Source: Nitrospirota bacterium
GTDB taxonomy: Bacteria; Nitrospirota; Thermodesulfovibrionia; Thermodesulfovibrionales; Dissulfurispiraceae
Reading direction: 5' to 3'
DNA: 64,000 nucleotides
Assembly: GCA_021791055.1 (NCBI GenBank)
Contig: JAJYXI010000051.1
Span: forward strand, 1,653-65,652
The notes beneath the pieces were generated by a model. The model saw only the letters and a program-made list of their open reading frames with translations. It was not told the origin of the DNA and did no database searches. This document shows positions 1 through 64,000 of this stretch, piece by piece. Both the position numbers and the translations under genes were made by a program. Position 1 is the first letter of the stretch, and every line of letters begins with the position of its first letter.

Positions 1-599
1 CGCTTTCAGAGATCTCACCTGATTTTACTCCGTTCGTGGTCGGGACAGGTTATGCAGCAAGAAAACTCAGAGATGAAAAACTCGATGCTGTCGCCCTTTT
101 TAACATAGACGGGCTTCTCGCACAGCCAGATTTCAGGACATATGAGAGGGCATTTCAGGAGGTCGCACAAATCTCACAGATGGTCAAATCTGACGGCACT
201 ATTTTCTTGCAGTCGTGGAACCCAAGAAATAAAATATTGAGATTTATCAGAAACTACGACTTTCACGGCTTTTACGAGCATGAACTGTCTCAGAGGAAGA
301 TGCTTGATTATCCTCCATTTTCGAGGATGATACTTTTTAATGTCTTTATGAAAAAAGATGTTGAACAGTTTTCATATGACATACAGAAAATTATCGGTGA
401 TACTAATACAAATGGATTAGAACTTTTAGGCCCTATTGAGATACCCTCTTCCCTGAAGTCATATAGACACTGCATCCAGATACTTCTGAAATCAAAGGAC
501 AGAAAGGTTCTGCACTCTGCAGCAGAAAAACTGTTAAGCAAATTTGAAAAATTAAAGGGTGCAAAAATAAATGTGGATGTTGACCCGCTAAAGATATAG
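1..599 (+). CDS. priA: Primosomal replication protein N' (PriA helicase), C-terminal part; the 5' end lies upstream of the window
   Basis: The frame is open from nt 3. VVGTGYAARKL, LLAQPDFRTYERAFQ and DYPPFSRMILF match the helicase-C and C-terminal regions of PriA. Confidence 0.8.
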   Translation, partial: LSEISPDFTPFVVGTGYAARKLRDEKLDAVALFNIDGLLAQPDFRTYERAFQEVAQISQMVKSDGTIFLQSWNPRNKILRFIRNYDFHGFYEHELSQRKMLDYPPFSRMILFNVFMKKDVEQFSYDIQKIIGDTNTNGLELLGPIEIPSSLKSYRHCIQILLKSKDRKVLHSAAEKLLSKFEKLKGAKINVDVDPLKI

Positions 600-1565
600 C
601 CTGTCGCTTCTCTTTGCCAATATCTGCTTTGCCTTCTCTATGTCTTTTCTTATATTTTCTTCAAGCTCGCTGATGCCTGAGAATTTCTTTTCATCCCTTA
701 TCCTGTCGATAAAATGTATCTTTATCTTTTCTCCAAGCAGATTTTTGTCGAAATTAAAGATATGCACTTCATAGCTCATAGGCACATCGCCGAATGTGGG
801 GTTTTTCCCTATATTAGCAACTCCATCGTAAATTTCACATTCTTTCCTCCTGCCTATAGCCTCTTGCCTATTGCCTATTGATACTTTTACAGCATAAACA
901 CCTTCCTTTGGGACAAGTTCATTGGGAGTAGTAATATTTGCAGTCGGCGTATGCAGTAGTGATGCCCCTCTGCCGGCACCTTTTATTACCGTGCCTCCTA
1001 TATGATAAGCCCTGCCGAGCATCCTTGATGCCTCACACACCCTTCCCCTTAAAAGAAGGCTCCGCACCCTGCTGCTGCTCACTATATCATCATATACCTT
1101 TGCATATCTGACAACACTCACGTCGAATCCGTATTTCTTTCCTCTCCTTCTAAGCAGTGCGGTAGTGCCTTTCTTGCCCTTTCCAAAGGCGTAGTTATGA
1201 CCGACGATTACCCACTTAACGCCCAGTTTATTAACAAGTATGTCCCTAACGAAGTCATCGGGGTCTGTCTTTGCAAACTCCTTACTGAAGCCGATGCATA
1301 TGAGAACTTTTATGCCCTCACTTGATATGAGATTTGCCTTGTCTTCAAAGGTTGTGAGTATCTTTAATCCCCTTTCAGGGGCGAGGACACGCACAGGATG
1401 GGGGTCGAATGTTATTGCTATGGGAGTGCCGTTAATTTTCCGTGCCTTTTCCACAACCTTTTTGAATATCTTCTGATGGCCGATGTGAACGCCATCAAAA
1501 TTTCCGATGGTAACAACAGGATTGGGATAATCAAATTTGCCATGCAATTCTCTAATTATTCTCAT
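588..1565 (-). CDS. ribF: Bifunctional riboflavin kinase / FMN adenylyltransferase
   Basis: GNFDGVHIGHQKIF nucleotidyltransferase motif and a C-terminal riboflavin-kinase domain. Carries an in-frame heptamer insert (GNRQEAIGRR). Confidence 0.9.
   Translation of the reverse strand: MRIIRELHGKFDYPNPVVTIGNFDGVHIGHQKIFKKVVEKARKINGTPIAITFDPHPVRVLAPERGLKILTTFEDKANLISSEGIKVLICIGFSKEFAKTDPDDFVRDILVNKLGVKWVIVGHNYAFGKGKKGTTALLRRRGKKYGFDVSVVRYAKVYDDIVSSSRVRSLLLRGRVCEASRMLGRAYHIGGTVIKGAGRGASLLHTPTANITTPNELVPKEGVYAVKVSIGNRQEAIGRRKECEIYDGVANIGKNPTFGDVPMSYEVHIFNFDKNLLGEKIKIHFIDRIRDEKKFSGISELEENIRKDIEKAKQILAKRSDRLYL
851..880. repeat. Tandem heptamers (TGCCTAT type, 4 units) in frame in ribF
   Basis: tgcctat agcctct tgcctat tgcctat. 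The 25 nt at 856-880 are identical to murD 53512-53536. Confidence 0.85.
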
Positions 1566-2137
1566 AACCTGCTGTAAATTTCCTCTACCTGCCTTCTTGT
1601 ATCCTCGAGGTCTTTACTGTTGTCTATTGCAAAATCAGACTTGCTAATCTTCATTTCTATGGGAAACTGGCTTTTCAGTCTTTTCCTTGCATCATCTTCG
1701 GATATTCCTTTCTCCTTAAGGCGGTTGATGGCAATCTCCTCCGATGTATATACAGTTATTATTTTATCAAACCTGTTCTGATAACCCCTTTCGAATATTA
1801 CAGGCGCCTCCACTATAACAATGGCAGCGGAATCTGTTATTTTAGCAATTTCTTCGTCAACTTTTTTGAAAACCCTTGGGTGCAAGATATTTTCGAGGGA
1901 AATTCTGAGATGGGGATGTTCGAAGACAATTTCAGCAAGCATCCTCTTATTTATCTCATCACCTTCCACAATATCCTCTCCGAATGCCTTTTTTATCTCA
2001 TAAATCACTGCAGGATCTTTAAGTAGTTCCCGAACTATATCGTCTGTATCAATAATGATAGCTCCCAACTCCTTAAACAACCGGGCCACAGTGCTCTTAC
2101 CCATTCCATAATTTCCTGTTAAACCGCCAACTATCAT
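1562..2137 (-). CDS. coaE: Dephospho-CoA kinase
   Basis: P-loop GLTGNYGMGKST, typical length of about 190 aa, and a 4-nt overlap with ribF. Confidence 0.9.
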   Translation of the reverse strand: MIVGGLTGNYGMGKSTVARLFKELGAIIIDTDDIVRELLKDPAVIYEIKKAFGEDIVEGDEINKRMLAEIVFEHPHLRISLENILHPRVFKKVDEEIAKITDSAAIVIVEAPVIFERGYQNRFDKIITVYTSEEIAINRLKEKGISEDDARKRLKSQFPIEMKISKSDFAIDNSKDLEDTRRQVEEIYSRL

Positions 2138-2180
2138 AACAAGTCACCGCATGCATATTTATTTAAACCCAATTGTGCAT

Positions 2181-2227
2181 TTGTAAAGCTTTTTATCGTA
2201 TGCATACCGACGGTAAATGCATTAGTT
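2181..2227. repeat. About 47-nt intergenic repeat with two ATGCAT-centred palindromes, copy 1 (mutS stop / coaE upstream)
   Basis: 39 of 47 nt are identical to 17040-17086. Contains GTATGCATAC and AAATGCATTA; on the minus strand it reads AAAAAGCTTTACAAA (-35-like). Confidence 0.75.
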
Positions 2228-2228
2228 A

Positions 2229-4844
2229 TCATAATGACCCCTCTGCCTTTTTCCTCAACTCCAAAAGCTTCTTCAAAGCCTTCTGCGGCGTGAGGGTTTC
2301 CATATCGATATTTAACAATTCCCGTGTAATTGGGTCTCCGGCAAAGAAAAGATCCATCTGTGAAGCGCGGGGCATTAATGTGCTTGATTCCCTTTTTTCG
2401 AGTTTATCTAAAACAGTCTTTGCACCTTCTATAACCTTATCAGGCAGACCTGCAAGCCTTGCAACCTGAATTCCGTAGCTCTTGTCAGCAGACCCCTTCT
2501 CAATCTTTCTCAGGAATATAACTTCATCGCCCCATTCTTTGACAACCACATTGTAATTCTTGACGCCATCTATTGTTAAAGAAATGTCCGTGAGCTCATT
2601 ATAATGCGTTGCAAACAGCGTTCTGGCTTTAATATTGCCTGCAAGATACTCTGCAACTGCCCATGCAATGCTGATGCCGTCAAAGGTGCTTGTCCCCCTG
2701 CCCACCTCATCTAAAAGAATCAAACTTTTTTCGGTTGCATTATTCAAAATATTTGCTGTTTCTATCATCTCAACCATGAATGTGCTCTGTCCCTTTGTGA
2801 TGTAATCCGATGCGCCTATCCTCGTGAATATCCTGTCAACAATCCCTATCCTTGCGCTCTCGGCAGGTACAAAAGAGCCTATCTGAGCCATAAGCACAAT
2901 CAATGCCGTCTGTCGCATATAAGTGGATTTCCCCGCCATATTGGGGCCTGTGATGATCAAAAGCCTGTTTTCATTGCAATCAATATGCGCACTGTTGGGT
3001 ATGAATTTCTCGTCAAGACTCCCGACTCCTGACTCCTGACTCCTGACTCCAAAGAGCCTTTCGATAACGGGATGCCTTCCATCAATTATCTCGATTGCAT
3101 CATCTTCAGCAGTGATAGGCTTTACATAATCATACCTCTTGGCGACAGTTGCCAGAGACAATAGAAAATCGATCATTGCTATCTGTGCCGATGCATCGAG
3201 GAGCTGATTTGTGTATTTCTGCATCTTTTCGAGTATGCTCATGTATATCTCGTATTCGAGCTCCTTAAGCCTGTCTTCTGCACCAAGCACCTTTGTTTCG
3301 TATTCCTTCAAATCCGGAGTGATAAACCTCTCGCAGTTTGCAAGGGTCTGCTTTCTTATGTAATCATCCGGCACGAGATGCCCGCTCTTTAGAAGATTCG
3401 GCTTTGTGACCTCTATGTAATATCCGAATACTTTATTGAAGCCAACCTTTAAGGATGATATGCCTGTCCTCTGCCTCTCTTCCGACTCAAGCCTCGCTAT
3501 AAAATCCTTGCCGCTTGATGAGATACCCCTCAACTCATCAACTTCCTTGCTGAAACCCTTTCTGATTATCCCTCCATCCTTCGGATTAACAGGCGGATTT
3601 TCAACAATGCTGAAGTCTATAAGGTCTTTTAAATCGTGGAATTCAGGGATGTTACTTCCAATCTCATTGATATATGAATTTACCGATGACAGCAGGAGCT
3701 TCTTTATTCTCGGCAGATGCTCGACAGAGTTTTTCAGGGCAATCAAATCCCTCGGGCTTGCGGATTTGGAGATAACCCTTGATGCAAGCCTCTCGATGTC
3801 CTGTATCCTTCTGAATGTCGTTCTCAACTCCTCTGTTAGTCCGTAATCTTCGATTATTGCCTCAACAGCATCCTGCCTTTTTATTATCTCATGAGATGAA
3901 AGCAACGGCTTCGTTATGGCATTTCTCATAAACCTGCCGCCCATCGGCGTAAGGGTCTCGTCCAGAACCCATAGCAGAGAGCCCTCGATAGAACTATTAT
4001 GATATTCGGCCTTTAGATTGTGCAGAAGTTCGAGGTTCCTCTTTGTTGTTGAATCAAGGAACATATACGATGTCTGATTTAAAACAGCAATTTTTTTGAA
4101 GGTCAGTATTTTCTGGGAATCTTCAAGATAGCTTATGAGCGCACCTGCCGCTGAAATGGCAGCATTCATGCCGCTGCAGCCGTATCCGTCAAGGGATGAT
4201 ACCTTAAAATATCTCAGAAGCATCTTATACGACTCTGCGTAATCGAAATACCAGTCATCATAATAAGATATATAGAAGCCTCTAAATGCCTCCTGATAAT
4301 GAAGGTTATCCTCCATGCTTTTAGGACAGAGTATTTCTCTAGGTTCATGCCTGCTTATCTCGTCCTCTATGGGTTTATCTGTCTCATAAACAATAAATTC
4401 GCCTGTCGAGAGATCAGCCACTGTTATACCATTCAGATGCTGATAAGGGAATATGCTCATGATGTATGCGTTTTCCTTGGGCTGTTCAGGGATGTGCGTT
4501 CCGGGAGTTATGACCTTCACAACCTCCCTCTGGATTATTCCTTTTTCTGGACCTTTGTCCAGCTTAGGGTCTTCGACTTGCTCGCATATAGCAACCTTAT
4601 GTCCTGCCTTGATGAGCTTTGAAATATAGCCATCTATAGAGAAGTATGGAACACCGCACATGGGCATGGGGTCATCCTTGCTTTTGTCCCTGCTCGTAAG
4701 GGCTATCTGCAATATATTAGACGCTCTCTTTGCATCCTCGCCGAACATCTCATAGAAATCTCCGAGCCTGAAAAGCACAATGGCATCATGATATTTTTCC
4801 TTAATGCTGAAATACTGCTTCATCAAAGGGGTAAGTTCAGACAC
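2229..4844 (-). CDS. mutS: DNA mismatch repair protein MutS
   Basis: 871 aa. N-terminal TPLMKQY..GDFYE mismatch-binding motif, Walker A GPNMAGKST and DEVGRGTST. In-frame heptamer insert (GVRSQESGVGS). Confidence 0.97.
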   Translation of the reverse strand: MSELTPLMKQYFSIKEKYHDAIVLFRLGDFYEMFGEDAKRASNILQIALTSRDKSKDDPMPMCGVPYFSIDGYISKLIKAGHKVAICEQVEDPKLDKGPEKGIIQREVVKVITPGTHIPEQPKENAYIMSIFPYQHLNGITVADLSTGEFIVYETDKPIEDEISRHEPREILCPKSMEDNLHYQEAFRGFYISYYDDWYFDYAESYKMLLRYFKVSSLDGYGCSGMNAAISAAGALISYLEDSQKILTFKKIAVLNQTSYMFLDSTTKRNLELLHNLKAEYHNSSIEGSLLWVLDETLTPMGGRFMRNAITKPLLSSHEIIKRQDAVEAIIEDYGLTEELRTTFRRIQDIERLASRVISKSASPRDLIALKNSVEHLPRIKKLLLSSVNSYINEIGSNIPEFHDLKDLIDFSIVENPPVNPKDGGIIRKGFSKEVDELRGISSSGKDFIARLESEERQRTGISSLKVGFNKVFGYYIEVTKPNLLKSGHLVPDDYIRKQTLANCERFITPDLKEYETKVLGAEDRLKELEYEIYMSILEKMQKYTNQLLDASAQIAMIDFLLSLATVAKRYDYVKPITAEDDAIEIIDGRHPVIERLFGVRSQESGVGSLDEKFIPNSAHIDCNENRLLIITGPNMAGKSTYMRQTALIVLMAQIGSFVPAESARIGIVDRIFTRIGASDYITKGQSTFMVEMIETANILNNATEKSLILLDEVGRGTSTFDGISIAWAVAEYLAGNIKARTLFATHYNELTDISLTIDGVKNYNVVVKEWGDEVIFLRKIEKGSADKSYGIQVARLAGLPDKVIEGAKTVLDKLEKRESSTLMPRASQMDLFFAGDPITRELLNIDMETLTPQKALKKLLELRKKAEGSL
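3017..3050. repeat. Tandem heptamers (GACTCCT, about 5 units) in frame in mutS
   Basis: gactccc gactcct gactcct gactcct gactcc. Confidence 0.9.
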
Positions 4845-4884
4845 GCTTTAACCTCTCAGCTAAAATTTATAACTTGCAATTATA

Positions 4885-5469
4885 CTACATACAGGGCAGA
4901 TAAACCCAAACCCGCCCTTCAGTCCTTGATTCTGTAATCCTTCGCACAAGTTTCTTCTTATAAAGGTTCAATAACCTCGTCCCGCTTGTGTTTGCAGGGA
5001 GATTCAATTCATCTGAAAGCTCGCCTGCTGTAATCTTGCCTTTGCTGAATATCAGATTAATAGTTTCCTGTAGGTAGTTATGGAGCGTGCCAATAATGGT
5101 TCTCCTTCCATCCTTCATTTCAGCCATTACAGCAAGGTCTTTCCTCTCAAGGGCAACCTCAATGTTCTCCTTCTGGTTTTCGTTCAACCCTTTCAAAACA
5201 ATATATTTGTCCCCATATTCACCGCTTACGAGCCTTGATATGAGCTTTGCCACAATCTCATCAGCGCACGAATAATCAATCACGCCAATTTTTGAGAAAT
5301 CGAGGGCGATGACTTCGCCATCCTTTTCATCCGCAATATCCTGCTCAATGCGCTCCCGTATCGCCTGCCCTGACTGCCTCGTAACAAGGTCAGACGAGCC
5401 GTTTTTAAGCTCTTCCTTGAGGAGTTTATAAAGGTTGTAGGTTGTCATACTGAAATTCATATCTCTCAA
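4885..5469 (-). CDS. STAS-like (DUF4325-type) domain protein with a C-terminal winged-HTH
   Basis: TRQSGQAIRERI...VIALDFSKIGVIDYSCADEIV resembles STAS/DUF4325. The C-terminal ITAGELSDELNLPANTSGTRLLNLYKKKLV looks like a wHTH. ATGA overlap with the upstream gene. Confidence 0.6.
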   Translation of the reverse strand: MRDMNFSMTTYNLYKLLKEELKNGSSDLVTRQSGQAIRERIEQDIADEKDGEVIALDFSKIGVIDYSCADEIVAKLISRLVSGEYGDKYIVLKGLNENQKENIEVALERKDLAVMAEMKDGRRTIIGTLHNYLQETINLIFSKGKITAGELSDELNLPANTSGTRLLNLYKKKLVRRITESRTEGRVWVYLPCM

Positions 5470-5924
5470 TGAATAATGTTCGGTCCTTTTATTAGCCTTA
5501 AATTGCTTAATCCGTTCTCTTCAAATTCTTTTCCATACGCATCAAGAAAAGGCTGCTCCTTGTTAATTCTTTCCTCAAGCTCCATTTTTCTGACAGTATC
5601 CTCACCATATTTTTCTATCAAATCCCTCTCTGCCATCCTGTACATTAATTCATCCCAGAATGTGTCATTATCATATTCATCAATAAGTTCCTCAACACCG
5701 GACTCGTCTATAAATTCTCCTGTCAGGAAAAACATTTTGAGATCTTCATCGTATTCGACAGAATCATCCATCCCTAAATCCTTGCAAAAAGACAGGATAT
5801 ACTGCTCAAGTTCATCAAACTCCTCAATCCTGTCATCAGTGCGATGGGCATTAGCCATCCAAGTGCCGAGGTGAAGAAGCTTAATAAGTGTCTTATACTG
5901 TTTTTTTGTAATGTTAATCTTCAT
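5466..5924 (-). CDS. Hypothetical acidic cytoplasmic protein (152 aa)
   Basis: Intact ORF with a GGGGGAA SD-like sequence upstream, translationally coupled to the downstream gene. I recognise no family. Confidence 0.55.
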   Translation of the reverse strand: MKINITKKQYKTLIKLLHLGTWMANAHRTDDRIEEFDELEQYILSFCKDLGMDDSVEYDEDLKMFFLTGEFIDESGVEELIDEYDNDTFWDELMYRMAERDLIEKYGEDTVRKMELEERINKEQPFLDAYGKEFEENGLSNLRLIKGPNIIH

Positions 5925-5938
5925 AAATTCCCCCTATT

Positions 5939-6187
5939 TTATTCTTCTAAAAGTTGCCATTCTGCATAGCCGTCCTTCCTCTCAATGAGTTTTTTGCCTT
6001 TGAAAATTACCTTCTTAATCGTTGGGTGAGTCTTAACAGTGGTATAAGCCCGCACAAGATTAGCAATCGTGGCCTCCTGAAATATAAGCTCCGTGCCGTC
6101 CTGAAGGACTATCGTAGTTCTCAGATGCTTATGCCCCTCAGGGATCTCGGCAATCAATTCCTTTATGTCTTCGTTGCGGAGAATCAT
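5939..6187 (-). CDS. Hypothetical protein (82 aa)
   Basis: Intact ORF packed 2 nt after the four-helix-bundle gene. I recognise no family. Confidence 0.5.
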   Translation of the reverse strand: MILRNEDIKELIAEIPEGHKHLRTTIVLQDGTELIFQEATIANLVRAYTTVKTHPTIKKVIFKGKKLIERKDGYAEWQLLEE

Positions 6188-6189
6188 TA

Positions 6190-6762
6190 TTATTTTTTCC
6201 TAACCTGCTGGCGCGCTTGATAAAGTTTTTCTGTAAATCCGCCTTCTTTTAGGAATTGCTTTTCCAGTTGCCGCAATTGCTGATCAAGAAGATAATTTGC
6301 CTGATTAATCAGGCAAATAAGAGTATTAGCAGCAACTTCAGAACTTCCTTCAATATAGGTCTTATAAGTCATATACGACCTATTTTTTTCCCAAGCAAGT
6401 TTTCTGATAGATTGCGCCTGCGGATGATTTTTCTCCCAAAGCAGCAGCCCTCGCTGACGCAAAAAATCATGATAGTCGAGCAGCAGTTCTTCCAGGCTTG
6501 CACGGGCTACACCTATTAGTTTTAGTTCGCTCTTCTTTGAAGTGCCTGATACCATGCTGCCTTCGGCAATATTCTGCTTGCCGCTGCGCGCTGCCTGTAC
6601 CATCTGGTCATAAGTGCGCGAACGTTTGTCAATAAAGCGATCACAAAATGCAATTGTGGCATCATAGATGATCTCAGCAGTCTGATAGGACTTCAGATTG
6701 CGGTATCCTCCATGAGGAGGGATAATATCAGGTTTTGACTTTTCGTTCTTTTCATCTATCAT
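6190..6762 (-). CDS. Four-helix-bundle protein (23S rRNA IVS / Avd-like family) with a C-terminal suffix domain
   Basis: YQTAEIIYDATIAF...QMVQAARSGKQNIAEGS...ARASLEELLLDY matches the four-helix-bundle (TIGR02436-like) signature. Confidence 0.75.
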   Translation of the reverse strand: MIDEKNEKSKPDIIPPHGGYRNLKSYQTAEIIYDATIAFCDRFIDKRSRTYDQMVQAARSGKQNIAEGSMVSGTSKKSELKLIGVARASLEELLLDYHDFLRQRGLLLWEKNHPQAQSIRKLAWEKNRSYMTYKTYIEGSSEVAANTLICLINQANYLLDQQLRQLEKQFLKEGGFTEKLYQARQQVRKK

Positions 6763-7025
6763 ATTTGAGCTTTTGCAAGCGTCTTAGATTTTTTTTGTAA
6801 TTTAACTGCTTCATTCAAGGCAAGAGTGATTGCTTCATGCCAATCTATATAGTCGCCGATTTTATCCTCAACAATCTTCAACTCATTACGATTTAATTTT
6901 CTGCCTAACTCCTCTTCAGCAACAGTTTGAACATCTTCAATGTTGATGGAATAAATAACTTTTAAGGGTTTCATATCATTTCCTAAATAAAGTGTCCCAT
7001 TTATTATGTATTCTCTTCTTTTCAT
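6759..7025 (-). CDS. Hypothetical protein (88 aa; possibly starts at the internal Met at 6974)
   Basis: ATGA overlaps at both ends (7022-7025 and 6759-6762). I recognise no family. Confidence 0.5.
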   Translation of the reverse strand: MKRREYIINGTLYLGNDMKPLKVIYSINIEDVQTVAEEELGRKLNRNELKIVEDKIGDYIDWHEAITLALNEAVKLQKKSKTLAKAQI

Positions 7026-7804
7026 TGACGCTTATAACGCGCAAAATACTCATCAATTTCAGGTCGCAATTCAATGCCAACACGCTCAAAAATATCAAGT
7101 AGTTGTTGATATGAACCTTGACCACCAAGAAAGTCCCAAAACTCTTCTGCAACTTTCAGTTCGTTTTGTAGGTCTAACATTCCGCGCATTGTCCAACGAT
7201 TATACGGTTGTGGGGCATACGGATTGTAAGGAATTGCAATTATAGTTTGAACATTAGTGCTTGGGCTCTCGGCTAATACTGCTGCAACCCACTCTAAAAG
7301 TGTTCTCTTAAATTCTTTAAAGCCTCCTACATTAGGTTTTGCTGTTTTAATATCAAAAAGATAAATAGTCCCATCATGAGCAATAAGTTTAATATCAACC
7401 TTTGTAAGTCTCACTGTCCTCATCTGCCCTTGCTGACAAACAGTTCTTATGGCTTCTATTTCAGCAGGCTTATTAGGATTAGAATTTGCTGTTGCAAGCT
7501 TATCCATAATGTTTTGAATGACATTATGAGCTTCAGAACTAATTTTTGTTCCTGCCACTTGTTGCGATAATGCGCTCTGAAAGTTTGCTGATGCTAATGC
7601 TTTTGCAACCGGCTCAAAAATGCTTGTACCAAAATTAGTATTAAGAGAGTGAATAAATGAAAACAGCGCCATTCTATCTTTCCCAAGTAGTCTTGTATGA
7701 AAAGGCATTGATGCAGGCTCTGGATTGTAGTTTTGAAATTTATTCCGCAAGCTGTTTTTTAAAACAGTTTCAACATTTAAAATTTGCTTTTCAGTAAGTG
7801 CCAT
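7022..7804 (-). CDS. Putative type II restriction endonuclease subunit A (TdeIII-like, assigned from memory of the family signature)
   Basis: FHTRLLGKDRMALFSFIHSLNTNFGTSIFEPVA N-terminal signature and a D..(D/E)xK-like YLFDIKTAKPN. Adjacent to the MTase. Confidence 0.55.
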   Translation of the reverse strand: MALTEKQILNVETVLKNSLRNKFQNYNPEPASMPFHTRLLGKDRMALFSFIHSLNTNFGTSIFEPVAKALASANFQSALSQQVAGTKISSEAHNVIQNIMDKLATANSNPNKPAEIEAIRTVCQQGQMRTVRLTKVDIKLIAHDGTIYLFDIKTAKPNVGGFKEFKRTLLEWVAAVLAESPSTNVQTIIAIPYNPYAPQPYNRWTMRGMLDLQNELKVAEEFWDFLGGQGSYQQLLDIFERVGIELRPEIDEYFARYKRQ

Positions 7805-7805
7805 A

Positions 7806-8612
7806 TTATTTCACATTAATAAGTTTTGAAAATCCATCCCAAATCTTCTTCTTATTTTTCTTTCCATAATTTTCAAAAATATGAAGCAATTCACTATATG
7901 TTGAGCTACTTTTACCAAGGAAGTTCCAAAATACTTCATGAACCTTCATATCACCAGCAGGGTCAAAATAATTTAAAACCTTAGGATTTTTATAAGGCTT
8001 TGGATGTTTGTTGTTGTAATAAATTCCAATGATTGAGTCAACTTTTTGGGTTTTGTGCTGATAATATCCCCAAGCCAATGCAGACAGAAGTCTTCTTTTA
8101 GCACCAGGGACTTCTGTTGTGTTTGGGTCTGGTCCTTTCATTTCAAGAAAATAATAGTGCTTTTTTGAATTATCATATAACCTCAGGTCGAATTCATATT
8201 TATGTTTTTCTATTTTTTTCGATGGATTATCACAGGCATTAAATATTTCATTCTTTTCTTTAAGATAGTTTGGATGAAATTTTACATTACTTAAACCATT
8301 CATTATTGAATCAATTTTTTGAAAAACATTTTGAGGCAAAGCGACATCAAGTCGCGATTTTCTTATAACGTTTTCTTTACCCCATGTTTCAATAGCAATT
8401 ATTTCAGCAATTATTTCCATCTCATTGCCGAGAGATGTTTTTAACCCATGAATTCGATGAAGCAATGGTTCAAAGTCTTTCAGAATGGCCATCACGAATG
8501 GATTGCCAGAGTTAGCACCAGAAGAATTAATAGCCTTCTGCAAATATTTTTTAACTACTAAGTCAATTTGTTTTATAATTTGCTTTTTTGCTTTTACTGA
8601 AATTGCTGGCAT
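7806..8612 (-). CDS. Putative restriction endonuclease subunit B, a diverged paralogue of 7022-7804
   Basis: Shares HxLxTxxGxxxE, YFLEMKGPDPN (versus LFDIKTAKPN) and the C-terminal EFWxFLG...Y..LLxIFE pattern with the neighbouring gene. 1-nt TAATG overlap with the MTase. Confidence 0.5.
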   Translation of the reverse strand: MPAISVKAKKQIIKQIDLVVKKYLQKAINSSGANSGNPFVMAILKDFEPLLHRIHGLKTSLGNEMEIIAEIIAIETWGKENVIRKSRLDVALPQNVFQKIDSIMNGLSNVKFHPNYLKEKNEIFNACDNPSKKIEKHKYEFDLRLYDNSKKHYYFLEMKGPDPNTTEVPGAKRRLLSALAWGYYQHKTQKVDSIIGIYYNNKHPKPYKNPKVLNYFDPAGDMKVHEVFWNFLGKSSSTYSELLHIFENYGKKNKKKIWDGFSKLINVK

Positions 8613-10198
8613 TATTTACTCCTTAAATGAAAAATAATTTCTGAATAAGCACCTTTATCTTTTTCAGTGCGGTTTAATACGGGCCGCTTATACTGATTGA
8701 CAATTTGCATACCTGCTTTTTCTGCAATCGTTAGATACATATTGTATTTGTCATTGGCGACAAGGAAAATATCATAATCATCAACTAAAAATTTCTTACA
8801 GTTATTGAGAACATTTGTTATTCCTTGAATATAGCTTTGTTTTGCTTCTCTGCTTTGCCCTTTGTAGAGCGGGCCTATCTCTAAGTCATCTTTACGTTTG
8901 AAACCAAAAAGGTCATAAGCATATGCATGTTGCTCGTGGTAATCAATTAGCCCAACATATGGCGGACTCGAAAATATTCCTTTGATTTTTTGCTTTCTCG
9001 CTAATTCCGCAAATGCAGGATATTTCTTTTCAAGTTCTCCAAAGATGTCAAGAGTTCTGCTATCACCAGTCAAACAGACTTGAAAAGTTTGAGTTCGTAA
9101 TTTATCAAATTGCGAGAGACGTTTAACAGTGTCTTTTGTATAGGTTTTCCACCATTTAAGAATGGAGAAAAGCGGCTTGCAAACTTTGCCATGCTTCGCA
9201 CAGTAATAAGTTGCTGTAATTGGTTCAAGCAATGTTGCTAAATCAGCGTGAGTTGTTGCTCTACATGAGCGAATAGTTCTGCTCAAGATAATACTAATGA
9301 TTCTTTTAGTGTCAATATTTTTTATCCTTTTGATTTCATCAAATACAAATTGAATTTCGTCTCTAACGTGTTGCGAATACCATTTATCAAGAAAAGAATC
9401 GGCTTTGTCCTGTCTTAATTTAATATTGTATTGCTTAACGAGTTTGTTGAAGATGGGTAAAAACTCTTTTTCCTTTTCTGCCCCGTACAGATTCTCGTTA
9501 ATTAGGTTGCGCTTGACTTTGTATTTGTATTCTGGGACAGGGAAATATTTATTATTGAATTCGTAGAGTGCTTCCAAAAGCTTCTCTTCAAACTCAATGG
9601 TGTGAGAGTTTAATAAAAATTCATTAAGTGCTTTTGTTATCCTGTTGATTTCCTTTTGGACATCATCCAAATTATATTTAGCAATTTTACAATTTCCTAT
9701 GAGTGCATTAAAGGCAGAAACATCAATGCCAATTGCATGCATTCCAAGTTCACAAGCCTGCACCATTGTTGTTCCACTACCTGCAAAAGGATCCAAAACA
9801 ATATCACCTTTTTTGAAATATACTTCTTTCTTAAAATTGTCGGTATGTCCGTCAAGAAAATACTCTACGAGTTGAGGAATAAATTTGCCTTTGTATGGGT
9901 GAAGTCGATGAACATGTTTTGTTGTTTCGGCTTCTTTGTATTGATCAAACGACAATGCCCAGTTAAGGTCTTCGCCTAATCGATCTTTCCATGAAAGCTC
10001 TCTCATGCCGTTGTAAGATTTGTAATATTTTATTAACTCCTGCTTAGAGACTTGGGTGGTTCCATTGCCTCCAATTTTCTTTATTCTTCCATATTGAATG
10101 AGATAAGCAATATTAGAGATTGTTACAGTCTTCCCAAGATATTTCGTTGCCCAGTCACTCGCTTCTTTAATAGTCAATAATTGTTGCGTCTCAATCAT
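8612..10198 (-). CDS. DNA methyltransferase (N4-C or N6-A type) with an N-terminal HTH
   Basis: Motif I VLDPFAGSGTT (about residue 143 of the long ORF) and motif IV SSPPY (about residue 418). N-terminal LTIKEASDWATKYLGKTVTISNIAYLI is an HTH. Start chosen at MIETQQ, which is preceded by AGGAGAGAG. Confidence 0.85.
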   Translation of the reverse strand: MIETQQLLTIKEASDWATKYLGKTVTISNIAYLIQYGRIKKIGGNGTTQVSKQELIKYYKSYNGMRELSWKDRLGEDLNWALSFDQYKEAETTKHVHRLHPYKGKFIPQLVEYFLDGHTDNFKKEVYFKKGDIVLDPFAGSGTTMVQACELGMHAIGIDVSAFNALIGNCKIAKYNLDDVQKEINRITKALNEFLLNSHTIEFEEKLLEALYEFNNKYFPVPEYKYKVKRNLINENLYGAEKEKEFLPIFNKLVKQYNIKLRQDKADSFLDKWYSQHVRDEIQFVFDEIKRIKNIDTKRIISIILSRTIRSCRATTHADLATLLEPITATYYCAKHGKVCKPLFSILKWWKTYTKDTVKRLSQFDKLRTQTFQVCLTGDSRTLDIFGELEKKYPAFAELARKQKIKGIFSSPPYVGLIDYHEQHAYAYDLFGFKRKDDLEIGPLYKGQSREAKQSYIQGITNVLNNCKKFLVDDYDIFLVANDKYNMYLTIAEKAGMQIVNQYKRPVLNRTEKDKGAYSEIIFHLRSK

Positions 10199-10260
10199 CT
10201 TTGTCTCTCTCCTAAGCATTCCTGTCTGTAATTATCTCCATAAGGTGCATTCTTCACCAT
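10195..10260 (-). CDS. Possible 21-aa leader ORF coupled (ATGA) to the methyltransferase start
   Basis: AAGGAGG lies 5 nt upstream of the ATG, and the stop overlaps the MTase ATG. Hand-translated as MVKNAPYGDNYRQECLGERQR. Confidence 0.25.
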   Translation of the reverse strand: MVKNAPYGDNYRQECLGERQR

Positions 10261-10262
10261 GG

Positions 10263-10406
10263 CTACCTCCTTTCATTAGCCACAAATCTTAAATTTTCTA
10301 TTGTTTCAAGACTGATGCTCAGAAAAAGATTACAAAGTTTCTTATCTTCTTCAGCAATTTCATTATAAATCTTTTCTGCCTGTTGTAATAACTTCTTTTT
10401 ATCCAT
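10263..10406 (-). CDS. Possible 47-aa ORF at the head of the R-M operon
   Basis: AGGAGAAAACA-ATG. Hand-translated as MDKKKLLQQAEKIYNEIAEEDKKLCNLFLSISLETIENLRFVANERR. Not in the supplied track because it is under 60 aa. Confidence 0.3.
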   Translation of the reverse strand: MDKKKLLQQAEKIYNEIAEEDKKLCNLFLSISLETIENLRFVANERR

Positions 10407-10426
10407 TGTTTTCTCCTACATTTTCT

Positions 10427-10443
10427 TCAACTGAATCAATTGA
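10427..10443. promoter_or_regulatory. Tandem palindromic boxes TCAACTGA / TCAATTGA overlapping the -10 (operator-like)
   Basis: TCAATTGA is a perfect 8-nt palindrome. The second box differs by one base and is 9 nt away. Confidence 0.35.
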
Positions 10444-10467
10444 ATCATATTTTAAGCTATTTGTCAA
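10439..10467 (-). promoter_or_regulatory. Putative sigma70-type promoter of the R-M operon
   Basis: Minus strand: TTGACA, a 17-nt spacer, then TTCAAT. It lies about 35 nt upstream of the 47-aa ORF. Confidence 0.45.
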
Positions 10468-10494
10468 GCAAAAAGTGGGGGGCTAAAGTGAGGG

Positions 10495-11352
10495 CTAAAC
10501 CTCCGGCAGCATTATGTTTATCTGTGAGCCGGGGAAATACGAAAGTTTAGTTTCTTTTTCTTTTCCCCATGACCATTCAGGTATTATTGAAAGTCTTGCG
10601 GTTCCTGAGCGGATGGAGATTTTGCCATTCCATTGATTTACAAATCGCCTGACAGCAGCGAGTCCATGCCCCCTTCCCTCATCTGCATATCTTGAAGCGC
10701 CGTGAAGCAGCGCCTTTTCTATTGCCTCAAAATCATTCTTTAATGAAAACCTCTCTGACAAGGATTTTTTAAAGCCAACCCCAATATCCATGACAGCAAT
10801 CTTCACAACATTTTTATTCAGGTTTTGAAAATGGTATTTCTGTATGCCAACAAATCCTTTTTTCTCGCTGTGTTCAATAATATTCTGGCAGACCTCTGAA
10901 AGTGCAACTATAAAGCCGTTTATCGCTCTTTCATCATAATGGAGATGTTTTTTAAGGATTGCATTTGCACGTTCTTTAACCTTGCCCACGATAAAATGAA
11001 TGTCATCCGACTTCTCAATAGGCGTAATTTCAAGCAGGACATCTGAATAAGAACTCCTCCTATATTTTTCTGATATTTCAGGTTTGGAAGGCTCAAGCTT
11101 AAAGTAATTATCGGCAAACTTGAAGAAGTCCATCCTTTCGAGATATTTAAGGACTTCCTCTGATTCAGGAAGATAAAGGGTTTTCTGAATATTGCCAGAT
11201 TTAAGAAGCTCTCCGATCTCAAGGATGCCGACCATTCCATAAGGGTCAATGAAGGTAATATCTTGAAGGTCAATTATTGATGACTCATTGAGAAAATGAA
11301 GAACATGTTCAAATGTATCCTCTGTTATCTGGGTAATTGCTTGCGCTGGCAT
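10495..11352 (-). CDS. GHKL-type ATPase / Ser-kinase-like protein (RsbW/SpoIIAB-like) with an N-terminal STAS-like region
   Basis: N-box ALSEVCQNIIEHS, G1 VMDIGVGF and G2 GRGHGLAAV. The N-terminal IDLQDITFIDPYGMVGILEI is STAS-like. Confidence 0.7.
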   Translation of the reverse strand: MPAQAITQITEDTFEHVLHFLNESSIIDLQDITFIDPYGMVGILEIGELLKSGNIQKTLYLPESEEVLKYLERMDFFKFADNYFKLEPSKPEISEKYRRSSYSDVLLEITPIEKSDDIHFIVGKVKERANAILKKHLHYDERAINGFIVALSEVCQNIIEHSEKKGFVGIQKYHFQNLNKNVVKIAVMDIGVGFKKSLSERFSLKNDFEAIEKALLHGASRYADEGRGHGLAAVRRFVNQWNGKISIRSGTARLSIIPEWSWGKEKETKLSYFPGSQINIMLPEV

Positions 11353-11411
11353 ATTCCCTCTCGCTTTATTATATAATAAATAAATTTTTCAACTTCCCGA
11401 AAATATAGGTA

Positions 11412-11921
11412 ATGATGGTAAAAAGAATAATATCCTTAACCGCCATATCGATATTAAGCTGTTTGCTCTTTTCCTTAATCGCATCTGCTACATTGAATAA
11501 AGCCGACAAGATGGTTGTCATCAAGAGCAAAAGAGTCATGATGCTGTTAAAGGACGGAGAGATAATAAAAACATACAGGATTGCCCTCGGTAAAAATTCC
11601 AATGGCCGTAAAACTCAGGCAGGAGACCAGAAAACCCCTGAAGGAAATTACATCATAACATCAAGAAACTCTCACAGTAAATATTATCGGGCAATCAATA
11701 TATCGTATCCCAACGAGTCTGACATACAAAATGCAAAAAGGCTCGGCGTATTTCCGGGCAACAGCATAGCAATTCACGGCCTGCCAAAGGAGTTGGAAGA
11801 TATTGATAAATTCCACAGACGTCTGGACTGGACAGACGGTTGCATTGCTGTCACAAATCATGAGATAGATGAAATCTGGAATCTCATTTCAGACGGCACG
11901 CCAATAGAGATAAAACCTTAA
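11412..11921 (+). CDS. L,D-transpeptidase (YkuD domain), secreted
   Basis: N-terminal signal/TM, GDQKTPEGNY, IHG....DGCIAV catalytic motif. Confidence 0.8.
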   Translation: MMVKRIISLTAISILSCLLFSLIASATLNKADKMVVIKSKRVMMLLKDGEIIKTYRIALGKNSNGRKTQAGDQKTPEGNYIITSRNSHSKYYRAINISYPNESDIQNAKRLGVFPGNSIAIHGLPKELEDIDKFHRRLDWTDGCIAVTNHEIDEIWNLISDGTPIEIKP

Positions 11922-11923
11922 AA

Positions 11924-12940
11924 CTACCTGTAAAGCAGATCGAACAAGTCTTCCGCACGCCTTCCGTCAATCCTGTTCAGGATTATATATTCCTCGTATG
12001 CAGCATCCTTGTCTCCGTTGAGAAAATAGGCAATGCCGAGACTAAAATGAGTATCAGGATTTCTTGAGTCGATGCCGAGGGACTGCTCGAGGGTATCGAG
12101 GGCTGTTGCATACTTGCCGGTAACGATATAGATAGTGCCGAGCTTATTGTAAAGCACCTGAAAATCCGGCTTAATCTTTACTGCATATTTATACGCATCA
12201 ACAGCATCGGAATATTTGCCGAGCTTGTAATAAACCGCACCTAAATTTACATAGGCATCCATGTAGTCGGGTTTAATCTTTAAAGCCTTTTTGTATGCTT
12301 CTATGGCATCAGCATATTGGTTTGATTTCTCATATTTCAGGCCTCTCAGAAAATGCTCTTCAGCGTTGTCCTTTTTCCATTCTGGTTTTTTTGTCAGCTT
12401 TCTGATTTCAGCAGGCTTTTCGGGTGGCTGGATAATTTCAGGCAGAAGACTTTGAGGCTGGGGTGCAGGCAGTTCTTTATACGACAAATCTTTTTTTGCT
12501 GTCTTTGCAAGTTTCTTATGTAATGTAATCTGTCTTTTAATATATTCCGAAGACTTATAATCAGAAGGAAGCTCGGCAGCAACAAGCCCTTCTGCCTTTA
12601 TTTCAAATAAGGCAATGTCTTGCCTGCGATTATAAGCAATAAGCTTATTAATGAGATAAGAGCTTTCTCCTTCTGTCTTCACAATCAGCGAATATTGCAC
12701 ATCTTCGAGCCATGTAGAGATTATTTTGCAGTTTGTTGCAATAATTCCTTCACGGTCAACAATAAAGCCGCTTCCAGAGGCAATCTCGTTTCCAGTTCTG
12801 TCGTTTATATAAATGGCCACAGCACTCTTTTTCTGTTTTAATATGGAATCGGGAATCTTAGCCTCAGCAATTAAAATAAAGGAAAATAAAAGGCCGGCAA
12901 AAAGAGACGCTACTCTTAGAAGGGCACTTCTATTTCTCAT
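11924..12940 (-). CDS. Secreted TPR-repeat protein with an N-terminal trypsin-like half-domain lacking the catalytic His
   Basis: Signal peptide. GSGFIVDREGIIATNCKII, where proteases have TNxHV. The C-terminal AIEAYKKALKIKPDY repeats are TPR. Confidence 0.7.
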   Translation of the reverse strand: MRNRSALLRVASLFAGLLFSFILIAEAKIPDSILKQKKSAVAIYINDRTGNEIASGSGFIVDREGIIATNCKIISTWLEDVQYSLIVKTEGESSYLINKLIAYNRRQDIALFEIKAEGLVAAELPSDYKSSEYIKRQITLHKKLAKTAKKDLSYKELPAPQPQSLLPEIIQPPEKPAEIRKLTKKPEWKKDNAEEHFLRGLKYEKSNQYADAIEAYKKALKIKPDYMDAYVNLGAVYYKLGKYSDAVDAYKYAVKIKPDFQVLYNKLGTIYIVTGKYATALDTLEQSLGIDSRNPDTHFSLGIAYFLNGDKDAAYEEYIILNRIDGRRAEDLFDLLYR

Positions 12941-15033
12941 ATCCCCAGAACTATCTCCCTTTCCTCTATATCCACCCTGTCGATTCTCACTGTCAATTCC
13001 TTGCCTATGGTAAACCTCTTTTTCTTGTGAATTCCGTAAAGGCTCAGACTCTTTTCGTCATATTGGTAGAAATCATCCGTCATGTAAGACACATGAAGGA
13101 AGCCCTCCACATAATAATCCTTCAGCCTTATCTTCAAACCATAGGATGTAACAGAGACAACCTTCCCTTCAAATTCCTCTCCCACCTTATCCTTCATAAA
13201 CCATACTTTCATTGCATTCAGAACTGCCCTCTCTGCCTCATCTGCCTGCCTTTCCATCCTTGATGAGTGGAATGCAATATCAGGCAAAACAGATTCCAGT
13301 TCCTTGATTCTCTTATCGCTGAGATGCTTCTTTGCAAGCACCTCTCTCAATATCCTGTGAACAACAAGGTCGGAATACCTTCTTATGGGTGAAGTAAAGT
13401 GGGTATACGACTCTGAGGCTAATCCAAAATGCCCGACATTGACCGGAGAATATCTTGCCTGCTTCAGGCTCCTCAGTATCATATGGTTTATTATCTCCTC
13501 CTCCGGCGTGCCCTGAATCTGTTTAATGAGCTCAGGGAAATCCTTTGGGACAATAGCCTTTGTCTTTTTCAGAATTTTAAGGGAGCTTATAATCTTCATT
13601 ATATCCTCGAGCTTCATCGGGTCGGGCTCTTCGTGTATCCTGTAAATGCTCGGAATATTAAGACCCTCGAGATGCTCTGCAACAGCCTCATTCGCAGCAA
13701 TCATGAATTCCTCTATTATCATGTGGGCAAAATTCCTCTCTGCCCTTATAATTGCCTCCGGATTCCCCTGTATATCAAGAAGCACCTCAGGCTCGGGAAG
13801 GTCAAAATCGAGGCTTCCCCTTTTAAGCCTTCGTGACTTTAGGATGTTGCATAACTCTCCCATCAGCTCAAAATCACTCAGGAGATAATCGTATCTTTCT
13901 CTCTCCTTTGCATCTTCATCGACAATTATCTTTTTTACGGATGTATATGTCATTCTTTCATTGCTGTTAATGATGCTCGGATAAAACTTTGCATCAAGCT
14001 TCCCGCCATGTGTGTCGAAATCCATTTCCACCGTGAATGCCATTCTCTCCACTTTTGGCTTTAAACTGCACAGATCCTCTGACAGCTCCTTCGGAAGCAT
14101 AGGGATAACCCTGTCAGGGAAATAAACGCTTGTCCCCCTTTTCCTTGCTTCCTTATCTATTAAGGAATCCCACCCCACAAAGAAACCGACATCAGCGATA
14201 TGCACCCATAATTTATATACATCATCTGTTTTCTGAATTGATATGGCATCGTCAAAATCCTTTGCCCTTTCGCCGTCAATGGTTACAGTGGGAAGGCTGC
14301 GCAGGTCTTTTCTTTTATGCTCTCTGTTTCCAATACCCTCCGCATAAAGACTTTTAGCCTCTTCAATAACACTATGTGGAAACCTTCCCGGAAGATTTAA
14401 TTCATCTATTATGCCTTCTACCTCATCTCTGGGAGTTTCAGGCTTTTTTAATATCTTTATTATCCGGCCTGCAGGCGGTCTTTTGTCTGTGGGATAGCTT
14501 ATTATCTCTGCAATGACGTTGTCTCCGTCCTTTGCCTTGCCTTTTTCTTTCGGGGCGATATAAAGGTCAAAGGGAACAGATTTGTTTTTGGGCCTCACAT
14601 AAAAACCCGCCCTGCCGGCCTCAAAAGTCCCCACTATACGCGCATGCGCCCTCTCAAGTATTCGAATTATTGTGCCTTCCCTGCGCCGTCTGTTCTCAAT
14701 CCTTGCAACAACCCTGTCATTGTCCATTGCACCGAGGGTTGCCCTTGAAGGGATGAATACATCCCTCTCACCCGGTTTTTCGAGTATCACGAATCCATAG
14801 CCATCCCTGTGCGCTTCAAAGTAGCCTGTTACGAGATTCATTTCCTCGGCAGGGCCGTAAAGCCCCTTCCTTGTCCTGACAATATCTCCGTCATTGACCA
14901 TCTCCCTGAGGAATCGTTTGAGCTTGCGCCTTTCCGGAGGTGTGAGATTGAGCTTAAAGACAATCTCATGGAAGCTGAGAGGCTGGGTGACCTTTTCTTT
15001 AAAAAATGATATTAGTGAGTCCTTTGTAATCAT
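12937..15033 (-). CDS. rnr: Ribonuclease R
   Basis: 698 aa. Cold-shock-like N-terminus, RNB domain (DFDDAIS, HFGL..YTHFTSPIRRY) and a C-terminal S1 domain. Confidence 0.95.
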   Translation of the reverse strand: MITKDSLISFFKEKVTQPLSFHEIVFKLNLTPPERRKLKRFLREMVNDGDIVRTRKGLYGPAEEMNLVTGYFEAHRDGYGFVILEKPGERDVFIPSRATLGAMDNDRVVARIENRRRREGTIIRILERAHARIVGTFEAGRAGFYVRPKNKSVPFDLYIAPKEKGKAKDGDNVIAEIISYPTDKRPPAGRIIKILKKPETPRDEVEGIIDELNLPGRFPHSVIEEAKSLYAEGIGNREHKRKDLRSLPTVTIDGERAKDFDDAISIQKTDDVYKLWVHIADVGFFVGWDSLIDKEARKRGTSVYFPDRVIPMLPKELSEDLCSLKPKVERMAFTVEMDFDTHGGKLDAKFYPSIINSNERMTYTSVKKIIVDEDAKERERYDYLLSDFELMGELCNILKSRRLKRGSLDFDLPEPEVLLDIQGNPEAIIRAERNFAHMIIEEFMIAANEAVAEHLEGLNIPSIYRIHEEPDPMKLEDIMKIISSLKILKKTKAIVPKDFPELIKQIQGTPEEEIINHMILRSLKQARYSPVNVGHFGLASESYTHFTSPIRRYSDLVVHRILREVLAKKHLSDKRIKELESVLPDIAFHSSRMERQADEAERAVLNAMKVWFMKDKVGEEFEGKVVSVTSYGLKIRLKDYYVEGFLHVSYMTDDFYQYDEKSLSLYGIHKKKRFTIGKELTVRIDRVDIEEREIVLGI

Positions 15034-16982
15034 AATTTCCCTCTAAATTCTTTTATCCTCTCCATCGCCCCATCCTGGTTATGCAGGACGATGCCTTTAA
15101 GTTCTTTGAATCTTCTCTGTATTTTTTTATCCTTGCCCTTTACATAATTATCGAGGATTTTGAGTTCTTTATCAATTCTATTTGCAAGTACCAAATATTT
15201 ATTGTATTTTTCTTTTTCAACCTTAATTGAAAAATCCCCTGGCATCTGCCATTTATCCTTAAAGAATATCCATGATGCAAAGTCCTCTATTTTGTAGCCT
15301 TCCAGCAATTTAATAGGGGTTGCGTTCTTCATGTCAACAATCCTTAATCCATTTTTGTCTGCTATGATTTTATGACCTCCTTTAAATGGCTCCGCACCCT
15401 GATAATCCATAAACTCCCATGTCGAAACAGCAATTTGTCTTTCTTTATGGCAGCTCTCACAACTCCTTGCCTTGCCATATGGGTGGGCGGCCTGCTCAAT
15501 TTCAAACCACAACAGGTGTTTATTACTGCGTGGGGGAGACTTCGTCTCCCCCACGAGCCCCCTCTTGTCTTCAATGCTGAATGTACCCACCACATAATAC
15601 GCATCCCTTGTCTCTCCACTGGGCCATCTGAACATAAGCCTTTCTGAAGGCTTGACATCAGGCTTAATATTGCCGACACTGTGTGGCCAGATTTTTACAG
15701 GCATCCATTTACCCTTCTGGTCTTTCATGAGTATCGGCGGACCCTGAATGCCGTAATAAAGGGAATATTTCTTGAACGGATTTTCAATTCCGGCAACCAA
15801 ACCCGGCCCCCATATGGTAATCTGATAGCCCCTCAGTTCATTTATATGGCATGTTGCGCAGTCCATATCTTTATGAATGCTTTTTGCATGGGCCTCTTCT
15901 ATTTCTATATGACAGTCCTGACAATTAGCCTTTCTCTGCATATCGCCCATTCCTTTTTCACCTGTGGTATGGCAGTCAACGCAATGTATATCCTTTTTAT
16001 AATGCACATCCGGGTTCATGCCTCTTGGTATTGAATAGTCTCCTCCAATATATGTCTCCCCTCTCCTGCTCTGCATTGCGCCTGGATGACAGATACTTGT
16101 CCCCCTTCCGTATCCGCCGCAGCTCTCTGATGTAGGCTTGTTAGTGAAATGATGAACGCCCTTTTTCCTGTCAGGCGCATAATGGCAGTCAAGGCATCCT
16201 GCATGGCAGACATTGCAGAATTTCTGCTTGCCCACTGCCTGTTCTTTCGAAAAAGGGACATTGAGTTCTTTTCTTATATCTTCCGTATTTTTGAATTGAA
16301 ACCCAGCACCCCTTAAAACCTCCATTGGTGGCAGGTCAGCAAAGGACGGGCCACAGTTATGAGGACCGTATGGCTCAAGCCATGTCCTCATTGTCCTTTG
16401 TCTGAAATTGGTTGCCATGATGGTTGTCTTGAACTGTTTAAGCTCTTCAGGATGGCATCCTGATTTGCCGCAGGTCTTTTTTGCAATATCAGGGTCAAAA
16501 TTAAAGGTCTCGGGATCTCTGTCATGCCAGAGGATATTCCTTACATCAGGATGCGGCAATAGCTCTCCGTTATGCTCGATCTTAGGCAGCATAAGTCGTA
16601 TCTTATCATCGCCTGTTGGCAGCAATGCATCAGGATAAACTTTTTTTCTCTTAAGAACATTGCCATCGTCATCTATTAGAAGCACAGCGAGCATTCCCTT
16701 GTGGGCTTTGTCAGGGTCCTTTGCCCTTCCATCACCGAGGTGGCATTCATGGCACTTCACATTGGGATGCTTCGATTCTTTTTCAACCATCTCCCGGGTT
16801 GCATAAAACTGGGAATAGCCGAGTTTGGTCATCTTTTCTTTGTCGGAATGGCATCTTATGCACTCAACATCCGTATCCTTCCACGCCTTATAACCAAGAA
16901 CAGTCATGACCAAGAAAAACTGGATGACAAAAATAATGACTGTCTTCTTATTTATATAATCACTGATGGTACCTATCTTCAT
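15030..16982 (-). CDS. Membrane-anchored multihaem c-type cytochrome
   Basis: N-terminal TM helix and eight canonical CxxCH motifs (CIRCH, CHECH, CNVCH, CLDCH, CVDCH, CQDCH, CATCH, CESCH), plus CH sites with longer spacing. Confidence 0.85.
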   Translation of the reverse strand: MKIGTISDYINKKTVIIFVIQFFLVMTVLGYKAWKDTDVECIRCHSDKEKMTKLGYSQFYATREMVEKESKHPNVKCHECHLGDGRAKDPDKAHKGMLAVLLIDDDGNVLKRKKVYPDALLPTGDDKIRLMLPKIEHNGELLPHPDVRNILWHDRDPETFNFDPDIAKKTCGKSGCHPEELKQFKTTIMATNFRQRTMRTWLEPYGPHNCGPSFADLPPMEVLRGAGFQFKNTEDIRKELNVPFSKEQAVGKQKFCNVCHAGCLDCHYAPDRKKGVHHFTNKPTSESCGGYGRGTSICHPGAMQSRRGETYIGGDYSIPRGMNPDVHYKKDIHCVDCHTTGEKGMGDMQRKANCQDCHIEIEEAHAKSIHKDMDCATCHINELRGYQITIWGPGLVAGIENPFKKYSLYYGIQGPPILMKDQKGKWMPVKIWPHSVGNIKPDVKPSERLMFRWPSGETRDAYYVVGTFSIEDKRGLVGETKSPPRSNKHLLWFEIEQAAHPYGKARSCESCHKERQIAVSTWEFMDYQGAEPFKGGHKIIADKNGLRIVDMKNATPIKLLEGYKIEDFASWIFFKDKWQMPGDFSIKVEKEKYNKYLVLANRIDKELKILDNYVKGKDKKIQRRFKELKGIVLHNQDGAMERIKEFRGKL

Positions 16983-17039
16983 TGTTTAAAGTTTTACCCC
17001 CAAAATTGCAATTGGACATTAGCATAGCAGGCATGCGTT

Positions 17040-17086
17040 TTGTAAAGCTTTTTACTGTATGCATACCTGCCTTAAATGCATTATTT
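17040..17086. repeat. About 47-nt intergenic repeat, copy 2 (rodZ stop / cytochrome upstream)
   Basis: See 2181-2227. It occupies the same position relative to the flanking minus-strand genes. Confidence 0.75.
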
Positions 17087-17089
17087 GGC

Positions 17090-18058
17090 TTAGAGATTTG
17101 AGGAATTGGATGGCAGAGGTGTTAGAGATTCTGGTTTGGTCGTCTGCTCGGTTGTGTCATTTTTCTTTGGAGTTGCAGCAGGGAAGCTTAGTGTCACAAC
17201 CTGACCTTTATCTCCAAGGTTTTCAAAATCTTTGCCATTAAATTTCAGTTTTACGCCTGCAGCATTTCCTACCAATACGCTTATAGACCGGTTGGCCTCG
17301 TAATTTACCTTTTCACCCGGATTCAGAAGTATCTCCTTTTTATCAGTGCCGTCAATAATCACCTGAATCCATGCCTTATCCGTAGCAGTTATATTAAGAT
17401 TGTGCTTCCTTTTCTGGGCCGTCTTATTTTTATCATCAGGCTTGTCCTGTATGGTTACAGGCACATTTGTCATGGCTGTTGTATTAGCAGGCTGTGTTAC
17501 TTTTTCTTTAGATGCCTCCTCTGTTTGCACATGAGGAGTAATCTCAGGTGTTTTGTACTGTACTCCTGGTTCAATCTTTTGTTTCACCGATGAAACATTC
17601 TTGCCATGTGGGATCAGCCAGTAGATAACAACAACTGCTGCAACCGCAATAGCAGCCCATGATATCCTTTGAACAAATTCTTTACTCCGAGATGTCTCTT
17701 TTTCCTCAGGCTTTTCGAGACTTGGCGATTCTAATTCAGCAACAGGGATTTCAGTAATATCTTTTTGTGGATTACTCTCTATCAGTCTATGCGATAAATC
17801 TTTATCAGACTCTTTATTCCTTTTCCCTTTTAGCTCTTCCAGATATGCTTCGTAAGGTTCGATTGCTTCATCAGGGGAATATCTAAGAAATTTTGCATAC
17901 TCCCTTATATACCCTTTTGTATACACTTCAACAGGTAATTTTGCAAAATCCTCTTCTTCTATTGCCTTTAGATAACTCGACCTTATTCGCGTTATCCTGG
18001 CAATATCATTCAGCTCCCTGCCGAGCTTTTCTCTTTGTTCTTTAAGGGGCTTTGTCAT
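17090..18058 (-). CDS. rodZ: RodZ-like cytoskeleton-associated protein (HTH-TM-DUF4115)
   Basis: N-terminal HTH ...IRSSYLKAIEEEDFAKLP..YTKGYIREYAKFL, a central TM helix, and a C-terminal AWIQVIIDG...GNAAGVKLKFNG. Confidence 0.75.
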   Translation of the reverse strand: MTKPLKEQREKLGRELNDIARITRIRSSYLKAIEEEDFAKLPVEVYTKGYIREYAKFLRYSPDEAIEPYEAYLEELKGKRNKESDKDLSHRLIESNPQKDITEIPVAELESPSLEKPEEKETSRSKEFVQRISWAAIAVAAVVVIYWLIPHGKNVSSVKQKIEPGVQYKTPEITPHVQTEEASKEKVTQPANTTAMTNVPVTIQDKPDDKNKTAQKRKHNLNITATDKAWIQVIIDGTDKKEILLNPGEKVNYEANRSISVLVGNAAGVKLKFNGKDFENLGDKGQVVTLSFPAATPKKNDTTEQTTKPESLTPLPSNSSNL

Positions 18059-18143
18059 ATATATGGTATAAATTTACCACAAGTTCGAAATAAATGAAAG
18101 AGTTAACTATATCTGTAAACCAATTATGTTAATATAGTTTACA

Positions 18144-19439
18144 ATGAAAAAGGTAGTTATTACAGGTATTGGTGCAGTTACACCGCTATCAGATAATTTT
18201 CCTGATTCTTGGTCTCTTGTAAAAAAAGGTGTTTCAGGAATAGACAGGATTACAAAGTTCGATGTCTTGGGCTCGCCTTGGAAAATGGCAGGAGAAGTTA
18301 AGAAGTTCAAACCTGAGTTGTATTTATCCAAAAAGGAGATTCTGCGGCTCGACCCTTTTGTGCAGTATGCAGTCGCATCGGCAATGATGGCTGCTGAAAA
18401 TGCGGGACTGGTAAAACAGAGGTCAGAAGTCAGAAGTCAGAAGTCAGCACCCCCCCAGCCCCCCCTTACCAAGGGGGGGATTAGAGGGGGGGTTATAATA
18501 GGGTCAAGCAGGGGAGGAATAACTACAATAGAAAAAGAACTGCAAAAATTATACGGTTCGCGGTTCACGGTTCACGGTTCACGGATTTCGCCCTATCTTA
18601 TGCCGTCTACCACTATCAGCATGGCTGCATCTTATGCGGCGCAGAAATTAGGCATCAAGGGTCATTGTTTAGGCATCTCCAATGCATGTGCATCCGGGAC
18701 AAATGCCATTGGAGAGGCGTACAGACTGATAAGGCATGGCTATGCAGACATAATTATAGCAGGCGGAGCTGAAGCGCCAGTGTGCAGGCTATGCGTAGAA
18801 GGATACGGCATTTCGGGTGCATTATCAAAAACAGATAATCCATCTGCAAGCAAACCTTTTGACAGGAAAAGAGATAGCTTTGTCATTGCTGAAGGAGCCT
18901 GTGTCTTGGTGCTTGAAGGATATGAATCTGCATTAAAGAGAAATGCTACAATCTATGCCGAAATAATTGGTTACAGCAACACAACAGACGCCTTTCATAT
19001 AACAAGGCCTGATATTGAAGGTGAGGTGATAGCAATACGCACCGCACTTGAAGATGCAGGGATATCACCAACAGATGTTGATTATATCAATGCACATGGA
19101 ACATCTACGCCAATTGGGGATAAGACAGAGGCAGAGGCAATAAAAGGGGTCTTCAAAAATAGCGTATCACGAATACCTGCCAAAATTCCTGTCACTTCAA
19201 TAAAATCAATGACAGGACACATGCTTGCGGCATCAGGCGCATTCGAAACAGCATGCACTGCAGTGAGTATTAAAGAAGGCATTATACCTCCGACAATTAA
19301 TGTTACAGAAAAAGACCCTGAGTGTGACATTAATATTGTGACGGAAAAAAGAAATGCTGACATCAGAATTGCCATAACTAACTCATTTGGATTTGGAGGG
19401 GTAAATGCGGTGATAGTTCTGAAAAAGATAATGGAGTGA
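18144..19439 (+). CDS. fabF: Beta-ketoacyl-ACP synthase II-like
   Basis: Active-site ACASGTNAIG, HGTSTPIGD and GHMLAASG. About 20 extra residues come from two in-frame repeat inserts. Confidence 0.9.
   Translation: MKKVVITGIGAVTPLSDNFPDSWSLVKKGVSGIDRITKFDVLGSPWKMAGEVKKFKPELYLSKKEILRLDPFVQYAVASAMMAAENAGLVKQRSEVRSQKSAPPQPPLTKGGIRGGVIIGSSRGGITTIEKELQKLYGSRFTVHGSRISPYLMPSTTISMAASYAAQKLGIKGHCLGISNACASGTNAIGEAYRLIRHGYADIIIAGGAEAPVCRLCVEGYGISGALSKTDNPSASKPFDRKRDSFVIAEGACVLVLEGYESALKRNATIYAEIIGYSNTTDAFHITRPDIEGEVIAIRTALEDAGISPTDVDYINAHGTSTPIGDKTEAEAIKGVFKNSVSRIPAKIPVTSIKSMTGHMLAASGAFETACTAVSIKEGIIPPTINVTEKDPECDINIVTEKRNADIRIAITNSFGFGGVNAVIVLKKIME
18422..18447. repeat. Tandem heptamers (GTCAGAA, 3.7 units) in frame in fabF
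   Basis: gtcagaa gtcagaa gtcagaa gtcag. Confidence 0.9.
18450..18492. repeat. Nested C-run/G-run palindromic element in frame in fabF
   Basis: C7-AG-C7-TTACCAA-G7-ATTAGA-G7, translated as PPQPPLTKGGIRGG. Confidence 0.85.
18554..18584. repeat. Tandem heptamers (CGGTTCA, about 4 units) in frame in fabF
   Basis: cggttcg cggttca cggttca cggttca cgg. This is the reverse complement of the murF array. Confidence 0.9.
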
Positions 19440-19508
19440 TGGAGTATTGAAAAGACTAAAAAGATTGAGAATTAAAAGGCCATTATTCCAACACTCCATT
19501 ACTCCATT
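19430..19508. terminator. Long hairpin formed by inverted octamer arrays between the convergent fabF and GNAT-1 genes; possible bidirectional terminator
   Basis: AATGGAGTGATGGAGTATTG (19430-19449) matches the reverse complement of CAACACTCCATTACTCCATT (19489-19508) at 18 of 20 positions, with a 39-nt loop. Both stop codons lie inside the arms. Confidence 0.5.
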
Positions 19509-19523
19509 ACTCCATTACTCCAC
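19489..19523. repeat. Octamer tandem array (ACTCCATT, about 4 units) containing the GNAT-1 stop codon
   Basis: caacactcc attactcc attactcc attactcc ac. Confidence 0.85.
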
Positions 19524-20631
19524 TTATTTTCTTCTCATAAACCCTGTACCTTTTATAAAGTCTCGCTCCGAACATTTCACAAATTCTTATAACAGAAATG
19601 TTGTCTTCAAGAATCCACGAAAACTCTATTCTCTTATACCCGCCTTTTTTAATGTTCTTATGTCCCACTTTAAACAAAAGCGCATCAACACCCCTGTTGC
19701 GATATTCGGGCTTAATGCCATAGAGCAACAATCTAAGGTCGGTGATTTTCCTTGAATAATAAAGCGCCTTTAGTATGGTTATGGGATTAAGTCTTCCCCC
19801 CATATGCCTCAGGACAAAATTAAAATCCGGGATAAGGCCGAGGAATCCGATAGGCTCCCCATCCTTTTCTGCAATAAGGGTCAAATCCGGGACTGCCAAG
19901 GGCTTCAGCCTGCCTGCGCTGTAAGCAAGCTCTTCATCACTAATCGGAATAAAGCCCCAGTTCTTCTCCCATGCAGAATTATAGACATTCTGGAAAATCT
20001 TCATATCAGCCATGAAATTCTTTTTATCAATAGTCCTGACTGTTATTCCTTTTCTCTCAGCCAATGCAGCTACTCTCAAAACCTTCTCCGGCAATTCCTC
20101 CTGCATATCGTAAATATATGCATGGAGGTCTTTTGATTTTGACATGCCGAAGGCAGTCATCAGATCATTGTAATACGGAAGATTGTAAGGCATCATGAGC
20201 ATTGGAGGACTGTCGAATCCTTCGATTAAAAAACCGCACTCCTCATTTGTGGAAAAATTCATAGGCCCGCGCATTGTCTCCATACCTTGATTTTTCAGTT
20301 CATTCTGGACTCTGCTCAACAAGGCACCTGAGACAGTGCTGTCATTGATGCACTCAAAAAAACCGAAGAATCCTGCCTTTTCTTTATGCAGCCTGATATG
20401 CTGAGGATTTATAATTGATGCTATGCGGCCGGCAATATTCCCGTCTTTCACTGCCAGAAAAAATTTTACATCCGCGTGTTTTAAAAATGGGTTTTTATCC
20501 GAAAAATGCCCCTTCATGTCCCATGTCAATTGAGGGACATAAAGATTATCGTTTTTGTAAAGATCGAGGGGGAATTTTATAAAGGCATTAATTTCTGATC
20601 TTGTTTTGGTTTCTATTATTTTAATCATCAT
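19507..20631 (-). CDS. GNAT-like N-acyltransferase, about 370-aa family, paralogue 1
   Basis: 74 of the first ~96 residues (INAFIKF...GFFECIND) are identical to 21513-22622. GIKPEYRNRGVD resembles the acyl-CoA binding loop. Confidence 0.6.
   Translation of the reverse strand: MMIKIIETKTRSEINAFIKFPLDLYKNDNLYVPQLTWDMKGHFSDKNPFLKHADVKFFLAVKDGNIAGRIASIINPQHIRLHKEKAGFFGFFECINDSTVSGALLSRVQNELKNQGMETMRGPMNFSTNEECGFLIEGFDSPPMLMMPYNLPYYNDLMTAFGMSKSKDLHAYIYDMQEELPEKVLRVAALAERKGITVRTIDKKNFMADMKIFQNVYNSAWEKNWGFIPISDEELAYSAGRLKPLAVPDLTLIAEKDGEPIGFLGLIPDFNFVLRHMGGRLNPITILKALYYSRKITDLRLLLYGIKPEYRNRGVDALLFKVGHKNIKKGGYKRIEFSWILEDNISVIRICEMFGARLYKRYRVYEKKISGVME
20376..20565. repeat. 190-nt near-identical tract, copy 1 (5' part of GNAT paralogue 1)
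   Basis: By hand alignment at a constant offset of 1994 nt, it differs from 22370-22559 at only 2 positions. Confidence 0.85.
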
Positions 20632-20718
20632 TAAAAAGTAAATAGTATGCTGAATTTAGCGATAGGAGATAAAGTATTGGAGCGACTTCGGCAGCCCAAG
20701 CGTAATATGAAAATAATA

Positions 20719-21459
20719 AATAGGGACAGCGACCATTTATTGACATAAATAGAATGGATGCTTTACTATTAGCGCATGCCGAGAATAGCCAGAGCAGTTG
20801 CAGTCGGATTCCCACATCATATCACTCAGCGGGGTAACTATCGTCAGAGAGTCTTTGAAAACGATGATGATTACCTCCAGTATTTGGAATGGTTGCAGAT
20901 GTACAGCAAAAAATATGCTTTGAAGATATGGGGCTACTGCCTCATGAGCAATCATGTGCACTTCATAGCTGTGCCTATGGAAGGCGATTCCCTTTCAAAG
21001 ACCTTTAACACCCTTCATATGAGATATTCACAGCACATCAACTCAAGACAAGAAAACAGAGGACACCTATGGCAAGGACGCTTCTTTTCCTGTGCGCTTG
21101 ATGAAAGACATCTCTATGCTGCTATGCGATATGTAGAAAATAATTCCGTAAAGGCTCGTCTTGTTAAGAAGGCTGAAAATTACCGTTGGTCAAGCGCCCG
21201 CGCTCATGCAACGGGAACGATTGATGCGGTCTTAGCAAATGACTGTTATATGGTTGAAAGAATAAAAGATTGGTCGGCATATCTCAGGGAGAAAGAGGAT
21301 ACAATATTAGTAGCGGATATTCGGCAAAGCACAAAGACGGGTCGCCCATGTGGAGACAACAGGTTTGTAATGAAGATGGAGAAGCTGCTCGGAAGGAAAC
21401 TGATTGCCTTGCCGAAAGGAAGACCTCGCAAAACAAATTAAACGGGCGCTGTCCCTATT
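20719..21459 (+). mobile_element. RAYT unit bounded by a 13-nt inverted repeat
   Basis: AATAGGGACAGCG (20719-20731) and its reverse complement CGCTGTCCCTATT (21447-21459) bracket the RAYT ORF. Confidence 0.6.
20776..21441 (+). CDS. REP-associated tyrosine transposase (RAYT, IS200/IS605 Y1 superfamily)
   Basis: HHITQRGN, HUH motif SNHVHFIA, RYVENNSV Tyr motif, YRWSS. Confidence 0.85.
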   Translation: MPRIARAVAVGFPHHITQRGNYRQRVFENDDDYLQYLEWLQMYSKKYALKIWGYCLMSNHVHFIAVPMEGDSLSKTFNTLHMRYSQHINSRQENRGHLWQGRFFSCALDERHLYAAMRYVENNSVKARLVKKAENYRWSSARAHATGTIDAVLANDCYMVERIKDWSAYLREKEDTILVADIRQSTKTGRPCGDNRFVMKMEKLLGRKLIALPKGRPRKTN

Positions 21460-21512
21460 AAAACTATGGGGTGATTACCCGCGCTGGTTAAGGCCATCGT
21501 TCTAAAAACGAT

Positions 21513-22622
21513 TTAGCCTATTGCCTTCTCATATATCCTGTACTTCTTATACAGCCTTCCCTCTACCATTTCCGAAATCCTTATTACAGGGATATTGTCT
21601 TCAAGTATCCACGAAAATTCAACCCTCTTGTAATTTCCGTCCTTTATCCCTTTAAATCCATACCTGAGAAGCAGGGCGTCAACCCCCCTGCTTCTGTATT
21701 CCGGCTTAATTCCTAAAAGGAGCAGCCTGAGGTCCGTGATCTTTCTTGAATAATAAAGCGCCTTGAGGATAGACACAGGGTTAAGCCTGCCGTTCATCCT
21801 TTTCAAAACAAAATTATAATCCGGTACCAATCCAAGAAAGCCGACCTGCTCGCCGTCTTTTTCCGCAATAAGCGTCAGTTCAGGGACAGCGATAGGCTTA
21901 AGCTTTCCTGCGTTGTAAGCAAGCTCCTCATCGGAAAGAGGGACAAATCCCCAATTCCCTTGCCATGCCGAATTATAGAGTCTTTGAAACGCCTGCATGT
22001 CCGTCATAAAATTCTTTTTGTCGATGTGCCTGACACTAATTCCCTTCCTCTCTGCCAGTGCAGCCACCCTTAAAACCTTTTCAGGCAATCTCTCTTTGGT
22101 ATGATAAATAAAGGCGTAGAGGTCTTTTGATTTGACCATTCCATAAGCATCCACCAAGTCATTGTAATAAGGCGGATTGTAAGGGGTCATGAGCATAGGA
22201 GAAGTATCAAACCCCTCTGTTAAAAAACCGCACTCCTCATTCGTGGAAAAATTCATAGGGCCGCGCATAATATCCATGCCCTGACCTTTTAATTCATCCC
22301 GCACCTTATTTAACAATGCATCGGAAATTTCACGGTCGTTAATGCATTCAAAAAATCCGAAAAACCCGGCCTTTTCTTTATGCAACCTGATATGCTGAGG
22401 ATTTATAATTGATGCTATGCGACCGGCAATATTCCCGTCTTTCACTGCCAGAAAAAATTTTACATCCGCGTGTTTTAAAAATGGGTTTTTATCCGAAAAA
22501 TGCCCCTTCATGTCCCATGTCAATTGAGGGACATAAAGATTATCGTTTTTGTAAAGATCAAGCGGAAATTTTATGAATGCATTAATATCTGATTTTGTCT
22601 TGATTTCTATTATGTTAATCAT
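21513..22622 (-). CDS. GNAT-like N-acyltransferase, paralogue 2 (start placed at MINIIEIK)
   Basis: Collinear with 19507-20631. The long-ORF extension up to 22697 has no counterpart in paralogue 1. Confidence 0.6.
   Translation of the reverse strand: MINIIEIKTKSDINAFIKFPLDLYKNDNLYVPQLTWDMKGHFSDKNPFLKHADVKFFLAVKDGNIAGRIASIINPQHIRLHKEKAGFFGFFECINDREISDALLNKVRDELKGQGMDIMRGPMNFSTNEECGFLTEGFDTSPMLMTPYNPPYYNDLVDAYGMVKSKDLYAFIYHTKERLPEKVLRVAALAERKGISVRHIDKKNFMTDMQAFQRLYNSAWQGNWGFVPLSDEELAYNAGKLKPIAVPELTLIAEKDGEQVGFLGLVPDYNFVLKRMNGRLNPVSILKALYYSRKITDLRLLLLGIKPEYRSRGVDALLLRYGFKGIKDGNYKRVEFSWILEDNIPVIRISEMVEGRLYKKYRIYEKAIG
22370..22559. repeat. 190-nt near-identical tract, copy 2 (5' part of GNAT paralogue 2)
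   Basis: See 20376-20565. The flanking gene sequence is visibly much more diverged. Confidence 0.85.
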
Positions 22623-22785
22623 TATTAAAAAAAATATGCTTAATTTCAAGATATAAGATAACGTATTGTAGCGACTTCGGCAGCCCAAGCGTAACATGGA
22701 TGTTTAAGCGGGCTGGCGCAGCTTCGGAGGCAGGCCGGATGCCTTCCGAGAATGAAGCGGAAATACGTTATCTCCTATCATAAAG

Positions 22786-23979
22786 TTATATCAACTCCAG
22801 TGCCTTGCCAACCTTTTTGAATGCATCAAGCACCTTATCGAGATGCTCGTCTGTATGCGTGGCCATGTAGCTCGTTCTTATTAGCGCCTTTCCAGGAGGC
22901 ACTGCCGGAGAAACAGCAACATTTGCAAATACTCCCTCCTCCTGAAGCATCATCACGAATTTAAAAGCCACTTCATCCTCTCCCACGATGATGGGGATAA
23001 TGGGAGTCTCGCTGGGCCCTATTTCAAAGCCGAGTTCTTTAAAGCCTTTAAGCATTCTATGGGTATTTTCCCAGAGCCTTTCTATTCTTTCAGGCTCGCT
23101 CTCGATAATGTCCAGTGCGGAGCTTACAGCCGCTATCGATGCAGGAGGCGGGCTTGCGCTGAATATCAATGCCCTCGCAAAGTGCTTAATATAATGAATA
23201 ACATCCGCATCGCCTGCTATAAAACCGCCTATGGATGCAAGGGATTTGCTGTATGTGCCCATTATCAAATCCACCTCATTCTCTAAGCCGAAATGCTCTG
23301 CAGTGCCTCTGCCTGTCTTTCCCAAGACACCGATTCCGTGCGCATCATCAACCAGAAGCCTTGCGCCGTATTTCTTGGTTATCTTCAATACTTCGGGGAG
23401 ATTGATAACATCTCCCTCCATGCTGAATACTCCGTCAACGACAACGAGCTTACCTCTGCCGTTATTCTCATTGAGTATTCTCTCAAGGTCAGCCATGTCA
23501 TTGTGCTTGAACCGCTTGACCTCTCCATATGAGAGCCTGCAGCCGTCAACAATGCTTGCATGATCCATCTTGTCGATTATGACAATATCATCTTTTCCGA
23601 CAAGTGCGGATATTACTCCTAAATTGACCTGAAAACCTGTAGAAAACACAAGGGCAGCATCTTTCCTCATAAAACGGGCAAGCTTTTCTTCAAGTCTCAC
23701 ATGTATGTCGAGCGTCCCGTTAAGAAACCTTGAGCCTGCGCAGCCTGTACCGTATTTTTTTACAGCCTCAATTGCCGCCTCTTTGACCTTCGGATGATTG
23801 GTAAGTCCGAGATAATTGTTTGAACCAACCATTATCATCTTTCTGCCGTTTATTATTACCTCGGGATCCTGTGCGCTCTCTATTACCCTAAAAAAAGGAT
23901 AAACTCCTATCTTCTGCAGTTCCTTGGCGGTATTAAATTTAAAGCACTTTTCAAATATGTCTGTAGTTTTCATATCCAT
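22786..23979 (-). CDS. PLP-dependent alpha-oxoamine synthase (serine palmitoyltransferase / Kbl / BioF family)
   Basis: [26 protein letters not shown] (PLP Lys). The start is at 23979 or 23973; the latter gives an ATGA overlap with the SDR gene. A separate bioF is present at 63175. Confidence 0.8.
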
Positions 23980-24932
23980 TGATGTATCCTGTACCAGTCT
24001 GCTGTCCATCTTGCTCCTTCCTTTATTTTTACCTTTGGCTCAAACTTCAGCCTCTCTGTTGCCCTGGTCGTGTCACAAATCCATTGAGAATGCCGCATCT
24101 CTTTTATTTTATCAGTATTAATTATACTTGCCCCTTTTGCCTTTTCAGAGATAAATCCAAGCAGCGGCATAACAAACTTCGGTATATTCAATTTCATCGG
24201 CCTCCTTTGCAGTGCATCGGATATCGCCTCAATAATATCATCAGTGGAATAAATATTGCCATCCGACATGAAGAAAGTCTCACCTTCTGCATCCTTGCTC
24301 AGAGCAGAGAGTATTATACCATTTATTAAATCTTCAACATATAAAAAAGAGTAATAGCACTTGCCCCAATATGGGATTACACCTGATTTTACCATCTTAA
24401 AGAAGACCAGCAGATCCCTGTCTCTCGGGCCGTAAACTGCAGGAGGCCTTATAACAGTCACGGGCATATTTTTACTTTGTGCTAAAACTATTTTTTCTCC
24501 CTCCAATTTTGTTCTTCCGTAAACAGAAACAGGCATCGGCTCACAATCTTCTTTCAGAGGCTTTCCATCGCAGCTTGGCCCTGCAGCAGCAAGGCTGCTC
24601 AGATAGACAAATCTCTTAATATTAGGATTATTCGCAAGCACTGCCTGTACGATGTTCTCTGTCCCTCTAACATTTGCATTAAAGAAATCCGCTTCGGAGC
24701 ATGCCTTTGTCAGCCCTGCAAGATGAAAGATATTATCCATATCTCCGACAGCATCATGAAGAGAGCTAATGTTAGTGCAATCTCCTCTCACAATCCTGAC
24801 ATTGAGATCTTCAAGATACCTCAAATTTGATGGATTTCTTACAAGACAGGTAACATCAAAACCTTCACGAATCAGGGCACCTGCAAGATGGCTCCCTATA
24901 AAACCTGTTGCACCAGTAATCAGGGCTTTCAT
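23970..24932 (-). CDS. NAD(P)-dependent epimerase/dehydratase-family reductase (extended SDR)
   Basis: [10 protein letters not shown] Rossmann motif and YGRTK catalytic YxxxK. Confidence 0.8.
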
Positions 24933-24970
24933 AAATCTTGGTTTATTCTAAGGAATATCCAGCACTTTTT

Positions 24971-26272
24971 TCAAGGAATTCTTCTGACCTTAACTTTAAG
25001 TCCTTCAACACCCTCAACAATCACCCTCTCATCCTTATGTATGACATTATCCGAATATGCAGACCAGTATTCACCATGAACAATGACCATGCCGCCTTCA
25101 GGCGTAATATCTGTCTTTGCAACTCCCTCTAAACCGACAAGGCCTTCAACACCTGTTACAGGCTTTCTTTTATATGCCCTGTAGGCGAGCCTGAATGTGA
25201 GGACAAAAAACATGGCGGTTACAATAGCAGCAGGAATGATTACAGTAAGGGAAAGCTTTAAAAATGGCAACGGTGACTCAAAGAGCATCAATGAGCCGAG
25301 AACAATAGATATTATACCTCCAATCGTAAGCATTCCGTATGATATGACCTTTACTTCGAGTATGAAGAGGATAAGGCCGATGATAATAAGCAAAAGTCCT
25401 GCATAATTCACAGGGAGGGTCTGGAAGGAATAGAAGGCAAGGACAAGACAGATGCCTCCAACCACGCCCGGAAATATGGCGCCCGGATTTGTGAGCTCAA
25501 AAAACAGTCCGTAAAAACCGAGCATCATGAGTATATATGCCACATTGGGATCGCTTATTAAATTCAAAATCTTGTGCCTGAAGCTCATCTCATGCCTGAT
25601 AATTTTTGCATTGGCTGTCTTTAATGTTTTGTCTCCATAGGCGGTTTTTACCATCCTGCCGTCTATTTCGGAAAGGAGTATGTTTATATCCTTTGCAATT
25701 ACATCGATAATATTGTTTTTCAATGCCTCTGTCTCTGTAACAGAAACGCTCTTTCTCACAGCATCCTCCGCCCATTTGACATTCCTGCTGCGGGTCTCTG
25801 CGATGGACTTAATATAAGCAGCAGCATCGTTCGTGGCCTTTTCAGCCATCACCTTGTCCATCTTCTCACCCACTGCAACTGGATGCGCAGCGCCTATATT
25901 TGTGCCGGGCGACATTGCAGCGATATGCGCAGCCATTGTTATAAAAACCCCTGCTGACGCAGCCCTTGCACCGCTCGGTGAGACATAAACTATCACAGGA
26001 ACACTGCTTCCGATAATATCCTTCACAATACTCCTCATGGATGTATCAAGGCCACCGGGGGTATCGAGTTCGATAATCAGCGCCTCTGCATTCATTTCTG
26101 CCGCCTTTTTAATGGATTTGCCTATATACTCTGAAGCAACAGGATTGATAACACCATTGACAGTAATGACGAGCACTTCGGATTTTCTGTTTTCGACAGA
26201 ATACAGCAAGGGACTTAAAAAGAGAACAGTAGAGATAAAAATAAGTGCGAGAAAAACAAACTTCCTATTCAT
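24971..26272 (-). CDS. nfeD: NfeD-family membrane-bound ClpP-class serine protease
   Basis: Signal peptide, ClpP-like domain (IELDTPGG, SAGVFI), four TM helices and a C-terminal OB-like NfeD domain. Confidence 0.8.
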   Translation of the reverse strand: MNRKFVFLALIFISTVLFLSPLLYSVENRKSEVLVITVNGVINPVASEYIGKSIKKAAEMNAEALIIELDTPGGLDTSMRSIVKDIIGSSVPVIVYVSPSGARAASAGVFITMAAHIAAMSPGTNIGAAHPVAVGEKMDKVMAEKATNDAAAYIKSIAETRSRNVKWAEDAVRKSVSVTETEALKNNIIDVIAKDINILLSEIDGRMVKTAYGDKTLKTANAKIIRHEMSFRHKILNLISDPNVAYILMMLGFYGLFFELTNPGAIFPGVVGGICLVLAFYSFQTLPVNYAGLLLIIIGLILFILEVKVISYGMLTIGGIISIVLGSLMLFESPLPFLKLSLTVIIPAAIVTAMFFVLTFRLAYRAYKRKPVTGVEGLVGLEGVAKTDITPEGGMVIVHGEYWSAYSDNVIHKDERVIVEGVEGLKVKVRRIP

Positions 26273-26333
26273 GTAGAATTATAACATGAAAAATAGCACC
26301 TGAAGCGAAAGCCAGTTATGCTTATCACAGATA

Positions 26334-27212
26334 TTAGTGGAAAAGCACAATCAGCACAAAACCTGTGAGCATTAAAATCGTGCCCAATAGTCTCTCTCTT
26401 ATCCCCGACTCCTTAAAGAACAGATAGCCATAAAAAACACCTATCAGCAGACTGAGCCTCTTAACAGAAATCATATATGCAACCTTTGTCAGGCTCATTG
26501 CTATCATATGGGAGATTATCATTATGGACTGTAACATTCCAGGAAGAATTGACGATTTTATCGCCCCATTGCGGAATATTACTCTCAACTCATCTCTTCC
26601 CTTGTATAGAGCTATCGGTGTTAGAACAATAACAAGCAACGTAATATAAGTGGCACCGAAGAATATTGGTGAAGAATGTTCAATTGCCCTTTTGCCGAGG
26701 GAGGATGTAAAGCTGTAAATAAGGGCAACGATAATCATGAATATAGAACCTTTCTCTTTTTTGATAGCAATAAACGGCTCTAAAATGCCTTTTTTAAATT
26801 CCTTAAGGTTAAGGGTATAGCCTCCAACTGCAATGAACAAAACACCCAATGCGCCTATGAATGAAACCTTCTCACCAAGGATAATGTATGGAACTATTAT
26901 GAGAAATACTGGCGTAAGGGAAAGAAACGGCAGTGTCAGGCTTAATGGAGAAACCTTTAATGCCTTTATATAAAGGATGATCGCGATTATCTCAAGGGGC
27001 AGCGCTGTGAGAAAGGCCGTGTAGAATTCATTATCAAGTAATGGTACAGGGACAAACAACAGGGACGCAAGGAGAAACGGCAGTGAACACAAGAGCCTGA
27101 GCCATGCAATGAGATACTCATTATGAACCGCCAATGCCTTTTTGGTTAGTGCGTCGCTGGTAGCGAGAGTAACGGCAGAGATGAGAGCAAACAGTATCCA
27201 CAGATTTTCCAT
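26334..27212 (-). CDS. EamA/DMT-family transporter
   Basis: 292 aa with about 10 predicted TM helices in two EamA-like halves. Confidence 0.7.
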   Translation of the reverse strand: MENLWILFALISAVTLATSDALTKKALAVHNEYLIAWLRLLCSLPFLLASLLFVPVPLLDNEFYTAFLTALPLEIIAIILYIKALKVSPLSLTLPFLSLTPVFLIIVPYIILGEKVSFIGALGVLFIAVGGYTLNLKEFKKGILEPFIAIKKEKGSIFMIIVALIYSFTSSLGKRAIEHSSPIFFGATYITLLVIVLTPIALYKGRDELRVIFRNGAIKSSILPGMLQSIMIISHMIAMSLTKVAYMISVKRLSLLIGVFYGYLFFKESGIRERLLGTILMLTGFVLIVLFH

Positions 27213-27316
27213 TAAATAATTTTAATGGCTAAAGCTAAAAATAAACAACAAATGAGAAAATATTTTCCAAAATGTGTAAAATAATAGCTCGTTATTCTTA
27301 ATAACCAACAAACTAA

Positions 27317-28348
<1,032 letters not shown>

Positions 28349-28350
28349 GC

Positions 28351-29007
28351 ATGTTTAAACTCGCACCGGAAGGCTATCCATTTTTAATCTTCTTTTCCAT
28401 TCTCACCATTATTGCATTCTTTGCAACAGGCGGGGTATGGATAGCCCTTTTACCGTTCATTCTTACGCTCTTTATGCTGTACTTTTTCAGAGACCCTGAG
28501 AGGACAATACCTGATGGGGATAATGTCTTTGTGTCCCCTGCCGATGGTAAGGTCATACTGATAAAGAATGTTGATGAAGATGTAATCCCCCCCTACCCCC
28601 CTTTATTAAAAAGGGGCGAGGGGGGATTTATCGAAGTCAGCATCTTCATGTCCCCTTTGAATGTCCATGTAAACAGGGCCCCATGCGACGGGGTTGTTGA
28701 ATCGGTAGTACATACGCCTGGAAAATTTCTATCCGCATTTAAACATGAGGCGTCCCTTCACAATGAAAACATCGCCATGCTCCTTAATACAAAACACGGC
28801 AAGGTGCTTGTCCGTCAGGTTGCAGGATTTGTTGCAAGAAGGGCTGTATGCAGGGTTAAGCCTGGCGATGCCTTAGAGAAAGGGCAGCGTTACGGAATCA
28901 TAAAATTCAGTTCAAGACTGGATATTTATCTGCCGAAAAATACCGATATTAAAGTTAAGCTGGGAGATAAGGTAAAGGCTGGAGAGACAATAATCGGAAC
29001 AAAGTAA
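28351..29007 (+). CDS. psd: Phosphatidylserine decarboxylase (short, archaeal-type family)
   Basis: About 215 aa. N-terminal TM helices and a GQRYGIIKFSSRLDIYLP self-cleavage region. In-frame palindromic insert (IPPYPPLLKRGEGGF). Confidence 0.8.
   Translation: MFKLAPEGYPFLIFFSILTIIAFFATGGVWIALLPFILTLFMLYFFRDPERTIPDGDNVFVSPADGKVILIKNVDEDVIPPYPPLLKRGEGGFIEVSIFMSPLNVHVNRAPCDGVVESVVHTPGKFLSAFKHEASLHNENIAMLLNTKHGKVLVRQVAGFVARRAVCRVKPGDALEKGQRYGIIKFSSRLDIYLPKNTDIKVKLGDKVKAGETIIGTK
28584..28628. repeat. Nested C-run/G-run palindromic element in frame in psd
   Basis: AATCCCCCCCTACCCCCCTTTATTAAAAAGGGGCGAGGGGGGATT, translated as IPPYPPLLKRGEGGF. Confidence 0.85.
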
Positions 29008-29025
29008 TGGTATAATAGTTAAAGA

Positions 29026-29802
29026 ATGACAGCAAAACACAAAAGAGAGGAGAAAAAGCCGAAGAAAGGTGTATATCTCCTGCCAAATACCATAACCCTC
29101 TGCGGCATGTTTGCCGGCTTTTTTGCAATCCTTTCGGCAATCAACGGAAACTATCTGAACGCCGCATGGGCAATAATAATAGCGAATATCTTCGACGGCC
29201 TCGACGGCTGGATTGCAAGACTCACAAATACTTCCACAAGATTCGGAATAGAGCTTGACTCGCTTTCAGACCTCGTTGCCTTCGGAGTCGCTCCGTCTGT
29301 AATGATATATAAATGGTCCCTCGCTCCCTTTGGCAGATTAGGATGGGCTGCCGCATTTCTGTTCGTTGCATGCGGCGCATTAAGGCTTGCAAGATTCAAT
29401 ATACAGACCGGTGCCCCAGGCTCAAAGGCATTCAAGGGTATGCCCATACCTGGCGCTGCAACTATTTTAGCCTCGATGGTTATCTTTTATTACGAATTCT
29501 GGACAGGCATTCCGGGAAAAAATATCTTTTTCCCGATTATCACAATACTGCTATCTTTGTTAATGGTCAGCACCTTGCGTTATCACGGCCTTAAAGAGAT
29601 AGACTTCAGGGAGAGAAAGCCCTTCTGGGTGTTGATTGTATTCGTGCTGGTGCTTTTTGTCCTGTTCGTACACCCTCCGACTGCAATATTCATCTTTGCA
29701 ATGGCATACCTCCTTTGGGGTATAATTGAAAATACAATTCTTTTAGCAAAAAGAAGAAAATTAAAACAAATAGAACAGCAATCAATAGAGAGTAAGGAAT
29801 GA
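29026..29802 (+). CDS. pssA: CDP-diacylglycerol--serine O-phosphatidyltransferase
   Basis: CDP-alcohol phosphatidyltransferase motif DGLDGWIAR....G.ELDSLSD. Confidence 0.85.
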
Positions 29803-31307
29803 GGATTATCAAGATATTCGATACAACACTCAGGGACGGCGAGCAGTCACCAGGCGCATCCATGAATGTGGATGAGAAGATTCAGGTGGCAAAGCAGCTC
29901 GTGAAGTTGGGCGTGGATATTATAGAGGCAGGATTTCCCATCGCATCACCGGGAGACTTTGAGGCGGTTAAAAGGGTTGCAACCGAGATAAAAGGCGCTA
30001 CCATTGCCGGGCTTGCAAGGGCGAGGAATGAGGACATCGACAGGGCCGGAGAGGCAATAAAGCCTGCAGAGTCAAAGAGGATCCATACATTCATAGCCAC
30101 ATCCGACATACATCTTCAGTACAAGCTAAGGATGTCGAGAGATGCTGTAATCGAGGCCGCTGTAAATGCCGTAAAAAGGGCAAGGCAGTATACTGACGAT
30201 GTGGAATTCTCGGCAGAAGATGCAACAAGGTCTGACTGGGACTATCTCTGTAAAGTGACAGAAGCGGTAATTAAGGCAGGTGCAAAAACAGTAAATATCC
30301 CTGACACCGTAGGTTATACAGTACCTCAGGAATACGGGGAACTCATAGAGTATCTCATGAACACCGTGCCTGATATTGATAAGGCTGTAATATCTGTTCA
30401 CTGCCATAATGACTTAGGCCTTGCTGTTGCCAACTCCCTCACTGCAATCCTTAAGGGAGCAGGACAGGTCGAGTGCACTGTCAACGGCATCGGCGAAAGG
30501 GCTGGGAATGCGTCTATGGAAGAGATAGTGATGGCATTAAAGACAAGGCCGAAGTTTTACAATGCAGATACAAAGATCGTGACACAGGAAATATACAAGA
30601 CAAGCCGCCTCGTGTCAAAGATAACGGGAATGGTCGTCCAGCCGAACAAGGCGATAGTCGGAGAGAACGCCTTTGCCCATGAGGCAGGAATACACCAGGA
30701 CGGTCTGCTCAAGGAGAGGTCAACATACGAGATTATGAAGCCGGAGGATGTTGGAATTCCAAAATCAAAGCTCGTCCTCGGCAAACACTCGGGCAGGCAT
30801 GCATTCAAGGCGCGCCTTCATGAGCTTGGATATGATTTGACAGAGGAAGAACTGAACAGGGCATTTGAGAAGCTCAAGCACCTTGCTGACCAGAAAAAAT
30901 ACATATTCGATGAGGATATAGAAACTCTTGTCTCGGAAGAGGTGTCGAAAATACCTGAAACATACAGCCTTGTCGATCTGTCAATTACAAGCGGAGTTAA
31001 TGTAAAGCCCACTGCTGCTTTAAAGCTGAAGGTCAATGATAATATCGTTGAAAAAATGGAACATGGCGACGGTCCTGTAGATGCTGTATATAAGGCAATT
31101 GCAGCCATTACCCAGACAAAGAGCAGTCTCTTAAAATTTGAGGTCAAGAGCATTACAGGCGGAACAGACGCACTCGGCGAGGTCATGGTTTCTCTTGAAG
31201 AAGACGGCCGCACAGTAAGGGGACACGGTGCCGATACGGACATAATCATTGCTGCTGCAAAGGCATATATAAATGCATTAAACAAGCTGGCAGCAAGGAA
31301 AAAATAA
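29799..31307 (+). CDS. leuA: 2-isopropylmalate synthase
   Basis: [26 protein letters not shown], and a C-terminal LeuA dimerisation domain. Confidence 0.95.
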
Positions 31308-31319
31308 TATAATTCCTAA

Positions 31320-31580
31320 TCAAGTTCTCATTGCCATATATATTTCATCATACTGTTTTTTGCGTTCCAGCCATATTTTCAACGCCTCGTAATTTTCCTT
31401 CCATTTTTCGAAATCCTTATCTCCGCTTCTTTCTCCTCTTAAATATTCTTCTATGAACACTTCTGTTTTCACCTTGTATTTTCTTTCCATTTCCGCAATA
31501 AAACTCTCTATCTCCTTGAGCTTCTTGTTGCAGATATTTACTTCCCTTGAAAGTGTAATTGCATATTCATCCGTGCGCAT
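31320..31580 (-). CDS. Hypothetical coiled-coil protein (86 aa)
   Basis: Intact ORF. I recognise no family. Confidence 0.4.
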   Translation of the reverse strand: MRTDEYAITLSREVNICNKKLKEIESFIAEMERKYKVKTEVFIEEYLRGERSGDKDFEKWKENYEALKIWLERKKQYDEIYMAMRT

Positions 31581-31688
31581 TAATGCCTCCCTGTTTATCT
31601 TTGAAAATATTATTAAACAAATTATAGCAGATTAATCAACCTTCCATTTCAATGCCGAAAAATGTTTATATATCCACTGGAGATAATA

Positions 31689-32075
31689 ATGGCACATCGC
31701 ATCAAAATAAAAATCTACTATGAAGACACAGATGCCGGTGGGGTGGTCTATTACGCCAAATACCTCAACTATTTAGAGCGTGCCAGGACAGAATTCCTTT
31801 CAGACCACGGCATCAATGTAGCAGAGCTTCACAATCTCGGTTATTTCTTTGTGGTAACCCATGTAGATATACATTACAGACAGCCTGCAAGACTTGGAGA
31901 TATTATCGAAGTTACCACAGAGATCAATGAACTCAGAAATGCCTCGATGACAATAAAAAGCCATATTCTCAGAGATAATGCAGTCCTCGCCGAAGCTGAT
32001 GTAACCCTTGCCTGCATTGATAAAAATGGGAAACCAACAAGGTTTCCTGAGGGTTTTAATACGCTGAAAGAATAA
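31689..32075 (+). CDS. YbgC/4HBT-family acyl-CoA thioesterase
   Basis: IYYEDTDAGGVVYYAKYLNYLERARTEFL hot-dog signature. Start at MAHRI. Confidence 0.8.
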   Translation: MAHRIKIKIYYEDTDAGGVVYYAKYLNYLERARTEFLSDHGINVAELHNLGYFFVVTHVDIHYRQPARLGDIIEVTTEINELRNASMTIKSHILRDNAVLAEADVTLACIDKNGKPTRFPEGFNTLKE

Positions 32076-32081
32076 AAACAG

Positions 32082-34025
32082 TTACATGGCCTTTTGTGCG
32101 GCTCTAAACTCGCTCCATAAGTTGCAGAAGCCTTCCATAGATTTTTCAGCATTCCCAAGAAATGCTATTCTTGATTCTATCGTCTCTTTTGACCTGTTCA
32201 TCTCATTAATTATTTCATCAAATATGGACTTATAGCCTCCGATAACCCTCTCTATCTCATTTGATATCTCATCGCCTAATCCATCAAGATGCAGCTTTAT
32301 ATGAGAGAACAACTCCCTGTCCTTTTCGGCTATCCACTTTTGCATGGAGTCTTCCAGACTTTTTCTGATTAAAAAAATGGCTTTTTTCAGCTTTATATCA
32401 TCGAACTTAAATCTCCCTGTCCTCTGGTTTATACGCCCCAATGAAATAATCATTAATAAGGTCCCCATAAATCCCCTCTTCCTCGCAAGCCTCCCCTTAA
32501 AAAGCGTGGGATAAAAGACGCTGTCGAATTTTAAGACTATGGCCGGAAAATCAAGGCTGCTGAAAGACGATGGCACTTTAGGCAGGGCTATATGTATATC
32601 CTCATTTTCCACGCCTCTTATATATCCGCTGTATTCCATTATCTTGGTCTGGATTGCTCTGCTTTGTTCCTGCAGCGCTCTTTCCTTTTCACTCAAATCG
32701 CTATTTATATATTTTTCATACTTGCCCATTACCTGCATATAATTCTTTCCAATCACACCCGTTTTTATCTGGCTGGATACTTCATCTATGGTATGCAAAT
32801 TATTGCCGTTTTGTAATGCAATCAGCTCGTCGTTCGACAGAGATGTCAAAATCCTTGTCGATTGCTTCATTATATTGTCTATGTGGGCATTGATTATAAG
32901 GGATAAGGATTTATGGGCAAGGTTTATGTCCCTGCGCATATTATCCGTGTTTTTATCAAATGCAGCCTTTTCGGTCATTTCTGCACTAGCTTCCTCATAA
33001 AAGCGCCTTATGATGGACATCTCCTTGACAAGCCTATCCCTATCTTCCATTAGGTCTCTGATCTGGCTCAAAATATTGTCTTTTATCTCTTTGAGCCGCC
33101 GGTCTATAAGGGACATCTTCTGCTTAAAAACCTCGATGGATGCCTTTTCAAGTGCGATGTAGTTTATATATTTTATTAACTGCTCAACCCCGCTTTTTTC
33201 TCTGAGGGTTTCCAAAGTTGCACCATCCTTGCCGTGAAACCACAACAGATTTCTTATCTGGTTGTCAATGAACGACAGAACCGTCATCTCTTCCATTCCC
33301 TGATACCGTCTAAGAGAAGCATCCAGACATTCCCGCAGCATCTCTCCATCATCCGTATCTAAGCCGGCGCACTCTTTAATCCTGAGTGCCTTCTGTGCGT
33401 AAAAATACTGCAGGGCAGAAATGCCCAGCACTATAAATCCCCTGTAGCCAAGCTCTTTTAATTTAGCCCTCAGAAAATCTATAAACCTTACTGCCGACTT
33501 CTTCTCTTCGCTTAAATACATTAAGTCCAGCTTATTGACAACAACAATAAAGGAGTAAATTTTATTATGCTCCTCAAATGCGGTCTTTATATCCCTGAAA
33601 AATTCCTCTTCGCTCTTAGTCAGGTGCTTTGCATAATCCACGATAAAGACCACCACATCGGCCTCTCCTATCCATTTGTAAGCAACCTTCTTATGGTCGC
33701 TTCCAGCAAGGTCCGGGCCCGGGGTGTCTATTACCGTATAGCTGCACAAACTGTCGGCATGAGGTACATAGTGAATTTCCATGTCGTCGAGGATATAACC
33801 GCCCTTATTATCTACCTGTGCGTTTCTGAATTCATCAAGGATGTATTCCTTTACAGCAGCCGGGTTTTTGAAAATTATCTGCTGGCCTTGATAATTGAGC
33901 GCTATTGTCCTGTCGTTACTCTTTTTGTATATGCAGGAGTTAAAGGTAGGCATCTCAGCACTTGCAGGTGCATATTCCTCGCCGAGGAAGCAGTTCACCA
34001 GTACGCTTTTGCCTGCTCCCCCCAA
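32082..34025 (-). CDS. Dynamin-family (bacterial dynamin-like) GTPase; the N-terminus begins at the P-loop
   Basis: G1 ALGGAGKS, G3 VIDTPGP, G4 VVVNKLD and a long helical C-terminal region. The only start is TTG, 1 codon before GGAGKS, and an in-frame TGA lies 7 codons upstream. Confidence 0.7.
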   Translation of the reverse strand: MGGAGKSVLVNCFLGEEYAPASAEMPTFNSCIYKKSNDRTIALNYQGQQIIFKNPAAVKEYILDEFRNAQVDNKGGYILDDMEIHYVPHADSLCSYTVIDTPGPDLAGSDHKKVAYKWIGEADVVVFIVDYAKHLTKSEEEFFRDIKTAFEEHNKIYSFIVVVNKLDLMYLSEEKKSAVRFIDFLRAKLKELGYRGFIVLGISALQYFYAQKALRIKECAGLDTDDGEMLRECLDASLRRYQGMEEMTVLSFIDNQIRNLLWFHGKDGATLETLREKSGVEQLIKYINYIALEKASIEVFKQKMSLIDRRLKEIKDNILSQIRDLMEDRDRLVKEMSIIRRFYEEASAEMTEKAAFDKNTDNMRRDINLAHKSLSLIINAHIDNIMKQSTRILTSLSNDELIALQNGNNLHTIDEVSSQIKTGVIGKNYMQVMGKYEKYINSDLSEKERALQEQSRAIQTKIMEYSGYIRGVENEDIHIALPKVPSSFSSLDFPAIVLKFDSVFYPTLFKGRLARKRGFMGTLLMIISLGRINQRTGRFKFDDIKLKKAIFLIRKSLEDSMQKWIAEKDRELFSHIKLHLDGLGDEISNEIERVIGGYKSIFDEIINEMNRSKETIESRIAFLGNAEKSMEGFCNLWSEFRAAQKAM

Positions 34026-34177
34026 TGCTTTTTCAATTATACCTCATAAAAACCAGTCTAACAATCTCTAATTAAGCCGGATTTGACACGAAATGCCTCT
34101 TGTCAATAAGCCTTTTATAAAGATATAATAGGTTTTTTAAAAATTTTACGAAAATGCTCTACGATTCAGGAGGATAC

Positions 34178-35437
34178 ATGACTATTACCGAGAAGATACT
34201 TGCGGCGCATGCTGGAAAAAAAGAGGTTGTCCCCGGCGAATTAATAAATGCAAAGGTTGACCTCATCCTTGCCAATGACATTACCGCCCCCATTGCCATA
34301 CAGGAATTCAAGAAAATCGGTGCAAAGGATGTCTTTGACAAAGATAGGGTGGCGCTGATTCCCGATCATTTTACGCCACAAAAAGACATAAAGGCTGCAG
34401 AGCAGTGCAAAACGCTCAGAGATTTTTCAAAGGAATACCACCTCGGATTATATTTTGAAGTTGGCAGGATGGGCATTGAGCACGCACTGCTGCCTGAGCA
34501 GGGTCTTGTGGTTCCGGGAGATCTGGTAATCGGCGCAGACAGCCACACATGCACTTACGGAGCCCTCGGAGCCTTTGCGACAGGCGTAGGTTCCACAGAT
34601 GTTGCCGCCGCAATGGCGACAGGCGAATGCTGGTTCAAGGTTCCAGAATCAATGAAATTCATTTACTATGGAAAGCTCAATAAATGGGTTGGAGGAAAGG
34701 ATTTGATTCTTCACACAATAGGCGACATCGGCGTTGACGGCGCATTATACAGGGCTATGGAATTCGAAGGTGAAGCAATCAGGAATCTGCCGATGTACGG
34801 AAGGCTTACCATGTGCAACATGGCGATAGAGGCTGGCGGCAAAAACGGCATTATTGTACCTGACAGCATAACAGAAGAATATGTAAAAGGCAGGGCGAAG
34901 AGACCCTATAAATTTTATACATCGGATTCAGATGGAAAATATATGGAGATCAGAGAATACGACTGCTCAAAAATACCTTTAACCGTTTCATGTCCGCATC
35001 TGCCTTCAAATACAAGACCTGCAGCCGAATTGTTCGAAATAACCATAGACCAGGTTGTTGTCGGCTCATGCACCAATGGAAGGCTCGAAGATTTAAGGGA
35101 AGCTGCACAGATCATTAAAGGCAGAAAGGTGAATCCAAATGTAAGGATGATCGTCATCCCTGCAACGCAGCAGATTTACAAACAGGCAATGAACGAAGGA
35201 CTTCTCGATATATTCATAGATGCAGAGGCCGTTGTCTCAACACCCACATGCGGGCCATGCCTCGGCGGACACATGGGAATCCTCGCAAAAGGAGAAAGGG
35301 CTCTCGCAACTACAAACAGGAATTTTGTAGGAAGGATGGGACATCCTGAAAGCGAAGTGTATCTATCAAACCCGGCAGTGGCAGCGGCATCGGCAGTGCT
35401 TGGCAGGATAGGAGTGCCGGAGGAATTTGGGTTGTAA
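34178..35437 (+). CDS. leuC: 3-isopropylmalate (or homoaconitate) dehydratase large subunit, about 420-aa type
   Basis: Aconitase-family [23 protein letters not shown] and CGPCLG cluster ligands. AGGAGG upstream of MTITEK. Confidence 0.9.
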
Positions 35438-35533
35438 AATAAACGATAACCGAGACATCTATAAAAATATCGTAGCAGCATAAAAGATAATGTTACACAT
35501 AAAAAACTAGAAACATCAAATCAGGAGGGGATA

Positions 35534-35815
35534 ATGATTAACTGGTTAAAGATTATCTTTGTTTTTTTCGTTGTAAGCATTGCACAGGCGTCTGACGATA
35601 CCTATATAAAAATTCAAGAAATGGTTAATGACTTAGGGGCACCACAATATCGGCAGCAAAATAATGGGAAAGTGCAACAATGTGCTGATGGTGGAACAAA
35701 ACAGATAACAATAAAGAAAACAAAATATGGAACTTCTTATAAGGGTATCTATAGAAAATGTAAGGAGTTTGGCACATTAAGAGATGGGCATGTAGAGATT
35801 ACAACAGGAGGGTAG
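35534..35815 (+). CDS. Small secreted hypothetical protein (93 aa)
   Basis: Signal peptide MINWLKIIFVFFVVSIAQA and GGAGGGG SD. Confidence 0.5.
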   Translation: MINWLKIIFVFFVVSIAQASDDTYIKIQEMVNDLGAPQYRQQNNGKVQQCADGGTKQITIKKTKYGTSYKGIYRKCKEFGTLRDGHVEITTGG

Positions 35816-35821
35816 ATTCAA

Positions 35822-37540
35822 ATGAAGGTAAAAAATATAATGCTTGCACTTTTTATTTTTTCTTTAATGGCATCAAATGTTTTTGCTCAAGATTATGAAA
35901 CAGTGCTTAACAACTGCAAAAATAGTCTTGAGTCATCATTTCTTAGCGTGCCAGACAGTGACATTGAGATTTGTAATAAGGCAATACAAATTAATTCTAA
36001 TGATGCAAGAGGATACTTTTTTCGCGGTACGGCTTATCTCCTAAATAAAAAATTTACGGCAGCGAAAAAAGACCTATCAAGAGCTATTGATTTGAAGCTA
36101 TCTAATGGTGAGATGCTATCTATGGCATATCATCGTAGGGGCTATGCATATGAACAAACAAAACAATATGAGAAAGCAATAGAAGATTACAGAAGGGCAA
36201 TAGAGATAGACCCTAAGAATGAGTATTCCAAAAACGCAATTGTCAAATTTGAAGAGCAGAAAATTTCTGAAAAAATAGTAAATACGAAGAAGGAAGCAAG
36301 TGTTTATGAGGAAGAACTAAAGAAAAATCCAAGAGATTATTCTGTTAATAAAAAACTGGCTGATATTTATTTAAATATTGATATGGAAAAGGCTTACTAT
36401 TATGCTAACAAGCTTATTGAAATTTCTAAAAACCAACAAGAAAAAGCTCAAGGTTATCTTTATAGAGGATGGATTAGGCATGAATATGGAGAGACAAAGG
36501 AAGCCTATGATGATTACACACAATCAATTCATTTAAATCCAAAAGAAGCTTCAGCATACTATCACAGAAGCAGGTTGTTCGACAATAAAGATATAGACAA
36601 GAAAATTGCCGATTTGCAAAAAGCCGTAGAGATAGATGCTAAGTTCCCAGATGCTCTTTGGGCTTTGGGATGGGCATATGACCACAAACAGATAATAAGC
36701 ACTGGCTATCAGAAACAACAGGCATTAAAAAGCGCAATTGACGCTTTTAGCAGGTTAATAGACATAGAGCCTGAATATGATTCCAGAATATATAGGTTTA
36801 GGGCAAATTGGCACATGTTACTTAGCACAGTAGACTGTAAAACAGCTATTGCCGACAGAAAGAAAGCAATAGAAATGACAAAGGATTCAGACCAAGATTA
36901 TGGCTACTATGCAGAGAACCTTATGCAATGCAAGGATTATCCTTCGGCTATAAGAGCATATGAAGATATATTATCTAAGAAGGATGCTTTTTTTAAGATG
37001 TATAGTAAAGCAAAATATGCGGTTGATATGGGCAAAGCATGGATGCTATGGGGTGGTATTGACCCTGAAAAAATGACCACTCATAGAATTTATGATTTAG
37101 ATAAGCGAATTTCTACAAAGGCTGTTGAGGTGCTTGACAAAGCAATAAAAATAGCTTCTCCACGATGTGATGAAGCAAAAGATGATACCGCCAAATATGT
37201 GCTGTGCGACCCAAAGAGAAAAGCAATTGCATATAAGGGCCTAATCTATTTGGTTTTAGAAGATTACAGCAAAGCGGCTGAGAATCTGCGTAAAGCAATA
37301 GACTACTTTCCTAATGCAACACTTAAATATCACCTTGCTGTAGCCCTATATAAAAAGAAAGACTATAAGGGGGCGTTAGAAAATTGCAGGGTAAGTAAAG
37401 ATAATATGCTTCCTTTTAAAGATACAGACTTCGGAAATATCGCATGTTCTGATTCGTTTATTGAAGAACTTGAGAAGATTGTAATGCTTGGGCCTGAAAC
37501 TAAAAAAAATACCAAGGCTAAAAGTAATGACAGGCGATAA
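35822..37540 (+). CDS. Secreted TPR-repeat protein (572 aa)
   Basis: Signal peptide ...SNVFAQ and many TPR-like units (AIEDYRRAIEIDPKN and similar). Confidence 0.75.
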   Translation: MKVKNIMLALFIFSLMASNVFAQDYETVLNNCKNSLESSFLSVPDSDIEICNKAIQINSNDARGYFFRGTAYLLNKKFTAAKKDLSRAIDLKLSNGEMLSMAYHRRGYAYEQTKQYEKAIEDYRRAIEIDPKNEYSKNAIVKFEEQKISEKIVNTKKEASVYEEELKKNPRDYSVNKKLADIYLNIDMEKAYYYANKLIEISKNQQEKAQGYLYRGWIRHEYGETKEAYDDYTQSIHLNPKEASAYYHRSRLFDNKDIDKKIADLQKAVEIDAKFPDALWALGWAYDHKQIISTGYQKQQALKSAIDAFSRLIDIEPEYDSRIYRFRANWHMLLSTVDCKTAIADRKKAIEMTKDSDQDYGYYAENLMQCKDYPSAIRAYEDILSKKDAFFKMYSKAKYAVDMGKAWMLWGGIDPEKMTTHRIYDLDKRISTKAVEVLDKAIKIASPRCDEAKDDTAKYVLCDPKRKAIAYKGLIYLVLEDYSKAAENLRKAIDYFPNATLKYHLAVALYKKKDYKGALENCRVSKDNMLPFKDTDFGNIACSDSFIEELEKIVMLGPETKKNTKAKSNDRR

Positions 37541-37577
37541 AATATAAATGAATTGTCCTCTAAACGCTGGAGGGATT

Positions 37578-38132
37578 ATGAAAGACTCAATCAGCGCAAG
37601 GGCGGCAATTGTTGGTGCAGCCTCAAATGTTAAGCGTTATACCGTAAAATTATCGGTAAATTCTGCTACGCAAGAAGTTATCTTCAAAGAAGGTAGTGAC
37701 GAATATAATAATAGTAGCGAAGGTCCAATATTATATATTCGCTATAGGAGCAAAAATAATTTGCTATACATAGGAGAATGTGAAAAGAAATATCGTGTTG
37801 AAAGTGGTTTTTACATCGAAAAGAAAGCAAAGAAGCGAAAAATGCCTGCTGCGCCATACTATTTTCTTAATGATGAAGCTTTTAAAATCCATTATGTTGA
37901 TGTCTATCAATTAGACCCATCAATTTATGGGAAATCAAAAAGCAATAGGGAAAAACTTGAGCAGTATGTAAGAATAGGTATAGAAATATATACAGGACAA
38001 AAACCCAAGTTCAATAATGACCCAAACAGCAAAAATTTCCCACGCCATATAATTGATACAGGGAATCAGATTATTTGTGATATGATGCGAAGGGGAATCA
38101 TCAACACCAAGTGTATCACTGAGGAAAGATAG
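37578..38132 (+). CDS. Hypothetical protein with a possible GIY-YIG nuclease core
   Basis: ILYIRYRSKNNLLYIGECEKKYR fits GIY-x10-YIG-x7-R, and the downstream REKLEQYV...FNN fits the conserved Glu/Asn. Start at MKDSIS with GGAGGG upstream. The family call is tentative. Confidence 0.4.
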   Translation: MKDSISARAAIVGAASNVKRYTVKLSVNSATQEVIFKEGSDEYNNSSEGPILYIRYRSKNNLLYIGECEKKYRVESGFYIEKKAKKRKMPAAPYYFLNDEAFKIHYVDVYQLDPSIYGKSKSNREKLEQYVRIGIEIYTGQKPKFNNDPNSKNFPRHIIDTGNQIICDMMRRGIINTKCITEER

Positions 38133-38404
38133 TGTGCAGGCAAAGTAGCTACACTAATTTTTTGGCAATGATTTCGACAGAATTCCATAAATATTTGATG
38201 GAAAATGAAAATTTTGCAGATAAGATACCTGCTAATGCCATGATTATATTCCAGGTCGAAGGAGAAGACGACTTTAATAAATGGCATGAAGAGACGTCAT
38301 TGAGAAATCGAGAAGCAGGCCAGCCGATAGTTTATGTATATGTAAAGAAATGGAGAAAACACTCCTCTATCGAAGAAGTCAGTCTGTCAGAGGCTGCAGC
38401 ATAA
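38132..38404 (+). CDS. Small hypothetical protein (DUF5647-like by recollection); the start may be the internal MISTEF at 38168
   Basis: FHKYLMENENFADKIPANAMIIFQ...GQPIVYVYVKK pattern. The family assignment is weak. Confidence 0.4.
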   Translation: MCRQSSYTNFLAMISTEFHKYLMENENFADKIPANAMIIFQVEGEDDFNKWHEETSLRNREAGQPIVYVYVKKWRKHSSIEEVSLSEAAA

Positions 38405-38417
38405 CAGCAACCACGCT

Positions 38418-38876
38418 ATGAGCATAGAAGACAAAATAAAAAAACTTGGCATCACCCTTTCAGATGCACCTAAGCCACTGGGCTCGTATGTGCCGTGCGT
38501 TCAGACAGGCAATCTCCTGTTTCTGAGCGGAATGCTTCCATTGAAAGACGGCAAACTAATTAAGACGGGAAAGCTCGGAGAATCCGTATCAATCGAAGAA
38601 GCTCAGGAATGCGCAAGGCAGTGCGTTATAAATGCGCTTTCGGTTTTGAAGTCTCATCTTGGAAATCTCGATAAAATCAAAGGGTGCGTAAAGCTAAACG
38701 GTTATGTGGCGTCAACGCAAGACTTCACAGAGCAGCCTAAAGTGCTGAATGCGGCGTCCGATCTTTTGTTTGAAATCTTCGGCGAAGCCGGCAGGCACGC
38801 CCGCGCAGCAGTCGGGGTATATGTTCTCCCGCTGAATTCTCCGGTAGAAATTGATTTTATTTTTGAAACGGCTTAA
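38418..38876 (+). CDS. ridA: RidA/YjgF-family reactive-intermediate deaminase
   Basis: 152 aa. YVPCVQTGNLLFLSGMLP and the C-terminal ...ARAAVGV..LP.N..VEI pattern. Confidence 0.85.
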   Translation: MSIEDKIKKLGITLSDAPKPLGSYVPCVQTGNLLFLSGMLPLKDGKLIKTGKLGESVSIEEAQECARQCVINALSVLKSHLGNLDKIKGCVKLNGYVASTQDFTEQPKVLNAASDLLFEIFGEAGRHARAAVGVYVLPLNSPVEIDFIFETA

Positions 38877-38895
38877 AAATACTTTCACCGCCCTG

Positions 38896-40164
38896 TTAAA
38901 ACCCGAATATTCCTTTAAGCTTTTTTAACGGGCTGCTGCCTTCTTCGTCTTTAGTTTTGCCCTCGTCTTTGGTCTTTGACCCGCTTTCTATTTCCGGTTC
39001 CTCTTCTTTAGACCGTTCTTTTTTAGATCGCCTCGGAGTATCATCCTGTTCCATCTCATCAAGCACAACCATACCCGTGGATTTCAGTCTGACTTTCACT
39101 GTCCAGACCGGATTCCATTTCTCCCTCTCCTTCGGATTGTCAGGTCTCGGGGGATGGACTAAATTTAATTCATCACCGTAGGCAATAAACTGTACTGCTG
39201 CGCCTCGCGCGTCTTCAAAAATTCCTCCCGGAACCGCACAACTGGTTGTATCGGCAGGCATTATCACCTTTTCTTTTATAAATCTCCGTACATCGTCATT
39301 AGATAAGTAATGCATAAGCCCCCAGCCTGTATCATACACCTCGCTTGATGTCCAGAGAATCATCTCACCAGTCTTTTCATTGTGCGAGATTGCAGTTGCG
39401 AAATACCCTGTGGCTGTCGGAATAGGCTTCCACGCAAATTGAAACCCTCTTGAATGGTCTCCTTTAACAGATGTAAATTCAACAGGCGCCATAAAATCAT
39501 GTCTCTCGTCTATCTTGAAACGGATAGTATCAGGCAGATAATTGCCGTGTATCACATGCTCGCCTATAAGTGAACTGTCTTTTTGCACATCAATCTTCTT
39601 TTTTATATTAGGCCATTCGGAATAAATCCAGCCTGAACGCGGGGCAGGCGGATACTGAGGCGATGGCGCGCGTCCTGCCATTGCCCTGCCGAACTCCTCA
39701 ATGGTTATTTTATCAGTGTCTATAACTTTAGGCTGCCCCTGACGAACCTTTTCACTGCATCCCCAATAAACGAGCATTCTGAACTTAGGTTTCTCGTATC
39801 CTTCGCTTCCCTCGCTCATCCCCGGCTTTCCCTTCGGAGGAGTCAAAAGAGGCAGAGTATCACCCATTTTCATTCCCGGCGGTATATCATGGGTTGCCTG
39901 TAGGTCTGAAGATGCTTTATGAGGCGAGTTAAGCTGCAAATAAAGAGAACGCTTCGCCTTGCCGAATCCCCCCAACATGCCGCCAAGTCCGGGAATATCA
40001 GGCATCTCGCCCTGCATCCCCGGCATGCTCATGTTATTTGTTTCAACGCTCATCCAGTATCTCGGATAAGGCTTTTTCCCCTTTTCGGCAGAAAATGAAG
40101 AACCTGAATAAAGAAACGCTATTAATACAATGATGACCGTGCAAGTTTTTTTATAGATGCCCAT
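38896..40164 (-). CDS. Secreted hypothetical protein (422 aa) with a Lys/Glu-rich C-terminal tail
   Basis: Signal peptide ...SGSSFSAE. I recognise no family. Confidence 0.6.
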   Translation of the reverse strand: MGIYKKTCTVIIVLIAFLYSGSSFSAEKGKKPYPRYWMSVETNNMSMPGMQGEMPDIPGLGGMLGGFGKAKRSLYLQLNSPHKASSDLQATHDIPPGMKMGDTLPLLTPPKGKPGMSEGSEGYEKPKFRMLVYWGCSEKVRQGQPKVIDTDKITIEEFGRAMAGRAPSPQYPPAPRSGWIYSEWPNIKKKIDVQKDSSLIGEHVIHGNYLPDTIRFKIDERHDFMAPVEFTSVKGDHSRGFQFAWKPIPTATGYFATAISHNEKTGEMILWTSSEVYDTGWGLMHYLSNDDVRRFIKEKVIMPADTTSCAVPGGIFEDARGAAVQFIAYGDELNLVHPPRPDNPKEREKWNPVWTVKVRLKSTGMVVLDEMEQDDTPRRSKKERSKEEEPEIESGSKTKDEGKTKDEEGSSPLKKLKGIFGF

Positions 40165-40274
40165 TTCCCCTCCCTGTTCCTCCGGATATTACTAAAGTAA
40201 TTATACACCATTTCTCACCATCCCCTTATATATAGAGATAGATTTTATTTTCGAGATAACGCCTTAGTTACCCT

Positions 40275-40502
40275 TTATATCAAGCCAAGCTCCTTTAACT
40301 GTTTCACCATCTCATCAAACTCGGGACGAAACCGGTAACCAAGCCGGACGATTGCTTCGTAAGGCTCCATCGAGGCATTTGGATCTGCCAGTGACAGATA
40401 CTCGCTGAATATGGCGTTAAAGGCATTTCTCTTGGGAACCACAAAATAATTGTCCTCAAAGGCAGCGGCAATCTTAAAGGCAATATCTTCTATCTCAGCC
40501 AT
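40275..40502 (-). CDS. Hypothetical protein (75 aa)
   Basis: Intact ORF downstream of the radical SAM gene, with GGAGGAGGAAAGC SD-like sequence upstream. Confidence 0.45.
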   Translation of the reverse strand: MAEIEDIAFKIAAAFEDNYFVVPKRNAFNAIFSEYLSLADPNASMEPYEAIVRLGYRFRPEFDEMVKQLKELGLI

Positions 40503-40531
40503 GCTTTCCTCCTCCTTTGCTTAGTCCTTTG

Positions 40532-42235
40532 TTATACATTCATAGCCTCCATATACTCATCCCACAGCCTTTCTTTTGATATGCCTGTGTCTATAAAATC
40601 CCATGGCAGGACTTCATCATAATCTTTTTTCCTGAATATATAAAAGCCTATATCCACTCCTGCCAGCGAGCACGCAACTTTATAGTCATCTGCCTTAACC
40701 ATCGCCTTTAAAACATTAAATACTCTTCTGTCGCCCACAGAGAAAAGCCCCTGCATGTGAGCATATTTTGGAACATCATGAAAGACCTTTACACCCTTTT
40801 CATCCCTCAATGCCTTCTTAATAAACTTCAGCTTCTCCTTTACAGAATCAAGAGGCTCCATAGGATGCCATTGAAACGGAGTAAAGGGCTTTGGAACGAA
40901 TGTACTAACGCTCAATATTATATTTCCCTTGCTCGAAATTCTCCTCACTTTTTTTACAATCTCAACAATCCCTGAGATGTCTTCATCCGTCTCTGTTGGA
41001 AGCCCTATTATAAAATAAAGCCTCAAATTCTCTATGCCTGCATTTAATATAAGTTCCGATGTGTTAAGTATGTCATTTTCTGTAATCTTTTTGTTGACAA
41101 CCCTTCTCATCCTCTCTGTGCCTGCCTCGGGTGCAATAGAAACACTCTTATGTCCTTTTAAAAGCTCCACAAGTTCGGCGCTCTTTTCACTTGCACGCAA
41201 AGAGGTTATGGAAAAATCAACACCGTCAATGCATAAGACATCCTTGATATATGCATAATCTGTGAGGGAAGGCCCTATTAATCCTATTCTTAATCCCCCC
41301 TTCCCCCCTTTAGTAAAGGGTGGTGTTGGGGGGATTTGAAGCTTCTTGGCCTTTTCAATTTCTGCCTTAATGGTTTCGAGCTCTTTTTTTCTCACCGGGC
41401 TGTAAATATGCCCAACAAGGCAGAACCTGCATTTCCAAGGGCATCCCCTCATAGCCTCGATAAGATACATGTCCGAAAACTCCGCCTCCGGAGTAGTAAT
41501 CGCTGTTGTAACAGGAGAAAGTGATAAATCCTTAATGTATCTCCTTTTTATCTTTTCCGGCACTCCATGTTTTGCAATCCTTTCAACTATCCTGTCGTCA
41601 GGAGCGTATTTAATACCATAGAACTCAGGAATATAAATACCTTCGATGTTAATTGCTTCCTTTTTCATATCATTTACCCCCATTCGTCCCCCCTTACCAA
41701 GGGGGGATTTGAGGGGGGTAGAATAAACATCCAGAAACTCATTCAGCGATTCCTCTGCCTCGCCGACAAAGATTATGTCAAAGACTGGAGCTACCGGCTC
41801 AGGGTTGAAAAAACAGCAAACGCCGCCTGCAATTAGAAGAGGATGATATTCGTTCCTTTCGGACGAACTAAACGGGATTTTTGAAATATCGAGTATCTTT
41901 AAAATATTCGGGTAGTCGTTTTCAAATGAAATGGAAAAAGCTACTATATCAAATCGGTTTAACGGCCTCTTTGATTCAAGGGAAAATACAGGTGTATCGG
42001 TTCTTCTGTATTCTTCGATGTCTTTCTCATCAGGCAGAAATGCCCTTTCGCATACAACATCATCCCTTTTATTCAGAAGGCCGTAAATGCCCTGAAATCC
42101 CAAGTTTGACATACCCACATGATAGGTATTCGGATACACAAGGCATATATTTATCTTTCCGCCCGGGTCTTTAAAGATGGTGCCTTTTTCCTTTGAAAGA
42201 AGGGTGTCCGCTTTTTCGATGAGCTTACGGTTCAC
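40532..42235 (-). CDS. B12-binding-domain radical SAM protein
   Basis: CPWKCRFC (CxxxCxxC) cluster motif and an N-terminal B12-like domain. Two in-frame C/G palindrome inserts. ATGA-type overlap with ftsZ. Confidence 0.85.
   Translation of the reverse strand: MNRKLIEKADTLLSKEKGTIFKDPGGKINICLVYPNTYHVGMSNLGFQGIYGLLNKRDDVVCERAFLPDEKDIEEYRRTDTPVFSLESKRPLNRFDIVAFSISFENDYPNILKILDISKIPFSSSERNEYHPLLIAGGVCCFFNPEPVAPVFDIIFVGEAEESLNEFLDVYSTPLKSPLGKGGRMGVNDMKKEAINIEGIYIPEFYGIKYAPDDRIVERIAKHGVPEKIKRRYIKDLSLSPVTTAITTPEAEFSDMYLIEAMRGCPWKCRFCLVGHIYSPVRKKELETIKAEIEKAKKLQIPPTPPFTKGGKGGLRIGLIGPSLTDYAYIKDVLCIDGVDFSITSLRASEKSAELVELLKGHKSVSIAPEAGTERMRRVVNKKITENDILNTSELILNAGIENLRLYFIIGLPTETDEDISGIVEIVKKVRRISSKGNIILSVSTFVPKPFTPFQWHPMEPLDSVKEKLKFIKKALRDEKGVKVFHDVPKYAHMQGLFSVGDRRVFNVLKAMVKADDYKVACSLAGVDIGFYIFRKKDYDEVLPWDFIDTGISKERLWDEYMEAMNV
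41292..41336. repeat. Nested C-run/G-run palindromic element in frame in the radical SAM gene (copy A)
   Basis: AATCCCCCCTTCCCCCCTTTAGTAAAGGGTGGTGTTGGGGGGATT, translated on the minus strand as IPPTPPFTKGGKGG. Confidence 0.85.
41676..41719. repeat. Nested C-run/G-run palindromic element in frame in the radical SAM gene (copy B)
   Basis: ACCCCCATTCGTCCCCCCTTACCAAGGGGGGATTTGAGGGGGGT. The core CCCCCCTTACCAAGGGGGG is identical to the fabF copy. Confidence 0.85.
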
Positions 42236-43530
42236 TCCCCTATCTTCTTCCTCAAAAAAGTCGGGATGTCATAAATATCTTCCTGCGGGAGGATGGATTC
42301 GTTTAAAACAGGCTTTTGCTCTCCCTGCTTTTGAATTTGTATTTCGAGAAGACTCTTCTCGGATTCTATATTCTGAATATTTTCTGCAAGACTTTCCATA
42401 TCTTTGGCCGGTTCTTTTACGGGTTCCTTTGAAAGGCTTTGTCCAAACGGACTTTGCTCTTTTGATGGCATATCAATACTCTTCTTGTCTAATATCCTTC
42501 CAGAGCCTTTAAGGCTGATCGGGTCTTTCTTTGGCATCCATTTCTTAACCTGGGGCAGTTCGGCCTTCTCCACCCTATCTTCAAGCCCTGTGGCTATTAC
42601 TGTCACCCTCACATCATCTTCCATATCGGGATTTATAACAGCGCCCAAAATTATATTTGCCTCATCATGGGCAGAGTCGTAAATCAAAGATGATGCCTCC
42701 TGAACGGCATCTATGGACATGTTAAGTCCGCCTGTTATGTTTATGAGAATCCCCTTTGCTCCTTCTATTGACGACTCCTCAAGAAGGGGATTTGATATCG
42801 CCCTTTTTGCTGCCTCAAATGCTCCTCCTTCGCCGCTTCCGGTTCCCATTCCGATAACAGCCCTTCCTGCATTTTCCATTACTGATTTGACATCGGCAAA
42901 ATCAAGGTTTATGAGACCCGGGATGAGTATTAAATCAGAGATGCCCTGTATTGCCTGCCTTAAGACATCATTTGCAATCGAAAAAGATTTAAGCAATGGA
43001 GTGCCTTTTTCTACAACGAGATGAATCCTGTCATTGGGAATAACTATAAGGGTATCTACATGTTTTTTAAGCTCCCTTATGCCTTCCTCTGCATTTATGG
43101 CCCTCTTTCTGCCTTCGTAATAAAAGGGTTTTGTAACAACACCGACAGTAAGTATGCCCATCTCCTTTGCGAGATTAGCAATCACAGGCGCTGCTCCTGT
43201 GCCTGTTCCTCCGCCCATGCCTGCAGTGATGAATACCATATCAGCGCCTTCGATACAGCCTGCTATCGAGTCCTTATCTTCAATTGCAGCCTGCCTCCCG
43301 ATAACGGGGTTTGAGCCGGCGCCGAGACCCTTTGTCAGGTCTGTGCCTATCTTTACCTTTACGGGTGCGAGTGATGCAGCGAGGTGCTGATTGTCTGTAT
43401 TTACAGCGATAAATTCCACTCCGTATAAATTTGCAGCTACCATGCTGTTGATAGCATTACCGCCGCCGCCGCCAACGCCAATCACCTTTATCTTTGCAAC
43501 CAGCCTTCCAATATCCTCTAATTCAAACAT
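42232..43530 (-). CDS. ftsZ: Cell division protein FtsZ
   Basis: GVGGGGGNA and GGGTGTGAAPV tubulin signature, with a C-terminal DIPTFLRK peptide. Confidence 0.97.
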   Translation of the reverse strand: MFELEDIGRLVAKIKVIGVGGGGGNAINSMVAANLYGVEFIAVNTDNQHLAASLAPVKVKIGTDLTKGLGAGSNPVIGRQAAIEDKDSIAGCIEGADMVFITAGMGGGTGTGAAPVIANLAKEMGILTVGVVTKPFYYEGRKRAINAEEGIRELKKHVDTLIVIPNDRIHLVVEKGTPLLKSFSIANDVLRQAIQGISDLILIPGLINLDFADVKSVMENAGRAVIGMGTGSGEGGAFEAAKRAISNPLLEESSIEGAKGILINITGGLNMSIDAVQEASSLIYDSAHDEANIILGAVINPDMEDDVRVTVIATGLEDRVEKAELPQVKKWMPKKDPISLKGSGRILDKKSIDMPSKEQSPFGQSLSKEPVKEPAKDMESLAENIQNIESEKSLLEIQIQKQGEQKPVLNESILPQEDIYDIPTFLRKKIGE

Positions 43531-43539
43531 AAACGCCTC

Positions 43540-44832
43540 CTATCTCTTCCCCAGTATATTCTTAAACCATCCAGTCATTTTATTTAAAATCCTGTTAAAC
43601 AGATCAGAAGAAAAACCGCCTCTTTCAGAGGGCATTATTGACTCAATCCCGTATAATACAAGACCTATACCCGTGGCATACATGGGATTATTGAATTCAC
43701 CTTTTAATCCATTCATGCTATGCACGCCAATGTCTCCATTAAAACTCTTCTCAGAAAAATTCTGGTGTGAAAGATGAGGATAACCTATCCTCACAGGCAT
43801 TGATAAAATAGCCTCTGACATCCTGTCAAACCCTGCAAGCAAGGAAGATCCGCCTGTCAAGACAACTCCTGACACAATAATGCCGTTGTTATGCAATGTC
43901 TGTATTTCCTGTTTGACAAGCTCAAGAAGCTCTTCGCATCTCGGCTGGAGTATCTCTGTAATATATCTCTGCGGTATTCCCCTCACCTGCCCATCAATGG
44001 CTACAACATCGACCTCAGCATTTTCATTCTCAGACAAGATAGAACCATATCTCTTCTTCACCCTCTCTGCCTCGTTAAATGGCAGTCTAAGTCCGACAGA
44101 TATGTCGTTTGTAAAGTGATTGCCTCCTATTCCCAATACTGCCGTATGTCTCAGCCATCCCTCTTTGTAAATGGCGATGTCCGTTGTACCGCCGCCAATA
44201 TCAACAAGGGCTATGCCCATATCGCGCTCATCGTCTGTTAATGTCGCTTCTGAAGATGCAAGGGGTTGAAGGACTATATCGACAACCTCAAGCCCTGCCC
44301 TCTCGCAGCACTTCAGGAGATTCTGTACAGATGCGACAGCGCCTGTCACAATATAGACCTTCACCTCAAGCCTGACTCCTGCCATTCCAACAGGGTCTTT
44401 TATTCCGTCCTGCCCGTCGAGGATAAAATCTGTGGGAAGCACATGAAGTATCTCGCGGTCTAAAGGCACATATACGGCACTTGCAGAATCAATGGCCCTT
44501 TCTACATCCTCGGCCGTCACCTCTTTGCCCTTGATTCCAACAGCGCCATAACTGCTGAAGCTCTTTATATGGCTCCCTGCAATGCCTACATGCACATCCC
44601 TGATGCCAATGCCTGTCTGCTCCTCGACATCAGAAACCGCCTTTCTTATCGAATTTGCAGTAGCCTCTATATCAATCACAACGCCTTTTCTGAGGCCTGT
44701 TGATGGATTGGAGCTGACTGCAAGTATATTTATTCCATCATCTGTTACCTCTCCTGCAATAGCGCATATCTTTGTCGTGCCCACATCGAGTCCGACAATA
44801 ACACTGCTATTTCTTTTTCTTTTCTCTGCCAT
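43540..44832 (-). CDS. ftsA: Cell division protein FtsA
   Basis: Actin-like ATPase: VGLDVGTTKI, VDIGGGTTD, VLTGGSS. Confidence 0.95.
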   Translation of the reverse strand: MAEKRKRNSSVIVGLDVGTTKICAIAGEVTDDGINILAVSSNPSTGLRKGVVIDIEATANSIRKAVSDVEEQTGIGIRDVHVGIAGSHIKSFSSYGAVGIKGKEVTAEDVERAIDSASAVYVPLDREILHVLPTDFILDGQDGIKDPVGMAGVRLEVKVYIVTGAVASVQNLLKCCERAGLEVVDIVLQPLASSEATLTDDERDMGIALVDIGGGTTDIAIYKEGWLRHTAVLGIGGNHFTNDISVGLRLPFNEAERVKKRYGSILSENENAEVDVVAIDGQVRGIPQRYITEILQPRCEELLELVKQEIQTLHNNGIIVSGVVLTGGSSLLAGFDRMSEAILSMPVRIGYPHLSHQNFSEKSFNGDIGVHSMNGLKGEFNNPMYATGIGLVLYGIESIMPSERGGFSSDLFNRILNKMTGWFKNILGKR

Positions 44833-44835
44833 CCG

Positions 44836-45666
44836 TCATTCCTTTTGTTTTTTATCTTTTTGTAATATGGGGTTGCTCGAAAGGGAACTTTGTTCCCCTT
44901 CGATACTACCCGCTGGCTTTACTATTATCTTATTGGCGAATCGCAGGTCTATGTATTCGACAGACATATTCCGCTTTTCTATCTCATCCCTCACAAATTC
45001 AAGCCGCTCCAGCTTTTTATCGAAATCGCCGGCGCCGATCTTTATGGATATGTTATCGAGTTTTAATGTAATGTCTTCAGGCCTCTGCCCTGTTATTTCA
45101 AGGTTTCCGTCATAAGACAATACCTTTTTGCTGTGAAGGACATTTACAAATCTCACTGCCTCTTCATAGGCGTCTTTATTATTTTTATAATCCATATCCT
45201 TTATAACAGGCAGAAAAAGGACAGTCGATTCCCTCATCTGTTCAAGGATGTTGCCTTCTCTGTCTATAAGATACGGCCTGTCCGCAATGCTCAGGATGGC
45301 AACAGGAACTGCCTCTGTCACATTTATCAGTACCCTTCCTGAAAGCTCTTTCTTAATGACCGCATCCCTTATCCACGGAGATGACTTGAGCCTCTTATAA
45401 AGCTCCCTTCCCGAAACACCGAAAAGTTCGTTTCCCTTCTTGATCTTGATCAACGACTTCAGCTCATCGTTTTTAAGGTGATGGTTCCCTACAAAGGCTA
45501 TATCCCTGACCAGCATGTGGTTTTTGATTAAAAAATATGCAGCGGAGAAAGCAACAACAAAAATCAAAAAAAGAAAAACAGCGAATTTTATCTTCTTTCT
45601 TTCCTTCTTCCTCTGCAATGACCTCAGGTTTCTCCTGTTTATGTTCATGGTCTTAATCTTTGTCAA
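44836..45666 (-). CDS. ftsQ: Cell division protein FtsQ
   Basis: N-terminal TM helix, POTRA region ([12 protein letters not shown]) and position between ddl and ftsA. Confidence 0.8.
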
Positions 45667-46591
45667 ACAATGTCTGCTTCAGTATCTCCTCTATTAAATC
45701 GGAAAATTCCAATCCAGAGAGTTTTGCTATCTTCGGCAAAAGGCTCGTCTCTGTCATCCCGGGTATGGTATTTACCTCAAGTATATACGGCTCATTTGAC
45801 TCATCTAAAATGAAATCAACCCTTGTGGCTCCTTTACAGCCGAGGGCATTGTGCGCCTTCAGAGCCGCACCCTTAAGCGTTTCATATGCACAGTCATCAA
45901 TCTCTGGAGGCAGTATGTATTGCGTAAGTCCCGGAGTATATTTCGCCTCGTAACTGTAAAACTCCTTTGACGGCCTCACCTCGACACCGCCAAGCACAGT
46001 CTGTCCGAGTACGCCTATCTGTATCTCTTTGCCCTTTATGTATCTTTCAATAATTATTTTTCTTCCGTAAGCAAAAGCGCTTTTGACGGCATCGGTCAGA
46101 TCTTCCTCGTCCTTTACTATGCTGACCCCTATACTTGAACCCTCTGCAATAGGCTTGACAACCCACGGTAAAGGGAAATCGACAACAGCAGTTATCAATT
46201 GAGGATTGATTCTTTCCCCTGCCTGTTCTCTGTTTATCACCACAAAGGGCGATACAGGTATATCGTGATAAAGGAATATCTTCTTTGATGCCTCTTTGTC
46301 CATTGCCAGCGCAGACGCCAAAATACCTGAGCCAGTATACGGAATACCCATGACTTCAAGAAGACCCTGAACAGCGCCGTTTTCGCCGTGGCCTCCGTGA
46401 AGGGCCATAAAGGCAATTTCTATGTTCTCCTTCTTTAAGTCCTCGCAGATATTGTCTGATACATCCATAAAAACAGCATCGTATCCGAGGTTCAGCAATG
46501 CTTTATAAATGGCATTCCCGCTCTTAAGGGAAACCTCCCTTTCGGCAGATGTTCCGCCTGCAAGAACCCCTATGCGTTTATCAGTTATCAT
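45653..46591 (-). CDS. ddl: D-alanine--D-alanine ligase
   Basis: [28 protein letters not shown] and ATP-grasp EVNTIPGMT. Confidence 0.95.
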
Positions 46592-46754
46592 AAATCATTG
46601 CCTCTCAAATTAATTGCCTCCTATTTTATCAGGGAAACGCATAATATCTCCAATCCATAATTTACCTTTTCCATCTGCAATCTTCTCCTGTCATCTGCCC
46701 AATATGAAAAACTATTGCGGTGAATATTATCATTGCATAAGTTATAATATATAC

Positions 46755-46955
46755 ATGCATAAAAAGTCGCTACTTCAGACCAACCCTTATTTGAAAGATC
46801 CTGAAAAGCGCCGGCAAATAATCGAGACTGTTGTGCGTTCTTCCTCATCCATCGAGGGCGTCCATGTTGCTGCCGAGGAAGCGCTTCTAAAAATTTCCAA
46901 AACACGCACCACTATTTCGCCAGCGTCCGTCTCGTTCTCGAAAGCACAGCGCTGA
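46755..46955 (+). CDS. Small ORF (66 aa) carrying an S-x-x-x-E-G motif (Fic-inhibitory-helix-like)
   Basis: ...VVRSSSSIEGVHV... TATAAT lies 6 nt upstream of the ATG and there is no SD. Its 3' end overlaps the Fic ORF by 44 nt on the opposite strand. Confidence 0.3.
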   Translation: MHKKSLLQTNPYLKDPEKRRQIIETVVRSSSSIEGVHVAAEEALLKISKTRTTISPASVSFSKAQR

Positions 46956-47432
46956 ATACTCTTTTCATCGGTTCATAGTCCTTATTTGCACTCGCTTGAA
47001 CAGCGGCAAAATATGATTTTCTCATTTTGCCACGAATTCCTGTAAAATCAAGGCCCGGCAGCCCTGCCTGTAATGCCATTAATACAGCAAGCAATCTTCC
47101 GACCCTTCCATTCCCTTCTCTGAAAGGATGAATCAACATCAATTCTGCATGGACTACGGATAGTGCGGTTATGATTTCTTCATCTTTAGCGAACAGACAG
47201 GGTACCCTTCCCCGCGAGCCGGGCTCAAACTGGTCTTCAATTAAATGTGATGTCTTATAACGGCCTGATTTTTTCAATCTCCCTGCCCTCTGCCCAGCTC
47301 ACCTCTACAAGCTCTATCTAATAATGAATGGAGATTGACAACTCTTAAACCATCTTCAAAAATAATTTCCTCGACATCAGCCTTAAAGTTATACAACAAA
47401 GCAGCGCTGTAATGTTCAATATGTATTGACAT
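46912..47432 (-). pseudogene. Fic-domain gene split into a 52-aa N-terminal ORF (47274-47432) and a 121-aa ORF (46912-47277)
   Basis: HPFREGNGRVGR Fic motif in the distal ORF, which has only about 60 aa before the motif. The junction ...GGAGATTGAAAAAATCAGG has a TGA/TTG overlap next to an A6 run. Confidence 0.45.
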
Positions 47433-47566
47433 TTCTCTTTCCCCTTACTTTATCTTCCCCTCCACAATCTCAAATCTCCTGCCTGCGGCAGGCCTCCAAA
47501 AGATAATGGCTCGAAAAGATGCCAGAGGTTATTCAGACATCCTTAAACAAATCCGGCTGTGTTTTT

Positions 47567-48484
47567 TTATTGGATATAGCCACTTCTTCCTAAAATCCTT
47601 ATCTCCGGTTCAAGAACGATCCCGAATTTATCTTTCACCTTTTTGCCCACCATATCCATAAGTTTAAGAAAATCATCACAGGTTCCATTCCCAGCATTGA
47701 CAAAAAAATTCGCGTGTATTGCGCTGACATCTATGTCTCCCATTCTCATGCCCTTACATCCTGCATCATCTATGAGCTTGCCTGCAGCTATGTCTTTTGG
47801 ATTTTTAAATACGCACCCTGCAGAGGGTTTTGATACAGGCTGCTTTGATTTCTTTTCATTAATGAATCCTGTGAACCTTTTTTTAATTTCAAACGGTTCG
47901 TCTTTCTTAAGGGATAAAACGGCGCTAAGAATAATAGAATCGGAAGGAATCTTTGCGCTCCTATACTGAAAACTCATATCATTTGCGGATAATTCTTTTA
48001 TCCCTCCATTAGGCATTAATAAATTAACGGATTTAACCACATCCTTAATCTCGCATCCAAAAGAGCCTGCATTCCCTGCAATTGCGCCTCCCATAGAACC
48101 CGGAATTCCTGCAAGCCCTTCCATTCCAGAAAGTCCATGCTCAATACACAGATTGATAACCTTTTGAAGAGAGCATCCTGCTTCAGCGTTAAGCGTTGAG
48201 CGTTCAGCGTTTAGAGTGATGTTATTCATCTTCGATGTGAAGATCACAGCACCATCGATGCCTCTGTCTTTTACCAGTATGTTTGTGCCGCCGCCAATAA
48301 CAATATACGGGACTCCTTCTCCGGTAAGAGTTTTTATGAGTTCAGGCAGGGAGGGTTCATCGGGGAATAATGCAACATCGGCAGGCCCGCCTATTTTCAA
48401 AGAGGTATGCATCGACATGGGTTCGTTGAACCGAATATCAATGCTTCTGGAAATACAGAACTCCCTTAGAAGTTCATATTCCAT
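47567..48484 (-). CDS. murB: UDP-N-acetylenolpyruvoylglucosamine reductase
   Basis: LKIGGPADV, GGGTNILV, SAGCVFKNP. In-frame heptamer insert (TLNAERSTLNAE). Confidence 0.92.
   Translation of the reverse strand: MEYELLREFCISRSIDIRFNEPMSMHTSLKIGGPADVALFPDEPSLPELIKTLTGEGVPYIVIGGGTNILVKDRGIDGAVIFTSKMNNITLNAERSTLNAEAGCSLQKVINLCIEHGLSGMEGLAGIPGSMGGAIAGNAGSFGCEIKDVVKSVNLLMPNGGIKELSANDMSFQYRSAKIPSDSIILSAVLSLKKDEPFEIKKRFTGFINEKKSKQPVSKPSAGCVFKNPKDIAAGKLIDDAGCKGMRMGDIDVSAIHANFFVNAGNGTCDDFLKLMDMVGKKVKDKFGIVLEPEIRILGRSGYIQ
48184..48211. repeat. Tandem heptamers (xAGCGTT, 4 units) in frame in murB
   Basis: cagcgtt aagcgtt gagcgtt cagcgtt. Confidence 0.85.
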
Positions 48485-48488
48485 GAAT

Positions 48489-48520
48489 AAACTCCATTAC
48501 TCCATCACTCCAACACTCCT
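48489..48520. repeat. Octamer tandem array (ACTCCAxx, 4 units) spanning the murC stop and the murB SD
   Basis: aaactcc attactcc atcactcc aacactcc. The minus strand reads GGAGTGTT GGAGTGAT GGAGTAAT GGAGTTTA ttc ATG. Confidence 0.85.
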
Positions 48521-49909
48521 TAACTTATTCAGTATCTCTTCACCCATCTTATACACATCGCCTGCACCGAGGGTTATGAGCACATCCCCCGATTTAAGCT
48601 CAGACACAATCTTTTCTGCCAGCTCCTTTCTATCCGAGATGCGGGCAGGGATATAACTCAGATTTTTAAATCCTGTCCCTCTTATCCTTTGAGCAAGGGT
48701 TTCCGAATTTACCCCTTCTATCGGCCTTTCGCTTGCAGGGTATATGTCCATTAAGAACAATCTGTCTGAACTATCCAAACCTGTGGCAAAGCTTACAGCA
48801 AACTCATCCATCAAATCCCTTGTGCGTGTGTATCGGTGGGGCTGGAATAAAACGACTACCCTGTTGCCGTTGAAGCATTCCCGTGCTGCTTTGAGCGTAG
48901 CCGCTATTTCTGAAGGATGATGTCCGTAATCGTCAAAAACCTTGATTTCCCCTGCCTCACCCTTAAATTCGAATCTGCGGTGTATTCCGCTGAAATTACT
49001 TAATGCCTTTGCAATGACATCCACCGGAATTTGAAGCTCTATGGCAACAGCTATTGCAGCCAGACTATTAAGAACATTATGTCTTCCGGGAACCGGAAGG
49101 GTGAATATCCCCAGTGATTTGCCTTTATATACTGCCTCAAAGCTCATCCTTATTCCTGAATGTTTTATTTCCCTCGCATAGATATCAGCAACTTCGGATA
49201 ATCCGTAGGTCAGAAACTTCCTCTGGATTAAAGGGATTATTTCGCGGAGGTAATCATTCTCCATGCAGACAACCGCTATGCCGTAAAACGGGATCTTGTT
49301 TATAAATGCCAGAAACGCATGTTTCAATACATCCATATCCATGAAGTAATCCATGTGTTCCCTGTCGATGTTCGTTATAACGGCAATTGTTGGGTTGAGC
49401 TTAAGGAAAGAGCCGTCGCTTTCGTCGGCCTCTGCCACAATGTAGTCGCCCTGCCCAAGCTTTGCATTGCTCCCCATGGACTTTAGCTTTCCGCCTATAA
49501 TCACTGTCGGGTCCAGTCCGCCTTCACCGAGTACGGTTGCAATAAGGGATGTTGTGGTTGTCTTTCCGTGGGCGCCTGCAACGAGGATTCCGTATTTAAG
49601 CCTACCGAGTTCTGCAAGCATCTCTGCCCTCGGAATAACTGGAATAGATCTGCGCTTTGCCTCTACAACCTCTGGATTATCAGGAGAGACTGCAGAGGAT
49701 ATAACAACAACATGGGCATGGTCTATGTTTTCTCCGTCATGCCCTATAAATATCTTTATGCCAAGGTTCTTCAATCTCGTTGTTGTATCCGACCCCTTCA
49801 CATCAGACCCCGTTATTTCATAGCCGAGATTATGCAGAACCTCCGCAATACCGCTCATCCCGACTCCGCCGATGCCTACGAAATGGATTATCCTATACTT
49901 ATTGAACAT
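48497..49909 (-). CDS. murC: UDP-N-acetylmuramate--L-alanine ligase
   Basis: HFVGIGGVGMSGIAEVL and GAHGKTTTTS. Confidence 0.95.
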   Translation of the reverse strand: MFNKYRIIHFVGIGGVGMSGIAEVLHNLGYEITGSDVKGSDTTTRLKNLGIKIFIGHDGENIDHAHVVVISSAVSPDNPEVVEAKRRSIPVIPRAEMLAELGRLKYGILVAGAHGKTTTTSLIATVLGEGGLDPTVIIGGKLKSMGSNAKLGQGDYIVAEADESDGSFLKLNPTIAVITNIDREHMDYFMDMDVLKHAFLAFINKIPFYGIAVVCMENDYLREIIPLIQRKFLTYGLSEVADIYAREIKHSGIRMSFEAVYKGKSLGIFTLPVPGRHNVLNSLAAIAVAIELQIPVDVIAKALSNFSGIHRRFEFKGEAGEIKVFDDYGHHPSEIAATLKAARECFNGNRVVVLFQPHRYTRTRDLMDEFAVSFATGLDSSDRLFLMDIYPASERPIEGVNSETLAQRIRGTGFKNLSYIPARISDRKELAEKIVSELKSGDVLITLGAGDVYKMGEEILNKLRSVGVME

Positions 49910-49923
49910 GCCTTATCCCTCTT

Positions 49924-51057
49924 TTACTTTTTCATCAGACTCATTGCCAAATCCACAATCCTCTCTGCTGCATCCATCCTGCCAAAGGCAGCAGCCTTCT
50001 GCATCTCTTTCCTTGCCTTTTCATCAGCGTAAAGCTCTCTTATGGCATCCGCCAAAACTTCGCCTTTCAATTCCCTGTCAAGAATCATCCTTGCAGCACC
50101 CATGTCTTCCAGCTTTCTTGCATTAAACTCCTGATGGTTTGACGCTGCATGGGGAAATGGTATTAATATGGCGGGTTTCCCTATGGCTGTAATCTCCGAC
50201 AGGGTTGTTGCACCTGCCCTGCAAACCACAATATCAGCTACGGTATACGCCTCTGCCATCTGGTATATAAACGGCACTACAATGCCGTTAAATCCAAGCC
50301 TCCTGTATGCATTCTTTACCTTCTCATAATCAGTCTCCCCTGTCTGATGGAGAAACTGAATATTTTGCCTTAAATCCAGAAGGTAATTCAATGCCTCTAA
50401 TATGGAACTGTTTATGCTTCTCGCCCCTGAACTGCCGCCGAAAACAAATACGGTGAATTTGCCCTTCTCGATGGGGAATAATGAGAAAGACCTCTTCTCA
50501 TCCCTTTGCAGTATCTGCCTTCTTATAGGATTTCCTGTGAGATAAGCCCTGTCTTTTGGGAAAAATGAGATGCTTTCCTGATAGGTCAGGGCGATTGCAT
50601 CCACAAATTTCCCGAGGAATTTATTCGCAAATCCGGGAACAGAGTTCTGCTCAAGTATTATTGTAGGAATACCCTTCAAATATGCGGTAAGAACCATTCC
50701 GACCGATGCATAACCGCCAACGCCGATTACCGCATCAGGCCTGACGGATTTGAGGATTCTGTAAGAGCCATGTATAGAAAGGATAAAGGAAAAGAGCGCC
50801 CTGATTTTTTTAAATAATGATTTTCCGACGAATCCCTCTGCCTTTAAAAACCTTATGGGATAGCCCTCTCTGGGAATGACACGAGCCTCTATTCCGTGCT
50901 CTGTACCAATAAAGACTATGTCAGTTTTTTGTATTCTGTCTTTTGACTCCTGACCCCTGACTCCTGACTCCCGACTCCTGTTAAGGAACTCCTCTGCTAC
51001 TGCAATACCCGGATAAAGGTGACCCCCCGTTCCTCCGCCTGCAATTATTATTTTCAT
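49924..51057 (-). CDS. murG: Undecaprenyl-PP-MurNAc-pentapeptide GlcNAc transferase
   Basis: AGGGTGGHLYPGIAVA. In-frame heptamer insert (SRESGVRGQESKD). Confidence 0.95.
   Translation of the reverse strand: MKIIIAGGGTGGHLYPGIAVAEEFLNRSRESGVRGQESKDRIQKTDIVFIGTEHGIEARVIPREGYPIRFLKAEGFVGKSLFKKIRALFSFILSIHGSYRILKSVRPDAVIGVGGYASVGMVLTAYLKGIPTIILEQNSVPGFANKFLGKFVDAIALTYQESISFFPKDRAYLTGNPIRRQILQRDEKRSFSLFPIEKGKFTVFVFGGSSGARSINSSILEALNYLLDLRQNIQFLHQTGETDYEKVKNAYRRLGFNGIVVPFIYQMAEAYTVADIVVCRAGATTLSEITAIGKPAILIPFPHAASNHQEFNARKLEDMGAARMILDRELKGEVLADAIRELYADEKARKEMQKAAAFGRMDAAERIVDLAMSLMKK
50945..50979. repeat. Tandem heptamers (GACTCCT, 5 units) in frame in murG
   Basis: gactcct gacccct gactcct gactccc gactcct. 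Same unit as the mutS array. Confidence 0.9.
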
Positions 51058-51093
51058 AGTGTACCTGACAATTTTTAGTAAAATGATAAAAAA

Positions 51094-52362
51094 CTATATC
51101 CTTCTCATTTTACTATATCTTCTATATCCCTGTCCCCTCTGCCATCGCGGGTGTTGATTAACAGACAGTTGATAGCGGGTACGGGCAGGCCTTAGAACCG
51201 TCACATCAGCGGCCGGATTGTTCGTGGTATGCATTCTGTGTTCTGTTTCGTCTTTGGCGGACTGTGTTTTAGAGACATTCAACAGTAGTCCTATGGCTGT
51301 CATGCTCACAAGAAGGGATGAGCCTCCGTAGCTGATAAACGGCAGGGGAAGACCCTTTGTTGGCACCATCCCTGTAACAACGGCAAAATTTATGACAGCC
51401 TGAATAGCTATCATCATGGATATTCCAAAGGCGAGATAATACGAGAAAGCATCTGATGTCCTTCTTGCAATGGCAATGCCTTTAAGAAAAAGAATAAAGA
51501 ATAAAAAGACAACGAAGACCACGCCTATGAATCCAAGCTCCTCGCCGATCAATGAAAAAATAAAGTCCGTATGCACCTCTGGCAGAAATGAGAGCTTCTG
51601 TTTTCCTTCTCCGAGTCCCACTCCGCTAATGCCTCCGCTTCCAAGGGCTATGAATGACTGGACAAGCTGGAATCCGCTTCCCTGCGCATCCTTCCAAGGA
51701 TCGAGAAATGCCGCAACCCTTTTCCATCTGTAAGGCTCTGTTATCAGCTTGACGATAACAGGTATTGCGACAACACCCAGCGACAGTATATAGCGAAGTC
51801 TTATGCCCGATAAGAATAGCAACGCCATTGTAATGAGACCAAGGCTCATAAAAGCACCAAAGTCAGGCTGTTTTAAGAATACAACCTGAAATATGCCCAT
51901 AACGCCTACAGGAATCATAAACGACAAAAACCTGTCTTTCTTATAGCTCGAAAGGCTCATGTACCATGAAAGGAATATAACCATGCACAGCTTTACAAGC
52001 TCCGAAGGCTGAAAAGTGGACGGCCAGATTCTTATCCATCTCCTTGCGCCTCCTGCAGTGACTCCAAATTTTGTGAAAACCATCAGCAGACAGACAAGCG
52101 ATATTGCAAGGAGCGGTATGGACAGTTTTTTCAAATATTTTAGAGGCACTTTATATGCGATAAACATAGCAATTATGCCCAATAACACAGTGAACAACTG
52201 CTTCCTAAGGAAACCGAACTGGCTTATCGCCACCCCTTTTTTACGGTACTTTTCGACCATGTCGGGAGAGATTACCGAGGTGGAGCTGTAAACAGCCATC
52301 AGCCCTACGAGTATAAGCAGAAGAACGATGAGTAGTATCCATCTGTCATACTGCTGCTTCAT
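51094..52362 (-). CDS. ftsW: FtsW (SEDS-family) peptidoglycan polymerase
   Basis: 10-TM FtsW/RodA/SpoVE pattern (PSE..K, TDFIFS, GLPLPFISYGGSS), plus a basic C-terminal tail of about 50 aa. Confidence 0.9.
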   Translation of the reverse strand: MKQQYDRWILLIVLLLILVGLMAVYSSTSVISPDMVEKYRKKGVAISQFGFLRKQLFTVLLGIIAMFIAYKVPLKYLKKLSIPLLAISLVCLLMVFTKFGVTAGGARRWIRIWPSTFQPSELVKLCMVIFLSWYMSLSSYKKDRFLSFMIPVGVMGIFQVVFLKQPDFGAFMSLGLITMALLFLSGIRLRYILSLGVVAIPVIVKLITEPYRWKRVAAFLDPWKDAQGSGFQLVQSFIALGSGGISGVGLGEGKQKLSFLPEVHTDFIFSLIGEELGFIGVVFVVFLFFILFLKGIAIARRTSDAFSYYLAFGISMMIAIQAVINFAVVTGMVPTKGLPLPFISYGGSSLLVSMTAIGLLLNVSKTQSAKDETEHRMHTTNNPAADVTVLRPARTRYQLSVNQHPRWQRGQGYRRYSKMRRI

Positions 52363-53858
52363 AGCTCCATCACCGCCTTTTTAAACTGTCTGCCCCTGTC
52401 CTCGAAATCCCTGAACATATCAAAACTCGCACAGGCAGGAGAAAGCAGAACCACATCGCCATGTGAAGCTGCCTGTTTGGCCTTCAATACGGCAGCCCTG
52501 AAATCATCTTCCATAAAAACCTCTTTAGCCGCCTCTCCAACTGCTCTTTTTATTTTGTCCTTTGCTTCTCCGATAAGAATAAGGGACTTGACCTTTTCTT
52601 TGATAAGTGGCCTTAAAACCGAGAAGTCGCTGTCCTTATCCCTGCCGCCTGCGATAAGTATCACAGGCTCACTGAAACTCTCAAGGGACTTTATAACAGC
52701 CCCTACATTCGTTCCCTTGGAGTCGTTGATAAACTTCACTCCATCTACCTCGCGCACAAACTCAAGCCTGTGTTCAAGCCCCGGAAATGTCTTCAGCGTA
52801 TCAATTACAGCATCCGCATTACATCCTGACAGCAGCGCCATTAAAGATGATGCCATAGCATTTTCGATATTGTGAACGCCCTTTATTCTGAAGTCAGGAG
52901 TCAGAAGTCGGAAGTCAGAAGAAAAATTTTGAATTTTGAATTTTAGATTTTGAATTTTAGATTCAGGCAGATTGAATCTTATAACATTATCCTGAAGATA
53001 AGCGCCCTCAACTTCTCTCTTCCTGCTGAAATAGAAAATTTCTGGTATTCTTTTGACTCTTGACTCTTGACTCTTGACTCTTTGCATTATATCTTCAGTT
53101 GCTGGGTCATCTGCATTTAACACCAGAAAGTCGCCAGCCCCCTGATTTAAAAATATCCTGCATTTCGCATCTATATAATCGGACATCGAAGAATATCTGT
53201 CGAGATGGTCGGGTGTGATATTCAATATAGCCGCACCTTTCGGCCTGAATCTATCGATGGATTCAAGCTGGAAGCTCGACACCTCGGCAACTATATAATC
53301 AATATTTGATTTGTCTTCTGATTTCAGAATCTCCTCTGTCAGCGCATTGCCTATGTTGCCGCCAAGGAGGGTATTAAACCTGCCATTTTTCAGCATTTCA
53401 TAAAGCAGCATAGTAGTTGTTGATTTTCCATTAGTCCCTGTTACAGCAAGAAAAGACGGGCGATGGACAATAGGCGATAGGCGATAAGAAGAAATCTCTT
53501 GCTTACTACCCATAGCCTCTTGCCTATTGCCTATTGCCTCTACTATTTGATACGCCAGCTCCAGTTCACCGATTATCTTTATCCCCTTTTCTGCTGCAGC
53601 CTTCAAAGGAGGAATATTTAATGGCACTCCAGGGCTTACAATAATGAGGTCGGTTTTTTCGAATAACTCTTTAGGATGATTTCCGAGTTCAAGTCTAATG
53701 TCAGGGCTAAGTTTTTCTATGAAGGCTTTAAGTGACCGGGAATCCTTCTTATCTGTTACTGTGACAATGGCACCGAGTTTAGAGAGCAGATTGGCTGCGC
53801 CAACTCCGCTTCTTGCAAGACCGACAATAGTAACCTTTTTACCTTTCAAGTCTATCAA
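52359..53858 (-). CDS. murD: UDP-N-acetylmuramoylalanine--D-glutamate ligase
   Basis: VTIVGLARSG and GTNGKSTT. 499 aa, with four repeat-derived insert blocks. Confidence 0.93.
   Translation of the reverse strand: MIDLKGKKVTIVGLARSGVGAANLLSKLGAIVTVTDKKDSRSLKAFIEKLSPDIRLELGNHPKELFEKTDLIIVSPGVPLNIPPLKAAAEKGIKIIGELELAYQIVEAIGNRQEAMGSKQEISSYRLSPIVHRPSFLAVTGTNGKSTTTMLLYEMLKNGRFNTLLGGNIGNALTEEILKSEDKSNIDYIVAEVSSFQLESIDRFRPKGAAILNITPDHLDRYSSMSDYIDAKCRIFLNQGAGDFLVLNADDPATEDIMQRVKSQESRVKRIPEIFYFSRKREVEGAYLQDNVIRFNLPESKIQNLKFKIQNFSSDFRLLTPDFRIKGVHNIENAMASSLMALLSGCNADAVIDTLKTFPGLEHRLEFVREVDGVKFINDSKGTNVGAVIKSLESFSEPVILIAGGRDKDSDFSVLRPLIKEKVKSLILIGEAKDKIKRAVGEAAKEVFMEDDFRAAVLKAKQAASHGDVVLLSPACASFDMFRDFEDRGRQFKKAVMEL
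52893..52920. repeat. Tandem heptamers (GTCAGAA/GTCAGGA, 4 units) in frame in murD
   Basis: gtcagga gtcagaa gtcggaa gtcagaa. Same unit and same plus-strand orientation as the fabF array, although murD is on the other strand. Confidence 0.9.
52927..52963. repeat. Tandem heptamers (TTTTGAA/TTTTAGA, about 5 units) in frame in murD
   Basis: ttttgaa ttttgaa ttttaga ttttgaa ttttaga tt. Confidence 0.9.
53054..53081. repeat. Tandem heptamers (TGACTCT, 4 units) in frame in murD
   Basis: tgactct x4. Confidence 0.9.
53468..53540. repeat. About 73-nt insert in murD made of two inverted heptamer arrays (hairpin-forming)
   Basis: The left arm caataggcgataggcgat matches the reverse complement of the right arm (caataggcaataggcaag) at 16 of 18 positions. 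The right arm shares a 25-mer with ribF. Confidence 0.8.
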
Positions 53859-53903
53859 TACTTACACTCAACCTCGCTATCTCTTCGCTTCTCAGCAGAT
53901 ACC

Positions 53904-55019
53904 TCAAGATTTACTCATAGGTTCCTGTCTCTGCACGGAAAGCCCCGAAGATTTTTTTGCTTTCTTCTTGGTGACTTTAACATGAGAACTCTTTTTATTT
54001 GCCTTCTTGGCTATCTTGTGAGTTTTATTCTTATGTTTCTTTGCGATTGCATGGGCCTTTCGTGCGTTTTTATGTTTTGCGCTCTTATATCTTTTTTCGG
54101 CTTTATAAGATGCAAAAACCACAGGCCTTTCATCCACACTGCTGAAATAAATCATCGGCTCCGCCCTCTGGGTTAAGACATCATAGCCTTTTGCCAAAAG
54201 CACTGTAGAGTCATCCCAGAGATTGTCCCTCGCAGACTCGCCTAAGACAGCGGCTATCAATGTATTTTGCCCCTTTTTTGCAGCGCATACAAAGCAGTGC
54301 CTCGCCGCTCTTGTATAGCCGGTCTTTCCTCCAAGATTGTCGTCATCGGTCCACAGGAGCTGATTTGTATTTTTGATAAATATACGCCTTCCTCTCTCTG
54401 AAAAAATCTCCTTTGCCCTTGTATTGATTATCTCACGAATTAAGGGATACCTCAGGGATTCTTTCATCACCTTGGCAAGGTCAAAGGCTGTTATATACTG
54501 GTCATGCCCGGGAAGTCCCGAGGCGTTTATAAATCTTGTATTTTCTGCGCCTATACGGCTTGCCTTATCATTCATCATCTCCACAAATGCATCTTCGGAC
54601 CCTGCAGTTGCTTCTGCGAGTGCAACTGCAGCGCTGTTTACAGACCTTATGAGGGCAAGGTCCAAAAGATCTCTAACGCTGTATTTTTCTCCTGCCCTTA
54701 GACGAGGACTCACCGATGGCGTGTTTGCCGCATTCTCGCTGATTGTGACAGCAGAATCGGGATTAATCCTGTCCAGAGCAACCATAGCTGTAATAAGCTT
54801 TGTAGTGCTTGCAGGAGGCAGTTTCAGGTTAGGATTTTTTGCATAGAGTATCTTTTCGCTTGCACTGTCTACCACAACTGCAGCCCTTGCAGAAATTTCA
54901 TCGGCATAAGCAATTAATAGTGAACAGTGGATAGCAAATAGTAAAAAAATAGGGATAAACAGTAATCTTTTCCATATCTTGACTGGCGACTGACGACTGA
55001 TGACTGATGACTGTTTCAT
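53904..55019 (-). CDS. D-alanyl-D-alanine carboxypeptidase (S11, PBP5/6-like) with a polybasic C-terminal tail
   Basis: SxxK (ASTTK), SxN (SVNSAA), KTG (KTGYT) and a Lys-rich tail KHKNARKAHAIAKKHKNKTHKIAKKANKK. Confidence 0.85.
   Translation of the reverse strand: MKQSSVISRQSPVKIWKRLLFIPIFLLFAIHCSLLIAYADEISARAAVVVDSASEKILYAKNPNLKLPPASTTKLITAMVALDRINPDSAVTISENAANTPSVSPRLRAGEKYSVRDLLDLALIRSVNSAAVALAEATAGSEDAFVEMMNDKASRIGAENTRFINASGLPGHDQYITAFDLAKVMKESLRYPLIREIINTRAKEIFSERGRRIFIKNTNQLLWTDDDNLGGKTGYTRAARHCFVCAAKKGQNTLIAAVLGESARDNLWDDSTVLLAKGYDVLTQRAEPMIYFSSVDERPVVFASYKAEKRYKSAKHKNARKAHAIAKKHKNKTHKIAKKANKKSSHVKVTKKKAKKSSGLSVQRQEPMSKS
54981..55015. repeat. Tandem heptamers (GACTGxx, 5 units) in codons 2-13 of the D,D-carboxypeptidase gene
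   Basis: gactggc gactgac gactgat gactgat gactgtt. Confidence 0.85.
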
Positions 55020-55023
55020 ATTT

Positions 55024-56106
55024 TCACCTCAATTTTAATGTTGCAAGGCTGAATAATGCAAGGATTATTCCTACAATCCAGAATCTTACTATTACTTTTG
55101 GTTCCGGCCATCCTTTAAGCTCAAAATGATGATGTATAGGCGCCATCTTAAATATCCTCTTGCCTGTGAGCTTAAATGACATGACCTGAAGGACAACAGA
55201 GATCGTCTCTATAACAAATATACCGCCTACGATAGCAAGGACAATCTCGTGTTTTGTTATAACCGCAAGGGTGCCGAGGGCGCCGCCCAATGACAGCGAG
55301 CCGACATCCCCCATAAAAACCTCTGCAGGATGTGAGTTATACCACAGGAATCCCAACGAAGCGCCAAGCATGGCGCCGCAGAATACAGTCAGCTCTCCTA
55401 TTCCCGGAATGTAAAGAACCTGCAGGTATTTTGCAAACTGTGCATGCCCTGATATATAAACAAGAGCCACATTGGCAATAGTAGCTATGGCAACAAGCCC
55501 TATGGCAAGGCCGTCTATGCCATCTGTCAGATTTACCGCATTGGAAGATCCTACAATAACAAAGACCGAAAACGGGATGTAAAAATAGCCGAGGTCAAAG
55601 AGCCACTTTTTGAAAAAGGGAATGCTCAAAACCGTATTATACGGGTCGTGGGGATTGGCATAAAGGAAGACGCCTATGGTAAAGGCGAGAATAAGCTGCA
55701 AACCGAATTTGTACACCGCCTTCAACCCCTTCGGGTTTTTCTTCACCGTCTTAAGATAATCATCCAGAAAACCGATTGCGCCGAATCCGAGCAGAGAAAT
55801 CATTACCACCCATAGATAAATATTCCTGAAATTTCCCCACATGAGCATCGAAACTGTGATTGCTAAAAGGATAATAATGCCTCCCATTGTCGGAGTGCCT
55901 GCCTTTGAATAATGGGTCTTTGGCCCATCATCCCTTATCTGCTGGGTCATGCTGATTTTCCTGAGCCATCTGATAACCGGTGGCGCTATGACAAACGCAA
56001 CTATCAGGGCAGTCATTGCTGCAAGAGATGTCCTGAAGGTTATATACCTGAATACATTAAAAGGAGAGAAATAATTATGCAGGCTATAAAGCAGTTCGTA
56101 TAGCAT
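55024..56106 (-). CDS. mraY: Phospho-N-acetylmuramoyl-pentapeptide transferase
   Basis: KAGTPTMGG, NAVNLTDGIDGLA, HHHFE. Start at MLYELLY. Confidence 0.95.
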   Translation of the reverse strand: MLYELLYSLHNYFSPFNVFRYITFRTSLAAMTALIVAFVIAPPVIRWLRKISMTQQIRDDGPKTHYSKAGTPTMGGIIILLAITVSMLMWGNFRNIYLWVVMISLLGFGAIGFLDDYLKTVKKNPKGLKAVYKFGLQLILAFTIGVFLYANPHDPYNTVLSIPFFKKWLFDLGYFYIPFSVFVIVGSSNAVNLTDGIDGLAIGLVAIATIANVALVYISGHAQFAKYLQVLYIPGIGELTVFCGAMLGASLGFLWYNSHPAEVFMGDVGSLSLGGALGTLAVITKHEIVLAIVGGIFVIETISVVLQVMSFKLTGKRIFKMAPIHHHFELKGWPEPKVIVRFWIVGIILALFSLATLKLR

Positions 56107-56110
56107 GGTG

Positions 56111-57529
56111 TCAGCCTCTATGCTGTCCCGCAAAGTCCACCGACTTTTTGGAACCATCTTCTTCTATTGCAGCCATTACCTTCTCCATCCTCATTCCCCT
56201 CGAACCCTTTATCAAAACAATGTCACCGTCTTCGATTATCTTGCTCAACTCAATGCCTGCATCCTCCGATGTATCAGCACAAATCCCTTTACCTCTGAAT
56301 TCAGAGACAGCAAGCGCCATGAGCGGACCTACACCTATAAAAACATCAACAGCCATATCAGACAGCTTTTTGCCCAGTTTTTTATGGCCGGCAATACCGT
56401 AGTCGCCAAGCTCCAGCATATCTCCCAGTACCGCAATTGCCCTCTTATATTTCCCTGTATATTTTCCTGCATCGGCAAACCGCGCCAGTTCATTTATCGA
56501 TTCTTCCATGGATGACGGATTTGCATTATATACATCATTCAGGAATGTCACGCCTTTTTCCCGCCTTACCTCAAACCTCATATTGACACCCGTAAAAGAC
56601 TCAAGCCCTTTCTTGATTTCATACAGATTAAACCCAATCGCATGTGCAGCAGAGGCTGCAGCAAGGGAGTTGTATACATTGAAGCGGCCCGGTATTTTTG
56701 AATCTATATCAATACATCCACTATTTGCGCATATAATGAATCTTGTGCCGTCATCAGAAAAATCAATATCCTTAACAGTCAGATCTGCATCCTTCGCTTC
56801 GATGCCGAAGGTTATAACATCTCCTTTAAACTTTGCATTAACACCTTCCATAAGAAATGAGTCATCTGCATTCACAACAAGCTTCTTCGCATAAGGAGCT
56901 ATTTCAAGCTCCGAGTCCCTGACTTTATGCAGAGAGCCAAACCCCTGAAGGTGCTCATAGCCTATATTTGTAACGACGCCGACATCAGGCATCGCGATGT
57001 TGCACAGTTCATCTATGTCGCCGGGCCTGTTTGTCCCCATCTCAAGGACCATGACCCCGGTATCTTTATCCATCTTGGTAATCGAAAGCGGCATCCCTAT
57101 GTGATTGTTAAGGTTCCCCATTGTTTTAAGGACATTCATCCTGGTACCGAGGATTGATGAAATAAGCTCCTTTGTTGTTGTCTTGCCATTGCTTCCAACC
57201 ACGCCGATTACATGCCCATTAAAGCTTTTCCTTATATATCTTCCTAAATCATGCAAGGCAAGCAGTGTGTTGTCCACAAGGATTATAGTCCTGTCCGTGA
57301 ACCGTGAACCGTGAACCGTGAACCGTGAACTGTTTACAATAGCGCCCTTTCCTGTTTTCAAGGCGTCTGACAGAAAATCATGACCGTCGAATCTGTCTCC
57401 ATTCAATGCAATAAACAGTTCGCCGCTTTTTATCGTCCTTGAGTCTATTGATACGCCTGTAAATTCGCTCTCTCCCTCTGAAACAAGCCTGCCTCGCGTT
57501 GCCTCAATTATATCCCTGATATTCAGCAT
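56111..57529 (-). CDS. murF: UDP-MurNAc-tripeptide--D-Ala-D-Ala ligase
   Basis: GVVGSNGKTTTKE. In-frame heptamer insert (SRFTVHGSRFTDR). Confidence 0.93.
   Translation of the reverse strand: MLNIRDIIEATRGRLVSEGESEFTGVSIDSRTIKSGELFIALNGDRFDGHDFLSDALKTGKGAIVNSSRFTVHGSRFTDRTIILVDNTLLALHDLGRYIRKSFNGHVIGVVGSNGKTTTKELISSILGTRMNVLKTMGNLNNHIGMPLSITKMDKDTGVMVLEMGTNRPGDIDELCNIAMPDVGVVTNIGYEHLQGFGSLHKVRDSELEIAPYAKKLVVNADDSFLMEGVNAKFKGDVITFGIEAKDADLTVKDIDFSDDGTRFIICANSGCIDIDSKIPGRFNVYNSLAAASAAHAIGFNLYEIKKGLESFTGVNMRFEVRREKGVTFLNDVYNANPSSMEESINELARFADAGKYTGKYKRAIAVLGDMLELGDYGIAGHKKLGKKLSDMAVDVFIGVGPLMALAVSEFRGKGICADTSEDAGIELSKIIEDGDIVLIKGSRGMRMEKVMAAIEEDGSKKSVDFAGQHRG
57295..57329. repeat. Tandem heptamers (CCGTGAA, 5 units) in frame in murF
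   Basis: ccgtgaa x5. Confidence 0.9.
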
Positions 57530-59181
57530 CTAATATTCTCGGTACCCTTGTAATCGGTTCCTCCTCCAAATGAGGGTCTGCCGATGGATCTTCTGATTGC
57601 ATTCTCAAGAGCAGTCCTGTCGCTGAAATCATAACGCCTTCCCTGAATCTCCTGATAAGCCTCATGCCCTTTGCCTGAGATCAGCACTATATCTCCTGAC
57701 GATGCAAGCTCCACGGCCATGCTGATTGCAACACTCCTGTCAGGAATAACAATATAATTGTCTCCCTCTATACCTTTCTCTATATCCCTTATAATGCCCC
57801 TTGGACTTTCGTTTCTCGGATTGTCGGATGTTATTATCACAAAGTCGCTTAGCTTTGCCGCAATCTCTCCCATCTTTGAGCGCTTGCCTCTGTCCCTGTT
57901 TCCTCCGCAGCCGAAAACAGTAATAATCTTTCCAACCTCTCTCTCTTCGGATATGGAATACTCCTGTCTTTTTGTCTTCAGCATCTTTTCTGTTTTCTCT
58001 GCAAAACGGTAAGCCTCCAACAATTGACGGGCAGTCATCAGAAGCCTCTCAAGGGCATCCTCTGTGTGGGCGTAATCCACAACAGCAAGAAAGTCCTGTC
58101 CAATATCAACCTTTTCAAACCTTCCCTTGACTAATCCTGTCATGGCAATTCCCTCCTTTATTATCTTAATCGGTATATTTAAAGACAATGCTGCACATAT
58201 GGAAGAAAGTATGTTATATACATTTGTTACACCGACAAGGGGAGACCCGAATAGCTCAGAGTTCAGGGTTTGGAGTTCTGAGCTTTTAGTTTGAAGCCTA
58301 AATGATGTCCCCTTAAATGTCGTTTTAATATCAAAAGCGGTTATATCCGCATCTCTGTTATTTATTGCATATGTCAATATCTTCATGCCTCTCCCTTCCA
58401 AGTCATTCACAAGCCTTTCGCCATAAGGGTCATCGGCATTAATAACAGCAGCGCCGTTTTCTTCCAAAAGCTCTGTGAAAAGCCTCTCCTTTGCCATGAA
58501 ATAGTCTTCCATTGTCTGATGAAAATCCAGATGGTCTCTTGTAAGGTTTGTAAAGATCGCCACTTTAAACTTAGTGTAATCCACCCTTTTCTGTGAGAGC
58601 GAGTGGGATGATACCTCCGTAACAACATGGCTGCAGCCTGCATCCAGCATCTGTCTCAGCAGCGCCTGAAAATCAGGGGACTCTGGAGTTGTGTGCGGTG
58701 CATCATAGGCTACATCCTTTATCAGATATGTTATTGTCCCTATCAGGCCGACTCCCTTTCCCCATTTTTCGAGGATGGACTTAATCAGATATGATGTTGT
58801 TGTCTTTCCGTTTGTGCCGGTAATACCGATAACAGCAGCTTCTTCGGACGGCCTTCTGTAAAAATTGTGAGAGATGGATGCAACCGCATCCCTGCAATCC
58901 CTGACCCCAATCCATACTATGTCTGGATATGTATTCATGAGCATTGCTGATTGCTGATTGCTGATTGCTGATTGCTCATAAACTATGGCAACTGCGCCTC
59001 TTCTAACTGCATCTTCGATAAAATTATGACCGTCGAAATTTTCTCCCTTTATTGCAACAAACAGGTCTCCGCTTTTAACATCTCTGGAATCGTACTTCAC
59101 CCCGGAGATATTTATTTCGATATCTCCCTTTACATCAAAATCCTTCATCAATATGTCTTTTATCTTCATATCCATCTTCAT
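57523..59181 (-). CDS. murE: UDP-MurNAc-L-Ala-D-Glu--2,6-diaminopimelate ligase
   Basis: GITGTNGKTTT and DNPR motif (SDNPRNE). Two in-frame repeat inserts. Confidence 0.93.
   Translation of the reverse strand: MKMDMKIKDILMKDFDVKGDIEINISGVKYDSRDVKSGDLFVAIKGENFDGHNFIEDAVRRGAVAIVYEQSAISNQQSAMLMNTYPDIVWIGVRDCRDAVASISHNFYRRPSEEAAVIGITGTNGKTTTSYLIKSILEKWGKGVGLIGTITYLIKDVAYDAPHTTPESPDFQALLRQMLDAGCSHVVTEVSSHSLSQKRVDYTKFKVAIFTNLTRDHLDFHQTMEDYFMAKERLFTELLEENGAAVINADDPYGERLVNDLEGRGMKILTYAINNRDADITAFDIKTTFKGTSFRLQTKSSELQTLNSELFGSPLVGVTNVYNILSSICAALSLNIPIKIIKEGIAMTGLVKGRFEKVDIGQDFLAVVDYAHTEDALERLLMTARQLLEAYRFAEKTEKMLKTKRQEYSISEEREVGKIITVFGCGGNRDRGKRSKMGEIAAKLSDFVIITSDNPRNESPRGIIRDIEKGIEGDNYIVIPDRSVAISMAVELASSGDIVLISGKGHEAYQEIQGRRYDFSDRTALENAIRRSIGRPSFGGGTDYKGTENIRC
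58253..58294. repeat. Degenerate heptamer array (AGTTCAG-like, 6 units) in frame in murE
   Basis: agctcag agttcag ggtttgg agttctg agctttt agtttga. Confidence 0.6.
58943..58977. repeat. Tandem heptamers (ATTGCTG, 5 units) in frame in murE
   Basis: attgctg x4 followed by attgctc. Confidence 0.9.
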
Positions 59182-60872
59182 TTATTCGAAACTAATAATC
59201 TCTTTTCTTTGGAATCATCCCTCGGCACGCTTAAATAAGAAAGCGATTCGCTGGCTATCTTCCTGAACACAGGTCCTGCAACTACTCCTCCGTATATCTG
59301 TCCCTTAGGCTCATGAATGACCACTATCATTGCTATCCTTGGCTTATCAGCAGGCACAAATCCTACAAATGAGCTTACATACTTTTCCTTCGAATACCTC
59401 TTTGTCTTCGGGTCTATCAACTGCGCCGTGCCTGTCTTGCCTGCAACCTGATTGCCGTCAACAGCAGCCTCCATAGCTGTGCCGCCTTCTTCCGTGACTG
59501 CCTTCAAGATTTCCCTGAAGACACTTACTGTCTTTTCAGAAAGGATTCTCCGGGTTTCAGGATTGGTTTTATGAACAACATTCCCGTCAGGAGACCTTAT
59601 CTCTGAGACTATATAAGGCTTAACAAGGAATCCTCCGTTGGCAATAGCTGAATATGCCCTCAAAACCTGAAGCGGCGTAACTGCAACCTCCTGACCTATC
59701 GAGATAGCGCCTATGGATGTCCCTGACCACTTTGCTGGAGGACGCACCCAGCCCGAAACTTCACCCGCAAGATCGATTCCTGTCTTTTCGCCGAATCCAA
59801 AGCGCTTAACATACTCGTACAATCTTTCCCTGCCCAAATTGAGCCCTATTTTTATAGTGCCTACATTTGAAGACTTCTGTATCACTTCCTTAAATGAGAG
59901 GATGCCGTGTTTGTGTGCATCCCTTATCTTTTTCCCTCCTACTTCTATATAGCCGGTGTTGCAGTCAAACTTAGTATCAGGCTTTACAATACCCTCTTCG
60001 AGCGCAGCAGTGCCAGCTATTATTTTAAAGGTTGAGCCCGGCTCATAGCAATCAGTAATTGCCCTGTTCCTCCTCTGGCTTGGCGTTGCATCAGAGGGAT
60101 TATTAACATCAAAGGTGGGTCTGTTAGCCATTGCAAGTATTTCGCCTGTATAAGGGTCTATCATTATAGCCGTTGCTGATGCAGCCCTCCAGTGTAAAAC
60201 AGCAGCGTCAAGATTTTTCTCAAGGATATACTGCAGCCCTTCATCAATGGTTAGTGATACATTATTGCCTTTTATCTCCCTGCTTAAACCGTCAGAGAGC
60301 ACATTTCCCTTTGCATCCCTGAACACATAAGCCTTGGCGCTTCTTGATGCAAGGTATTTGTCATACTTCTGCTCGACTCCCTCCAGTCCATTATTGTCAA
60401 TGTTTACAAAACCAATGACATGCGATGCAAGACTTCCTTTTGGATAATATCTCTTTATCTCGGGCGCAAAGCCAATCCCTTTGAGCCTCATATCCTTTAT
60501 ACCCTGTATATACTCTATGTTGAGCTTTCTCTCTATCCAGTTGAATCTCTTGTCGGTATTCAGCTTTGTTAAGATTACTTCCGGCTTCTGGTTGATTCTT
60601 CCAGAAAGGGCAGATGCAACCTTATCAGGCGATAATATCTCAGAAGGATCGCAATAAATTGATTCTGTATCTAAATTAATAGCCATCTCTCTGCCTCTTC
60701 TGTCGAAGATAATGCCGCGTTTGACAGGGATGATCTCCTTTCTAACCTGCTGAAACCTTGCCTTTGCCGAGAACCAGTCATGATTAAAAAGCATAATATC
60801 TACGAGACGGAAAACAACAGCAACAAAACCAAAGACAATGGCAGTGCTTAATATAATAGCCCTTTTCTTCAT
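59178..60872 (-). CDS. ftsI: Penicillin-binding protein 3 (FtsI) transpeptidase
   Basis: N-terminal TM helix, STFK, SSN and KTGT motifs. Confidence 0.93.
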   Translation of the reverse strand: MKKRAIILSTAIVFGFVAVVFRLVDIMLFNHDWFSAKARFQQVRKEIIPVKRGIIFDRRGREMAINLDTESIYCDPSEILSPDKVASALSGRINQKPEVILTKLNTDKRFNWIERKLNIEYIQGIKDMRLKGIGFAPEIKRYYPKGSLASHVIGFVNIDNNGLEGVEQKYDKYLASRSAKAYVFRDAKGNVLSDGLSREIKGNNVSLTIDEGLQYILEKNLDAAVLHWRAASATAIMIDPYTGEILAMANRPTFDVNNPSDATPSQRRNRAITDCYEPGSTFKIIAGTAALEEGIVKPDTKFDCNTGYIEVGGKKIRDAHKHGILSFKEVIQKSSNVGTIKIGLNLGRERLYEYVKRFGFGEKTGIDLAGEVSGWVRPPAKWSGTSIGAISIGQEVAVTPLQVLRAYSAIANGGFLVKPYIVSEIRSPDGNVVHKTNPETRRILSEKTVSVFREILKAVTEEGGTAMEAAVDGNQVAGKTGTAQLIDPKTKRYSKEKYVSSFVGFVPADKPRIAMIVVIHEPKGQIYGGVVAGPVFRKIASESLSYLSVPRDDSKEKRLLVSNK

Positions 60873-61100
60873 ATCATCCCAGCCTACTTTTCATGTAAAA
60901 TTTTTCTATCCGTCAAGGCCCCCTTTGGACAATCAGTCCACACAGCTACCTCATAAGCGACCATGCAGCTATCATCCAGATTGCAACACCAAGGAAGATC
61001 GCTATTACAAAGTATTCCAGAAATCCTGTATCTTCATCTTCATCCAACCGGATGTTATTGTCTGCAGCTCAAGTCCTCGGCTTCATCCACTTCTCCTTCT

Positions 61101-61439
61101 TTATTTTTTATTAAATGCCGCCATGTACGACTCTTTATCCTTCGCCTTCTTCACATGCACAACCTTAACCCTGTCAGGGAACGCAAAGCCCCCATTAACA
61201 GTGCCATTATTAGCAACCTTTTCAAACCTCTCGACGGACATCAGGTTTGCCCTATCTGCTGCAAGCATTTTCATGTCCCTCATCAGCACTGTCTTCTTCT
61301 TCTCAAGGCTGCTGATGCGGTATTCAAGGGATACAAAGCTCGACCTCAGCCACACTATTGAAAAGATTGAAAACAGCAGCAATACGACAGATATCGGCTT
61401 CAGCAGATATATCAGCCTATTTTCTCTCCTGCAAATCAT
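61101..61439 (-). CDS. ftsL: Cell division protein FtsL-like
   Basis: Single TM helix followed by a coiled coil ([11 protein letters not shown]). Lies between rsmH and ftsI and overlaps rsmH by 4 nt. Confidence 0.7.
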
Positions 61440-62302
61440 ATCCTCTCAGCCCCCCTGAGCTTTGCACTCCTTGATGAAGGATTTCTTCTTATCTCGTCAA
61501 TATTGGGAATTACAGGTTTCTTTGTTAAAATCTTCAAAACGCCTCCCTTAGCACTATCTCTAATAAAATTTTTAACTATCCTGTCTTCGAGCGAATGGTA
61601 AGAAATAACACACAGCCTGCCGCCTGACTTCAGAATGCTCACAGCAGACGCGAGACCTTTTTTCAGCTCATCGAGTTCTTTATTGACTTCTATCCTCAAT
61701 GCCTGGAATGTTCTTGTTGCAGGATGGGTTTTACCCCTCCTACCACAGGCTCTCATAACAATATCCGCCAACTCATTGCATGTATTTATCGCTGCCTTTT
61801 TCCTATATTCGATAATTGCCTTTGCTATCCGTCTGGCAAACGGCTCTTCACCGTATTCCTTCAAAATCCTCGCTATCTCTTTTTCAGGGTATCTGTTCAC
61901 AACATCCCATGCTGTTAACTCCTGCGCAGTATCCATTCTCATATCGAGCCTTGCATCTGACAGAAAGCTAAATCCCCGTCCAAAATCCTTCAGCTGGAGC
62001 ATAGATACGCCGAGGTCAAACAACACGCCGTCAACCTCTTTTATATTTAAAGATAAGAGCACATCGCCTACCTGAGAAAAGGCCCCTTTTCTCAGGGAAA
62101 CCCTGTCATTGCCGAGTCTTTCGCCGGCATATCCGAGGGCATCCTCGTCCCTGTCTATTCCGATCAGCCTGCCACCGGTGCCGAGCATAGAAAGCACCGC
62201 TGCTGCATGCCCTCCAAGGCCGACCGTGGCATCCACATATATCCCATTTGCCTTTACATCAAGCATTTCAATTGTCTCCTTCACCAGAACCGGAATATGC
62301 AT
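61436..62302 (-). CDS. rsmH: 16S rRNA (cytosine1402-N4)-methyltransferase
   Basis: [25 protein letters not shown]. Confidence 0.95.
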
Positions 62303-62481
62303 TAAAACTCACCGGCATAAACCTCGCCCACCTCGTTGAATACATTATGGTTGTATAGCGAGAATGGGTCTATATGAGTCTTTATCCTGTTGATTATCTC
62401 CTCAATGTCTTTTTCGTTTCCCCACTTTTCATAAAACGGCGATGCCTTTATTGCGTCCTTTACTTCCTCTACTGTCAACAT
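62302..62481 (-). CDS. Small hypothetical protein (59 aa) between mraZ and rsmH
   Basis: GGAGGAAGTGTT-ATG start at [12 protein letters not shown]. The stop abuts the rsmH start. Confidence 0.45.
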
Positions 62482-62554
62482 AACACTTCCTCCTTTCTTA
62501 AACGGAGCCAGAACCCAGAGTGCCTCTCTCTGCATTCTGCTTTTTGTGCTCTGC

Positions 62555-63010
62555 CTACAGTCCATAACCTGCGAGTACTGATTCGTACGCCTTTGCATCA
62601 ACCTTCTTAGGGTCGGTCACCTCATTCCATGACGACTTATCCCATATCTCAATCTTGTCGAGCTGTCCGACCATAACTACTTCTGTGTTTATTCCTGCAT
62701 CCTGCCTATGCTCATAAGGGATCAGAATCCTTCCCTGTTTGTCCATCTCGCACTCAATCGCAGATGCGATAACACGCCTCAGAAAATATTTCACAGCCTC
62801 TTCCATTTTGGGCATTGACCTTATCTTTTCCTCAAGCTTGTTCCATTCTTCGAGAGGATATATATGCAAACACTTGTCAAAAGCGGCATTTGTGATATAT
62901 AGTTTTGAATTATTGTATTTTTTAAAAATTATGTCGCGCAGAGGAGCAGGGATTATGATTCTACCCTTGGGGTCCAAGTTGTAATAATATTTGCCCAAAA
63001 ACGAGGTCAT
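62555..63010 (-). CDS. mraZ: Transcriptional regulator MraZ
   Basis: FLGKYYYNLDPKGRIIIPAPLR and a second ..DKQGRILIP SpoVT-AbrB repeat. Start at MTSFLG. Confidence 0.92.
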   Translation of the reverse strand: MTSFLGKYYYNLDPKGRIIIPAPLRDIIFKKYNNSKLYITNAAFDKCLHIYPLEEWNKLEEKIRSMPKMEEAVKYFLRRVIASAIECEMDKQGRILIPYEHRQDAGINTEVVMVGQLDKIEIWDKSSWNEVTDPKKVDAKAYESVLAGYGL

Positions 63011-63020
63011 TCCCTTTTCC

Positions 63021-63047
63021 TCCACTTTATACCACTTTTTACCACAA
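63021..63047 (-). promoter_or_regulatory. Three direct GTGG repeats at 10-nt phasing; MraZ-box-like operator
   Basis: Minus strand: GTGGTAAAAA GTGGTATAAA GTGGAGGAAAA, between the promoter and the mraZ ATG. CCAC occurs at 63022, 63032 and 63042. Confidence 0.55.
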
Positions 63048-63051
63048 GGAA

Positions 63052-63081
63052 ATGATATTTGGAAAAAATATGTGTTGTCAA
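63052..63081 (-). promoter_or_regulatory. Putative mraZ (dcw) promoter
   Basis: Minus strand: TTGACA (63076-63081), an 18-nt spacer, then TATCAT (63052-63057). Confidence 0.5.
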
Positions 63082-63174
63082 GAAAAAAATGCATCTTTTG
63101 CAGAGATTTCCATATTATGTAGTGTTCTTTTAGACAAGATACTATATATAGGGCAATTATGACTGGGGAGTGAG

Positions 63175-64000
63175 ATGTTTTCGGATGAATTAGAGAGATT
63201 GCGGCAGGAAAATCTGTTAAGGCGTGTATGTGACAGGGATTTAGAAGCCACTACTGCCAGAATATTAATAAACGGGGCTGAATACATAAACTTCTCATCA
63301 AACGACTACCTTGGGCTTGCAAGCCACCCATCCATTACAGAGGCTGCAAAAAGAGCCATAGATGGATACGGATTAGGTTCAGGCGCATCAAGGCTTTTAT
63401 CAGGCGGAACCGAATTGCACGGAAAATTAGAAAGAATGGCGGCTGAATTCAAGGGTACAGAGGCTGCATTGGTTTTCAACTCAGGATATACGGCAAATAT
63501 AAGCGCTATTCCTTCCATTGCAGGGGCCATTGCAGGGAAAGGCGATGTTATTTTCAGCGATGAATTCAACCATGCAAGCATAATTGACGGGTGCAGGCTC
63601 AGCAAGGCAAAGAAGGTTATTTACAGACATAGGGACACATCTCATCTGTCGGAATTAATTAAAAAAGAAGAAGGAAAAAGAAAAATAGTCATCACCGACA
63701 CTGTATTCAGCATGGACGGCGATATTGCACCATTAAAGGAGATCTCTGACATTTGCCGCGAACATAATGCAATCGTTTACATAGACGATGCCCACGGAAC
63801 AGGCGTATTAGGAGATGGCAGGGGTGCACTTGAGCATTTTGGCATAAAACCAGAGCCGTGGCCAAATGCTCAAATAATCCAGATGGGTACATTCTCAAAG
63901 GCGCTCGGCTCCTACGGCGCATACATAGCTGCTGATAGGGATGTCATAGAATGGCTTATAAATACAGCAAGGGGATTTATTTATTCAACAGCCCTGCCCG
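63175..64000 (+). CDS. bioF: 8-amino-7-oxononanoate synthase, 5' part (runs off the window)
   Basis: Hand-translated: MFSDELERLRQENLLRR...NFSSNDYLGLASHP...IDDAHGTGVLG...GTFSKALGS. The frame is open to nt 64000, so it is absent from the ORF track. Confidence 0.85.
   Translation, partial: MFSDELERLRQENLLRRVCDRDLEATTARILINGAEYINFSSNDYLGLASHPSITEAAKRAIDGYGLGSGASRLLSGGTELHGKLERMAAEFKGTEAALVFNSGYTANISAIPSIAGAIAGKGDVIFSDEFNHASIIDGCRLSKAKKVIYRHRDTSHLSELIKKEEGKRKIVITDTVFSMDGDIAPLKEISDICREHNAIVYIDDAHGTGVLGDGRGALEHFGIKPEPWPNAQIIQMGTFSKALGSYGAYIAADRDVIEWLINTARGFIYSTALP
63515..63538. repeat. 12-nt tandem duplication in bioF
   Basis: ccattgcagggg ccattgcaggga, translated as SIAGAIAGKG. Confidence 0.8.

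What the first reader, a model, noticed from the sequence alone, without database searches (positions are those of the whole stretch)
18450..41719. A roughly 45-nt nested C-run/G-run palindrome inserted in frame in fabF, psd and twice in a radical SAM gene, coding Pro-rich then Gly-rich peptide on either strand
There are four copies: 18450-18492, 28584-28628, 41292-41336 and 41676-41719.

They share the architecture (AAT)C6-7 n2-6 C6-7 TTAnnAA G6-7 n4-6 G6-7(ATT), which gives an inner and an outer stem. The core CCCCCCTTACCAAGGGGGG is identical in fabF and radical SAM copy B.

CCC codes for Pro and GGG for Gly, and the element is palindromic. It therefore reads as PPxPP(L/F)xKGGxxGG whichever strand is coding: PPQPPLTKGGIRGG and IPPYPPLLKRGEGG on the plus strand, and IPPTPPFTKGGKGG and SPLGKGGRMG on the minus strand.

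This strand-symmetric coding is what would allow a hairpin-forming miniature element to survive inside ORFs.
Basis: seen in the sequence. Interest (0 to 1): 0.65.

Follow-up and report, generated by a model that had tools for sequence, protein, structure and literature searches.

The report
Tiny hairpin repeats translated inside genes
Four copies of a roughly 43-base nested hairpin repeat sit in frame in surface loops of three housekeeping genes of an uncultured Nitrospirota bacterium, and the same tiny repeat family occurs in at least 12 bacterial phyla with no known enzyme that moves it.

Summary
Four nested C-run/G-run palindromes lie at the stated coordinates, in frame in fabF, psd and, twice, a YgiQ-like radical SAM gene. 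Shuffled sequence gives no matches. A profile built only from copies in other genomes finds exactly these four.

Close orthologues lack each insert, and five independent assemblies of the same species carry identical copies. The two radical SAM inserts are predicted to be disordered loops.

The family is not lineage-specific. 59 nested copies were recovered from at least 12 phyla, including cultured cyanobacteria, in two subtypes that are both present in this window. About 60% lie in long open frames and read as PPxPP(L/F)xKGGxGG-like peptides. Different subtypes recur at the same loops in orthologues.

All three codon phases are used (13/11/9), and the element is barely more stop-free than random DNA.

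No target-site duplication, GTAG tag, adjacent transposase or Rfam match was found, and the nearby Y1 transposase is unrelated. The best reading is a non-autonomous, selfish hairpin repeat, like Rickettsia palindromic elements in behaviour but much smaller and spread across phyla, that persists only in permissive loops. What mobilises it is unknown.

The parts
18450..18492 (+). Copy A, type II nested hairpin (C7 AG C7 TTACCAA G7 ATTAGA G7). It is in frame in fabF and translated as PPQPPLTKGGIRGG.
   Evidence: -35.1 kcal/mol; E = 5e-10. It is absent from the 91%-identical FabF orthologue P0245/L246, where 26 unrelated nt lie between conserved flanks. It aligns as a roughly 15-residue insertion against B. 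subtilis FabF, PDB 4ls6.
28584..28628 (+). Copy B, type I nested hairpin (AAT C7 TA C6 TTTATTAAAAA GGGG CGA G6 ATT). It is in frame in psd and translated as IPPYPPLLKRGEGG.
   Evidence: -28.2 kcal/mol; E = 7e-10. It is absent from orthologues of 82-85% identity, which have 21 nt coding QHLKSDA at that point. Partly deleted versions occur in L127 and L128. It is identical in L002-L005.
41292..41336 (-). Copy C, type I nested hairpin with a decayed inner G arm. It is in frame in the radical SAM gene on the minus strand and translated as IPPTPPFTKGGKGG.
   Evidence: -27.1 kcal/mol; E = 3e-8. A more perfect copy sits at the same site in L129. A different subtype sits at the same site in L131. The site is empty in L130 and most orthologues. 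AF2 gives pLDDT below 50 at residues 301-312.
41676..41719 (-). Copy D, type II nested hairpin (A C5 ATTCGT C6 TTACCAA G6 ATTTGA G6 T). It is in frame in the radical SAM gene on the minus strand and translated as TPLKSPLGKGGRMG.
   Evidence: -29.6 kcal/mol; E = 4e-10. It is absent in the 83%-identical orthologue L129 and in L130, and present in L131. AF2 gives pLDDT below 50 at residues 176-182.
18144..19439 (+). Host gene fabF (beta-ketoacyl-ACP synthase II, 431 aa).
   Evidence: One search gives E = 1.5e-100 to PDB 4ls6.
28351..29007 (+). Host gene psd (phosphatidylserine decarboxylase family, 218 aa; orthologues without the insert are typically 209 aa).
   Evidence: (PF02666).
40532..42235 (-). 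Host gene for a YgiQ-like radical SAM protein (567 aa; orthologues without inserts are about 540 aa).
   Evidence: (PF19864 and PF04055).

Best explanation
The four sequences are members of a widespread family of very small (36-45 nt) nested-hairpin repeats, and the most likely reading is that they are non-autonomous selfish DNA.

Each element has two C5-7 runs, a short T...A-closed loop, then two G5-7 runs, so an inner stem is clamped by an outer stem. The spacers and loop are free to vary. Two subtypes coexist in this genome:
- Type I: AAAT-C6-n2-3-C6-TTTnnnAAA-G6-n2-3-G6-ATTT (copies B and C).
- Type II: A-C6-n5-6-C6-TTnnnAA-G6-n5-6-G6-T (copies A and D).

Shown:
- The copies were acquired at sites that are empty in close orthologues.
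- They are fixed and identical within the species.
- They lie in variable surface loops, shown to be disordered for the two radical SAM copies, and are translated as Pro-rich then Gly-rich linkers.
- Related copies occur in at least 12 phyla, in and between genes.

Inferred:
- The elements spread, or once spread, by a copy mechanism that recognises hairpin structure in single-stranded DNA. This could be a trans-acting enzyme such as an HUH/Y1-type transposase, or a replication template switch. The agent was not identified.
- Selection then removes every insertion except those that keep the frame, lack stops and fall in permissive loops. That filter would explain why the same one or two loops per protein are hit repeatedly.
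- The C/G homopolymer arms make most frames on both strands stop-free and encode flexible Pro/Gly peptides, which lowers the cost of gene-borne copies.
For: **Repeat family**
- The four copies have the same architecture. The pattern gives 0 expected matches in shuffles.
- A profile built from foreign copies finds exactly these four.

**Derived insertions**
- FabF: a 91%-identical orthologue lacks copy A between conserved flanks.
- Psd: most orthologues lack the insert, and P0002's nearest rows by path in the tree, other than its own 99%-identical cluster representative, are insert-free.
- Radical SAM: site D is empty at 83% identity, and site C is empty in the syntenic relative L130. L130 has no element at all in 21.6 kb.

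**Repeated events**
- The insert state in the Psd loop changes at least 4 times, by point estimate 20 times, on the tree.
- Radical SAM site C carries type I in the window and in L129 but a type II-like copy in L131.
- Tandem or composite copies occur in L259 and L260.
- Across 120 orthologues of each protein the motif appears only at these loops.

**Tolerated loops**
- AF2 model of mean pLDDT 88, with the two inserts as coils of pLDDT below 50.
- Copy A is an insertion relative to a solved FabF.

**Breadth**
- 59 nested copies in at least 12 phyla, with locus G+C from 0.30 to 0.69.
- A 42-nt copy in Scytonema HK-05 differs by 1 nt from one in a Phycisphaeraceae MAG.
- A type II copy lies inside a CHAT-domain gene on the Nostoc punctiforme PCC 73102 plasmid pNPUN01.

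**Other**
- 61-65% of copies lie in long open frames, against 80-85% of random positions.
- Metagenome contigs carry look-alike elements with many different flanks.
Against: - No mobilising enzyme was found. No gene family recurs next to the elements in 120 loci, and there is no RAYT beside them. The window's own Y1 transposase has unrelated inverted repeats.
- No target-site duplication is visible. At three of the four sites the element appears to replace 12-26 nt of ancestral sequence rather than being cleanly added. Later deletion in a variable loop can explain this, but a replacement or conversion mechanism would explain it too.
- No polymorphism for any of the four copies was seen within the species, so there is no sign of current activity here.
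- The tree cannot separate ancient presence followed by many precise losses from repeated gain.
Confidence: 0.68

Rival explanations
1. REP/REPIN-type elements mobilised by a RAYT, for example the Y1 transposase at 20776-21441.
For: A PF01797 Y1 transposase lies 2.3 kb from copy A. REPs are short GC-rich hairpins. Intragenic REPs are documented (PMC3733652).
Against: The transposase is flanked by AATAGGGACAGCG/CGCTGTCCCTATT, which is unrelated to the element. There is no GTAG or CGTC tag: TAG follows the outer G run on 6 of 72 sides, about the 4.5 expected given the near-invariant T. No Y1 gene lies beside the elements in 120 loci from other genomes. About 60% of copies are in genes, unlike REPs. 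The transposase is missing in strains L001 and L003, which were not seen to differ in the element copies they cover.
Confidence: 0.1
2. The element is not mobile. The palindromes arise or are exchanged locally, by replication slippage or template switching within hypervariable loops, or by recombination or gene conversion of loop cassettes between strains.
For: At three sites the element replaces ancestral nucleotides instead of adding to them, and no target duplication is seen. Partial forms fit slippage between the C runs or loss of the inner hairpin (L127, L128). The FabF loop is also full of heptamer arrays.
Against: Unrelated genes in one genome share a 19-nt core plus spacer (A and D). 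Copies in different phyla share whole 42-nt sequences including the 'free' spacer TTTCAT. A profile from foreign genomes recognises the window copies at E about 1e-9. De novo origin would not reproduce these specific details.
Confidence: 0.12
3. A host-beneficial module: the mRNA hairpin and PPxPP peptide act as programmed translation pauses, or the DNA hairpin is a binding or processing site, and selection keeps it at those loops.
For: Very stable hairpins of -27 to -35 kcal/mol lie inside essential genes. Diprolyl motifs are known EF-P-dependent pause sites (general knowledge). The elements recur at domain or secondary-structure boundaries. All four copies are fixed in the species.
Against: Most orthologues, including the cultured Dissulfurispira thermophila for Psd and the radical SAM protein and a Dissulfurispira sp. 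for FabF, do without them. Copies decay freely: the inner arm of copy C, and L127, L128 and P0132. 35-40% of copies are intergenic. The hosts are functionally unrelated proteins.
Confidence: 0.08
4. An assembly or sequencing artefact, such as poly-G/poly-C read errors or chimeric contigs.
For: Homopolymer G runs are a known artefact of two-colour Illumina chemistry. Most of the data come from MAGs.
Against: Copies are identical in five independent assemblies and in a unitig of depth about 5500. They keep the reading frame of conserved genes. They also occur in genomes of cultured cyanobacteria, including a finished plasmid.
Confidence: 0.01

Closest known systems
Rickettsia palindromic elements (RPE; Ogata et al. 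2000, as summarised in PMC3733652 and PMC10969869)
   Same: A dispersed palindromic repeat found both between genes and in frame inside functional housekeeping genes. It is translated as an extra peptide segment, and no associated transposase is known.
   Different: RPEs are about 100-150 bp and confined to Rickettsia, and each family is defined by sequence. These elements are 36-45 nt and defined by a C-run/G-run skeleton with free loop and spacers. They occur in at least 12 phyla and show no sequence relationship to RPEs.
REP / REPIN elements with RAYT transposases, including intragenic GTAG/CGTC REPs (PMC3116915, PMC3733652)
   Same: Similar size range (20-40 nt), GC-rich imperfect palindromes and high copy number. 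Some REPs lie inside ORFs. Mobilisation is presumed to act on single-stranded hairpins.
   Different: There is no GTAG or CGTC tag and no flanking RAYT. Most copies are in genes rather than outside them. The whole element is symmetric out to its ends, where a REP has an asymmetric tail. The same skeleton is shared across phyla, whereas REP families are usually species- or genus-specific.
Small dispersed repeats SDR4-6 of Nostocaceae (Elhai et al. 2008, Genome Res 18:1484; cited in PMC5861425 and PMC3116915; the paper itself was not held)
   Same: Very small, hairpin-capable repeats that appear mobile, have no known transposase and are found in Nostoc punctiforme. That genome also carries a type II copy of the present family.
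   Different: As cited, SDRs are 21-27 nt and reported only in Nostocaceae (PMC5861425). Their sequences could not be compared because the paper is not in the library. Identity with, say, the inner hairpin of this element is therefore neither shown nor excluded.
[quoted passage not shown]
   Same: Non-autonomous, with inverted-repeat arms. Copies can lie in or next to genes and fold into RNA hairpins.
   Different: MITEs are 70-300 bp, derive from a recognisable insertion sequence and make target-site duplications. None of these three features is met here.

Membership tests
Rickettsia palindromic elements (RPE) | Palindromic repeat inserted in frame in protein-coding genes that stay intact. 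| tested here: met
   All four copies are in frame in intact fabF, psd and radical SAM ORFs. Orthologues lack the inserts.
Rickettsia palindromic elements (RPE) | Length about 100-150 bp and sequence membership of RPE-1 to RPE-10 in Rickettsia. | tested here: not met
   The elements are 43-45 nt and sit in a Nitrospirota MAG. Sequences were not compared directly; the size alone excludes membership.
REP/REPIN-RAYT | Conserved unpaired GTAG (or CGTC) tetranucleotide at one end of the hairpin. | tested here: not met
   Type I flanks are AAT/ATT on 46 of 73 sides. For type II, TAG follows the G run on 6 of 72 sides, about the 4.5 expected given the near-invariant T.
REP/REPIN-RAYT | REP copies flank a RAYT gene (a REPtron). 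| tested here: not met
   The window's Y1 transposase (PF01797) is flanked by unrelated 13-nt inverted repeats. No Y1 homologue was found in 120 element-bearing loci.
REP/REPIN-RAYT | Predominantly extragenic location. | tested here: not met
   All 4 window copies are in genes. In the cross-phylum sample, 61-65% lie in open frames of at least 150-200 aa.
MITE | Target-site duplication flanking terminal inverted repeats. | tested here: not met
   Filled and empty sites for all four copies show no direct repeat. At three sites 12-26 nt are replaced.
MITE | Derivation from a full-length insertion sequence with matching ends. | tested here: inconclusive
   No recurrent neighbouring gene was found in 120 loci.
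Small dispersed repeats (SDR4-6, Elhai 2008) | Sequence identity with the published 21-27-nt SDR consensus sequences. | not testable with these tools
   The paper is not held, and no held paper contains these DNA or peptide strings. A type II copy is present in Nostoc punctiforme PCC 73102.
Any Rfam RNA family | Covariance-model match at or above the gathering score. | tested here: not met
   The whole window gives no match at gathering threshold. Around copies C and D there are only chance-level hits, E = 0.56 and 0.85.

The most novel reading that the evidence does not exclude
The C6/G6 nested hairpin marks a pan-bacterial superfamily of mobile DNA that is defined by structure rather than sequence and is only about 40 nt long. 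It would be propagated not by a dedicated element-encoded transposase but by a conserved host process, such as hairpin-primed template switching or repair at replication forks, or by a still unrecognised trans-acting enzyme. It would be able to home repeatedly to earlier copies and to the same permissive protein loops. This would make it a general, overlooked source of Pro/Gly-rich loop insertions in bacterial proteins.
Probability: 0.3. Interest if true: 0.85.

Novelty: new variant of a known kind. Interest (0 to 1): 0.62.

Why it matters
In-frame palindromic passengers in essential genes have been treated mainly as a curiosity of Rickettsia and of a few REP families. This finding matters for four reasons.

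- **Breadth.** A much smaller element with one recognisable skeleton does the same thing in Nitrospirota, Cyanobacteriota, Planctomycetota, Methylomirabilota, Pseudomonadota and other phyla. Nearly identical 42-nt copies occur in different phyla. This points to an unrecognised mobilisation route or to horizontal spread.
- **A testable mechanism.** It makes the question of how about 40 nt of DNA can be mobile directly testable, because cultured carriers exist: Nostoc punctiforme PCC 73102, Scytonema HK-05 and Baaleninema PCC 7105.
- **Annotation and alignment.** The elements create lineage-specific indels, spurious short ORFs and Pro/Gly 'linkers'. They place -30 kcal/mol hairpins and diprolyl motifs inside mRNAs of housekeeping genes, which may affect translation.
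- **Protein engineering.** The repeatedly colonised loops map permissive insertion sites in FabF, Psd and YgiQ-like radical SAM proteins.

Tried and rejected

**Collection scans**
- The metagenome-contig scan for the A/D subtype gave only 10 loci, none from this species.
- The viral-contig scan gave mostly one-strand, chance-like hits. In the 80 rows shown, about nine matched on both strands (a proxy; no regex or context check was run), so viral carriage is only suggested.

**Reads**
- Only Logan contigs are served for the holder runs, not raw reads.
- The three metatranscriptomes from the same study gave no coverage, so retention of the element in mRNA is untested.

**Literature**
- No held paper contains the core DNA strings or the peptides.
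- Searches on palindromic in-frame repeats returned only RPE, REP and MITE work.
- Elhai 2008 could not be opened.

**Searches that found nothing**
- No recurrent adjacent gene in 120 loci.
- No GTAG tag.
- No Rfam family.
- No type I hit in PLSDB plasmids.

**Ideas rejected**
- A frame-specific coding design: all three phases are used.
- An assembly artefact: independent assemblies and cultured strains carry the element.

Full report
**1. Observation**

The four stretches are in the sequence exactly as described.
- Copy A, 18450-18492: C7-AG-C7-TTACCAA-G7-ATTAGA-G7.
- Copy B, 28584-28628: AAT-C7-TA-C6-TTTATTAAAAA-GGGG-CGA-G6-ATT.
- Copy C, 41292-41336: AAT-C6-TT-C6-TTTAGTAAA-GGGTGG-TGTT-G6-ATT.
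- Copy D, 41676-41719: A-C5-ATTCGT-C6-TTACCAA-G6-ATTTGA-G6-T.

In a 64-kb window of 42% G+C, clustered C6/G6 runs occur only at these four places. A pattern for the architecture has 0.00 expected matches in 100 dinucleotide-preserving shuffles. As RNA the elements fold into nested hairpins of -27 to -35 kcal/mol.

All four lie inside long ORFs and keep the frame:
- FabF, 18144-19439 (+), PPQPPLTKGGIRGG.
- Psd, 28351-29007 (+), IPPYPPLLKRGEGG.
- A YgiQ-like radical SAM protein, 40532-42235 (-), IPPTPPFTKGGKGG and TPLKSPLGKGGRMG.

The copies fall into two subtypes.
- B and C are type I: AAT/ATT flanks, 2-4-nt spacers and a TTTnnnAAA-type loop.
- A and D are type II: 5-6-nt spacers and a TTnnnAA loop. 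They share the 19-nt core and an ATT(A/T)GA spacer.

**2. The copies are real and fixed**

The Psd protein with the insert is encoded identically in three GenBank MAGs, one ENA assembly and one Logan assembly. These contigs are 98.5-100% identical to the window and carry copies A-D without a single difference wherever they overlap. In a mine-tailings run the organism is very abundant, and a unitig of depth about 5500 spans copy B perfectly. No deletion allele was seen. Only assembled contigs, not raw reads, were available. Three metatranscriptomes gave no coverage.

**3. Organism**

Best hits of all three proteins are Nitrospirota/Thermodesulfovibrionales MAGs, with Dissulfurispira as the nearest named genus.

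**4. Orthologues lacking the inserts**

*Psd.* Eighty-one of 121 relatives have an invariant 16-residue loop (..RED QHLKSD AIEV..). Forty have a longer loop, nearly always with a PPLLKGG-like trace. At the DNA level, relatives of 82-85% identity have 21 nt where the window has the 48-nt element-bearing stretch. L127 lacks the inner hairpin and L128 lacks one C run.

*Radical SAM.* Site D is empty in the 83%-identical orthologue L129. Site C is filled there with a more perfect copy, AAATCCCCCCTACACCCCCCTTTACTAAAGGGGGGGAGGGGGGATT. [quoted passage not shown] *FabF.* The 91%-identical orthologue (L246) has 26 unrelated nucleotides between flanks that are otherwise conserved. Other orthologues carry type I or type II copies in the same loop, directly after a heptamer-encoded EVRSQKS.

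There is no target-site duplication. At three sites some ancestral nucleotides are missing. Other FabF orthologues keep the ancestral ..ELL.SAG.. beside their insert, so later deletion in a variable loop is a sufficient explanation, though not the only one.

**5. Where in the proteins**

Against solved FabF structures, copy A is an insertion of about 15 residues in the N-terminal half. An AlphaFold2 model of the radical SAM protein has mean pLDDT 88 and pTM 0.89. It places both inserts as low-confidence coils (residues 176-182 and 301-312) between well-predicted secondary-structure elements.

Across about 120 orthologues of each protein, element-like peptide motifs occur only at these same loops: one in Psd, two in the radical SAM protein and one in FabF. 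On a Psd tree built without the loop columns, the insert state changes at least 4 times on well-supported branches and 20 times by the point estimate. Composite or tandem copies occur in L259 and L260. So a few permissive loops are colonised, or vacated, repeatedly.

**6. The family is not lineage-specific**

About half of the stretches are true nested palindromes of the same skeleton. There are 59 copies from at least 12 phyla, at locus G+C of 0.30-0.69:
- 17 copies in Cyanobacteriota and 15 in Nitrospirota.
- 5 in Pseudomonadota.
- 3 each in Planctomycetota, Methylomirabilota and Nitrospinota.
- 2 each in Myxococcota, Calditrichota and Thermodesulfobacteriota.
- 1 each in Ignavibacteriota, Bacillota and Poribacteria.

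Cultured cyanobacteria are included: Scytonema HK-05, Baaleninema PCC 7105 and Oscillatoriales USR001. A type II copy lies inside a CHAT-domain gene on plasmid pNPUN01 of Nostoc punctiforme PCC 73102.

Even the 'free' parts can be shared across phyla. The Scytonema copy CCCCCCTTTCATCCCCCCTTACCAAGGGGGGAAAGAGGGGGG differs by one base from a copy in a Phycisphaeraceae MAG. A profile made only from these foreign copies finds exactly the four window copies at E = 4e-10 to 4e-8, with the next hit at E = 7.7. Metagenome contigs also hold many look-alike elements with unrelated flanks.

**7. Coding behaviour**

In the cross-phylum sample, 61-65% of copies lie in open frames of at least 150-200 aa, against 80-85% of random positions in the same loci. 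That is a modest depletion, very unlike classical REPs. Gene-borne copies read as PPxPP(L/F)xKGGxGG-like peptides on whichever strand is coding.

All three codon phases are used (13/11/9). The element is open in 4.1 of 6 frames, against 3.7 for random 40-mers. The stronger determinant of survival is position in a permissive loop.

**8. What moves it**

Nothing was found.
- The Y1/IS200-type transposase at 20776-21441 (PF01797) is bracketed by AATAGGGACAGCG inverted repeats unrelated to the element. It is absent from two strains of the same species.
- No homologue of it, and no other recurrent gene family, lies near the elements in 120 loci.
- There is no GTAG or CGTC tag.
- There is no Rfam match.
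- No held paper contains the characteristic DNA or peptide strings.

**9. Interpretation**

The best-supported reading (confidence about 0.68) is a non-autonomous, selfish nested-hairpin repeat family. It is acquired by insertion and retained only where it keeps the frame and falls in a tolerant surface loop.

Shown: the repeat family, derived presence, fixation within the species, loop location, recurrence at the same loops, and breadth across phyla. Inferred: the mobility mechanism, which would be recognition of the hairpin in single-stranded DNA by an unknown trans factor, or template switching.

Rivals:
- RAYT-driven REPs (0.10). Several defining features were tested and not met.
- Local slippage or cassette conversion without transposition (0.12). 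This does not explain the specific details shared across genes and phyla.
- A selected pause or regulatory module (0.08). Most orthologues do without it, and copies decay.
- An artefact (0.01).

**10. Comparison with known systems, and novelty**

In behaviour the elements are closest to Rickettsia palindromic elements and intragenic REPs (PMC3733652). They are not members of either family: the size, the tag, the RAYT association and the location criteria all fail.

The small dispersed repeats of Nostocaceae (Elhai 2008) are a possible relative that could not be checked. As cited, they are 21-27 nt and restricted to Nostocaceae (PMC5861425).

I rate this a new variant of a known kind. The kind is in-frame palindromic passengers. 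The new features are the tiny, skeleton-defined architecture, the pan-phylum spread and the recurrent occupation of the same loops.

Earlier notes of this scan report the same G6/C6 family in other genomes. They agree with this reading but are not independent evidence.

**11. Limits**

- No raw reads or RNA coverage were available.

Noticed in passing
window 18422-18447: A tandem heptamer array, (GTCAGAA) x3.7, lies directly upstream of copy A inside fabF and encodes EVRSQKS. The same array is conserved in many FabF orthologues. In several of them a C6/G6 element of either subtype sits immediately after it. In a metagenome the summed unitig depth over this array is about 25-50 times the single-copy level.
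   Followed up: partly
window 20719-21459: A Y1/IS200-like transposase (PF01797) is bracketed by 13-nt inverted repeats, AATAGGGACAGCG. It lies between two paralogous GNAT-like genes that are 78-79% identical at the DNA level. It is present in strain contig L002 but absent in L001 and L003; L003 has a Gp49/HTH_3 pair nearby instead.
   Followed up: partly
window 24733-25175, 29025-29227, 35437-38427: Strain contig L001, 98.5-99.9% identical elsewhere, lacks these three segments. One is a 3-kb block of four ORFs. This indicates indel polymorphism within the species.
   Followed up: no
L126:3222-3242 (empty Psd site): The 21 nt that occupy the insertion site in insert-free psd genes, CAGCATCTGAAAAGTGATGCA, contain a small palindrome of their own (GCATC n8 GATGC). 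A pre-existing hairpin might serve as a target. This was not seen at the FabF or radical SAM empty sites.
   Followed up: no
L116:67-111 and 291-335: Two copies in one Planctomycetota contig have identical arms, spacers and flanks, but the 3-nt loop centre is inverted (TTGGCAA versus TTGCCAA). This is a flip/flop-like difference, as expected if the hairpin is copied through a fold-back intermediate.
   Followed up: no
L249, L253-L255, L257, L039, L026 (type II copies): In several groundwater Nitrospirota and metagenome contigs the type II hairpin carries a conserved asymmetric tail, TG(TG)AGGCAA, on one side and ACA on the other. This suggests that in some genomes it is part of a slightly larger unit.
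   Followed up: no
L248:301-344 (Nostoc punctiforme PCC 73102 plasmid pNPUN01, 129367-129410): A type II copy, CCCCCCTTCGTCCCCCCTTACTAAGGGGGGAAAAGAGGGGGG, lies in frame in an annotated CHAT-domain protein (WP_012412992.1). Partial matches in other cyanobacterial plasmids fall in a type I PKS and a WD-repeat protein.
   Followed up: partly
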